A stretch of 56,292 bases of DNA, the filler included, from Sphacelaria rigidula (Eukaryota): assembly GCA_964200075.2 (NCBI GenBank). It is 6 parts of 6 records of this genome, joined end to end, with 100 filler letters (N's around TTAATTAATTAA, not from the genome) between each part and the next. Parts side by side here need not be neighbours in the genome. Positions count along the whole stretch, not along the records: positions 1 to 9,300 come from CAXNAA020008807.1; positions 9,401 to 18,700 come from CAXNAA020008808.1; positions 18,801 to 28,099 come from CAXNAA020008809.1; positions 28,200 to 37,497 come from CAXNAA020008810.1; positions 37,598 to 46,895 come from CAXNAA020008811.1; 1 more part is not named here. The stretch is one strand, 5' to 3'. The position numbers and the translations under genes are program-made. This document shows, in pieces, positions 1 to 56,292 of the stretch. Below the pieces are notes generated by a model. It did not search any database. It had not been told where the DNA came from and saw nothing but the letters and a program-made list of their open reading frames with translations. Position 1 is the stretch's first letter. The number at the start of each line of letters is the position of its first letter.

Positions 1-221
1 TGTGCCGTTTTTCGTGGGGTTAGTGGTTGTGGCAGTCACCGCGCCCGACTTTGGGGGGGGGGGGGGGGGGCTGGATAAAATGAAAACGAGCTTTGGAGCT
101 TAACGCTTGTACGTGTGCAGGTATGCATATGATCTCAAATTTTCTAGGTTCAAGATCGTCGAAGAGCCATGATAATTATTTGCCCGTCGGGTTGCTGACT
201 CCTCCACTCAAGTCAAACATC

Positions 222-375
222 ACGAGCAGTGACTCGAGTGCTCGCCTCATCATTTTTTTCGACAACGAGCAATGACTCAAGTACTCACCCCATTATTTTT
301 TCCACAACGAGCAATGACTCGAGTGCTCGCCCCATCATTTTTCCATAACGAGCAATGACTCCAGTGCTTACCCTC
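222..375 (+). repeat. Minisatellite, about 3.7 copies of a 41-43 bp unit
   Basis: Units ACGAGCARTGACTCNAGTRCTYRCC...TTTTTCCACA start at 222, 265, 307 and 348. Confidence 0.9.
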
Positions 376-805
376 TTGACTTTTACGGCCAACGAGTGCG
401 AGTGTCACGAGCCACACTCGTGCTCGTCCGACGTGTGTATTTTGTAAATTGGAATACTGTACGCCAAGTGCAGTTACCGTACTGTATCATGAAATGTTTT
501 CGGCGGATAAGCTGCTGTCGGCGAAGTTTTTCACTCTGTGCTGTACCGTTGAGTTCACGTACATCATTCTCACACGATATGGGTTGATCCATGCAGATGA
601 TATCTGCTATGCGTCACTCCAGTGGCAACTCCGCATTTTCCCCATCGCTGCGCACACGGATGTCTTGACTGTTGGCATCATTTCAGTTGGAATCATTTCA
701 GTAGGATAAGGCACGATTTGACCGCCTCGAGGTCAACGGACGCGACACATGAAATACTTGTCGGATGATACCCGTATATTACTGCACAAGCGAGGCGTCA
801 ACCTA

Positions 806-1331
806 CTTCCTCTGTCCCATAAGTAAAGGTATCTAAACTTGTACAGGCCGTTAACGATGTCCGATCGTATTCTTCTTGTTTCGATGAACTCTACGGTGTT
901 TTTGGGGTTAAGAAAATGTGTTCAAAATTTGCAGCTGGTGCTTGAACCATGCCGCCGAACGGCTGCAAAAAAAGTAGTCGGGCCAAAAATGGCCGTTTTT
1001 TTGCCCCTTTTCGAGGGATTAAAAAGTGTCACGTATCTTTCTTCAAGTTTTTTTAATGGCGTGGGACTTCCTGGCAGCAAGCCCCAGTGAAGGCGGGGGC
1101 GATAAAAAAAAATCGACCTTTCCTTCCCCTCGGAAAGGGAAAAAAAAGGCCATTTTTGGGTCGGCTACTTTTTTTGCAGATCGGCGGCATGGTTCAAGCA
1201 CGAGCTGCAAATTTTCAACACATTTTCTTAACCCAGATAACACCGTACAGTTCTTCAAAACAAAAAAGACGATCGGACATCGTTAAGGGCCCGTACAAAT
1301 GTAGGTACCTTTACTTATGAGACAGAGGAAG
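806..1331. mobile_element. Stowaway-like (Tc1/mariner) MITE with long inverted arms
   Basis: TA|CTTCCTCTGTCCCATAAGTAAAGGT ... ACCTTTACTTATGAGACAGAGGAAG|TA; TA duplication at 804-805 and 1332-1333; arms of about 220 bp mirror each other, which also explains the mirrored ORFs 839-1090(+) and 1043-1258(-). Confidence 0.85.
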
Positions 1332-3687
1332 TATGAGGCGTCGCTTCGTATTGATTCACTTTACATGATCGTACGATGGGCCGTGCATAGTAGATAACTT
1401 GGTATCGCACAAAGAACGGTAGCACTGGGCCGCCCACCTGAGTCGCCCTGCATCCGCCCTTACATTCTTGCGCGATCAAATGTTTTGAAGGATTGGTTGG
1501 TGAAAACGGCCGTGATACTATATTTCATGATCTGAAGAGGTGAGGATTGCTGCAGATACGCGGCAGGGAGGTGGGCTGTCTCCAGGGACAAATGGATAGA
1601 TACCTGAAGCCCAACTGCTTGGGTCACCTGTTGTACAATACATGACAGTACATCAAAATCAAGACGACGACGGGTATGTACCACATGCACCGACAAGAAC
1701 CTGAATCTGCAGTTGAGGTGCTGGGATCATGCGTAGAGGCGGTGCGTACAACACGTACAGGAGATATACTCCCGCGTGTCGATGTACCATGTCTTCTGCA
1801 AACAAGTATTGGGAACGCAAAACTGACAAGGTTTCCACTCACCCTGGGGTGTGATTTGAAACGTTCATGTACAGTCAGAATACCCAGGCTTCAGGACTGA
1901 CCTCTCGAGGTGATTGGACGACACGGAAATTCCAGTTCGAAACAGACTGAGCAGCACATGTGACACCCACAAGGTGATAGCTGCTCTCAGTGCATCAGAC
2001 GGGGTGGGACTCGAGTGGGGGAGTGGACAGCAGAGTACTGTACTGATGTGTCGTCATCGTACGTTCCAGCGGCCACCATGTACGTCCAGAGACTGGTGTC
2101 GTACTCGTGAAGCAGTACTACTACTACTGTGCTCTGCATTTTTACCGATTTGACAGTCCGTGGCAGGTGATGGGCGCATGTTCGTATACGTGGCGAATAC
2201 AATTACGAGTGACAGAACTGTTCAAATATGAATACAGCGTGGTGTATCGCTTTTGAGTTCGCCGATATAACTTGTTAATACGTAGATTTGGCAAACAGCT
2301 GGTGGCAGGTGCGAGCCAGTCCGCTATTTCACACAACAGTGCGATCGCACTCGGCAGTTCGTCAGGTGTAGGGATACAACCGGACCTGAACTACTGCAGT
2401 TGTCTGCGCAGTCGATAATTCCACCGCATATTTTGAGAACGTCCTCACCTGCCACATCCCCAACAGATAAAATCGCACATAAGACGACCGCCAGGCACCT
2501 GGCGCGTATCGCAGAAGTAACCACCACCATTTTTCTATTGTACCGTTTACACTGTCGTGGATATCACTACTGTTGTGGTTGTGATCTGAAGTATCGCAAA
2601 TTGTGATACTGGCATGGCGCGGTTGTTGAGTATACGGCTGGTGTCAGAATGATGAATGACACCAGCGTCTCGTCAGAGGCCAAAAATCGCTGGCAGGTTA
2701 GGAATTGATGAAATTCAAGGAGGCGTTTTGTTGTTCTGGATATACACTTTATTTATCTCTCTTCTCATCTCTACGCTGTACGGTGCAGGGTGGAGTTGCT
2801 GTACCACATGACACCCAAACGGTAGCAACACATCTTCACATCTTCTCGGATCTCATGCTGTTTGCACTGTTCTATACTGTGGGTCTACGCAATAGCTGTG
2901 CGAGTAACCTGTGTGTTTTGAGATAGATTGAGTGGTCGCGGGGAAGAACAAAAGTATGTGCGATCGTCTGGAGTCACAATTGTTGTACAGAAATGAGGGG
3001 GGGGCGGAAGAAACGAACTGACGGGACTGTCATTACCGGAGCAAACGAGCGTGTACGAGTACCAGGTATGATACATGATATACTGAGTTGGTTCGCAGCT
3101 TGATTGGTGATTGGTACATATGATGCGGGTAAACTACATATTGCGCCGCTTCGCTCACCGATGAGCACCCTAAAGGACGCGCAATCGTGTTTGGAGACGA
3201 AGGGGAAATTCTCAAACACTGGTGAACGGGTGTGGTTTTCAACGAGAGAACCACCTGACACGGCCGCAAGCTGCTGTGCTTCGGGCGTTTCCCCCGCTTA
3301 CATCACTGCTGGCATGGTGCACACGTGTTACCTCCCACGGGCATCCCCTTTCAGTCCCCGCAACAGCAAATTGTAGAGGGCGAGGCCACGAGGCCACGAG
3401 GCCACACGACATACCGAAACTCTACCCCATACTACAGTGTATCAACATTGCAGTAGTATATTAACAACACCTCCCGTCACCTTGCGGTACCATCATGTGA
3501 GCGCTATTCAGGACATTCGCCCTACGCTGCGAAAGTACCAGTTTCGCCATGATTGTCAGCAGCCCAAGCACAAGTCAGTATTGATGACAGCAGTGTCGGC
3601 GACAGCAGTCCTTGTTGTCGTACAACGTACAGTTGTCGGGATAGTTTTTCATACATTTCTGAGAGCACATTGTTTGCTGTGCTGTAG

Positions 3688-3983
3688 GGTACTTTTGTCC
3701 AGATGCTTGAGCACCATCCGCGAGGTGGTAAGCGGAAGCTCTCTGTAGATGACGCCCCTGCAGCGATATACCGTCAGCTCGCCACGAGTTCGCCCGTCGA
3801 CATCACGCTGCCCCCGAAGCAAAGGGAAAGGATTAAACACATTTCAGCACTACGATACACTGCGTATTCGGGTAGCAAAGGATTGGCCCCAGTGCTGCTG
3901 CCTTCGTCGTCTGAGCGCGGTTTGGACGCTCCAGCTAAGATCTCTAGCTCGGGGCTAGCTCAGAAACGCCGTCTTAGGAAGGG
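3688..3983 (+). CDS. Candidate upstream exon of the EF-hand protein gene
   Basis: CTGTAG acceptor, open frame GTFVQMLEHHPRGG...KRRLRK, GG|GTGAGG donor (phase 2) compatible with the next exon; no domain recognised. Confidence 0.4.
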
Positions 3984-4572
3984 GTGAGGGACAGGAAAGA
4001 GAGAAAGAGAGATAATCAAGTAAGATAACCACTCACTCGGAGAGACGGGCGTATGGGCAGAAAGACGGGTAGAGGGGCAAATAAACAGACAAATAGTCAC
4101 ACACACACAAAGGGGGAGGTGGGCACAGCGACAAATTCTCAACGTCGAGATGGAGATGTAGTTTTTGCCTTGAAAAGAAACGGAGGCCGAGGGCGATAAC
4201 ATTTACCCCATCGTTGATGGCACGAGGAAGAATGCTCAGGCCATAAACATTGTGTGTTGCTTTCTACCAGGGCAAATATGATGTTCCAGGAGTTGGCCGC
4301 TGGAGATACACGATGAAATAGCACCGCGCGAACACTCGTAAGCAATAATGTATGAAAATATTCGAATGCGTTGTTTAGCAGTGCTACCAGCTACCCACTA
4401 TCTACCGTCCCCGGATTCGCTCCACCGGGATCCTTCCTGCCTTGACATCGGTCACCTTCATCACGGTGACATCTTCAGCTGTACCTTGTCTGCGCTTTCC
4501 CACCCCATGCATTGCCACGACTCCAACGCGTCATCGTGTGCGCATCACAACCGATGTTATTCGAATAATAAG

Positions 4573-4786
4573 AGATGGCATGACCAAGGCGGAGTTAATC
4601 AACGCCACGAGAAGAGTGGTGCTGCTATCGTCGGTGAAACGCACTCAACATCGAGCAATGGTCGGGATGGAACGTGCACAGCAAAAAGGGCTCGGGCAGG
4701 GGGTATCGTACGGTGCGGTACCCAACAACAGATACGACAACGACCAAGATGATGGCAGCGATTCGCTCGACGAGCTACACGTTCCT

Positions 4787-4835
<49 letters not shown>

Positions 4836-5217
4836 GGCAGCAGCAACGGCGGAGTGTTGTTGTGCCTCATTCAAACACAGCCTCCACTAGCTACAGTAGC
4901 AAAAACACACTCGGAGGCGACAATGTTGCTACTGCAGGTACGAAAGACATTTGGCATCGGGCCTACTGCTGCACGTTGCCATTTTCCGCCCTCGGCAAAC
5001 TTGTTGGAGCAACGGCTAAGGTGACGGGCTCCCTGGATCACGGAAGCACCGACAGCTTGGTAGGAACCGTCGTGAGTCCTCAGTACGCTGAAGATGGTAT
5101 TTGGCCAGCAGGTGACCCTCAAGACGGTCGCCACCGCAGAATAGAAGAGAGCAATGTGATATCGCTAGACTCGTCGGCGTTGACAGGCGACAGTGAGGCC
5201 AGCGCGGACAACAACAA
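4573..5217 (+). CDS. Low-complexity polyQ-containing exon of the EF-hand protein gene
   Basis: Lies inside ORF 4442-5410; weak AAG acceptor (phase 2); AA|GTACGT donor (phase 2) matches the exon at 6535. Confidence 0.55.
4790..4846 (+). repeat. (CAG)14 microsatellite encoding Q15-R-Q3
   Basis: Directly visible; in frame in the predicted exon. Confidence 0.95.
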
Positions 5218-5233
5218 GTACGTACCGGCTTAC

Positions 5234-5505
5234 GAGCAATGCTACGGTAGGTTTGCACATTTTGTTTCTGGATCTCTTTTTTGTAGGAACACAAATATAT
5301 GGGACTCACTGTGCAACCCAAATCTCCGGGGACCGGACTCCCAGAAACATGGTGTTTGCACGCAGGGGTCTTTTCGTGAATCGGCATCATTTCCGATCTT
5401 TTTCAAGTAAATGATGTCGATTCACAGAAAGACCCGTCCAATACCCCGAGCAGCCCCGAGAAACCTTTTCGCTTAAAAACTTCAGCCCCTACCGTAGCAC
5501 CACTC
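5234..5505. mobile_element. MITE with GAG...CTC ends (family S, Sola-like termini)
   Basis: GAGCAATGCTACGGTAGG ... CCTACCGTAGCACCACTC; near 4-bp TSD TTAC/TCAC; same TIR at 28200-28458, 31996 and 32794-33050. Confidence 0.75.
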
Positions 5506-5763
5506 TCACGTAAATTTGCATTATCTGTGATGCCCGAATCATCACACAACCCTGATGAAAAAATGAGTGGCGGCTTCTGGGAGTGGGCGGAGGACAAGGA
5601 GTGAGTATGTGTCATCGACCACCGATCTCTTGAGAAAAGTACGCGCCTGTGAGGGGTTATGTTTCATGCCCGGCAAAACCATCTTCGGCGCTCTGGTGAG
5701 GAGTAAGCCCATGTCAAGTGCGTCACGTCGTTTTCTGGTGACGGAATTTTTGTGGTTTGTTGT

Positions 5764-6263
5764 TCAATGTCAGGCCGGATGTTATGGCACAAAGATTTTT
5801 GGCCCACGGATTGTTCACTTTTGGGACGTTTGATCCACGTTTTGACCCCTCAACAGGCAAAATCGCCAACACACGTCTTCGACACTTTGCATCGCCCCAC
5901 AGAAAGGAGCCTAGCCCACTTTTCAGATTCGCTTGCCTCCAAGGTTTTGAGAGTGGTCGCTGAACAATACTCCGTGTGCAATAAAATCTACGGCGATCGC
6001 CACAGGTTATTAAGCGAACTGCCGCGTGTTGGCAAGCACAGATTATTGGACACGAATTATTGTTCAGCGGCCAATCTCGAAACCTCGGAGTCGAGCGAAT
6101 CTGGAAAGCAGGCTAGGCTTCTCTCTGTCGGGTTATGCGAAGTGTCCGACACCTGTGTTGGCGATTTTCCCTGTTTGGGGGTCAAAAAAATGGGTCAAAG
6201 GTACCAAACGTGAACAATCCGTTGGCCAAAAATCTGTTTGTCATAACATCTGGCCTTCGCTGT
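5764..6263. mobile_element. Foldback/MITE with about 220 bp inverted arms (intronic)
   Basis: AGGCCGGATGTTATGGCACAAAGATTTTTGGCCCACGGATTGTTCAC is mirrored by GTGAACAATCCGTTGGCCAAAAATCTGTTTGTCATAACATCTGGCCT; symmetry continues inward to about 5990/6040. Confidence 0.85.
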
Positions 6264-6534
6264 ACATTATTTGCAATTTGTTGTTCGTTGTTCGTTTTTC
6301 GATGTTCGTCATAGTAGGAGTTGCAGTTGTTGGTATTGTTGCTGATGTTTGTGGCGGTGGCGGTGGCAGTGGTGGTGGTGGTGTTTACTGTTGTAGTTGG
6401 TGGTAATCGTGATGGCATTTCCGTTGTTCTCAATGACAGAGATAACTGCGATGGTGGTGCTAGCTACGACGTCGATGAGATGTCGACGACATCCTCATTT
6501 CATCTTATACACATGTCCCTCCGTATCCCTGCAG

Positions 6535-6587
6535 CGCTGCCTCATTGAGCCTGGCCGATCTTCGACAAGTTGACGAATCCCTCGCAG
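6535..6587 (+). CDS. 53-nt exon of the EF-hand protein gene
   Basis: CCCTGCAG acceptor and CAG|GTAAGA donor; reads AASLSLADLRQVDESLA; phase 2 in and phase 1 out bridges the neighbouring exons exactly. Confidence 0.65.
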
Positions 6588-6923
6588 GTAAGATGGATGC
6601 ACCCATTCCAGATAATGCTAGGTCTAGATTGAATATCACTGCCATCATTCAGTTGACGTCATACGTGTATTCCATGACTGCTACCGTCGTGAGTAGGAAG
6701 TCGACCGGCTTTGGTCTATCTATACAAGATACAGTACATCACCCCTTCAACTGCATTGAATAATTGGAACCATTTTCCGGCTGCGTGGGAGAAAGAACGT
6801 ACTGTACGCATTACATGCTTCGCACAGCTTGGGAAAACATCCTCTACAGCTACCCACCCATCCAGACACACGTCAGCAATGACGAAAATATCTCCTCGAT
6901 GCTACAACCACCCCCGCCACGTC

Positions 6924-7058
6924 TAACACACCACGGTGCTTCACGCTTGGTGATTGATTTTGAGTCTGGTCCGGCGAAAACCCGGCGTGCTCCGTTCCGG
7001 CTTTGTAGGGATGAGAGGCCAACGGTCATATGACTATGGTATGCAAGATCGTGAGTAC
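6924..7058 (+). mobile_element. Family A 5'-truncated retroposon-like copy with C-rich TSD
   Basis: Ends TATGACTATGGTATGCAAGATCGTGAGTAC then a C-run; CCCCCGCCACGTC is duplicated at 6911-6923 and 7068-7080. Confidence 0.75.
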
Positions 7059-7141
7059 CCCCCTCCCCCCCCGCCACGTCGCAGTGCACCAGACGATGAA
7101 ATCCCCCGCCCCGCATCCCTCCTCCCCCACAAAACGCTCAG

Positions 7142-7413
7142 GCTTACGCGGGAAAAATGGGGCCCTTCCTCGGCGAAGCGCCGCTCGTGGTCGACTGGCC
7201 GCGGCACGGATAGACGCAATCATTCGAGTACTCGCGCAAGAACTTTCACCCCGCCTTGGGGGTAGCAACGGAGGTGGCGGCAGCCGCGACGGCGGTCGAT
7301 TGGGAGACTTTGGCGGGGTGGAGGAAGGCAGTGGCGTGATGTTGAGCGTGTCAGCGATCAATGATGTCATTACGTTCCTCGACATGGACGAATCAGGGGA
7401 AATCGACTTCAAG
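7142..7413 (+). CDS. EF-hand protein exon (first EF loop DMDESGEIDFK|E)
   Basis: CTCAG acceptor, AAG|GTGGTT donor; the canonical 12-residue EF loop is completed by the first codon (E) of the next exon. Confidence 0.85.
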
Positions 7414-7889
7414 GTGGTTCGTTGTGTTCTAATTCCAGCGCTCGAATACGCGGAGGTGGTAGTAGGTGGTCCAACTCCCGCCTGGCTGCGGTCCCGTAGA
7501 TGACAGCAGTTTTTCCTCGTAATTGTCTCATCCGCAGGATTGAAATTTACCAAATCGAAAATCTGGCCCACCGCTTGACCGGTGAATGGTAAACTATAAA
7601 CGCGTTTTCACTCTCGGTGTCCTGCCATGGATTCTCTCTGCGAAACACGAACTCCGCGGATCACGTGGCCGGTACAAGAAAAATTACGTCTTTGCTGTCG
7701 CTTCAAACGAGAGCGTGAACGATGTTACAAGCGGCACTTTTACTTGCCGTCGCACATGCACACGCACTCTGTATTCCACGAAATATCTCGTTTGTCATAC
7801 GTCTGACAATGCCAACGTGTACTACAAACGATGCTCACCAATTTTGTGTTCCGTTGAACCAGCACTAAACAGCCCGTCGTCTCTTGCAG

Positions 7890-8021
7890 GAGCTGAAGGT
7901 GGCCATGAGCGCTGCGAAGCGGGGTCAGTTGTCCGATCCCGAACTGACTCGATCCATTCTCAAGATCAACGACGCTCTCCGACTCAGACACCTGAGGCTT
8001 TTCGATGTATTCCGACTTCTG
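7890..8021 (+). CDS. EF-hand protein exon (ELKVAM...LFDVFRLL)
   Basis: TCTTGCAG acceptor, CTG|GTGAGC donor, 132 nt, phase 0-0; supplies the exit helix of EF1 and the entry helix of EF2. Confidence 0.85.
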
Positions 8022-8863
8022 GTGAGCGTGCCACAAAAGGAGCGGCATACCATACGCTACGGTCAACAGCGAAGAACCGCCCCTTCATCGTCTCGTGGGG
8101 CTTCGTATCGATCTTATTCACGCCGCATTTTGACGGTTTCTACTCGTCCGTAGTGGCGAACGCACGTATGCAGCTGGATTGAACCCTTCCTTACCAAGTT
8201 AGGATGGCATGGTGTGAAAAACGTGAACAGCCACGACAGCGACTCGGTGCCACTGCGAACCGTGTTTCACGGGAATGTCGTGGTTCCTTACCTGACGCGC
8301 AGGTTTTCCGAACCGCACTGCTGGACCGAGAAGTCGTTACACGGTAGGGCGGAGTGTGAATTGTAGCCCGGAACGACAGGGTTCGTGGGCGAGATGTACC
8401 GCACAACGCAATATATCTCTATGTGCGTTCTCGCGAGGTAAAGCGTCGTCAAGCCACCCACACGTTGGCAGATATATATCGGCATCAAGGGCATTATGAG
8501 CGTTCCTCAGTGCTCCAAGAAATTTCTTAAAATGACTACTCTTGGGCAAAACTATAAAATGATCACGTGCGGCCCGGCCCCCCCTCTCACCCACTACAGT
8601 TGTATGGCTCCGAGGGAAAACCATATTTTGCTCCGTACATGCTATTTTCGTCAGTAATGCTACGTGCGGGGCAGCGCAGATGATATCCGCACCGTTCCCA
8701 CATATTGGGGGTATTTCAGTAAAAAAGGTATGACGAAACATCTTCAGGACTCTTGTTCACCGAACGCTCTGAGCCCTACCCTCGGCTATACCTCCCCGCA
8801 GCTAAAGCGTGATCATCCGAATATTGTTGCCCCGCCCGCGCCGGCGACTCCTTTGCTCCGCAG

Positions 8864-8937
8864 GACGTGGACGGCAACGGTACCCTATCGCATCAAGAGC
8901 TGTCCGAGGGATTGAGCGTGCTGTGCGGACACGATAG
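8864..8937 (+). CDS. EF-hand protein exon (second EF loop DVDGNGTLSHQE); gene continues beyond the contig
   Basis: CTCCGCAG acceptor, AG|GTACGT donor; canonical DxDxNGxLxxxE loop. Confidence 0.85.
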
Positions 8938-9224
8938 GTACGTACAATACCCAATAGCACACACGTATTTACCGGCGTCCTCCCGGGTTGTTCGTGTCGC
9001 AATCAAGAAAAAAGGTCTATCTATTCTACATCGCTATAAGAGTGATGAGCGATTACACGGTATCTTCCTGTGTGCGTTTTCACAACCACGCTGCCTTTGT
9101 GTTCACGTCACCTTCTGAGCGCCTCTTGTGACACACCCATTCAAAGTTCTGGAACATGACCAGTATCTCGAGTCCTCACACCAAACCTGCTTGCTTGGAC
9201 GTTCGCTTGTGCCCCCCCCCCCCC

Positions 9225-9300
9225 CAGACACCCATGAGGCAGTGTATAGGCTGTGGTTGTCTCGGGAAGTGGCGATACCAGATAATAAAGCAACTCATTG
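9225..9300 (+). mobile_element. Family A copy cut by the contig end
   Basis: Follows a pure C-run; homologous to about 40360-40435 and shares CAGATAATAAAGCAACTCATTG with 37432-37453. Confidence 0.7.
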
Positions 9301-9400
9301 NNNNNNNNNNNNNNNNNNNNNNNNNNNNNNNNNNNNNNNNNNNNTTAATTAATTAANNNNNNNNNNNNNNNNNNNNNNNNNNNNNNNNNNNNNNNNNNNN
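9301..9400. other. Artificial contig linker (N44-TTAATTAATTAA-N44)
   Basis: Same 100-nt spacer occurs five times and has stops in all six frames; flanking contigs are 9300, 9300, 9299, 9298, 9298 and 9297 nt, i.e. length-sorted. Confidence 0.99.
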
Positions 9401-9470
9401 CACATACACCGAAAGGTGTAGACTGGTGCCCAGAATAAATGGGACGACAACACACACAACACACAACACA
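9401..9470 (+). mobile_element. 3' end of a tRNA-derived SINE
   Basis: CACATACACCGAAAGGTGTAGACTGGTGCCCAGAATAAATGGGACGACAACACAC matches 54262-54325, followed by an (ACAC) tail. Confidence 0.85.
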
Positions 9471-10261
9471 AAAATGGAAGCTCTTTACGACTATACCAAT
9501 CTGTGTTGCAACAACAAGTTGGGACCGTGGCTATACTCTACAGTAGACACGGCAGCAGGTCAATACAGCTTATGGAAAACCAGACTAACAAATAACCCAA
9601 GAAGACGCACGTCAAATTCGACGTCCATATTATGGAGAAGACGCTTTTCGACCTCATGGCACCCTATCCAGTGGTGCCCAGAAACGGATTTCTTACATAC
9701 AAACCCTTTTTCTTCATTTTCGGCCCTCCAGGGGACATACCAAGTCCTAAACAAACTATTCATACACTAATTCGTAAACAACACGAGTCACCACATCGAA
9801 GTGAGAGCGGCAAGCAAGTTACTTGAAGGAAGTTCGAGCTAGGCCAGCAATACATCCCGCATTTGCATCTCCAACCATAACTCGTCAAGTTCACCAAATC
9901 AGCTCGACTCGAGCATATCGGCGAAGTTTTGGCGATGATGTTATGGTACTGCATTGAGTATCGTGAATGTCTCGTGTCGTTGTGTGATAGCGTGTCTGAT
10001 GACGTTTCGTGTCACAAAATACGGTGGAATGACGGGGGGGAATTGCGCCGCACAAGCACGCGTTGACTTGACATGCGCAGGCAAAAGCACACTGGTGCGA
10101 GTAGTGCTGGAAGAGGGCATCAATTGTGTCAACAGCTCCATCATGGGAGAGAACCTCCCAGCCGACGGTTGTTCACCACCGTAAGAGGGAGAAGTACCAC
10201 CTGAAGCCGCGCTATACACCCCCTAGATGCAAGGCGCTATGATAGATTATGCGCAAAGCAA

Positions 10262-10337
10262 AATGGTCGTGTCGGGATTCAAACTCGTGACCTCTGTAAT
10301 AAGAGGCGGTTCTACCGGTTTGACTACCGGGTGCCAC
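10262..10337 (-). mobile_element. Degenerate tRNA-like (SINE head) sequence
   Basis: Minus strand shows A-box-like TAGTCAAACCGG and B-box-like GAGTTTGAATCCC at tRNA spacing; no good cloverleaf. Confidence 0.35.
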
Positions 10338-10348
10338 ACGAAAAATTG

Positions 10349-10616
10349 GATGCGGTGGGTAGTTCGAAGAGTTAGGCGCTGAAATTTTGACACATGATTT
10401 TTATCATCACCACTCACAACATTTCTGGAGGTGCATCCGTACTTCTTTTTTTTTTTCACGGAGTTACAGCATTTGTGTGGTTTTTGCAGAAACTTCAAAT
10501 TGCTTTAACTTCCTGGGTTTTTTTTTCAATGCACCTCGAGAAATGTTGTGCGTAGTGATGGAAAAAATGGTGTGTCAAAATTTCAGCGCCCAACTCTTCA
10601 AAATACCCACCGCATC
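10349..10616. mobile_element. Almost fully palindromic MITE/foldback
   Basis: GATGCGGTGGGTAGTTCGAAGAGTTAGGCGCTGAAATTTTGACACA vs TGTGTCAAAATTTCAGCGCCCAACTCTTCAAAATACCCACCGCATC; symmetry runs to the centre at about 10485. Confidence 0.85.
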
Positions 10617-11316
10617 GCCAAAATACATTAAAAAGACACTGTCAGCTGGCCCAGCCTGTATGGATAAAAAAAGCCACTTGATCCTAGCCTAGCTGAGGCC
10701 ATTTACTCAAACTAAGTATGGGTGAAACAAGCCCGTCGATATCGGACTAGTGGAGACGGATCATTCGATCCAGGAGTAAGTGTACGGGAGGGAAGTTCCA
10801 AGAACTGAGTCACTATGAGTGACGTCGCTTGATTAAAGACTAGCCAAGGCCGGTTGCTCGAACTGGCCATAGGTAGGTGGACCAAGTCCTGCACTTGGTG
10901 CTTTGTTGGTGAGGCAAGGTACTTGAACTGAGAACAGCTGCTGCGGCGAGAGAGACTGAAATCTGACGTCCCGTGATTGTTCTGATCAGCTGTATTAACC
11001 ACGAGTACATGCAAAAGACGGCGATAACAACCATTTGTTCGGCCTCGTCCCCTCTGCATTCTTGCATACAAGCAAGCAAGGTATACAGCCGTGGAGCACT
11101 CTATCGTAGATGCTGCGATACATTGTGATGCATCACGATCGAACGACCACATCGAGTCTCGTCTCGTCGCGATACACAGAGTCATCGAAAGAAGCTGTAC
11201 ACTCGTCCAACTGGTCCACCAACGAGAAGGTGTTATTGAGGGGAAAATCATTTATTTTTCCTCCCGCCAGGTCGGAGGAGGTAGTGGGGGAGAAGAGGGA
11301 CCGGGAGGTGGGTGGG

Positions 11317-11510
11317 TGTACTCAGAATCTTATATGCCATAGTCATATCCCCATTGACCTCGCATCCCTACAAAGCCGGGACGGAGTACGCCGGGTTTTC
11401 GCCGGACCAGGCTCGCAATCAATCACCAATCGCGAAGCGCACTGATGTGTTTGGCGAGTCGCATGAAGGGTGAACTGTATCCTGCTGAGATTGTTCGGCC
11501 CGGAGCGTGC
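11317..11510 (-). mobile_element. Family A copy
   Basis: Reverse complement ends TATGACTATGGCATATAAGATTCTGAGTAC then ACCCACCCACC; body aligns to 40470-40655. Confidence 0.75.
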
Positions 11511-11642
11511 TGCTTATTTTGCATATAATGGGCGGCCTCCACATGACAGGGGAGTTGAGGAGGGGCATCCTTGCACCGTCAAATCAATACGTTTCGATGT
11601 ATCATTATCACCATCATCGCCATCGTTATCATCACCATCATC

Positions 11643-11673
11643 CAACAACAACAACAACAACAACAACAACAAC
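11643..11673 (+). repeat. (CAA)n microsatellite
   Basis: Directly visible, about 10 units. Confidence 0.95.
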
Positions 11674-14656
11674 CATAATCATCAACACACATCCGCGGGC
11701 GACAGCGTAGCCGTGTCCTTTGTACGTGTTAGCGGCAACCGCTTGGCCGCACCGTTGAAACGAAGCCAGCATCATCAGCAACAATAGCAACAGCATTACC
11801 ACCATCATCAACAAAATACATGTCCTACCTGGTCACGTTGCTGATGACGATAACTATGACGACGAATGCTGAGACGTAGGGAGGCCCGGGCGGATAGAGG
11901 TGGCGACACAGTAAATAATGACAGCAAAAATAGGGGTGGCAACGAGACTTCTCTTGGATACTCGGGTCTGATATAATGGTGGGAGCAGGTGATGTTGTGA
12001 AGGGAAACGGCGTTGACGGTGTCATAGAGCAAGCGAGGTACTGCTAAATGCACGACGAGCTATCCATGAAAAATATTTCCAGCAGCAGTGGTGCCTACTT
12101 TGAATTCAGATAGTGCTAGTTGACACCGTAGATAGAGTGGAAGCGAACGATTTACCGAGCTTGCTAAAGTCCACCTTGAGGGAAAGAAGGAGGGTGAAAT
12201 GCCAGAATACATTTTTGATGAGCTAACGCCCTTGAGTTGACGTGTGTGTTTCCCACGCCTCTCTCTCTCTCCCTCTAACGGTGTGTCATTTTTGTCTGGC
12301 ACGACACTACATTTTCACCTCCGCTGATCCTGGCTGACCCATCCTTTTATTTCAATCGTCAAATTGGCGAACCTCTCCTCACATATCGCCGCTACACTCC
12401 TTTTTTTGTGACTGATCGTGCGATCATCACGGCGGGCACGCACGGGGTCACTTGAAGCGCACTGGGAATAGCTGGGTCTCACGTGAACCCGCGCATGATG
12501 CTATCACTCGAAGGTCTATAAAGCAGCTACGCATCCTCATGAGATGGATGTACAACTGACTTCTGCGCACGACAACCAGCTTCGAGAGTACCGCAACATT
12601 GTCCTTAATCTCTTCGGTTAGTCTTCAGGTAGATTTGGGTACAGTGTAGTTTGGCAATATTTCGAACGGGGCCAGCCTGGAGCAGTTTGTGGGCCTTGAA
12701 CAGCTTTACACGGGCCGTTTTAGAGAGTTAGACACTGAATTTTTGACACATTGGTTACGTCATCAAGACGGCGAAGCATAATGCCACACATGAGGAGAAA
12801 ATATCACGTTAGAGTTGTATCAGGATTCTGACAGCACTTTAAAGTGCCAAAAATCAACGAAAATAAGTACATCAGTTTCATTTTCGGTCAAGGAAACACG
12901 TTTCTGCGTATTGACGCAAAGAACGCACGTATGAAGTTTCAGCTCGTAGCTTCTGAAACTGAGTCGTGCCTTTTCGGTCAATATATACGTAACGGTGCAG
13001 GCATGTCGCTCCATAGGCCCTCTCGTCGTGTGTGCGCCTCCCTAGAGATACGCATTTTTTCATCAGGTCGGTGAAAAGAAAATGGCATTACTCCATGGGA
13101 AATGAACGTCTTTGCTTGAATGAAGACCTCTTATCTTAAGTGCGGAGGGTTCTTGTAGAACTAGGTCCAAAGATCCTAAACTTGGGTGCGGCGTTCCGCT
13201 TTTTGTGTGACACCGCTGCACCCCGAAGGTCCAAGTGGTACAGGAGACTCCAGCTACTGAGATCATTAGTGCGAATCCCGACAGATACCCTTTTTCGCAG
13301 AATCCGCTTCCGTCGGTGAGGTCATATACTATGTAGTACATGGCCCGTTGTGTCCTTTTCCAAGCGGCAGAGCGTGCATCAGCAGGTGGGTCCACACTTC
13401 ACAGCGATGTATCTACATTGGGTGAATTCGGGAAACTGGAAAGTCGGTGTGTGCTAGAGAAATGTCGATGTGAAAGCTGGCTCAGCTCGTATAAGTGTAC
13501 AGTCTAAGGGGAACTGCGCATCGTCGTGATGGTCTGCTGGCACACGTATGTGGTTGGTGAGTTGAATCTCAGTCACGGCGTGTTCTACACAAGACGACAA
13601 GGAGGCCGCTGCAAGCACGCTCGATTTGTTGAAAGAGGAGTCCAGGGCAATAGCAGAGTTCACCCGTTGATACTTGTAGGCACTATGACGAAACTGTGGT
13701 CTTGAGAGAGGTATAGTGGGTGTTTACGAGAGATAAACACACGATGAAAACATCAACATATTTTCAGTTTAGTCATCTACCACACATCGTTGTCTCGGCT
13801 CATCCCGCTCACCGCATCCACAGTATAGTAGTGGTAGTCTTGTTCTTCGTTCGTCCCACAAGTCGTGGGGTGCGTTCTGTCACTAGAGAGAGGTCCATCG
13901 CACTTTTTCTCTCAGCAAGATCCTACATGTTTTATGGGCTGGATCCCACAACTTTCTCCTCAATCTGCCAAGTCCACCGCACGTACGAGCCGCAGAAATA
14001 ACAACAAAGCATTGGCCAGAGAAGGTCATATTGTGAGTGCGCAGTTATTGTCGCGTGTTGATGCCACTTGTTACGGGATCGAGGGTCCAAGCCGATCAAC
14101 AGCAGAACATCATATGTAGGCCGTTCGGTAGCGTTTATTCAGGAAGTAGACGGCCAGGCGGATAGTAGCACCTCCGAAGAACTTGCTCTACTCTCTGGGA
14201 GGATTCTGGAACACGTTTGGCGACTTTTGATGCGCGCAGAGTGTCCCTGGCTGGGTCGGAAAGAATGAAACACGGCAGAAATTGTAAGGAGGTGCCTGAT
14301 CCACGACCATAGCCTCTGTGTGAATCTCGATTTGAAGTCAAACCACGCACACCGAAAATCGTCAAAAGTGATGAAGGGTGTCGGGGTCCTCTCTCAGGTA
14401 GTAGAGAGAAGGTAGTAGTAGAGGGAGTCATTCCAAGGTGGCATGCTCTAGTTCTCGTGCTTTGTTTTCTCACCCAAGTATTCGTAGCGCTTCCAATGGG
14501 CCAAAACATCATATGCTCATCATGCACCGTTACACCGTCATATTACCATGGAAAAAGATCTCATCAAGAGCGACCTTCTGTCGATAGTAGAGACCTTCGC
14601 CTGGAGAACAAGAATGGGATGATGCTGCGATTGCTCCTCACCCCAAACCAGCGCCT

Positions 14657-14685
14657 TATGACTATGGCATGCATGATCATGAGTA
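14657..14685 (+). mobile_element. Family A minimal copy (29 bp) with 18-19 bp TSD
   Basis: CACCCCAAACCAGCGCCT [TATGACTATGGCATGCATGATCATGAGTA] CACCCCAAAACCAGCGCCT. Confidence 0.8.
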
Positions 14686-14900
14686 CACCCCAAAACCAGC
14701 GCCTCCAAACTGCCACGAAGATAGCGGCCATACAACGCACGATGGTTGGTGTCAGACGGCATGAAGCACCTCATATGGGCGATAGGATTGGTGAAACAGG
14801 TCCAACTCGTGGGAATTCCTGTCTGCTCGGTGCGCTCAGCTTCAGTCATTTTGATTCGCATGTAGATTCTGCCTCCTAAAAAAAGCCACTTTTCTAGGGG
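14686..14900 (+). mobile_element. Family B dispersed repeat of about 210 bp (MITE-like)
   Basis: Colinear with 30030-30248 and 32330-32543; C-run at the left end and G-run at the right end form short TIRs. Confidence 0.7.
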
Positions 14901-15136
14901 GAACCATCTTGGGGTCACTCTATGGCTGCGAGGCCTTGGGGATCTTCCTTACCGCAGCAGTACTCGCGCGTCGGAATCAACTCACAAACGATTTTTTCAT
15001 CTTTGGCATGGTCTACTTTCTTGATCGATTTCCGCCTTTTTCCCCGTAAGATGAATCATTATGGGATACTGTCGAGTAACTATTTCTGTTTTTTCCGGCA
15101 TTCCCGATCCCCCAACAACAATCACGCGTCCAACAA

Positions 15137-15540
15137 CATATTTGTGTGTTCAGGAACAAATTTTGTTTTCGGAACAGGAGTCATTTTGTGATTAACACCA
15201 AGATGGTCGAGTCGTCTGAAACGACCGTCACTCCCCTGAAATGAAAGCCCGTGATCTGACGGGAATTTTGGCGCAGTCAGATTTGAAATCGGCGACACCT
15301 TCCATGTGATACGGCTGAAGAAGTGTATTTTCCCTTTTTCTTCCCTGTTTTGGACGAATTCCTCTTCATTACTTTGCACTGACAACGTCGATTTTGCAGC
15401 ATTTTGCCCCGATTTTCCCGTCAGGTCACGGGCTTTCAGAGGGGTGACGGCCGTTTCGGACGATTCGACGGTCTTGGTGTATATCATGAAAACCTTGTCG
15501 CGTTCCAAGAAAAACTCCGAGCCTAAACTCACGAACACGC
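15137..15540. mobile_element. Foldback element
   Basis: ACACCAAGATGGTCGAGTCGTCTGAAACGACCGTCAC...AAAGCCCGTGATCTGACGGGAA mirrored by TTCCCGTCAGGTCACGGGCTTTC...GTGACGGCCGTTTCGGACGATTCGACGGTCTTGGTGT. Confidence 0.8.
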
Positions 15541-16239
15541 TGTCCGTAGTAGACGGGAAAACTATCGACATTTTCATCTCAGTCCCCAGAGGAAGCAAAA
15601 AAACACAGACCTGTCAGAACTGGGTCAAGTTCTGGCAGGTATCTCACCCTCTCATAACTGTTTTTCTTACATTCTCGGGCACTATAATCAACATGGTGGA
15701 CATGCCACTCCCACCTCTCACCATCCACACCAAAGCATCACACCTACGGCGGCTGTATCTACCGACAAGCTGTATCTATGCCTTGCGTACAGCGCTTGTG
15801 TAAGAAGAGGGGTGGCTTCTTACAGCGAAATTTGAACGAGCTTGAGAGTATATGAGTCTGTGGGGTCGGCTTTCTAGCGGAACAGGCCTTCAGTCTTGCG
15901 GGGCACCCATCGACCATCGCACGTACGGGTTGCTCACGATCTGGAGCTGGATCATGACAGGTGTGGTCCACCACGTCTCTCTGACTGCTGCTTGGTCGCA
16001 CCGCGTACGTTCCCGGGTTCAAGTTCAAACGTGCGACCGACCGATACTGCATAGTACCACTGTCAAACATAAGGAGCCATGATTGATTTTTTTTGTTTCT
16101 CCTGCACATGATTGTGCATTCTCAAAGCTGGAAAGCTAATTGACGAGAAATATTAGCTCGACTTTTCTCATATGAATATGGGTCTAGGGTCTCTCCTCAT
16201 GGCAAAAAATACAAACAAAGCGTCCTGTTCATATGATTT

Positions 16240-17010
16240 TTTGGCCCTTCTTCGACATTCCACGCCCTGAAAGAGAACCAGGCGGAGTTTGACACCTTGG
16301 AATGACTTGATCTGCTCGTCGAGACGGTTCCCGAACGTCTCGATGTTTTCCGGTGGCCGCAGTTTTGATGTTGGTCAAACAGGCATTTTTGTCCAGAGAC
16401 GACCAAGTCCAGAGAAAAATGGCATTTTGTTTTCTATATTTGACTTCCTTGATCATTCATGGACGAAAATGCAAGTTTGGGCGAAATAAAAACTGCGGTC
16501 GCCGGAAAACTCGAAGATGTCATGAAACCGTCTCAACGAGTAGAGCGAATCATTCTGAGGTGTCAGACTCCGGCTAGCTCTCTCTGCGATGTAAAACGAC
16601 GAAGAAGGACAAAAAAAAGCATTTTTACAGGAGGACATTACTTTGTTCGCCTCAAGTACCGGCGTGGGAGAGCTGTGCGGAGTTTGACACCTTGAAATGA
16701 CTTGCTCTAGTCGTTGAGACGATACTTCTTCGAGTTTGCCGGTGTCTGCAGTTTACATTTCGCCCAAACTTGCATTTCTGTCCATGGACAGTCAATACTG
16801 GCCGAATCTAGGCAAAACTGTCATTCTCCTCAGTACTTGACTGTCTCAGGACAAACAAGCTTGTTCAGCCAACAGTAGTCGCGGCCACCGGTAAACGCGA
16901 AGACGTCCTACAACCGTTTCGACGAGTAGAGCGAGTCGTTCCAAGACGTCGACATCCGCCTAGCGCCTTCTTTGAGCGGGTACAACGACGCAGAAGGAGG
17001 AAAAAGGCAG
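16240..17010. repeat. Four alternating-orientation copies of a unit of about 150 bp (tandem double foldback)
   Basis: GGAGTTTGACACCTTG(G/A)AATGACTTG forward at about 16284 and 16679, reversed at about 16460-16620 and 16840-17010; another copy at 37265-37420. Confidence 0.8.
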
Positions 17011-17474
17011 GTATATTTTCATATATTTTCATTTGTTCGCAATAAGAAGCGGCCTGGGAAGTTGTTCATAAACACCGAAACGGTATCTTGTATTGTTTGT
17101 ATATAATGAATGGTCTGTCCACGAAATAGTGGCAACGTTTGCCCGGCCGGAAAAGTGCAAAAATAATGATATCTCTACGAAAATATGCCGAAAGGTAAAC
17201 TAGATCCGACAAATTCAATCGGAACTTCAGGTACGGAGGGTACGCGGAGCTTTGACCCCCTGAACCACGGAAAAGCCTTTCTTCGATAGACCCCCCGAAA
17301 CCAGCCTTCTTGATTCCTTTTCCTTATTGTGTTTCTTTTCTTCCCTACCATCCCATTTTCTATCTTCTTCCCTCTACTGCTTCTCTACATATCCCCCCCC
17401 CCCCCTTTTCTCTCTTCTGTTTTTTCCTGTTTTTTATTCTCTGTTTCCTTTTCTGTTTTTCCCTCTTTCTGTCG

Positions 17475-18005
17475 CTACCATAGCACAGCCCGGATAGACA
17501 TGAAATAGAGAAGCGAACCATCCCTTTTCTTTACCCTACCATATCACAGCCCGGACAAAGACATGGAATGACGAAGCAAACCATCCCTTTTCCTTCAACC
17601 AACAATAGCCCAGCCCGAACATAGACATGGAATAGAGAAACTATCCCTTCTTTTTCTTTCACCTACCATATCACAGCCTGGACATCGGCATGGAATGACG
17701 AATCTAACCCTCCTTTTTCTTTCACTTACCATAACACAGCCCGGACATGGACATGAAAAAAAGATGCCAACCCTGCTTTTTCTTTAATCTATTATATCAC
17801 AGTCCGGACATAGACATGGAATAGAGAGGCTAACTCTGCTTCTGCTTTAACCTACCATAACACAGCCCGGACATAGATATGAAATGAAGATGCTCACCAT
17901 CCTTTTTCTTTAACCTACCATAATGCAGCTCAGATATAGATATGAAATGAAGAAGCTTACCACCCTTTTTCTTTAGTCCTACAATAACACAGCACAGATA
18001 GAGAC
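17475..18005 (+). repeat. Minisatellite, about 9 copies of a ~63 bp unit
   Basis: CTACCATAWCACAGCCCGGACATAGACATGGAAT...CCCTTTTTCTTT units at about 17475, 17536, 17599, 17663, 17726, 17789, 17852, 17915 and 17979. Confidence 0.9.
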
Positions 18006-18700
18006 GTAAGTTAGAGAAAAAAACAGATCTACTCTCCCATATCAAGCCAGGATATAAACGAGATTTTTCTCCCACATCATAACAAAGGCAAAACAAAAAT
18101 AACACCAAAACCTAGACAAATAAGTATAAGCATGAAGGTTGACCACCGGCACCGGATAGAGTAGGGTCATCACCCCCTTCATGTTGATTTCGCATGGAGG
18201 TTGGGGTCTCGTGGTGAGATACCCGTAAAGCCTGACCGGTTTTCAGTAGGCGGTGGGAATATGGTCAGCCATTTCCCTAAAATTCCCGATATTGGATGCA
18301 GAAGGCGCCTGATGAAGGGAAGGGGTGGAAAAGGCATGGCATGAAGGTCAAGACCTACTTCACTCATGATACAAACACCTTACCAATGACCGACCACATG
18401 ACCTACGAGAACGAGCACCAAGCGGCACGTAGACACCCTAGAGATCTTGAAGGATAGAAGCTGGTACAAAGTGTGGGAGAATCGTTGGCCAAGCTTCCGA
18501 CAGCGAAGGTCTAGTCGGAAGTATTGTTGGAGTAGCGACCCACGGTGAACCGTACACGCAGTGGGAACAAGTGATGTACGGGACATCCCGATGTGAGTAA
18601 GACCTTGTGTTATGCAAGCCGCCCTCGAATCACACACGGTGAAAATGACCTCCCTGGAGGAAAGTAGCCAGTACATCAGCGGGGCAAGAAGATAGAAGAT

Positions 18701-18800
18701 NNNNNNNNNNNNNNNNNNNNNNNNNNNNNNNNNNNNNNNNNNNNTTAATTAATTAANNNNNNNNNNNNNNNNNNNNNNNNNNNNNNNNNNNNNNNNNNNN
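18701..18800. other. Artificial contig linker
   Basis: Same N44-TTAATTAATTAA-N44 spacer. Confidence 0.99.
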
Positions 18801-21639
18801 AAGCACTGTTTTAGGCTTGAACCTCATCTCGAAGTGAAACCTCAATTCGCGCAACTTGTTGTTACATGTTACGGTGGGTGACCTCTCTACAGACGATAGT
18901 CACTATATTAGAGCAACGAAAGCTAGCTATGATGGGGTTTGCCTGCCGCACTGCCGCCAGCGTTGGTTGAAAGCCACAAGACATTTGCGGTCGGCGATTG
19001 ATGGCGTGGGTGTCAAATGCAACGACACGTGGTTGATGGTAGAGCACTCTTGTGCCTCGTGGGGTCATATCTCGCACCGGCTTGTACTGCATGACCTCCT
19101 CACATCGGAATTGATCCTGCGAAGCTACTGTACCGAGGTGTTCACGCAGCGGGGTGTGCTCCAGATTGCAGCATTGACGCACCCCTGTGCACCACGCTAG
19201 CAGCAGTTAGTTCACCACCATAGGTATCGTTTTTCACTCCGCATGTCAAGAAGGTCTCCACAACTCTTTAATTTCCCCCCCCCCTCCCAACGGACCTGTG
19301 GCACGCTCTTGTGGTCGGGTACCTAGATGGTCACATGTCGGGGGAAATCAATGATGAATGACGCCTCCCAAGTTCAAATTGGATCTGTTGTTATTGCCGC
19401 AACATCACCCTTGCTGGCATGTGTGTGACAGAGAAACAGTAGCAGTGACGGGAACATTGCCCTGTTTTTCAACGACATGTTTTTCAGCGCACAGAGGCGC
19501 TCCCTGTCCAAAAAAAAAGGCGGAGATGAATCGATCTTCGCATTGGTGAGCTCCACAGACAAGAAGATACGAGATCCCTCCGCAGCTCGATGTTCTTTGG
19601 GGGGGTGTTGTTACAAACAGACGGTATAGCGGTGGGTTCTCAGCATTAGGCATCGCTACTGGCTTACAGGAAGGCGATATGTCTCGTGGTCTCGAACAAG
19701 CATCCAGTTGAGTCAAATCATGCGCATACAAAAACGTGATGACTAATATATACCATGTTGGCTATGCCGGAACATGTTGCAAATACACCATACTGTTTGT
19801 GCACTGAAATCCATTTACTATACTATCATGACGACATATATCACATACTGACGTACCGAGTATGGTCCAGGGATCCGTACTGTATTGCCTCACCGTGTTC
19901 AGCAACCAACCAGCAAAAACATAGCAAGAGGGAATACGTCCAACGCAGTACAGTTCACATGGAACGGCGAGGATCTTGATCACAGCTTCAGAAGCGGTTC
20001 AGTTTCTCTTTCGTGGTGGTGGTTTTGATAGCCTCATCATTCACATAAGCTCTTAGCTCGTTGTGCTCCTAAAGAGAGTGAAATCCAAGGGTCGCACCGG
20101 GTAATGTTAACCACGGCGCGCACGGACGCGTGTCTGTAACCTTTACAAAGGACACCACTCCCTCTCCTCTCGTTGAAATACCCGTAGGTCACATCAACTA
20201 GCCCTCCGAGCCCGTCAGTCGAATAGCTGGGCTCATCCTCGTACTACCCTCCCCCCTCCATCGCACTCGAAGCACCCCGCTTCCCCACGTAGTGATGCCT
20301 TGAAGCTTCTGCCATAGGTGCTACCTCCTGGAAAGACTACAGCAGTGCCGAGCTGAAGCACCACGTGTATCATTATGAGAATTTCTTTCGGCGAGTACGA
20401 TACGAAGATGAAGACTGGAAACAGCCATCTCGCTTGGAAGTTGAGCGCCCCAAGCTGGAACGGAGGAGCCAAAGATAGACTGCAGCCATGGACGTGTACG
20501 AATGGCTGTTGTGTGATGTGGTATACGATATCATTGCGAGAGAAATACGGTTGTGAAATAAGGGAATATGTAACTATATATTGCTGCTATCGCACGCTTC
20601 AGTCATGAATTTCGAGTGTTCCTTGTCTTTTTCTTGTGCCGCTTTGTCAGCGATTGCTTCCCATTTGGTAATATACGGGCACATGTGTGAGCCAAGGCGC
20701 GTGGGCTCTATTTCCAGTAGAAAAGGTGTCGGTAGTTACAGAAGAACACCCCTCAAAAACTGCACTCCTGTAACTACTGATCAGTTCGCGGAGAGGTTGT
20801 TTTTAGCGAGGTTTGAGCCCCGCACTACCCTAGAATCTAGTGTAACTGATCCAGGGTGTCGACGCGCGGTAAAGCTAACTAGCCGATTGTTCTCAAGTCT
20901 AACTGAGATCCCGGGAAAACGACAGCGACTGTACTTGTCTGCTGTTTCTGTCGTTGGAAAGGGCGTTATAGATTTTTTCCTTTCCTAACGGATGGAGTTT
21001 TCCCCTGCTTATCAGGCTTTACCTATTCATTTGATCTGCAACGAGTTTTCCCCTGTACTGTAATTTAGCAGGTTTTTCTCGTTTTACTTTCAGGCGTATG
21101 ATGCACAGGCTTTGTGTTTGTTCTGGCCCTTCCAACCCTCCAATAAATTGTGTGCAGCCATATAAACATCGCTAGGGGGATATTACAAATTTATTGGTCA
21201 TGTTCCAGTCGACTGGGTTCCATTTGTCATACATTATCATGCTTGGTACCTGATGGGTCATACTACATTAATTGGATTGACTTGGCCGCCCCCCTTGGGT
21301 CACAGCGTTTTGGACTATGCATCTTAACTAGCAAAGCACAAGTTAGCCTGTACGCCAATAATACAAGAGCATCTACGCCATCACGGACTGCTATCTCAGA
21401 GGATTCTCTAGTGATCACAAATGTAAGCCTGACCTTCATGCAACACACGTTGTGCTGCAGCCCGGGCGGCTCATGGCATACCACCTGACCACTGGTGCGG
21501 TGGCTGACTTCACACTTGGAAACGTCGAGCTCAATGGCTTCGATACTAATGATTGTGTTTGAGCCCGCTAGCCCCCGGTGCCCACTGAACTGGCATCTTC
21601 CTACCAATGTGGTGAGTATCGAGCCATGACACTTCCGCT

Positions 21640-23120
21640 GAGTCAATCGTCCCCGCCTCCAGAATTCCCCGCCATTCCCGCCCTATCGAGTCCCTCCATA
21701 GAGCGCACCGCCTGCGTGTATCCGTCGGGGACCTCGAGGTCCTCTGCTGGACATTGTGGGAGTTCCGGCGGGATGTGCAGCGGGCACTGCTCGCGCAAAG
21801 CGGCATCTATATCTTCACGCGTCGCCAGCCTCGTCACGAGTCACATCGGTATCCACCCGCGCCCCCCTTCATCATCATCCTTGCCCTGTCGCCCGGCATC
21901 ACCTACGCCGCGCGTGAGGAGAGCAGACAGCAGAGATCGCTTCTCCAACTGATGCATGAGTCCCCAGCTGTGGTGCAAGAGTGCGACCTTGTCGGTCTTG
22001 TATTGCGTCGACCCCGACCACTTACACCCTGGCTGCCGGGGGTCTGTTTCCAGATCCAGCTCCTTCCTCACTTTCATCGGGAGCGGCGAGAAAGAATGGC
22101 CCATCACTTCAGAGGCAGATGATGCATCGCGCGACGCAGTCGAGGAAGATTCCGATGGTATCGGGGATGGAATCGGGGCCGAAGAGCCGGAGAAGATCGG
22201 CGGGGATGTCTGTAGTGTTTGATGCATCGGCGGAGTCGGCGGGCGCGGCGGCGTTTGTTGCATCGGTGGAAAGGTCGGTTGTGGCGGCGGCAGCGGCTCG
22301 AACTCCACTGTGTGATATGTCGGCGTGAGCAGCGGTGTAGTTGTTGGCTGCTCCTGCTGCGGTGAGGCGACAACGGCGGCGGTACTGGTATTAACCTCCT
22401 TCTCCTCGACGAGCAGCGTTCCGTGGTGCTGTCCTGTTGGCGGCGCGGCGGCGGAGGCGACGGTACTGGAATGGGCCTCTCCTCCCCCCCGACGAGCGGC
22501 GTTGCCGACAATCGCAGTGGCACACGTGGTACCGTCCAGACAGCGTTGTTTGTGTAGCAGACTGCACAGGTAGCAGCCTTCAGGACCTTCACCGTCGATG
22601 AAGAATGGTTATTGCCATTATTGAGGTAACGGCAGGCCACGGACTGAACATCCATTCTCCCTCGGTGATTGACCCGCATCATGCCGGGTTGCAGAAACGG
22701 CACAGTCTGTAGCGGCGGGCGCTCGCCGGTGAACACTTCATAAGGTGGCAGTCTTCCCGGGTTCGCCGTAGTGGCGGAACGATTGAACCCGTCCGCTGCC
22801 CACACCGCGGCCTCCATCCATAGACGCTTCATGTTCTTCCTCAGGTGAGGTATGTCGTCGAAGCGGCACTCCGGGAACAGATGTCGCGCTTCGAGACGGG
22901 CTGCGTGGCCCCCCTTTATGACCCTTCAAATTGCATTTTCCACCACAGCGTTGTACTTCGGAGTGTTGGGGGCAGTGTACTCACGACGAACCGTTGCATC
23001 GTCGCAGAAGGCGCCGAAGGCGTTGGAGGTGAACTCGCCACCGTTGTCCACACGAAAACAACCTGGGGTACCGATGGCGCTGACGTCGGCGATGAAACGC
23101 TTCACCTTCACCAGCGTGTC
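21640..23120 (-). mobile_element. Ty1/copia pol fragment (integrase to start of RT), pseudogenised
   Basis: FRVDNGGEF...EYTAPNTPKYNAVVENAI*; LWMEAAVWAADGFNRSAT...PPYEVFTGERP; downstream VPDGYTQAVRS resembles the PxTYxEA RT start; in-frame stop, frameshifts, no LTRs seen. Confidence 0.9.
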
Positions 23121-24008
23121 AGACTACATGCGACTTGAAATGCTGTCGTAGTCGTAGGTGAGATACGCTGCTGGGAGGCCGTCGCTCTCGTCGCTGACGT
23201 GCGCTCTTCCAGGCTCAGCTTCTCGTCCTGTGCTTGGCTTTGCTGTCGAAGATCTTGTACGTTTCTTGTTTTCTCCTGCATAATTCCTGATAGGGTCTCC
23301 CTTGCCGCGTCTTGGTCGGCGTCTGGCATTGTTGCGATGATATTGTCTTCTTTATTTTCCCAGTCCAATTTCGATGTTTGAAGAAACTCTGTGGTTACCC
23401 TGTGGCAATGCGTGGCCCGATCTCTAGCGTACTCATTGACGAGAAGAGTGCGTACGAGGATACACTATTATCACAGATTGGTGAAACGGTTCTGTACACA
23501 GACGGCCCTCTTTTGCATGAGTGTTGTACTGTGTACTCGTTCATGAAGCCGAAGAGCGGGTAGGCAGTAAACAATCCTTCGAGTACAGTGTCGTACCTTG
23601 GTACCCTCGGGTAACAGAATGCAGGACGCTATATCCGTACAGTACGTGATCATGCCGTGTGGTCGTACATGATGGCACGGCCATACGAGTAAAGAAAACC
23701 AACAGTGCGCGAGCAGAGTTTAGAAGTTCACCTCTCGAGTACATCGACACAATTAGGGGAGTACAATAACAGTCGTTATAGTGATATATGTGGCAGCGCA
23801 GCGCAGCATATATATGATGATACTATCGTCTGTTGTGTAGATGATTTGTTTCTTACCTTCTCCTGCGGGCTGTTTAGGTCATGAGTTTGTGTGGTATGCT
23901 TCTTGCACTGAGACCACCGTTTCGAGAGATCGAGCCAATGTGACGGATATAATGATAATCGATAATAATAATCGCCGCAAGGTACGGCGTCTCTCATTAT
24001 CCGCTTTT

Positions 24009-24344
24009 TAGACCCCATGCGGAGTTGCTCCAGCAGCTGGGGCGGACAGGAGGCGCGCTCTGTGCTGACACGTCACTGTCTTCTTCTGCTGTTGCGAAAA
24101 TATCAAACGCCGCGTACAATGCACGTACGTCACTTAAAAACAGTTCGGGGGGAGTCGCGATATCGGAATGATTTCCCGCGCGGTTTCTTCCCCCCAAATT
24201 GGGGGAAACCGTTCCGAGATCGTGACTCCCTCCTTCTTTCGCCCCCGATTTTGTCCATATCCGTGTCCATACAATGTGTTCCCCGATTTTCTTCTTCACG
24301 GTGCTCGAAAAAATCGACATTCGTGCCTGTCATAAAAGTGGGTC
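24009..24344 (+). mobile_element. Family D dispersed repeat (MITE-like)
   Basis: 24060-24344 is colinear with 37598-37880; termini TAGACCC / GGGTC(TA). Confidence 0.7.
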
Positions 24345-24552
24345 CTGGGGCTGGGGTGGGGAAATATATATGGTGGGCATCGTTTCCAATCGACTCGTCG
24401 ATCAGCTCCTCTTGCTGAAGCCCAAAAGGATATGAACTCGTACTTTCACATTCATCAATCTGATCAACGTACCGGAGTAGATATTCTCAACAAGTTTACC
24501 AAAACGTCGAGAATACTTCCACAGCGCGAGCTGAACCGAGTACTTACCAGTA

Positions 24553-24980
24553 CCCCATCCCGACTCCTCAAACCCGTGGACACAGACGTGGACCCCTTTC
24601 CACCAACAATATTTACTGAAATGAACCCGGCTTTGATGGTATCACACGAGTCTCGATTGAAAGCGACCTATGGTGCTACCGTCAACCTTGCGAAACCGAG
24701 GCATCAACATCCTCTTTCAGTGAGGCAAGTCTTTCACTACAGTATTGAAGGAAAATGGTACGTTGATGAACCCAACACGAATACCGGCACTCCTGGCCAC
24801 ACGCGAGCCCTCATGCTACTAACCCCCTATTCCTACTTTCCGAACCCGTCGACACAGACATGGACCCCGTTTCCACCAACATTTCATGAGATTAACACGC
24901 ACTTGATGGTGATGTTACACGCGTCTAGATTTCAAGCGACCCACAATGCAACCGCCGAAGCTGCGAAACCGAGGCATCCC
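24553..24980 (+). repeat. Diverged direct duplication (about 155 bp core, period about 270 bp)
   Basis: AACCCGTSGACACAGACRTGGACCCC...TTTCCACCAACA...TGCGAAACCGAGGCATC occurs twice. Confidence 0.8.
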
Positions 24981-27629
24981 TTCCTCGTTTCCCCTTTCTC
25001 GTTTCGTTTGGCAACGCCCTCGCTACTTACGCTACGCTCTGAAGATAATAGTGTGATGTGATAGGGGTGAAGCACCTTGTGAAGGGTGTAATGGTGTTCA
25101 CAACGACTGTTCCAGGTTCAGACCTCAGTGTACGTTGTTTGTTTACTCGGCTCAGCAGCGCGGGCTGACCACAGTCGCTCTCATGTAGATCACACAAAGA
25201 GACAACGAGCAATTACAGACGAGTAGAACCGTTTTTGTTTCACACAATTGATTGTATACGAGCTTCATCTACAGCTTCAGCTACAGAACACAAATATAAC
25301 ACAAACCGAAACAGGCCTAAGTCTTGATCAATAAAACACACCAGACAAAACAGCAGCCCGACTACTGCTCTCATCTCTGGGACTCACTTTCGCGCGGTTT
25401 GTAGATACTCCAATGGGGAACTGTTGAATCGCAGCCAAAACCGGAATGAGACGAGAGTGAGGCTCGTAGGGGCTGGTTATTCAAACGTGTTTCGCCGCCC
25501 CCTAAATCAACAAATGACTAAGGCAAGCAACGAATGAGTACGCCCCCCCCCCCTCCCCTAAATCAACATAAACTGAGGTCATACCATAAATTGAAGAGAC
25601 GGGCTCCTCAATTCATGCCATGGTTGGGTCACTACCTTTCTTTAATTCAAATACAATCTCCCCGTAGACGTCAATTCAAGTGGCAGCCAATTCTCCGCTA
25701 TTTGAGTATGAAAATATCCATCATTCAATTTCACCTTTGCTCGAAATCATGGCTACGTCCTGCAGTCATATCGTATCACACTAGCCTCCAATGGGTAAAG
25801 CAACAGCAGTAAAACGCAGTGAAACGAGGTTGCTTTACCCACACATTCCATTCCCCCACACCACAGAAAAAATGAAAAATGCAAAACAAGATACCACAAT
25901 AATTTTTTAAAGAAAATGTGAGACACGTTAAGGGGGGTGTACTGTGACGGGGACTTAGAGGGCGATACGATATATTGAAAATAAAATAAAACCCGAAGGG
26001 TGTGAAAAACCCAAGAATCGACAATCCTCGAAAAATTAGCGCCGGAAGCTACGAAATATCCGGGAATCCAGGGCAAATCCGCCATGAAAAGAAAAAAAAA
26101 ACTGAAGCAGCGAAAAAAACAAGCCGGTAGTCCATCCGCTACAAAACCTTGATATAAAGCTTGACTGCTATCATGCGAAGGGGAAATCATGTCTCAATAG
26201 ACGTCCAGTTCCGCTGTGAGAGTTTTTTCAAGCAGCCCGCCAAGGCGTTTCACAGTACCGGGGAAGCACAAACGATCGTACACTTCTTTCATCAGTAGAA
26301 TCCAACGGTGTTGATTGCTCAAGGGGGAGAAGGAAATCGCTGAGCGGAAGACGCCGGAAACCAAAATCAACATGCAGCCGTGAGGCAACATGATGCACCA
26401 ACGTGACGATGAAGGGCGGCCCATCGAATTGAAAAGGTGCCCGTATCGTCCCACAAAGCGTCAACGAATAACACACAACCGTAGGAGATAAATCCAAGGC
26501 GGGTAATCCGATGCGTTCGTGGTGAACCACGGCAAGTATACAGAAAGAGAGGCCGATGCGGTCCGCTCTTAGATACATGCCCGTTCAGACGAGAAAATCG
26601 AGAGGGTGCGCATACAAACGGAAGGATAAACTCCCGCCGAGCACATCAACGCGATAATTTGCCAGCAATAACCCTACAACAAAAACGAACCACCGTACTG
26701 ATTTCCGAAGCGGCGGACCGGATGTACGACCTCGAGACTGCGAAAAACAAAACGTTTTTTTTCTTTTTGTTTTGGCGGACTGTTGTAGCAACGGAACTGA
26801 ACATAATCCAAGAAAAAAGAAATGTCCCCGATCATGGGACACCTGATACAGCGAGCGATTACACAGAATCTGCGACGGTACTCAAGGAGAGGGCTTGTTG
26901 GACATGCAACACATAACCCGGTCATCGAAAGCCAACGTGAGTCAAAAACACAAAACAAAAACACAAAACAAAGAAAAGAGTAGGGGGGGGAACGAATAAC
27001 AGGCTACGCCGAAATAACCAGTCCGTTGGAGAGGTTGATGGCGCACGTGGTTGGGCAATCGCACACACCGGGTGTGTGCCCCGTAAAGGGGTTGGTACTG
27101 GACGTGCTGAAGAATACCAACGGTGTGCGTCGGCCGCCTCCGAATACAAACAAAAAGAAAAACCAAAGACAAAAACAAGGAAGACAGGTGGCCATGCAAG
27201 GTAGGAAGAAGGGGAAACAGGACAGAACAAACAAAAACAGAAAAACAAAGAACAAAAACAAAAAACAAAAAACAAAAGCTAACAAAAACAAGGAAAGGAG
27301 AGCAAAAGCTTCATGCAGGAATAGGCATACGCGGCAACGGTTCAGTACAGAACACAGACATACGCGGCTACTGGGTACTGCCGAGGGAAACGTGGGCAAC
27401 CGGGCTACACGGGGTTCAAGGAAACGCGACCACGAGAGGACAAGGGGAAGCAGAGGAGAATTCTAAAACAAACACGACGAGACCAGGGGGACGACGATTG
27501 GCGGTAGGGAAAAACGCAGACAACCGACTCACAACGGTACTTGAGAAAACGACACCAACGACAAGACAAAAACAGGGGAGGTTTAAAGATCGCCAAAAAA
27601 ATCGGAAGGAACGCAATTTGCTATCAAGC

Positions 27630-28099
27630 TTATTCCGTGTCCCACGCCGTGCCGGGGTTGCGCAAGACAGCCGTGTCGATGTCGCCTTTGTCGTGTCGTT
27701 GTAGGCACCAAGATCCTCGGCGAGCGGTCGGCATCTCTGTGTAGTAATCGTCGTGAAGACGGATCTTGAGAGGACCCGGATCATCGAGGAAACGGATGTA
27801 GTAGGAATGGTCCGCCTCAGGATCTATCAAATCAATCTTCCCCAGCCACCACCGCGAATCCACAGTCCTGTACCATTTTTTTTCACCTTTCGGCAAACGT
27901 TTCTTCGAAAAAGAGCGCAGGTATTGCGAACGAGAAATGAGACTCTAGCCCAAAATGACAAATCGTTCCGAGTGTTCTTGGGCCAGTTCACGAGCTGCTG
28001 CGCCTTTTCGCATAGACCGATATCGTTTGTTCAACGGGAGTGATGCTGCGATAGGGTCTGCGCTTTTGCGGCCTGAGAGGAAATCGGGATTTAGGCATG
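27630..28099 (-). mobile_element. Probable Ty3/gypsy pol C-terminal remnant
   Basis: NKRYRSMRKGAAARELAQEHSERF, then a frameshift, then WWLGKI...YYIRFLDDPGPLKIRL...RGSWCLQRH; resembles from memory the post-integrase tail of brown-algal gypsy elements; cut by the contig end. Confidence 0.6.
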
Positions 28100-28199
28100 N
28101 NNNNNNNNNNNNNNNNNNNNNNNNNNNNNNNNNNNNNNNNNNNTTAATTAATTAANNNNNNNNNNNNNNNNNNNNNNNNNNNNNNNNNNNNNNNNNNNN
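28100..28199. other. Artificial contig linker
   Basis: Same spacer. Confidence 0.99.
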
Positions 28200-28458
28200 G
28201 TCATGCTACGATAGGGGGGGGGGGGGGGTATTTTAGGAAGCTTTCTTCCACGAAATTCTACTTGCAATCGTCGTTGATAGCAGCAACGGTAGTTCGAATG
28301 CGCTTGCTTCCGATTTGATACGCATACTCATACTGTTTGGTATCGCTTGTACCCAAATACAAGCGCACCGCGCGTGTGTTGGATCATCTGACGCACCTGT
28401 GAGCCCATTTTTTCGTGGAATCGAACCCCCCCCCCCCCCCCCCATTGTAGCATGACTC
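28200..28458. mobile_element. Family S MITE (G/C-run TIRs)
   Basis: GTCATGCTACGATAGGGGG... and ...CCCCCATTGTAGCATGACTC. Confidence 0.7.
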
Positions 28459-28672
28459 AGGCTAAAAGTCGCTGTACATGAAATTTACTGAAGTACCTTA
28501 CCATGCCAGTGTCGTTCAGTCGTTGATGTACCCGGCTCTAGTAAACTCTCCCACGTAAGTCGAATGGCGGCACACCGATTGTATTTATCGTGGAATATCA
28601 ATTAAACAACGCCACAACGCGCGTGTTCGTTCGAGTGATCCGTAAAAGAGTAAAAGGGTTGTGCACATGCAC

Positions 28673-28790
28673 CTCATCTTCCTTCAGCAGACGCTCGAGC
28701 ACTCTGGTGAACCCTTTCTCAGCGGCGACGTGGAGGGGGGTGCAACCACGTTCGTCCGCGGCGTTTCTGTTATCCCCTTGCTCGCACAGT
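28673..28790 (-). CDS. Ankyrin-repeat protein exon; gene continues beyond the contig
   Basis: CTACGCAG acceptor, GAG|GTGCAT donor; LCEQGDNRNAADERGCTPLHVAAEKGFTRVLERLL matches the ankyrin consensus GxTPLHxAAxxG. Confidence 0.9.
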
Positions 28791-29437
28791 CTGCGTAGGA
28801 CAACGATTGTATTATGTAATCGGACGGACGGACACATTGGAAGTAAGCCAGTATTGAAGAGAAATCAATACCGAAATTTGTTAACCGTGGCGTGCGCCGG
28901 GTGTTTTGGCAGATGCGTATGTACTCAAGGAATAACCCCTGCAGTGCTTGTGCTTGTTTCTAGCACAGGTGAGGTACGGCGAACGTTTCAGGGTAAAAAA
29001 ATCGAATAGTTAAACCGACATTGCAGGTCCGTTGACGACTTCCTTGTCTTGTATCATGCAACACGAACCCGCTCCATGCATCTCCAACGATACCGTTAGC
29101 TCTTCCTCCAACTCCGCTCTTCACACTAGGCAAGGCCGACACTTCAAATGCTAGTGGGGTCGACAGGACTCGACTTAGTGAGTGGGACGATCCGACCAAC
29201 GAGTTATAATACTTACACACAGTATCTTGAGAAGGGGTGCGCGACAAGATATGTCTGGGATTTCGGAGCTCTTCCCGTTCGAACGACGCCTTGATCGTGG
29301 AGCACAAGCGATGTCGGCCTATCACACGAGCAGTAGCAACAGCAGCAGTGGGCCTTTGCTATCGAATGAAGCCACAGCCAGAAAATCATCCAGAGGAAGC
29401 CACAAATCCCAAGAGCTTGTCCGGGAATATCTTCTAC

Positions 29438-29866
29438 CTGCCAATAAGCAATAAGTCTCCCAGATCCGACGCGAAATGCAGTGGAGTCCGCCTCCGAGTC
29501 TTTCTCCCGATCCCTAGCCCCGTCACCGCTGTTCCACCGTGATCAGTTTTCACTGGTATTTTCGCCTTCCCCTGCGGATATTCCGAGGTTGACCCGCTCC
29601 GTTTGCTGCTGGAATTTTCCTTGTCGTCTCCCGATCGCATTGCGGTGGATGTCGTGCAAGAGCCTCCGTCATTTGCCGTCTGCTGATAAACCGTGCCGCC
29701 GCGGTGCTTTGTTCGGAATTGATCTACGCGCAGGGCATTTCGCTTCTCGATGGAGTGACGCATGCAGCAGTGACCGTCCAGGCACGCCCCGTACCTCACG
29801 TGTTCCTCCACCGAGCAGGCGTTACCAAATCCTTGCCACTCTCGAAGATGAGTCAGCGGCACAGAT
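29438..29866 (-). CDS. Ankyrin-repeat protein exon (first repeat TPLHFASDLGDLLLI)
   Basis: TTTGACGCAG acceptor, AG|GTAGAA donor; phase 2 joins the next exon to complete an ankyrin repeat. Confidence 0.8.
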
Positions 29867-30029
29867 CTGCGTCAAACGGGATACAGGCATCCCGGTGCAC
29901 ATATAGGTTGCCACATTGGTAGAAATCGACAGCATCACCCGAGGGGATTTCACAATGAGCAACGATTCGCGGCTCGCACCATGTACCGGAATCAGCTCCC
30001 ATGCTCTTTCAGGAGTCTTTCTACGCTAC

Positions 30030-30248
30030 CCTCCCTGAAACAAAAACCAGTCCAAAATTGTCACGAAGAGAATGGTCATACAGCGTCTGATGTTTGGTTC
30101 CAGGCTGCATGAAGCATCTCATATGGGGGACATTGGCGAAGACGAATTCAGGCGTGGGAATTCCCAGCTGCTCGTTGTGCTCGGCTTTTATCATTTCGAT
30201 TTACGTGTAGATTTTGCCCCCCCAAACCAGCTTCTTTTGGGGGGGAGG
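30030..30248 (+). mobile_element. Family B repeat
   Basis: Colinear with 14686-14900 and 32330-32543. Confidence 0.7.
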
Positions 30249-30585
30249 GACTATCGTAGAAAGTGTCCCAGGCGAGTTGAATGTATATATATATATATAT
30301 ATATATCGGTCGATGTCAAAATCATGAGATATAATGGCATTGGTGAGCAGCGAAACCGACGGACCGATATATGGCCAACTATGCCCTGGTGAGTATCCAC
30401 TAAATTTAGGCATTCTGCGGTCAATTTTCAACGACCATTTCATATGCTCTTGTGTTAATTTAGTACTAAAGTTCTTTCCATTTCTCTGGGCTCACAACAA
30501 GCTCGGCTTCGAACAGAGACGAAGTCAAGACGCGTAATGTTATCACCTCCGGCGAATTCCTCTCGCCAGCCCGGGGACAGGGGGT

Positions 30586-30628
30586 GTACTCATGATCATG
30601 CCTGCCATAGTCATAAGACCATTGACCT
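30586..30628 (-). mobile_element. Family A short copy (about 43 bp) between G-rich flanks
   Basis: GGGGGTGTACTCATGATCATGCCTGCCATAGTCATAAGACCATTGACC then TT and a long G-run. Confidence 0.75.
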
Positions 30629-31412
30629 TGGGGGGGGGGGGGGCAGCTGGGGCTCGCACCGTCACGTGGTGGGTGCACCGCCACCAAGACGTCGCTTAAT
30701 ATTAGCAGATGCAATTCATTGTCGAGGTACTAGAATATTTGCTGCATGAATTTTCCCACATATTCGTACAAATGATTCACATTCTGCCGTCACAATTGTT
30801 TGCCGGTGCATGCTCAACGCCCTTCTTACCGGCACCATTGTGAATCGGTGAACGTTTCCGGGCCGTTCCATGCAACCACATGGTGTCCATGGTCTCTACC
30901 CCACGTTGCCGATGAGTGTACTATGCTGTGTCCCGATCCTGGAGTACCAAGAGCTTTGGATTTCACAGGAAATCGATCGGTAGAAGACAGACGAATCGCT
31001 GGAGCCGATTGGCTGCACCTTCTTATATCTGGATTATAAACCGCGCCGGGAGTATCTCGAGAAATTCCTTGTATTGCACTTTCAGAGCCTGATGGTTTGC
31101 TGGATCGAAGTGAATAGCTGATGACGAGAATAATCAGCGAGTTGTGGGTCGAAGGAGACGAGATTAAGGCGCTTGCGTTGTTGCGCTACGCGACATGAGA
31201 AAAAATGTCGAAATTCAATTCCAGTCCGCAGAACTCCCAACATGCCAGTGTTTGAAGTCGGTTTTAAAACAAAATGTTTGAGGGGAGAAGGGGGAGGGGG
31301 GTATTCGTGAATTCCTCACACGACCCGCGCATGGGCCAGTTGAAGGCGCTTTCGCTTACTATCGGTCCTAGCGAGAAAAAGTAGCATAGGGAGACGTGAT
31401 GCTTGATGGGGG

Positions 31413-31590
31413 ATAGCCTCAGACCCTGATATTCCGTACTAGCAAAGGACGTAGCATTCAATGACAAATGTTCGGGGAAGAACTGAAAGGCGAAGAGATA
31501 TAGTCTCAGACCCTGAGCTTTCTCTAAAACCAAAGGGCATAGCATTCAATGACGAATGTTCGGGGAATAACTGAAAGGCGGGAATATAGC
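31413..31590 (+). repeat. Tandem duplication of about 88 bp
   Basis: CTCAGACCCTGA...TAGCATTCAATGACRAATGTTCGGGGAAKAACTGAAAGGCG occurs twice, next to a splice donor. Confidence 0.85.
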
Positions 31591-31594
31591 TTAC

Positions 31595-31709
31595 CTCGCT
31601 TTGGTAGGTAGTACGATTTTATCCGCTAGGTGAACATCATACATTGCGTCGGTCAACGGCTTGCTGGAGCAGTGCGTCATCCGCGGGTTTGCATTTGAAA
31701 ATCGCACAC
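31595..31709 (-). CDS. Ankyrin-protein upstream exon (candidate)
   Basis: GTGTCAG acceptor (phase 1) and AG|GTAAGC donor (phase 2) fit both neighbours. Confidence 0.6.
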
Positions 31710-32329
31710 CTGACACGTCAAGACAATATTTTGGCACACAGACACATTCGAGAGGTATTGCCCCAGGGATAACCGTCAAACTGTTCTCTCCCGGCTAGTG
31801 CGTATTCTGTTCGAACTATGCAAGTGATCCTGCTTTCTCTTCACCGTGCCGTTCAGTACGTGTGCCCGGTGATTTTGATGACTAATTGACTGATTGGTTG
31901 GTTGCCATGCATTGGCTGATCCCCGACGGACCCGGTCGTGGCCACAATACAAATGTACTCAAGGTAAACGGAACGGAAACGCTCGCTAGAGGAAAGAGTC
32001 ATGCTACAGTAGGGGTATACATCCAGGCCCAAATCTTTCTCATGCAGGGGCTCCTGAAGTTAGGAGCTACCCAATAATATGGGCCCGGACGTTCACGTTT
32101 TCATCTTCAGTCGGGATATCCCCAGCCCATTGGAATGCTAATCTTGGTGTGCTCTCACATATGTCAGATGTTGTTTTTGGATGACATACGGGGCTCCGAA
32201 CAATCGAACCTCAGAAAATGTTTGAACACCCCCACCGTAAAACCACTCGAAAGGGAAAGTGAGAAGAAAAATACATTAAACCATAGGATTGAACTGAGTG
32301 TAATTCCCAAGATTGATGCCCCGTTAGCA

Positions 32330-32543
32330 CCCCCCCAAAAAAATCAGCCTCAAAACTGTCACGAAGAAAATGGCCATTCAGCGCATGATGTTTGGTTTCA
32401 GACTGCGTCAAGCGTTTTATATGAATGACACAGGCAAGAACGATCTCAAGCGTAGGAGTTCCCAGCTGTTCGGTGTCCCCGGATTCCCTCCTTTTGATTT
32501 ACATGTATATTTTGCTCCTCAAACCAGACACTTTCTGGGGTGG
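32330..32543 (+). mobile_element. Family B repeat
   Basis: Colinear with 14686-14900 and 30030-30248. Confidence 0.7.
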
Positions 32544-32793
32544 CTGTCGCAAAATCAGTCCAAAACGAAACCAAAGCAAAACAGAACCATAAAGCGAACC
32601 GCAAATAAAACAAATTAAAGCTGGAACGGAAAGGAATGGAACGGAGAAGATCGCGGAAAAAAGAATAAATATGCAAATGATTGGGGAAGATGACAAGCAT
32701 TAGCAATTCCACAGCATCTACTACCCGGCGCGAGTTTCTGTATTTAGTCGAGCATCGAAGGACCCGGTACAATACCAGTCTTATTGTACCCGA

Positions 32794-33050
32794 GAGCAAT
32801 GCTACGGTAGGGGTGCACTTTTCGCGCGAAATTTTGTCTGGTTCAGGGGCTGCTAACGATTCTAGATTGCACAAGGAAAGGGGTCAGGGCATCCCCGTTT
32901 GCAAATTTATTTGGGATATCTCTAGCACATTGAAATAGTAATCCTGGTGTACTCTCACATATTTCGTAAGTGGTGCTTTGGATGAGATACACGGCTCCTA
33001 ACAATTCTAATCTCAGAAAATAATTGTGCACTCCTACCGTAGCATCCCTC
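32794..33050. mobile_element. Family S MITE
   Basis: GAGCAATGCTACGGTAGGGGTGCAC ... GTGCACTCCTACCGTAGCATCCCTC; near 4-bp TSD CCGA/TCGA. Confidence 0.8.
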
Positions 33051-33418
33051 TCGAACGCCACTGAGCGGATATTCGTACAGTTTGTATACTAGATCTTTTT
33101 CCGCGCTGTATCGATGCGGGATAAGTAGATACTCACCGCCAGCATAAGTTACTGCCAAAGAGCTTGTTTTGTTATTTTGAATGTGTTCTCAAAGGCAGAG
33201 TTATCACTAAACATGCTGCGGCTCAGCCCCAAGGAGTGACACTCATGTACAGTGGTCCATTAGGCGCAAGACTCGCAGTTGATCGACGAAACTGCGCTTA
33301 CACCAGATCACCGCATTGATTTTTTTAGTAGGATGTTCGAACATGTTTGTATTGTGGAGCTGCCCTAATTCGGTGAGAGGAAAGCATCTTCACAATGCTG
33401 ATAAGACCTAAGACTCAC

Positions 33419-33818
33419 CATGTGGTGACAAGGCACGATGGCTTCTCCTCGCATTGTACGTCTTCTCTACTAACGGTTTCACTACCGTATCGTAGTGCGC
33501 CTTCAACAGACTGTCGGCCCCGGAGCCCAACTCGAATACGGACGTCCCGTGCCTACCCCCGGCGAAGGAGGAGGTGGGGTGACTGTAGAGCATCGTTTGG
33601 GGCTTGACTGCTGTTGCAGCTGTGCTACCAGTGGTGATACCTTCCGTAGAACGCCGCCGCCGAACACTTTCCTTGGTGGACGAGATCGCGTTCTTTGTCT
33701 GGTGCCGCGCATCGTCTTCACTAGTTGGTGTCCGTCGTGAGAGCTGCTGCATGTGAGAAGGTGATTCGGGGGCGGTTGATCGACCACGATGTTCGGCCGA
33801 GATTTGTGAGCGCCCATG
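33419..33818 (-). CDS. Ankyrin-protein upstream exon (candidate, low complexity)
   Basis: CTGGCAG acceptor (phase 0), G|GTGAGT donor (phase 1); 400 nt open frame within ORF 33408-33845. Confidence 0.6.
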
Positions 33819-34397
33819 CTGCCAGCGAGTACAAGTAAGTCGCAAAATTGCTCAGTCGAATCCTTTAATGAATTGATAAAATGACCCACCGCTGGATTCG
33901 TACAAGCAGCGGATCAGTTAACGGAGGACAGTCAATTAGCCCACCGATGAATTTATCAACGGTGAAAGACTGCGTTTTTCTTTATACTGTGTAGTAGATC
34001 GATCGTGGTGATGAATGCCTTGGCGTGGTCGCGAGATCTGTGCTCTTCCCGGGGCTTTGCTTGTGTGCGGAGAGAAACTACGTGGCACGGTGTACAGTGT
34101 AGAACAGAGATACTATATGAAGGATCGTACGTTTAGGTGGTGGAGTACACCGACCCTCGATGACAATATCCTCGACGTCGAAGTATCGAAAACTGTGGCG
34201 GCCACACCGTCTACTGTAAAGTGTGTCGTAGGAAATATCCTAACTGCCGGCATCAACGGGAGCACAGCAGTAGACAAAACGTCTGCAAATAAACCTCATG
34301 ACCCACGGGCGACGTGGTCTGTCACCTACACTTCTATATCACGTGCGGAAGCATGGGTTCGTTTCCTACTGTAATGTTAGCGTAGAACTCGATTAAC

Positions 34398-34700
34398 CTT
34401 GTTGGCCTGAACACGATCTCGCCACCCCCGCCAGTACTCGGGACTGTAAAGCGGCCCGTCGATAATCGGTGGGTCGTCACCATCGCCACCGCGTTGCCTT
34501 CGAGTGCCATCGGCTGTTGGGTCATACTGCCTTGTTGACGTATCAGTGGTTGTTGGTGTGACACCTCTGCTCCCATACAGCCGTTTGCTTTCTTTTATCC
34601 ACAAAGTTCTCCGTATGCTCGCCGCGTGCTCTTTCGCAGCAGACACAACAGCTCGAGGAGAGTCCACGGTGCCTGGCCCCGTCACAGGGGTTTCAGTCAT
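34398..34700 (-). CDS. Candidate first exon of the ankyrin-repeat gene
   Basis: ATG at 34700 after an in-frame stop; MTETPV...EYWRGWRDRVQANK; AAG|GTTAAT donor, phase 0. Confidence 0.5.
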
Positions 34701-37427
34701 GATATGACGCCGGTACAATTGATGTGCAGATCAGTACCGTGCTTATCCGACAATATCTCCGAATGGAACCCTGTACAAAACACCGGCTGTCTTTCTCCTG
34801 AAGATGCTTGGTGGGTCACAACACGGCCAACAACAGACCTGGCGGTATGCTCCATCTTTTAGTATGACAATTTCCACGAGTACTCGTGACTCGTGGGCAT
34901 TTGAGGCATTGCGGCGTAATCAGTCACGGTTCGATAAGAATCCAAATGTCGCGGTCGATTGACATCACGACTGCTTCATGAACGAGCACACATATCCATT
35001 CCTACGCCTATGCGTTCGTGTTCGTCTGATGAGGGATATTGTCATGATGCAGTATTATAGTATCATTTGGAACTCCAGCGGGCTGTAAACAGCCGCAAAA
35101 ACTGTCGTTCCCACGAAAAAATGAGCCAACGGTTGGACGAACGGATAATGGATGATGACGTTAGTGTATGCTGGTCTACCGAACTAGTGTTCCGCATCAG
35201 GGCGAGACATGATGGAGACAACCAGAGCAACATAAGACTGGGCACAGGATTTGAGCTATAAAGGTGTGTTCGGTTGTGTTAAATTGGTAGAAATATTACT
35301 TCAGGGCGATGTATTGCGTCTTACTGCGTTGGAGATGGCATGCAGTTAACCGCATTAGCTGGGTAGCCGGTGTGTCACAGTTTGTTGTAATGTAAAATGC
35401 AAGTACCAGCGAAAAGTCGCTCCATCGGCGATGGTGCCACACACACGTCTGACAACACATCAACTCTACTGATGTGCAGTACCATACTTTACCTTAAGAA
35501 CGCTCGGCAGCTGGTACATATAATGCTGGTACGCCTGTTAATTTCCCATTTGGCTTCGTCTCCGTCAAATCGAGCGCTACACCTTGTTAGCGACAGCTGC
35601 CCTCGTTTGTGCGTATCTCTCACCAATTTGCGATCTTTAGCGCGCCAATTTGCCAGGTTTCAGTTTTCCAGATTTACACTACAGGACACTTGTGGTACGC
35701 CGCGCTACAGTGCTACCGAACGCGGTACCCTGTCGATATGTCTACATTCTGTTGTGTGTTGACGGGCATCATAGGTACAAATGCCGATCACCCACTCCAC
35801 AGCAGACGGATTCTCATGAAGAAAGGGTCACACTGCCAGTAGAGACGGCAACATCTGAGTACGAGCTGGGCCAACTGACGGTGGTTTTTGAATTTATCCT
35901 GGCGATGCGACTGGCAATTCGAAGAGTTTTCAGGGGCTGGGCTGGGTTTTGACACGGCATTTTTATCATCAATCCGCGCAACATTGTCGGGGGTGCAGAC
36001 GAAAAAAAACAACAACAGGAACTTAGAGTGAGTTGAGGTTTCGGCAGAAACAAGAAAACTGCTGTAACTCCGTGAAAAAATGATGAACACGGCTGCACCC
36101 CGAATAATGTTGTAGGCACTCGCGTCCAGGAGATCATGGTGAAGTTTCGGCCAAAATACCTCAAATTGGGCGCCGCATCGCACTTTTCGTGTAACACGGC
36201 CGCGCCCATTTATTCCAAGCGATACAGGAGACTCCAGTTATATGGAGGTCATGTGTTCGAACCCCAATGGATAATTTTTTTTTTTCGTTCCGTCGTAAAG
36301 GTCATACATATCATGCAGTACATTTGTTTTCTTCTTTTTTTCTTTCATTCAGAGGCGGTGCCGTGTCACCAGGTTGGTATACAGTTCACAGCGATATGCT
36401 CAAGTCGCGCTGATTTAGGAAACTTGAAAAGTTGTGGTGTGGACAGCGAATGCGGGATTTACTGCTGACCCAGCTCGTACCTGCTAGCTCCTGTATTGTG
36501 CCGATAATGCAGCATCCCAACGTTCAACACTCCTGCTGGGACATGGTGTCCGTAGTCACCATGGCGTCTAACTTTTCATTTATGCTTGGACTTTATCATT
36601 TATGCATGGACTGACTTTGGCTGCACGGAACTGAAAACTTCTCTCTACAGGTGACTCGTGACTTGTCCCGGATAATCTTACATCATACGCAAGCGTAGCG
36701 GGATCCGAGGCAAACAAGTAGCCCAGGTGATGATGGCAGCTGGTACAAGATGTGTCGCCTTCAGTACCATGCCTTGCCTGCCTCGGTCCTATGTTTACCC
36801 ACGGATCTCCCCCAGGAAACCATGGATTCAGGAATCCTGCCGGCTGTTTCAGGCAAGACAAGGTCCTTCAGATGCCCCCCCCCCCGCGCCATCGCTTTTC
36901 CGCGTTTCATACAATAGGACGGAGCTGCTGATTGAGTGGTTACAGAAACAACGCCATCTAGTTTGCCTCTGTGAATACCCACAAGTTCCTCCCAAAGTAC
37001 CGCTACACGGACGCCTCGAAGGCTTGTTCAGCAAGGCATGCCTCTTCTAAAGCCATTTTCATATCTGTTCACACGTCACTTGTAAGACGACGTGGTTGCT
37101 TGAGTACTGCGCCGTTGCCCCACTTTGAGGTACAGACGTGTGCCTGAAACCGTAGTTATTACCACGTGCCAATCGACGTTTTTCCATGCTTTTGAGCTGC
37201 TCCTCTCAAAGCGTGTCTTAGGCTACTCATGTATAAAAAAATGAAATTTGTTGAAAAAGTCCATATTTGACCCTTCTGTATCGTTTTTCGCCTGAAAAGA
37301 GGGCTAGGCGGATGTTCACACCTTGGAATGACTCGCCGTACTCATCAAGAGGGCTTCAGAGCAACTTTGCGTTTTCCGTAGGTCACAGTTTCGTTTTTGA
37401 CCAAACTTGCATTTTCAATAACGAGCG

Positions 37428-37497
37428 ATATCAGATAATAAAGCAACTCATTGCAGGCTGTCATCCAAATGCAAGATAATCAGCAGGCTTCGGGTCG
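37428..37497 (+). mobile_element. Family A copy cut by the contig end
   Basis: Homologous to 9275-9300 and 40408-40480. Confidence 0.7.
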
Positions 37498-37597
37498 NNN
37501 NNNNNNNNNNNNNNNNNNNNNNNNNNNNNNNNNNNNNNNNNTTAATTAATTAANNNNNNNNNNNNNNNNNNNNNNNNNNNNNNNNNNNNNNNNNNNN
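37498..37597. other. Artificial contig linker
   Basis: Same spacer. Confidence 0.99.
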
Positions 37598-37880
37598 CCT
37601 ATGCTGTCACGAGACTGTCTTCTGCTGCCGTTCAAAAATATCAAACGCCTCGTACTCTGAGAGTGTACGCCAATACACGTACGTCACGTCAAAAAAAATC
37701 GGGGGAGTCACGATCTCGGCACGGTTTTCCCCCGATTTTTTCGAAAAATCGGGGAAAAGCGTTTCGAGATCGTGACCCCCCGATTTTTCCGGCCCCAACT
37801 TGGTCCAAATCCGTGTCCACAAAATGCGTTCCCCCATTTTGAAAAAATCAAGATTCGTGCTTGCCATAAAAGTGGGTCTA
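37598..37880 (+). mobile_element. Family D repeat, cut by the contig start
   Basis: Colinear with 24060-24344. Confidence 0.7.
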
Positions 37881-39705
37881 ACACTCTACCCTAATTTGAG
37901 TACCTCATGTCTCCCAAAATATCCCGCAATTGAGTATACTTTCGTTCGATTCGGCGTACTCATATGTTGCTTGCTTTCGTCGTTTGACCAGTGACCACGC
38001 ATCCCTTCAGAGACAAAGTATTTTATTTGCGGGGGCGGGGGGGGGGGGGGGGGGGGGGGGGAGGGGTAATGGGGGGGGACCGGGGGATTTGGTCTTGTTT
38101 ATAGTTTTTTGGTGGGTGTGTGGAAAAAAAAAGCGGCGGAANNNNNNNNGGGGGTGGGGGGGGGGGTGGGGGGGGGGGGGGGGGGGGGGGGTGGGGGTAA
38201 GCAGGGTAATAAGGGATGACCGCGTGCTTTCGCGTTGTTCATACTTTTCTGCGAGTTTTGTGGATCAATCAATCGACGTGAAAGCGCTGACGTTATTCGA
38301 TTGGTGTTGGGAACGACAACAATGTTGCGCAGCCCGCTTTGGTAAGGGTGCAGACTTGAACAAAAAAAAGTGTGTTCCGTAAGACTTGTGTGATGAAAAG
38401 AGTTGCGATCCCTCGCTTGCGTCCGGTAATCTGACGGATTTTGCTTCGACGAGAGTCGACGTGAGTGCCATTCCTGGATCCACCGGAACTACGGACTTCA
38501 ATATTAAAAGCCGACTTGTTTAGTGGGAGATTACCAGGAAGGTGTGTTTTTCTGGCTCAGTTTAGTATGCCTCTTGAGGTTTTACTGTTGGCGACATGAT
38601 CGGCACCAGTAGAAGTCCTGATGGATTGTATTTGTGTAGATCCCACTGCTGTAAAAGTTTAGTGCTGGAATTGACGCTTCGCCACTTTCCCGTATTTCGC
38701 GGAAGCATCTATCAAGATCGCCTTATTTTTCCCGTTTTTTTCAGTTCACTTTGTTGTTCGTGTTCTTCCTTGTCCACCGTTCCCCTTGTCGAGTCTCCTG
38801 TATGTACCTGCTCTACTGTATGGTGTCCTTGGACTTCTCCACTCATGCAGTCTCCTTTTTTTCTGTTCCCTTGTTCTCTCCACATCTCTAATGGTATGTG
38901 TGTTGTTTCCTCCCGGTGAATGCAAGCCGCTGTTTGATGACTCGCTTCCGTAGCATTCATGGGTGAGAGGCCATACCCAAAATAGTGTGGCCGAAATGTA
39001 TGAGCCGGAATCTATCCCCACACCCCTTTACTTTCTGCTCTCGATTGGGTATGAATGCGTTTCCTGTTGCGCAAGACCTTGCCCGCCTGAAGCCGCGTTG
39101 CAGAGGCCGGCCACATACATACTTGTCTTTGTATTATTTTACTTTCTGTTTATTTCACCTTTTTTCTTCCTGCACTCTTATTCAGCGAGTGTTTCCTTTT
39201 TGTTTTTGTCTCGGGTGCGTCTATCGTGTGGATAATGACCACGACTAGATCATGACTTTCTGGGAGATCCGTTAATGTGTGACAATCCAGCAATAAATCA
39301 ATTTAGCAACCTGTAGCGAGTGTTCCCGGTTACATATCTTGGGTGGTACGCTCAGCGTATGTGTAACCACGGCTGGTTTCGTGGTGGATGAGTTGATGTG
39401 CCGCACCTGACCAGTCAATGAAATACACGTGCCCAAGGCCTTGACGTATGTAGTTGGTTTCCGCGACGGCGTTATCCTGCGAACAGTAACTCTCCGCCAA
39501 CAGACGTTGATTTCCGAAGTGTGTGCATTGGAAGCACGGTGTTGTCAGTGCCCGAAATCTCTGTAAGGTTGGTGCTGTCAGGACAGGCCGATAGTCTCGT
39601 GTGTCCTGAAGCTCCTTTTTTTGCCGCATACGCTGCTGACTTGCGCGCTCCGTCTCTCCCCTTCCCTCCCCTTCTCTCTCCCGCCTGTCGTTTGCCGGAC
39701 AACAG

Positions 39706-39774
39706 ATTGCTGCCCCGTCTCCGCTGGCTGCAAACTTTACGCTGCATGTGCACACCAACAGCGAGCTGTGGGAG
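39706..39774 (+). CDS. Exon of probable USP9X/USP24/USP34-type deubiquitinase (start of a UBL-like domain)
   Basis: Pyrimidine tract with CAACAG acceptor, GAG|GTGAGT donor; IAAPSPLAANFTLHVHTNSELWE; phase 0-0. Confidence 0.75.
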
Positions 39775-40282
39775 GTGAGTGCACGGTGCAGTATCGAGGA
39801 TTTTGGCGCCAACCGGTATCAACTTGCTGTAGTTGTCATTGACTAAACGTGTATAGAACAATAGCTGTTTTGTATTGATGGGTGTATGAAGAAAAAAGAA
39901 ATACTCTCTTTTTCTTGCCCGTGCCCGCTAACATCATGTTGGTCTTGTGACAATATGGCAGACGGAGAATTGGCTCACGGAAAATACGGAGACATGAAGT
40001 TCCATGATTAACCGCCTCAGAATCATGTGCTGTATGACGAGTAACAACAACGGCGAGCCAAGCCCGGCTCCAGCACCGCCATCCATAATATTGCTGGTTC
40101 AATGACGCATGCTATCACGGCCCAATCCCCCCCCCCCCCCTCGCCCCTCCCCACCTGGAGGGCTGGTGTCGGTTGGAAACGACGCTGTATAACACGCAAC
40201 TCGCAACGTGATATAAAGCAAGCAGGTGACCGTTTAATTTTCATCCTCGTTTTTTTGCGGTAAGCACCACTGGTGATGGAGT

Positions 40283-40655
40283 CAGATACATGGTGCGGGG
40301 TGGATAATCTCAACGCCACGCAAAGGAGATGCTCGTACCACGTAGTGTTGTCATAGCAAGATACCCGTGAGGCAGTGTGTCACCCGTGGCTGTCTCTGAA
40401 AGTGGCGAGACCAGATAACGAAGCGACTCGTTCGAGGCTGTCATCCATGTGCAAGATACTCGGGACGCTTGGGGCCGAGCAATCTCAGCAGGATGTAGCT
40501 CACTCTTCATGCGACTCGCCGAGCACATCACGGCGCTTCGCGCTTGGTAACTGACTGCGAACCTGGTCCGCTGAAAACCCGGTATGCTCCGTCCTGACGT
40601 CGTAGGGATGCGAAGTCAACAGTTTCATGACTACGGCTTGCAAAATAATGAGTAT
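40283..40655 (+). mobile_element. Family A longest copy (may extend left to about 40156)
   Basis: Aligns with 45925-46290(-), 11317-11510(-), 6924-7058 and 9225-9300; ends ATAATGAGTAT then CCGTCCCTCCCCCGCC; a similar C-rich tract lies at 40126-40155. Confidence 0.75.
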
Positions 40656-40696
40656 CCGTCCCTCCCCCGCCAACCCCCTTCTCCCCCAACATGCAG

Positions 40697-40878
40697 GTCC
40701 GAAAACGGATCGCAGCAATGGCAAGACTGCCGATGAAAATGGTGGAGCTGCAGTTAACACGAGGGAAGAGTAATGAGGCCGGGGTGGGTTTCTCGGCGAA
40801 TGAGAGCGACAATGAAAAGCGGAGCGTTGAGGGTCTAGATCGGGATAACTCGAGAAGAGTAGGGGAGCTAGACATTCG
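40697..40878 (+). CDS. Exon of probable USP-type deubiquitinase (UBL-like)
   Basis: ATGCAG acceptor, CG|GTGAGT donor; VRKRIAAMARLPMKMVEL...DNSRRVGELDI; phase 0-2. Confidence 0.8.
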
Positions 40879-43267
40879 GTGAGTTTTTGTGTCTTTTCGT
40901 TTCAATGTGAGGTGCGCTTGCTTGATTTGTATTCATGAGTGCTGTTGTTTATGTTTTTGTGGTGTTTGTTCTCGTCATACTGTCAACTGCTCCGAGAGTC
41001 GGCACGGTAGAGAAGGACTCTGCAGATACTCTTGAGATTTCTCGGGGTCCGTCTTACTCTAGTTCACCAGAGTACCCCGAGTGTCGATCACCCGCACAAC
41101 TCGGTGTTGTACTCAGCCTATTCCGTAACATACTCATTCCTGCGAGTACCTGTCGTGCCCACTCCCCGAGATACCGGGTATTCCAAAGTATCGGGGTGCC
41201 TACTGCCGAAAACACTGAGTAATCTCGAGTACCCCGAGTACCCACCATCCGAAATACTCAGTATTTCGAGTACCAGGAGTATCAACTACCCGAAATGCTG
41301 AGCACTCTACAGTTCTTGGAGCACCGACTGCCGAAATACTGGGTATTCTAGAACAGCTGTTGTACCTGTCTAGGGCCACCGAATATAACAAATATGTACA
41401 ATCGCCGTGCCCAGCCAACGGTGCTCGGCCAGAGGTACACCAGTACCCTATGGACATCGTGCTCCATGCACACAGCAGGCGGAAGCTCCCGCCGATTTCG
41501 CGGTACCTGTACGAGTTATGGATGGTGCAATAGTGCCGCAATGTACTGGCTGGACTGCGTGCTGTGCACTGATTATTTCTCACTGTACCGGATATACACA
41601 GTAATTGCAGCATACGGTACGTCGTACAGTACAGTAAAGTACAGTGAAGCTTACCGGAAAATGCAGAAACTCTCCAACTTAGTAGCCCTCCGGGTGCCCG
41701 TGTTCGAGTTCGTGTTCCGAACCCACAGAAAAGTGATTATTTTATCACATTGGTTTATCTTGGGGAGATCTATCCTTTGACGACGGCGGCGTCCCTCGGG
41801 GATGAGTCAATGTGCAACAGTCAAACAATCAATGAGCTGATCGTCTTGCGTAGCTCAGGTTTTGAGCTACTCTGCTGTATGCTTTTTTTGTCGCGGCGCC
41901 CTGTATCTATTTTGGTTACTCCTGCGATGAACGCGGTTGACTTGTTTGCAGGACGTCTTCCTGTAACTGTGCTGCAGCCAGGGCCGCTCCTGACGGCATC
42001 CACACCCATGCTCTTAACTCGTCGTCAGCCGACGAAAGCCATTCACAACGTCAGCGTGATATCCAGTCTCGACAGTATTACGGTCAGATCTTTTCTACAG
42101 GCTGTTCCACCTTCATCAGCCGTTCTTGGGAGTTGGACCCGCAAAATTTCGCAATTTTGCCATGGTTCTCTACGCAACTTTCGATCGACGAGGTTTTCTC
42201 ACCATGTTTTTTTACCGGTTTTGGGGGGGTCCCAGGGTTCTCGGAGACCCTGGACCCCGCGGGACCTCCGTAAACCGGTGAAAAACAAATATTTCCTATA
42301 GTACGTGTGCAAAATGTCATGGTGTAACTCCTATAAATGGCGTGAAGTTTTCCATTTCTGTGTGATGAAGTGAGCTCGTAACACTCAAACGCCGAACTAC
42401 TTGATTTTGGTATTAAACACCTTTATCGGATATGTTGAGAAGTACTGTACGAGATTTTCGAGTATCGCGACCAAACTTGATACATCTGTTCCTTGGACTA
42501 CCCCGGATGCATGATATTCGGCTTTTTTGTTTCGAGCCATTCTGTACCGTCTTCTGGGCGTCGTCACGCTGGGACCCCCGGAATCCGGTGAAGAGCGGAG
42601 AAACTCTGGAAGGTGTCAACAACATATATACTTTTTCCATTTGGAGCACCAATATTACGGAACTGCCAAGTTTGAGCCCGATCTAAGCTGCTCTACGACA
42701 TCTGTAAGGGAAACCTTCCTGGGTCTTTTGTGTGTATTTTCAATAGAAATACGACGACGCCAGAAAGCCACAACACCGAAATACTACGGTTTGGGATTAA
42801 ACTCGATCCCATAGTAACCAATTCTGAAAAAAAATACTGCTAAACTCTCGTGCAAATGGCGGTCATCACGATTTCAAGTATGTGGAGATTGGGGAGAATA
42901 TGTGTTGAGAATTCGTTATTCACGATTTCAGAACAATTTGAAGGGCGCTGATTGCTCGAGTAACCTTTTCGCCCTTAGCCCCACCGATATGGCCTTGACA
43001 GAAATCCAGCCATATCACCCTCTTCGTCTGTTCATTGCGGTCAGTATGATACCATGTGTGCGACTATTGGGTAGGTATTGCGGAAGGCAGTTTCTAGTGA
43101 CACAATTTTGGGTGATGAGCGTGAATCAGCCAGTATAGAATGGCTGTCCCGTGTGTCGGACCTCGCGTTGTCCAATTTCTCGGGTTTTCTACTGTCTGAC
43201 TGAATATCTTGTGTGCTCCTCGGCGGGTTCCGTTTGCTCGGGACCGGATGGTGATGCTGGGGTACAG

Positions 43268-43397
43268 GGATGGTGACGTTCTGATGGTGTCTAGGCGAGT
43301 AGGGCCTACGATGTCCAGGGCGCCGCTGCTCGACGGTGATGGGGAGCTGCTACCGAAGCCGAAGGCGATTTTCGAGCAGTGGTTCTACGACTTTGCG
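43268..43397 (+). CDS. Exon of probable USP-type deubiquitinase
   Basis: GTACAG acceptor (phase 2), GCG|GTGTGT donor; DGDVLMVSRR...APLLDGDGELLPKPKAIFEQWFYDFA. Confidence 0.8.
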
Positions 43398-44758
43398 GTG
43401 TGTGTGCTTCCGTATGTGTATTGCGTGTATACTAATGTACCCTCCTTTTTTTTCTTCTTTTTTGCACGAGACGTGACGAGTGCGTAGGAGTAGTGTGCAT
43501 GTAGACGGTACCGGGGGAGAGGTTGGTTGATTTATCGAGACCACTCACTCATCATGATGAAGAGGATGGGGGACCAAAGGTATGGCGAGTAAAAAGAGAA
43601 GACGATCAGTACAGATCAGTGTGTACAAGGCATCGGCGGCAAAGTGATGGGTTTTGAAACGCCTGCTGCTTGCTTCACCGTGAAATTGTTTTCGCATCAT
43701 TCGTAGTTTTGTGTGCTCATCTTTGTCGACTCATTTTTTTTATTTTTCATCTTGGGTACATCTGTACTGCGACCACAGCTGGTTCCGGGGGCCCCAGCTA
43801 ATGTGCTACAATGAATCAATTTGATGGTATAGTCTCTGGGTATGATATTGCTTCAGTCTCCAGACATTTTATAACCTTCGAACGGCGTATTTCGAAACGT
43901 GACCTTCCCGGCACCCGATACGGATTGACTGATATTCTGGGTGATCGATTGTCGCACATCAGCTGATCCGTTTCGAATCCAGCAGACAAAAAAGATGGGT
44001 TCCGTAAGCATCACTTGTGTTGATGAGTATCGTAATCGGTGTTAGCATGTGCACCGTAATTGGCGAGTAAATGTTTTCTTCTGCAGGAAGCACTGTCACG
44101 GGGTGTACAGGAATATTGGGTATGCAAGGGCGGCCCAGGCTGTAATTTTGAACCCCAAGAAAACGTGTAACTACGTGGTGATTCTGAAAAAAAGTGCTAT
44201 CGATAATCACTTTCTGTTAGTGCAATCCATCATCACGTGGTTATAGTATCGTGTGAAACTGGGTCATGTATCGGAACGTTTTGCGTTTGTCCTCATCCTT
44301 CCTGTGTCGCTGGAATCGATGGTGTCACGGCTGTACCTTTTTAGCAAAGTTGAATGCTGGTGATTTTCCTTTCCATCAAGGGTGAGAATCGGAAACCTCC
44401 AGCAAACCAAACACCCAGTTCGTCGTTTGATGATCAAGTCATCGAGGAAGATATCATCATTGAGGTAGTTTTCGCCATATTTTCCCCTAAACTGTATTTT
44501 TACCTTGAAGATCGTGACTAGTTCAGGCATTGGTTACTTGAAGCGGTCTGTTACCCTCCTCATTCCTCATTTTTCGTACACAGAAGGCTTCTTGTTATTT
44601 TTAGTGCGCTTCGCAAGAGCAAGCGTGCCCAACAAACACCAGCGCAGCGAGGGCTTGCTTTGTCGCTCTGTACAAACCAACTCTACTTCACGAGACATAC
44701 GTGAAGAACTGATGTCGGATATCGGGAACCATGTTGTTCCTATTGGTTTGCAACCCAG

Positions 44759-44862
44759 AATCCCCAAGGCCATATGGATAGAGTCGGCGCCGCCGGCTTC
44801 ATCGACAGCTGCTGCCGGGACAACTGCAAACCCACGGACGACCGCGTGGACAGGTTCTTCAG
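44759..44862 (+). CDS. Exon of probable USP-type deubiquitinase (EF-hand-like region)
   Basis: ACCCAG acceptor, AG|GTGAGC donor; NPQGHMDRVGAAGFIDSCCRDNCKPTDDRVDRFF; this frame is absent from the ORF track. Confidence 0.75.
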
Positions 44863-45261
44863 GTGAGCCTCACCCGTTCTCCGTGCCAGCTTGAACGATT
44901 TTGGCGCGACATGTCGTGTATCGACCTTGGATTGACTGCCAGCTTTTGTGACACACGACCGCCGTGTTCGACTCCTCGTGCGCGCGACCTATTCTCGGAA
45001 CAGTTCATCATCACCATTTTTGGTTCATTTACTCCACTTGTCATACCTGACTTTATCTGTGTAAAGTTCCCATTTTGTCGAGTTTCCTTTAGCGAGGTTC
45101 TACTGTTTCCGTTTCTCTAACCTCGGGTACGTCCATGTTGTGGCCATGGCCGGGTCTCTCGGGGGTCAGTTAACGGGCGACACCCAATCGATATATCAGT
45201 GTCTATTTCACCCCCCTCGGCGCTAGGCCTCTTTTCGGTACAGTATCATCAACTGAAAAAA

Positions 45262-45533
45262 ACTCGATGTTGTGTTTTGTAGGGTATACCCGGAAGTGGG
45301 GATTTTTTGTTGGCACACTAAACGACGCTGGAATGTGTACCGAACATTCCGGTATAGTCCGGCAGGGTATCGAACCCTGTTCCGAACATTCCGGTATAGT
45401 TCGGCAGGGTATCGAACCCTGTTCCGAACACACCGGTATGGCCCGGAATGGTATTTACCCATGAAATACCTCCTTCATTCTTGTGTGAATACCCAGATTT
45501 ACAGCCGGCATACCGTACAGAACACAACTCTGG
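45262..45533. mobile_element. MITE-like element with internal 42-bp tandem repeat
   Basis: GTTGTGTTTTGTAGGGTATACCCG mirrored by CGGCATACCGTACAGAACACAAC; about 2.4 copies of CCGAACATTCCGGTATAGTYCGGCAGGGTATCGAACCCTGTT at 45340-45440. Confidence 0.7.
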
Positions 45534-45924
45534 GAAAACTCCTGCTTGCTTGCGAGCACCATCCGCAGTGGCAATATGTGCCGTGTACTAAGTGATCCCA
45601 AATCGCTGAATCACGTGGTCGTTCGACCAAAGCAATTGTTTTTCACATATTTTGAGTGGTCTACCGGAGATCAATCTGAGGTGACTTGGCGCCCTTGAGC
45701 ACTAAAGAGATCAAACGAAACGCATGGATCGTGGGTTGGGGAGCGTGAGAAGATGCTTCTTCTGTCCCATAATTATGTTCGGTTATGCTTGTACGTGCTC
45801 TCAACTACGCCCGATAGTGTTTACAATTCCATTTTTTGATGAGCATCTCCATAATTTCATCTCTTTACCGATCCTCACTATAGCATGGTAAGCGCCTCCG
45901 CTCGGGAGACCTACAGTACACCCC

Positions 45925-46290
45925 ATAAACGACTGCATCCCGTAGTCGTAAAACCATTGACCTCGCATCCCTGCAAAGCCGGGACAATGCACGCCGGGTT
46001 TTCGCAGGACCAGGCTCGCAGTCACCAAGCGCGAGGCGTTGTGATGTGTTCGGCGAGAGTCGCATGAGGGGTAATATTCATCGTGCTGATATTGTTCGGG
46101 CGGAAACGTACCAACTATCTCGCGCAAGGACGACAGCCTCGAATGAGTTGCTTCATCTTTTGCCATCGTTACTTCCAGAGACAGCCACTGGTTACACTGC
46201 CTCACGGGCGTGTCACAATTTCAACACTACGCAATACGATCATCGCCTTTGCGCGGCATTGGGGTTCTCCCACCCCGCACAATATGATCT
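45925..46290 (-). mobile_element. Family A long copy
   Basis: Reverse-complement colinear with 40283-40645; terminal bases diverge from the family consensus. Confidence 0.75.
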
Positions 46291-46895
46291 ACAATAGTGG
46301 GCGGTCTAACTTATCATTTTGTGGCATTTTGCGACTTTGTCATAATTGGCGATTTTCTTGGGTTGTTGTCGCTGGTCACCACCTATCACATTGGGGATCT
46401 GAAGATATTTGTATCCACTCCACATTCCAAGAGAAAAATCATATGAACTCAATATTGAGGGACTTATGGGCTGACCGGTCAGCGGGAGTCCTGCCACGTT
46501 TCAGCCAGATTCTTACTCTTTGATATTTTCAGTCGTTTGAGTCTGTCCCGATCAAATTTGTGAAGAAATGTACAGTTTTATTTTTTTGAAATTCTACCTA
46601 CTCATTGCACTAGAGCCGAAAAACTGTGTTTCACGGTCAAAAACACCCTCCTGATTAACGGGATATTCACTCGTACCGCCCGATAACACAAACTAACACT
46701 GACTTCTGCACTTTGTTTCGAGGGTGATTTATTCATCGTACCAAAATCTACCGACGCTAGCAATGTCGAGTTCTATCGAAGAGTAGTACGCGAGGAAAAC
46801 CCCAGAACACCCCTGAATAGTTCACACGTCGGACAGATCAGTTTCTATGCGATCCAGCTCCTACAGGTGAAGTATGAACACACTTGTGTACCTGA

Positions 46896-46995
46896 NNNNN
46901 NNNNNNNNNNNNNNNNNNNNNNNNNNNNNNNNNNNNNNNTTAATTAATTAANNNNNNNNNNNNNNNNNNNNNNNNNNNNNNNNNNNNNNNNNNNN
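46896..46995. other. Artificial contig linker
   Basis: Same spacer. Confidence 0.99.
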
Positions 46996-48348
46996 GGGGG
47001 GCGGGGGGGGGGGGGTATAAACTGTTTTCCAGTCTGTAAGGGCCCTTGGTATACTGCTTCAGGATCATCAATTGCCTCCCTCCTTTCCATGTTTTTTGCT
47101 CTTCACGTCAATCATGAAACCTTGGCTGGACCCCTGGGGGTCAGTTCAAGTGCGACATTCAATCAATTATTCAACGACCCAGGACGCCGAGCACGCCGAG
47201 TAGGGCGAAGGTTGCGCTTTGGCTTTTCTGACTCAGCGGTTACAAATTTTGTGTTTTTGGACCCAACGGATCCGAGTTTTTTGTACAGTTGTTTCAGGAA
47301 AGTAAGTGTTGAATCTTTCGTCCCTCCGTGTTCGGTTTCGCGGGGTTTTCTTCAACTTGACCCTTGGGCCGCGAGGGTAGTCCATCTACATCATACATAC
47401 TTTTTTCAAGTGAACTTGATGTTGATTCAACCGATGACATACTTGCGCCTTCGCAAGGGTTGAACTCACCATGCGTTCCCCGATCCATCACACGCACAAA
47501 CTCTGGCAATTCTACACGGGATTTTTACAAGTCAGTGAGAGGAGAGCTGCGCATAGAAACTAGGAAAGGGGCAAAGTCAGATGTGTCTCCAGGCAAACTA
47601 ACTAGACCTGACGCCTTCGTCTTTTTGTCGCTTGACTCTTGCCAGTAGTCTTGCAGTATATTAGTGAATCCAGGCACCTATGGTTACTTTCATTCGTCCT
47701 CATGCATGCGTGGCCCTGCTCCCCTTCCCGTCTTCGCACCATCACATAAAAATGAAGAACCTAGCAAAGGGAGCAATGTCACAACAAGCAACGGGCGATC
47801 TTCTCACTCCATACGGACATTGCCTCCTCACATCAACAACACCAAAAGTACCAGCACCACGAATACGACCATGTGCCGACGTTCGTACTTCCATAGATAC
47901 TCGGAGGCCGCTCCTTCAACCGCATGCCAAAGCGACCCGCACCCACACATACCCAGCTCCCCGCTATCATGGTCCACTAACTACCCCAGCGGCTGGACAT
48001 AGCAGGAATGCGCGCTGCGTTTCCCAAGGCCAAACAAAATGTAGGCAGCATCGGCCGGATCCAGAGAGTGCAATGTTTCCTGCTAGAAACAAGATTACGA
48101 CATGTGTGTTCATTGCAACTCATCTCGACAACAACTCTCGGTGCTATCAAAATCCACGTCCATGTAACAGAATGTGGCGGTACACCAGCATACCGGGCAA
48201 GGCGGACGTTTTCCTTTCAACGAAAACGCAAGAAAAATATGACAACACAGGAAAGACTAGTCATGCTACGCATGTTCTATGGCACCGCGGAGACGGAGGA
48301 GGAAGGCCGACCGCTCCCCGTTTATGTAGGAAAGGAAGAGAAACCTTC

Positions 48349-48459
48349 TCAGAACTTTCCGTCTCGGTCGTGAGGCTCCTTCAGCGTCGACAGGAAGTCC
48401 GGCCCCACGGGAATGATGGAGAACGTGTTGAGCGCCTTGTGGCTCGTGTAGTAATGCCT
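48349..48459 (-). CDS. Last exon of glutathionyl-hydroquinone reductase (Xi-class GST, YqjG/Ecm4/PcpF family)
   Basis: GTGTAG acceptor; RHYYTSHKALNTFSIIPVGPDFLSTLKEPHDRDGKF*; matches the family C-terminal HIKxHYYxSHxxINPxxIxPxGP motif; frame absent from the ORF track. Confidence 0.9.
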   Translation of the reverse strand, partial: RHYYTSHKALNTFSIIPVGPDFLSTLKEPHDRDGKF

Positions 48460-49166
48460 CTACACGATCGGAGGCAGGCACGCAGGCGCGCAGTCCAGCA
48501 CGTGGGCATGGGGCACAAAACGTCAGAAGGCAGAGGAAGCACAGACAACGTTAGGTGGGGAAAATAAAAGATTGACCGAGAACGGCGACAAAAAGCCGAG
48601 GAGAAAACTCCGCAAGGTAACGCACCCCCGCACACCATACACCCGGGAAAAAAAACGCAGACAGACAGTACACCACAACTCAGGTGATCACGAAAGGTGG
48701 TTCAACTATTTAAAACAAACGAGGCCAAAACAACGGTGTCTCCCCGACGTGAGACTTGCTACACTGCACACTAGCCATGCTTCGTTATAGTCATTTCTTG
48801 GGTACGTCTATCATGAGACCACGGCTGGACCCCTGGGGGGTCAGCGAGGTCGACAGTGTGCAGGAGCGCTGATTCAACGGTCGGTAGCATCTTCCCGAGC
48901 AGGCGCCGCAGGAGAGTCAGGTCCAGTCCCTTGAGATCACAGACTTGTCCCCCAGAGGAGGGGGGGACGCTGAAAGTATGTTGCTGTGGACGCCTCCGGC
49001 AGAGGTTCGGTAGGCAGGTTGGTCGACAACCCCCCCCCCCCCGCCCAATAAAGATGAAACGACTCAATTGTATCAACCTCCGCAAAGATTTGACTGGACA
49101 CATCAGAGTAAATGAACGAAGCGATCCATCAAATAAACAAGCATCAGCAACAAAGAACAAAGGAAC

Positions 49167-49442
49167 TGTCAAGGTTGCAGAAATATCGAGCAGGACTGCA
49201 CTACTGTACTGTACTGCTATCTACATGACGTGAAATCTTAGAATATGCGCAGGATTTATGAGTGTTACTGGCGTCTCTGTAACTACCGCAACTGCTGTTG
49301 TGAAATAGCCATGGCAATGGCCGGCTGCTCTAATTCACTCTAATGTTTGATTTCCCTGCTGCGCCTGTGCCAACTACTGCTGTTGGAGAAACTGAGCTGC
49401 CTTGCGTTATACCGCATGCTCCTCGAGTACAGCATTCCGTCA
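49167..49442 (+). repeat. 5' LTR
   Basis: TGTCAAG...CATTCCGTCA; colinear with 53851-54519 once the SINE is removed. Confidence 0.88.
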
Positions 49443-49454
49443 GGTTATGAGCCT
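49443..49454 (+). other. Primer-binding site, internal (half-molecule) tRNA-iMet type
   Basis: GGTTATGAGCC is complementary to the tRNA-iMet anticodon arm GGCUCAUAACC, as in yeast Ty5 and Drosophila copia. Confidence 0.8.
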
Positions 49455-52400
49455 CGTTGGTGTGACGAGCCGTCGCGCAGGACACAGAGTCTTCCTTGAA
49501 AAAATAATACACCGCACTTAGCGGCGACGCTGGTGAATACCACGGTTGGTATACTCTCCAACTATCGCTGATATTCGAAGAAGGTCTCGGCACCATGATG
49601 ACCGGAGAAAAAACAGCACCAGTAGCACCAGAAGCCAATGCTTCTGAAGCGCACATGCAAGCTTACAATAGGGCGAGCAGCGAATACAATGAAGAGAACG
49701 ATAATGCTGAGGGCAAGACACGCGTTCCGGTACAGATAGTGCTTGCACATGCACCAGTAGGGCGCTCCATGCCGTGTGGAGACGGCCGTGCTGCAAAAGT
49801 AGCCTTAGACACCAAGTATCTCAAGGATGGTGAGTGCCGAATGAAGGAACTCCACAACGAGCTACCACAGCTAGTGAAGGATGGGTATGATCTCTGTCCG
49901 ACAATCAACACACTCCGCCGAATTTGTGCTGAACTTGACATGCTCGGAGAAAAATACTACTATCCTGTCCAACTTCGTGACACGTGCTCCGGCGAATCAA
50001 AGCCGAACCACGTGGCAAAGAAGTTGACACCGTCGTAAGCACAACCCACCCAGGCGCGAGAAGATTTCGTCGCCAAAATGCCGCGGCCGCCAGACTACTG
50101 ATGATACTGGCGGGCGACGCCGCGACGAAACTGGATCTGGGCGAGGAACACATGGAAGAGGACGTGGCCGTGGCGTCCATAGGCAAGGTCGATACAACTG
50201 GTGTCGCAATTCGTTTGAGCATGGAGGGAATGATTGCCCGCCTCGTCTCGAACACGAACGGGTTGACGCTCAGTCAGAGCAAGCTGCAGCAACCACCACG
50301 CAAAACTCGACAACCACCACGACCACAGAACATTCAAATACCTCGGTAATGAATACTGCCAGTAACGCCACCACAGCAGAAACAACTGTTAGTGCGTGGT
50401 GTACGTGTTTGATACGCGATAAAACGGCGAACAACCCGCTTGAAGAAGTGTATATTGACTGTCAGCAACCGTGCAGGTGGTCACTTAGCCATCGAAATTT
50501 GTCGATTCGGCGGTAAATCCGAAAGAGTGCAACGTTACAATCAGGGGGTCGTGCGGAACGGCGGTTGCCAACAAGCGGGGAACATTAGTGTTTTCATTGA
50601 ATAACCAGTATGGACAACTTGTTCGGATCTCTGTGGAGGTCGTGGTTGTACCCAATCTTGAGGCGAACGTGTTTCCGGTTGGTGCTTTACAGGAAAGAGG
50701 CGTGAAAGTTGACCTGGTTCCATCTCCACCAGCCTTGCATTCTGGACCTCACACCTTCCCTCTATCGACTGAAGTACCACGCCTCTTTGTATCTTAAACC
50801 TCAGTTACAAGCGCTTATTTATGACATCGCAGACTGGGCCAGTGCAAATCCCGAGCACCTCTGGGGCTGGCGAAGAATGGGTCAACAGGTGTGCGATTTA
50901 GTGACAATTTCAAGCTTGGAAAGTGCCACGTCTGCTCTGTAGGCAAGAGTAAGGGACGACCTCACCCTCCATTGGTTCGCCTCCGGGCGCAGGCGCGCTT
51001 GGCGATTGCTCATGCAAATTTATGGGTAAAGCACAGTGTGCCATCCCATGGTCGTTGCCAGTATGTTACTTTGTTCACGGACGATATGACAAGAATGCGC
51101 TGGGCCATTCCCATAAAGACAAAGGGTGGAAGCCGTCGATGCGCTCCGACTGTTAGTTCCGGAAGATGCGGATCCGGAGGGAATCTTCATTGGTACCATC
51201 AGCTGCGATGGTGGTGGCGAATTCCAATGGATGTTTGAAAACTTGGCCAAGTCTCTCAGAACAAAGATTGAAACCAATGCGCCTTACATTCCACAAGGTA
51301 ACACCGTTGCCGAGCGTAGCTATGGGACTATAATGGGACTTTAATCGGAATAGCTCGTTGCTTGATGTTGGGCGCCCCACACGTTCCACCGAACTCTGGC
51401 CTGAAGCAGTTAAGACCGCGGTTTACATTCGCAAAAGGACCACGACTGACGTACTTGAGGCAAGGCGCCTCTTGAATCGTGGATGAATAAGCCCTTGGGA
51501 GGACTCAAGCACATGCACGAATTCGGATCAATCGTCTTCAAACATATTGAAGAGCAAAACAGAAACGGCAAACCAGAACCTCGAGCTCAGAAAATGATCG
51601 TGGTGGGATACAATACGAAGAAGACATGTCGACTCTGGACGTCCAAAAGACCGCACGAAATATAGAATTCAGCCGAAGTGTCATTTCGGGAGACATCGTC
51701 AACCCCGACCCTGGGTACGATCCTTTCACGGAGGCAAACTCTGCGTCTGTGGAAAAAGAGGAAGAAGCGTATGACGCAAACTCCCGGGATGGAAGTGAGG
51801 AACCGCTGACTCGAGCATCCAACGACCCTCCACGGATTCGGACCAGTGACCGGCAGCGTGGGCTGCCTCCGGGTAAAGTCAGTGGTCACTTCGTACTGAT
51901 TTATACGTCTCCAACGAAGTCACTTTTGCGCGGATTGAATATGCCATGGTTACCGGGAGCTTCGACACTGTTGAATTGACGACTCCAGGTCAAGTTGGTC
52001 ACAAGTCTGATAATCCTAATACGTTTGATGAAGCCATGAAAGATAATGCTTCAGGGTGGAGTGCCAGTATGATGGACAAGCAGAAGTCCATGGAGGACCA
52101 CAACGTTTTCGACTGGGGAGACGTACCAACTGATACTAACGTCCAACTTCTCCCCATCTACATTTCTTTACCGCAGTAAGTAAATATAACAAGGATGGCA
52201 AGCTTAGTCGACCCGAGTCGAGAGAGGTGGTACAAGGACTCTTTGAAAAGGAGACTGGAGCGACCAAGACTGCACCTGAAGCCACTCAAGAATCTGTCCG
52301 GCTCGTGATCGCAAACGCACCAGTTGTTTTCAAAGATGATGGGCATGAAAACTGTGCATCTCCAGGCAAGAGTGAATGAGGACGATCCTCCCGTATTTGT

Positions 52401-52599
52401 CATACCACCCGTGAGATTCAAGTGTACTGGCGTGGCATCCAGTCAAAGCAAATATGGAAATTAATAGCTTGGCTGTATGGTCTCCGCCTCGCCTCTCGAG
52501 GTTGACATCAAACTATCGATTCATACATGAAAAGCAGAGGATCTTTAGTAAGCACAGCTGACTCATGTTTGTATAACGAGCAACGGGGAAGTCTTATTA

Positions 52600-52812
52600 G
52601 AGGTATCTCAAACTCGGTTCCCGGTTTCCTGGTTTATTCGCTGGCTCTGGGTTTTGTACTATTTTTTCAAGTGAAAGCCATGGCGATTCATAGGAGGACC
52701 TGACATGGCGATCAAAGGGTCTCATGATCTGATAAATAATTGCCATCACTTTCACTTGAAAAAAGAAGAAAAAAACAAACCAGGAAACCGGGAACCGAGT
52801 TCGAGATACCTC
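52600..52812. mobile_element. MITE nested in the copia RT
   Basis: TIR of about 36 bp GAGGTATCTCAAACTCGGTTCCCGGTTTCCTGGTTT / AAACCAGGAAACCGGGAACCGAGTTCGAGATACCTC; TATTA on both sides; splits ADSCLY from YVNY. Confidence 0.9.
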
Positions 52813-53850
52813 TATTACTGCGTTACGTGAATTATATCTTGATATCTGAGAAAAATAGTCAGGATCTTGGAGGAGTAATATCCTCCTAAAGGACAAGTTT
52901 GACACAGTTGATCTCGGTGACGCCACGTTTCTACTAGGAATCGGAATTGAGAGAGACTTGAACGTGTGTATCATCAAATTGTCACAGGAAGCTTTCGCCA
53001 ATAACTATGTTAGGTTCGTGTGTTATGGCGGATGCCCGCTCCGCTGAGACCCCTGCCGAAGTGGAACCCGTGTCGGTCGTAGAAGAACAGTCTCCAGAGG
53101 ACACGAGCTACTGAAGACCTGCAATAGAAGTTCTGCTTTATATCAGCCGGCGTACACGTCCCGATATCCCTCATGCGGTACTGATGTTGACAAGTATGGC
53201 CAAACCAGGGCCTATAGCGGTGGCCAACCTCGAACGAGCTTTACATTTTTTACGAGGAACCGCGTCACTCGGGATTACTTTTGCCGAATACTCAGACCAC
53301 GGTCACAAATTGGTTGCGTATGTGGAATCAGACCATGCCGGAGACATGGACGAAGGGCATTCGACGATGGAAGCCGTCGTATATTTTTCTGGAGCACCAC
53401 TTGATGGAAAACCCCAACTGCAAAACGTTATTGCGATATCTAGCATGGGAGCAGAGTATGTTACGCTCTCGAAAGTGTGTGCGATGATTTCACGCCTCAG
53501 GCACCTGTTGAAATAATGAGTCTTGGAGCAAGAAGAGGCTATTGTTATTTTTGAGGACAACACATGAGCCCCAAAACTGTGTCGTAATGAAATCGTTATT
53601 CTCTTTGTAGAACGAAACACGTTGACATCACGTTTCACCATGTCAGGTCCGTGGTGAAAGGAAACGTGGTAAATCCTGAGCACATTCAACAGACTTCCAG
53701 AAAGCCGACATTTTGGCCAGAAAGCTTGGAGCCGTGAAGTTTCTGACGAACAGGCTTACGCTGATCGGTGAGTGAGTTTGGTTTCTTAATTTTCAAAGTG
53801 TCATTAAAATCAGAGGACATGATGTTAAGTCTGTTCATCTCGAGAGGACA

Positions 53851-54519
53851 TGTCAAGATTGTAGCAATCTTGAGGAAGACTGCAGTAATGTACTGTAATC
53901 GATCGTTAACTACATCATGTGGAATCTGAGGATATGCGGAGGATTCATAAGTGTTACTGGCAAATGACCGGTCGCCCCGGTGGCTCAGTTGGTTACTTCG
54001 GAACCTTCTAACGGTTGGGTCGTGGGTTCAAATCTCGGAGCGATCTGAGATTTTTTTCTCACACAGTGCCTGACAGTGAGACTGTGTCGTGGGTACACAA
54101 ACTTCGACTTAACGGTCGACGAGGGAAAGGAATCGCTGAACACCTCTCGTGGTAAAACATAAAGGCAAGCACCGCATAAGGAAGGTGGAGTGCTAAGAAC
54201 AAACAAAACAACGAAAACTCCTGTGTAAACCTTCGTCCTGTGTGACCCCGGCTGGTGCGCCCACATATACCGAAAGGTGTAGACCGGCGTCCAGAATAGA
54301 TGGGACGATAACACAACACACACACGACGGCGTTTCTGTAACAGTAACCGTTGTTTTGATTTTAGTCACGGCAAATTGTCGGCTGTTCTAATTCACTCTG
54401 AAGTTTGATCTCCCTGCTGCGCAAGTGCCAACTACTGCCGTTGGATAAATTGAGCTGCCTTCGGTTATATTGCATGCTCCTCGAGTACAGCATTCCGCCA
54501 GGTTATGAGCCTCGTGTCA
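53851..54519 (+). repeat. 3' LTR interrupted by a SINE
   Basis: Preceded by purine tract GAGAGGACA; TGTCAAG...CCTCGTGTCA then the TSD. Confidence 0.88.
53962..54326 (+). mobile_element. Full-length tRNA-derived SINE (about 360 bp)
   Basis: A box TGGCTCAGTTGG (53981-53992), B box GGTTCAAATCT (54025-54035), (AC)-rich tail; absent from the 5' LTR at the matching site TTACTGGC|GT; 3' end repeated at 9401-9470. Confidence 0.88.
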
Positions 54520-54652
54520 GGAACAACGGAGATATACGCAAAACTCGCACACAACGACATACACACTCATGCACGCTTTCTCCCTCCCTCCTCCCCTCTG
54601 GTCACAAAACACAAACATCAAATATCATCCAAACACAAATGATACCACTTAC

Positions 54653-54881
54653 CCTGATGTGATCCATCTGAGTGGTGTCGGCGAAGCCTTCAGGGAACGT
54701 CTGATACAAGTCTCGGAGGTAGTTGAGGATGTTGGGATAGTCCACGATCCGCTTCTTATTGCACTTGAAGTATACGCTGTACACCTCATCGAAACGGATC
54801 AAGGAAGGGAACACCCGCACGTCGGACAACGACATCCTGTTGCCGGCAAGATAGCGCCTGGTCGCCAGCAGCTGCTCCAAC
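54653..54881 (-). CDS. Penultimate exon of glutathionyl-hydroquinone reductase (GST C-terminal domain)
   Basis: LEQLLATRRYLAGNRMSLSDVRVFPSLIRFDEVYSVYFKCNKKRIVDYPNILNYLRDLYQ...MDHIR; LIRFDxVYxxxFKCN is the Xi-class signature; AGG|GTAAGT donor, phase 0. Confidence 0.93.
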
Positions 54882-55266
54882 CTTTTTGTGGAGAATACAT
54901 TTGGTTGAGGAGAAACAGGCAGGCCGCCGCACACCCAGCGGACAGACAGACAGGCAGAAGGGGGTTTGCATTTCTCAGGACAAAAAAGTGGCTTTGGCTG
55001 GCTGTTGGAATGCGTGTAACATTCCTGGCATGTTCCTTCTCACTTGGGAAGCTCGCGGATATATTATTTCAGAGCTTTGCTTCGTATCTGCGCATGAGAG
55101 TTGCGTTTTTTTTAAACCGGCCGAACTTTTCACCGCGCCTTTCCCGTTACAACTCTAGGTACTCCTGTACGTGCTTTGGGTATTACTATCCGCGCTTGTA
55201 GGGTCCTGCATTTTCCCAGCCCCGCCCGAGAGAGAAAACACTGATATAGTACGACCGAAGTGGAAG

Positions 55267-55592
55267 TTTGTGGTGTTGCCAGATAAATCGCCTAGCTATC
55301 CACCTACCTAGCCATATATTCCGCTCGCGTGCGGTAGTCATTAGTGCACGTGCATGACATTATTCTTGCGTCTGGGGAGAAACGCCCGAGCCCTCCAAAC
55401 CCATGGTTGCGAACTTACTGTACTGCACGGTCTTATTTAGAAAATTAGTAGTGTAGAAACCCCTAAGCCCTCCAACCCCATGCTTGTGGACTTACTGAGC
55501 TGTATGGTCTTGTTTCAAAAACAATTAGTGTAGTTTGTGGTGTTGCCAGATAATGTCTCCTAGCTAGCTACATACCTAGCCATATATTCCGC
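55267..55592 (+). repeat. Nested direct duplications (X-Y-Y-X arrangement)
   Basis: GTTTGTGGTGTTGCCAGATAA...ACCTAGCCATATATTCCGC at about 55267 and 55533; AGCCCTCCAAMCCCATG...ACTTACTG...TAGTGTAG at about 55389 and 55467. Confidence 0.75.
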
Positions 55593-56292
55593 AGAGGGGG
55601 TTCTTGTCTGAAACGATTGCACACGTCACTGCAGCTTCCACATCACCGGGTCTCTTTCAAAAACAGGGTGATTGTTTATTGCGGAAAAACATTCCTGTGC
55701 TGCCGTGCTGCTGTTCCTTGTTCAACTGGCCAACGGCCCATTGCACGGTCTTGTGTTTACTGCTGACTAAGGCCAAGGCAATGTTCAATTGTTTTCAACT
55801 GCTTTGCTCTCATGTTCTTTTGAAATTGGAACCGGTGTGTTCGTGCTCCCAAATGGACGAGAACGCGACAAGGAGAAACACGGGGAAAAAATACCCCGGA
55901 AAAAGTGATTATGTTTCAAGTTTTTCATCATCTTCCACAGGCTTTTGTGTTTCGGGATCGACACCCCGCGAAAAAGGGCCAGGTTAGGCGACTTTCGGTG
56001 GCCAGACACGCGCCACAGGTATCAGATGACACCCAAACCTGAACGGCAATGTACTGCTGAGTCTTTCTAGTGCACTGCAAAAGAAAGCGCGGGAAACAAT
56101 GCCATGCCGTCAGAAAAAAACTCGGCAAAAGTCGTGAAAAATGTAAAATGACACATAAACATATATATTTATCCATAGTGCCGAAAGTTGATGAACGCAG
56201 GGCCCGTGTAGGTTTGAGATTCCGTGTGGCAAAGCAATAGAGAGCAGGAGTCATATAGTGGCAGAATGTGAGCTATACAAGGAGGAACGGGA

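What the first reader, a model, noticed from the sequence alone, without database searches (positions are those of the whole stretch)
6911..46290. Family A: candidate oligo(C)/oligo(G)-targeting, poly(A)-less non-LTR retroposon
Seen: eight homologous pieces on four independent contigs (6924-7058+, 9225-9300+, 11317-11510-, 14657-14685+, 30586-30628-, 37428-37497+, 40283-40655+, 45925-46290-). Five share one 3' terminus, ATGACTAYGGNWTGCAWGATCRTGAGTAY, which runs straight into a C-rich tract. Their 5' ends are ragged (about 29, 43, 135, 190 and over 370 bp). Two copies have clear flanking direct repeats that begin in a C-run (13 bp at 6911/7068; 18-19 bp at 14639/14686). There are no TIRs, no poly(A) and no Helitron CTAG end. 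Established: a fixed 3' end, 5' truncation and variable-length TSDs are the signature of target-primed reverse transcription; repeat-targeting LINEs are known (SART/TRAS at telomeric repeats, Waldo, Kibi/Koshi). Inference: this element nicks at G-runs and primes on a C-rich RNA tail, a preference I do not recognise as described. The autonomous partner is not visible in the window.
Basis: partly seen in the sequence, partly recalled or inferred. Interest (0 to 1): 0.75.

Follow-up and report, generated by a model that had tools for sequence, protein, structure and literature searches.

The report
C-run-targeting short retroposon of brown alga
This is a real, abundant short jumping gene that appears to borrow a longer retrotransposon's enzymes to paste itself into runs of cytosine; the same kind of pair is already catalogued in the model brown alga Ectocarpus, so it is largely ordinary.

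Summary
Family A is a high-copy, non-coding retroposon of about 510-560 bp (1,665 exact 3' termini genome-wide, control 0). It has a fixed 3' end, 5' truncation, no terminal inverted repeats or poly(A), and 9-18 bp duplications that begin in a C-run. A C5 run lies 5' of 36 of 69 copies (background 2-3.5%). The likely partner was found: a single-ORF APE-RT LINE in the same genome whose last ~70 nt match family A at 55 of 66 ungapped columns, and which ends in and inserts at C-runs too. Its closest named relatives are Ectocarpus proteins. The preference is not new: the Ectocarpus TE catalogue (PMC12477816) lists RTE-X LINEs with (C)n ends and C-rich TSDs, and a ~600 bp dependant, RTEX-N1_Ec32, sharing 60 bp at 83%. 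I could not compare sequences with it. A long C-tailed RNA is not supported: the 3' C-tract is not usually longer than the 5' one. Unexplained: 5' ends cluster at three positions, and a 47-nt segment is repeated at the 5' end. Verdict: new member of a known kind.

The parts
6911..6923 (+). Left copy of a 13-bp target-site duplication, starting in a C-run
   Evidence: identical to 7068-7080
6924..7058 (+). Family A, 5'-truncated copy (~135 nt) with the fixed 3' terminus
   Evidence: 87.5% to the family consensus; terminus match
7059..7080 (+). 9-nt C-rich spacer and right copy of the duplication (7068-7080)
9212..9300 (+). C14 run (9212-9225), then a family A copy starting ~297 nt before the terminus; cut by the contig end
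   Evidence: 89% to consensus 217-291; falls in the 288-305 nt class
11318..11541 (-). Family A, 5'-truncated copy (~224 nt) with terminus and C-rich 3' flank
   Evidence: 88% to consensus 290-513
14639..14704 (+). Minimal family A copy (14658-14686) between 18/19-nt duplications that differ by one A
30586..30643 (-). 43-nt family A copy (30586-30628) preceded by a C14 run; no unique duplication
   Evidence: 93% to consensus 471-513
37425..37497 (+). Internal family A fragment cut by the contig end; no C-run at its 5' side
   Evidence: 89% to consensus 263-335
40151..40655 (+). Nearly full-length, old family A copy (form without the 47-nt 5' repeat), between C-rich tracts at 40126-40153 and 40656-40689
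   Evidence: 81% to consensus 5-512; head shared with most of L001-L030
45934..46291 (-). Decayed family A copy, 3' end eroded
   Evidence: 84% to consensus 139-500
25511..25541 (+). 3' terminus of the partner LINE (family B) followed by a C-run
   Evidence: 93.5% to the LINE tail
37956..38014 (-). 59-nt 3' piece of the partner LINE
   Evidence: 90% to the LINE tail
56225..56292 (+). Internal piece of the partner LINE's 3' region, cut by the window end
   Evidence: 97% over 68 nt

Best explanation
Family A is a SINE-like, non-autonomous retroposon mobilised in trans by an RTE-X-type LINE of a brown alga. Shown: fixed 3' end, 5' truncation, C-run targets, 9-18 bp TSDs, and a ~70-nt tail shared with an APE-RT LINE that has the same target habit. 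Inferred: the LINE protein binds two small stem-loops in the shared tail; its APE endonuclease nicks the G-rich strand inside or at the edge of a G-run; the freed oligo(G) 3' end pairs with a few terminal C's of the RNA and primes reverse transcription; a second nick 9-18 bp away gives the duplication. This is the L1 scheme with G/C in place of T/A (L1 scheme recalled). Each new copy ends in a C-run and so offers a new target, which gives nested and tandem copies.
For: Terminus counts 1,665 (A) and 1,130 (LINE tail), controls 0. TSD called in 15 of 69 A copies (mismatched-pair control mean 1.2, max 3) and 11 of 41 LINE-tail copies (control 0.5, max 3); 12 of 15 and 9 of 11 start with CCC. C5 within 25 nt 5' of the boundary: 36 of 69 and 25 of 41, G5 0 of 69 and 1 of 41, background 2-3.5%. 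LINE: RVT_1 E=1.9e-24 and Exo_endo_phos E=1.3e-5 on natural fragments; intact 1,360-aa single-ORF relative at 74% identity (P0002); best solved relative L1 ORF2p. The LINE tail follows the ORF end in 36 of 41 distinct places that cover it. Tails agree at 55 of 72 columns, 55 of 66 ungapped; 10 of the 17 differences lie in the two predicted loops and 1 in the 22 stem columns (read). The LINE groups with Ectocarpus proteins (100/98), apart from 14 other LINE copies whose printed ends are mostly (CAA)n or (CAAT)n. This mirrors Ectocarpus: RTE-X (C)n, RTE (CAA)n. Stem-loop recognition of tails by LINE proteins: PMC4176376 abstract.
Against: 54 of 69 A copies had no TSD at my strict threshold. No LINE with an A-type end was found (0 of 74 A termini with their own RT upstream; 0 of 41 LINE places), so the true mobiliser may be a sister family. 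All LINE copies scored are broken or partial. The tail is protein-coding in the LINE, which confounds the stem-versus-loop pattern, and folding z-scores are modest (-1.5 for the tail). The RTE-X label rests on parallels with the Ectocarpus table; no labelled RTE-X sequence was in my tree.
Confidence: 0.86

Rival explanations
1. Non-autonomous Chlamys-type Penelope-like element: these target (C)n, are 5'-truncated and form partial tandems (pseudo-LTRs).
For: (C)n targeting and tandem non-autonomous Chlamys are published; Chlamys occur in Ectocarpus. Family A has tandem copies and a 47-nt direct repeat at its 5' end in 14 of 35 full-length copies.
Against: The shared tail belongs to an APE-RT LINE, not a GIY-YIG/Penelope RT. 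Ectocarpus Chlamys-1 is listed with an (A)n end. The 5' repeat lacks the terminal 47 nt and has a constant junction, unlike a ragged partial tandem. I did not search the genome for Chlamys elements.
Confidence: 0.04
2. The RNA carries a long poly(C) tail, equivalent to poly(A) of L1, and the 3' C-runs are copied from it.
For: In 9 of 26 TSD-bearing copies the 3' tract is longer than the 5' one, by about 10 nt in L046, L102 and L112. C makes up 86-98% of positions 2-4 after the terminus.
Against: In 14 of 26 the 3' tract is shorter and in 3 equal; in 9 of 15 A copies the TSD starts one base after the terminus. My two tract measures are rough and not defined identically. Slippage or read-through of a donor's own flank explains the longer cases.
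Confidence: 0.1
3. The conserved end is one end of a DNA transposon or Helitron-like element, and the C-runs are incidental low-complexity DNA.
For: C- and G-runs are common in this window.
Against: Best inverted match between the two ends is 5 bp; TSD lengths vary from 9 to 18; C-runs are strand-specific (C5 36 of 69, G5 0 of 69); the tail is the end of a LINE ORF.
Confidence: 0.01

Closest known systems
RTEX-N1_Ec32 (Ectocarpus sp. 7; PMC12477816, section 5 and supplementary file 1)
   Same: Non-autonomous, ~600 bp, most abundant family there; 60-bp 3' end 83% like RTEX-1/2; C-rich TSD; can be tandem; 5' head of unknown origin; two subfamilies. Family A: 510-562 bp, tail 83% (55 of 66) like its LINE, C-rich TSD, tandem copies, no Pol III boxes, two head types.
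   Different: Different host genome (LINE RT 67% or less identical to Ectocarpus-linked proteins); copies are older (88-92% to consensus); the 47-nt 5' repeat and clustered 5' ends are not mentioned in what I read. Sequence identity to RTEX-N1 untested: the FASTA supplements cannot be read here. RTEX-N1 (2.48 Mb) may be the older 'Sower' repeat (~2.5 Mb, PMC3145265); that link is my inference.
RTEX-1_Ec32 / RTEX-2_Ec32 (RTE-X LINEs)
   Same: Single EN-RT ORF, (C)n 3' end, C-rich TSD. The LINE found here has all three, and two Ectocarpus protein clusters end in the same C-terminal peptide that the shared tail encodes.
   Different: Copies here are broken and mostly 5'-truncated (longest shared stretch ~4.9 kb); I could not confirm that the Ectocarpus clusters P0003 and P0006/P0091 are RTEX-1/2.
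Chlamys Penelope-like elements, e.g. MRC1 (PMC8557442)
   Same: Insertion bias to (C)n; 5' truncation; tandem non-autonomous forms.
   Different: GIY-YIG endonuclease and telomerase-related RT, not APE and LINE RT.
Stringent SINE/LINE pairs such as eel UnaSINE1/UnaL2 and zebrafish ZfL2 (PMC3747384, PMC4176376)
   Same: Shared 3' tail with predicted stem-loop, non-poly(A) end.
   Different: No tRNA-derived head detected here; oligo(C) end and G-run target.

Membership tests
Non-autonomous non-LTR retroposon | Fixed 3' end with 5' truncation | tested here: met
   74 termini, aligned lengths 29-513 nt
Non-autonomous non-LTR retroposon | Variable-length TSDs | tested here: met
   9-17 bp in 15 of 69 copies, control 1.2
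Non-autonomous non-LTR retroposon | 3' tail shared with an autonomous LINE of the same genome | tested here: met
   55 of 66 ungapped columns; tail follows the ORF in 36 of 41 places
SINE in the strict sense | tRNA-, 7SL- or 5S-derived head with Pol III boxes | tested here: not met
   No A or B box; ARAGORN 0 in 13 loci; no relevant Rfam match in 15 loci. A diverged head could be missed.
RTE-X clade (partner LINE) | Single ORF with APE endonuclease and LINE RT | tested here: met
   Pfam on fragments; intact relative P0002
RTE-X clade (partner LINE) | RT groups with labelled RTE-X references | not testable with these tools
   No Repbase sequences available; the tree shows only that it groups with Ectocarpus proteins and apart from the (CAA)n/(CAAT)n-tailed LINEs
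Ectocarpus RTEX-1/2/N1 group | (C)n 3' end and C-rich TSD | tested here: met
   against the table
Ectocarpus RTEX-1/2/N1 group | Nucleotide similarity to RTEX-N1_Ec32 | not testable with these tools
   FASTA supplements cannot be read
Chlamys Penelope-like elements | 3' end shared with a GIY-YIG plus Penelope-RT element | tested here: not met
   The element sharing the tail is APE plus LINE RT; the genome was not searched for Chlamys
TIR DNA transposon | Terminal inverted repeats and fixed-length TSD | tested here: not met
   5-bp best inverted match; TSD 9-18 bp
HDV-like or hammerhead ribozyme-bearing retroelement | Ribozyme core at the 5' end | tested here: not met
   No Rfam match; no hit with my recalled HDV descriptor (3 of 100 shuffles hit) or hammerhead core

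The most novel reading that the evidence does not exclude
The 47-nt segment is a 5'-end-forming RNA module (an unknown self-cleaving or host-processed fold, or an internal promoter). It starts the 562-nt form, and its second copy starts the ~98-nt form, so one master yields discrete short retroposons. It works with an APE endonuclease that reads G-runs, and with a tail signal written into the last codons of the LINE protein across a wide clade. Basis: 12 of 69 5' ends fall in an 8-nt window at the segment's start and 9 in an 18-nt window near 300 nt, against 6 in the 378 nt between the classes; C-rich loose ends pile up before 6966 in 68, 38, 22 and 98 contigs of four runs; the 5' copy is predicted to pair with the head through three helices at probability 0.8-1.0, though z is only -1.6. 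A reverse-transcriptase stop at a hairpin explains the clusters as well.
Probability: 0.15. Interest if true: 0.6.

Novelty: new member of a known kind. Interest (0 to 1): 0.24.

Why it matters
It extends the C-run-targeting RTE-X LINE plus short dependant pair beyond Ectocarpus to another, probably brown-algal, genome and puts numbers on target and TSD, which the Ectocarpus paper gives only as table notes. It is useful for repeat masking: at least 1,665 and 1,130 termini, many at contig ends. The open biochemical point is how an APE endonuclease and RT came to use G-runs and oligo(C) in place of T-runs and poly(A); an intact relative (P0002) makes that testable.

Tried and rejected
Chlamys/Penelope reading: considered first because of (C)n targeting and tandems; rejected once the tail was traced to an APE-RT LINE. 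Pol III head, tRNA, known ribozymes: none. Similarity of the head to the LINE's 5' region: only inserted family A pieces were hit in 5 long LINE copies. A second LINE family with an A-type end: a search with P0005 returned the same family. C-runs after other LINE RTs proved internal or flanking; those families end in (CAA)n or (CAAT)n where the end was reached. Empty sites: none shown in four runs laid on 4000-9300; contigs show presence only, and these runs may include the source sample. Expression: no RNA holder listed. Exceptional RNA structure: z from +0.4 to -2.3 over ten windows, not strong. An idea that the 6924 copy sits in a splice-acceptor tract could not be confirmed. Earlier findings of this scan: none returned. 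Paper searches listed no mechanistic study of G-run nicking by RTE-X; I read only listings for most hits, and Repbase and subscription papers are not covered.
Full report
Setting. The window is a chain of ~9.3-kb contigs joined by 100-nt spacers from a 244-Mb, 27,214-contig genome. The closest named relatives of its LINE protein are Ectocarpus proteins and one run holding the DNA is labelled algae metagenome, so the host is probably a brown alga (inference).

Observation. All eight pieces exist, on four contigs, at 81-94% identity to a consensus built from genomic copies. Five carry the terminus and run into C-rich DNA. Both named duplications are real; the second has a one-base indel. The 40283 copy begins near 40151 and is nearly complete. 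The exact terminus occurs 1,665 times genome-wide against 0 for the reversed pattern.

Anatomy. The body is ~513 nt from a conserved head to the terminus. Of 35 full-length copies in my loci, 15 were flagged with an extra 5' segment; one is a tandem neighbour, leaving 14. These are 533-568 nt and 88-92% like their consensus. The extra 47 nt repeat positions -95 to -48 of the 3' region, with a constant junction to the head. It occurs with one head type (15 of 25), not with the other (0 of 13), and in 1 of 5 unclassified heads. There is no terminal inverted repeat beyond 5 bp, no Pol III box, no tRNA and no known ribozyme.

Targets. I took 74 distinct family A termini from the exact-match list, which favours young copies, and dropped 5 with under 60 nt of flank. 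A TSD was called in 15 of 69 (9-17 bp; mismatched-pair control mean 1.2, max 3); 54 had none at a threshold needing at least four matched non-C bases. Twelve of 15 start with CCC. Independently of TSD calls, 36 of 69 have C5 within 25 nt upstream of the 5' boundary, 0 of 69 have G5, and background is 2-3.5%; A6 follows the terminus in 1 of 69. The 3' C-tract was longer than the 5' one in 5, shorter in 8 and equal in 2 of the 15; for the LINE tail 4, 6 and 1 of 11 (a rough measure). The run is therefore mostly duplicated target.

Partner. A related terminus (family B, 1,130 exact matches, control 0) lay downstream of 1 of the 30 best RVT_1 loci. Extending that family gave a LINE with APE and RT in one ORF: 5 of 11 natural fragments hit Pfam, RVT_1 at 1.9e-24 and Exo_endo_phos at 1.3e-5, three more endonuclease hits weak. 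An intact 1,360-aa relative is 74% identical, and the best solved relative is L1 ORF2p. Sixty loci (50 distinct places) were checked; 41 places cover the ORF end and 36 of them end in family B, almost always 7 nt after the last codon. Families A and B agree at 55 of 72 columns, 55 of 66 ungapped. B has the same targets: TSD 11 of 41 (6 of 47 dropped; control 0.5), C5 upstream 25 of 41. No LINE with an A-type end appeared: 0 of 74 A termini had their own RT in the 0.7-1.5 kb upstream that I held, and the one A end beside a LINE is a nested short copy. The shared tail encodes the LINE's last residues, and a similar C-terminal peptide ends many distant homologues. In a tree of 39 RT pieces, the six copies from this genome group with P0002, P0003, P0005 and P0091 (100/98), two of which belong to Ectocarpus-containing clusters; 14 other LINE copies form their own clade (100/100), and their printed ends are mostly (CAA)n or (CAAT)n.

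Mechanism. Shown: the junction pattern of target-primed reverse transcription, strand-specific C-run targets, and a tail shared with an APE-RT LINE. Inferred: tail recognition through two small hairpins (10 of 17 A/B differences in loops, 1 in 22 stem columns; confounded by coding in B, z -1.5), a nick on the G-rich strand, priming on a few terminal C's, and a second nick 9-18 bp away. Another A or B terminus lies within 70 nt upstream of 3 of 69 A and 6 of 41 B copies, as expected if each copy's end is a new target.

Comparison with what is known. PMC12477816 (seen: passages, section 5 part 1 of 2, supplementary file 1 part 1 of 3, term searches over 5 supplements; FASTA files unreadable) lists RTEX-1 and -2_Ec32 as single EN-RT ORFs with (C)n ends and C-rich TSDs, and RTEX-N1_Ec32 as a 604-607 bp dependant with a 60-bp 3' end at 83%, C-rich TSD, tandem copies and an unknown head; RTE families end in (CAA)n. 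PMC8557442 (abstract, passages, section 10) reports (C)n targeting by Chlamys elements. PMC4421812 (passages) names an RTEX-1 in Saccharina. PMC3145265 (one passage) describes Sower. PMC4176376 (abstract) and PMC3747384 (passages) cover stringent tail recognition; PMC5753468 (passages) only lists RTEX as a clade. Family A works like RTEX-N1_Ec32 on every feature I could test. Membership by sequence, and the RTE-X label by phylogeny, are untested; the unread FASTA supplements bear directly on both.

Unexplained. 5' ends cluster: 27 of 69 at 29-60 nt, 12 at 92-99, 9 at 288-305 and 9 at 496-513, with 6 at 61-91 and 6 in the 378 nt between the upper classes; B clusters near 65 nt. Contigs of four runs show C-rich loose ends just before 6966, the start of the 47-nt segment (68, 38, 22, 98 contigs; agreement 0.45-0.48), and 37 contigs of one run pass from 7010 into the head; these runs need not be independent of the assembly. 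A polymerase stop at a hairpin is the plain explanation; a 5'-end-forming module is the bold one.

Verdict. Real and correctly read as a C-run-targeting retroposon, but a new member of a described kind. Interest 0.24.

Noticed in passing
P0001-P0062 C-termini; window 25511-25541: The LINE has almost no 3' untranslated region: the tail shared with family A is the end of the ORF, and a similar terminal peptide closes many distant homologues of 40-50% RT identity, so the RNA signal may overlap the last codons across the clade.
   Followed up: partly
window 17460-17974: Tandem array of about eight 63-bp units, 70-85% alike.
   Followed up: no
window 5772-6256, 804-1333, 10349-10616: Large inverted-repeat elements (arms 71-145 nt, 82-89% complementary); 5772-6256 draws very many contigs. 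MITE-like.
   Followed up: no
window 45161-45192, 47136-47167: Short repeats that resemble by eye the (CAAT)n-tailed 3' end of the other LINE family seen in L127, L128, L132, L134.
   Followed up: partly
window 54602-55039 (-): Reading frame with a glutathione S-transferase C-terminal domain, E=2.1e-8; probably an exon.
   Followed up: partly
window 22104-22925 (-) and 49508-53516 (+): Broken frames that look by eye like copia-type polyprotein pieces; the four frames scanned had no Pfam hit.
   Followed up: partly
window 14808-14900, 30024-30245, 32322-32543; 16273-16961, 37299-37414: Two further dispersed repeat families, unrelated to family A.
   Followed up: no
window 7139-7398: A contig of a run guessed to be RNA covers this stretch, inside a 162-aa frame just 3' of the 6924 copy, with 59 unaligned letters in front.
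   Followed up: partly
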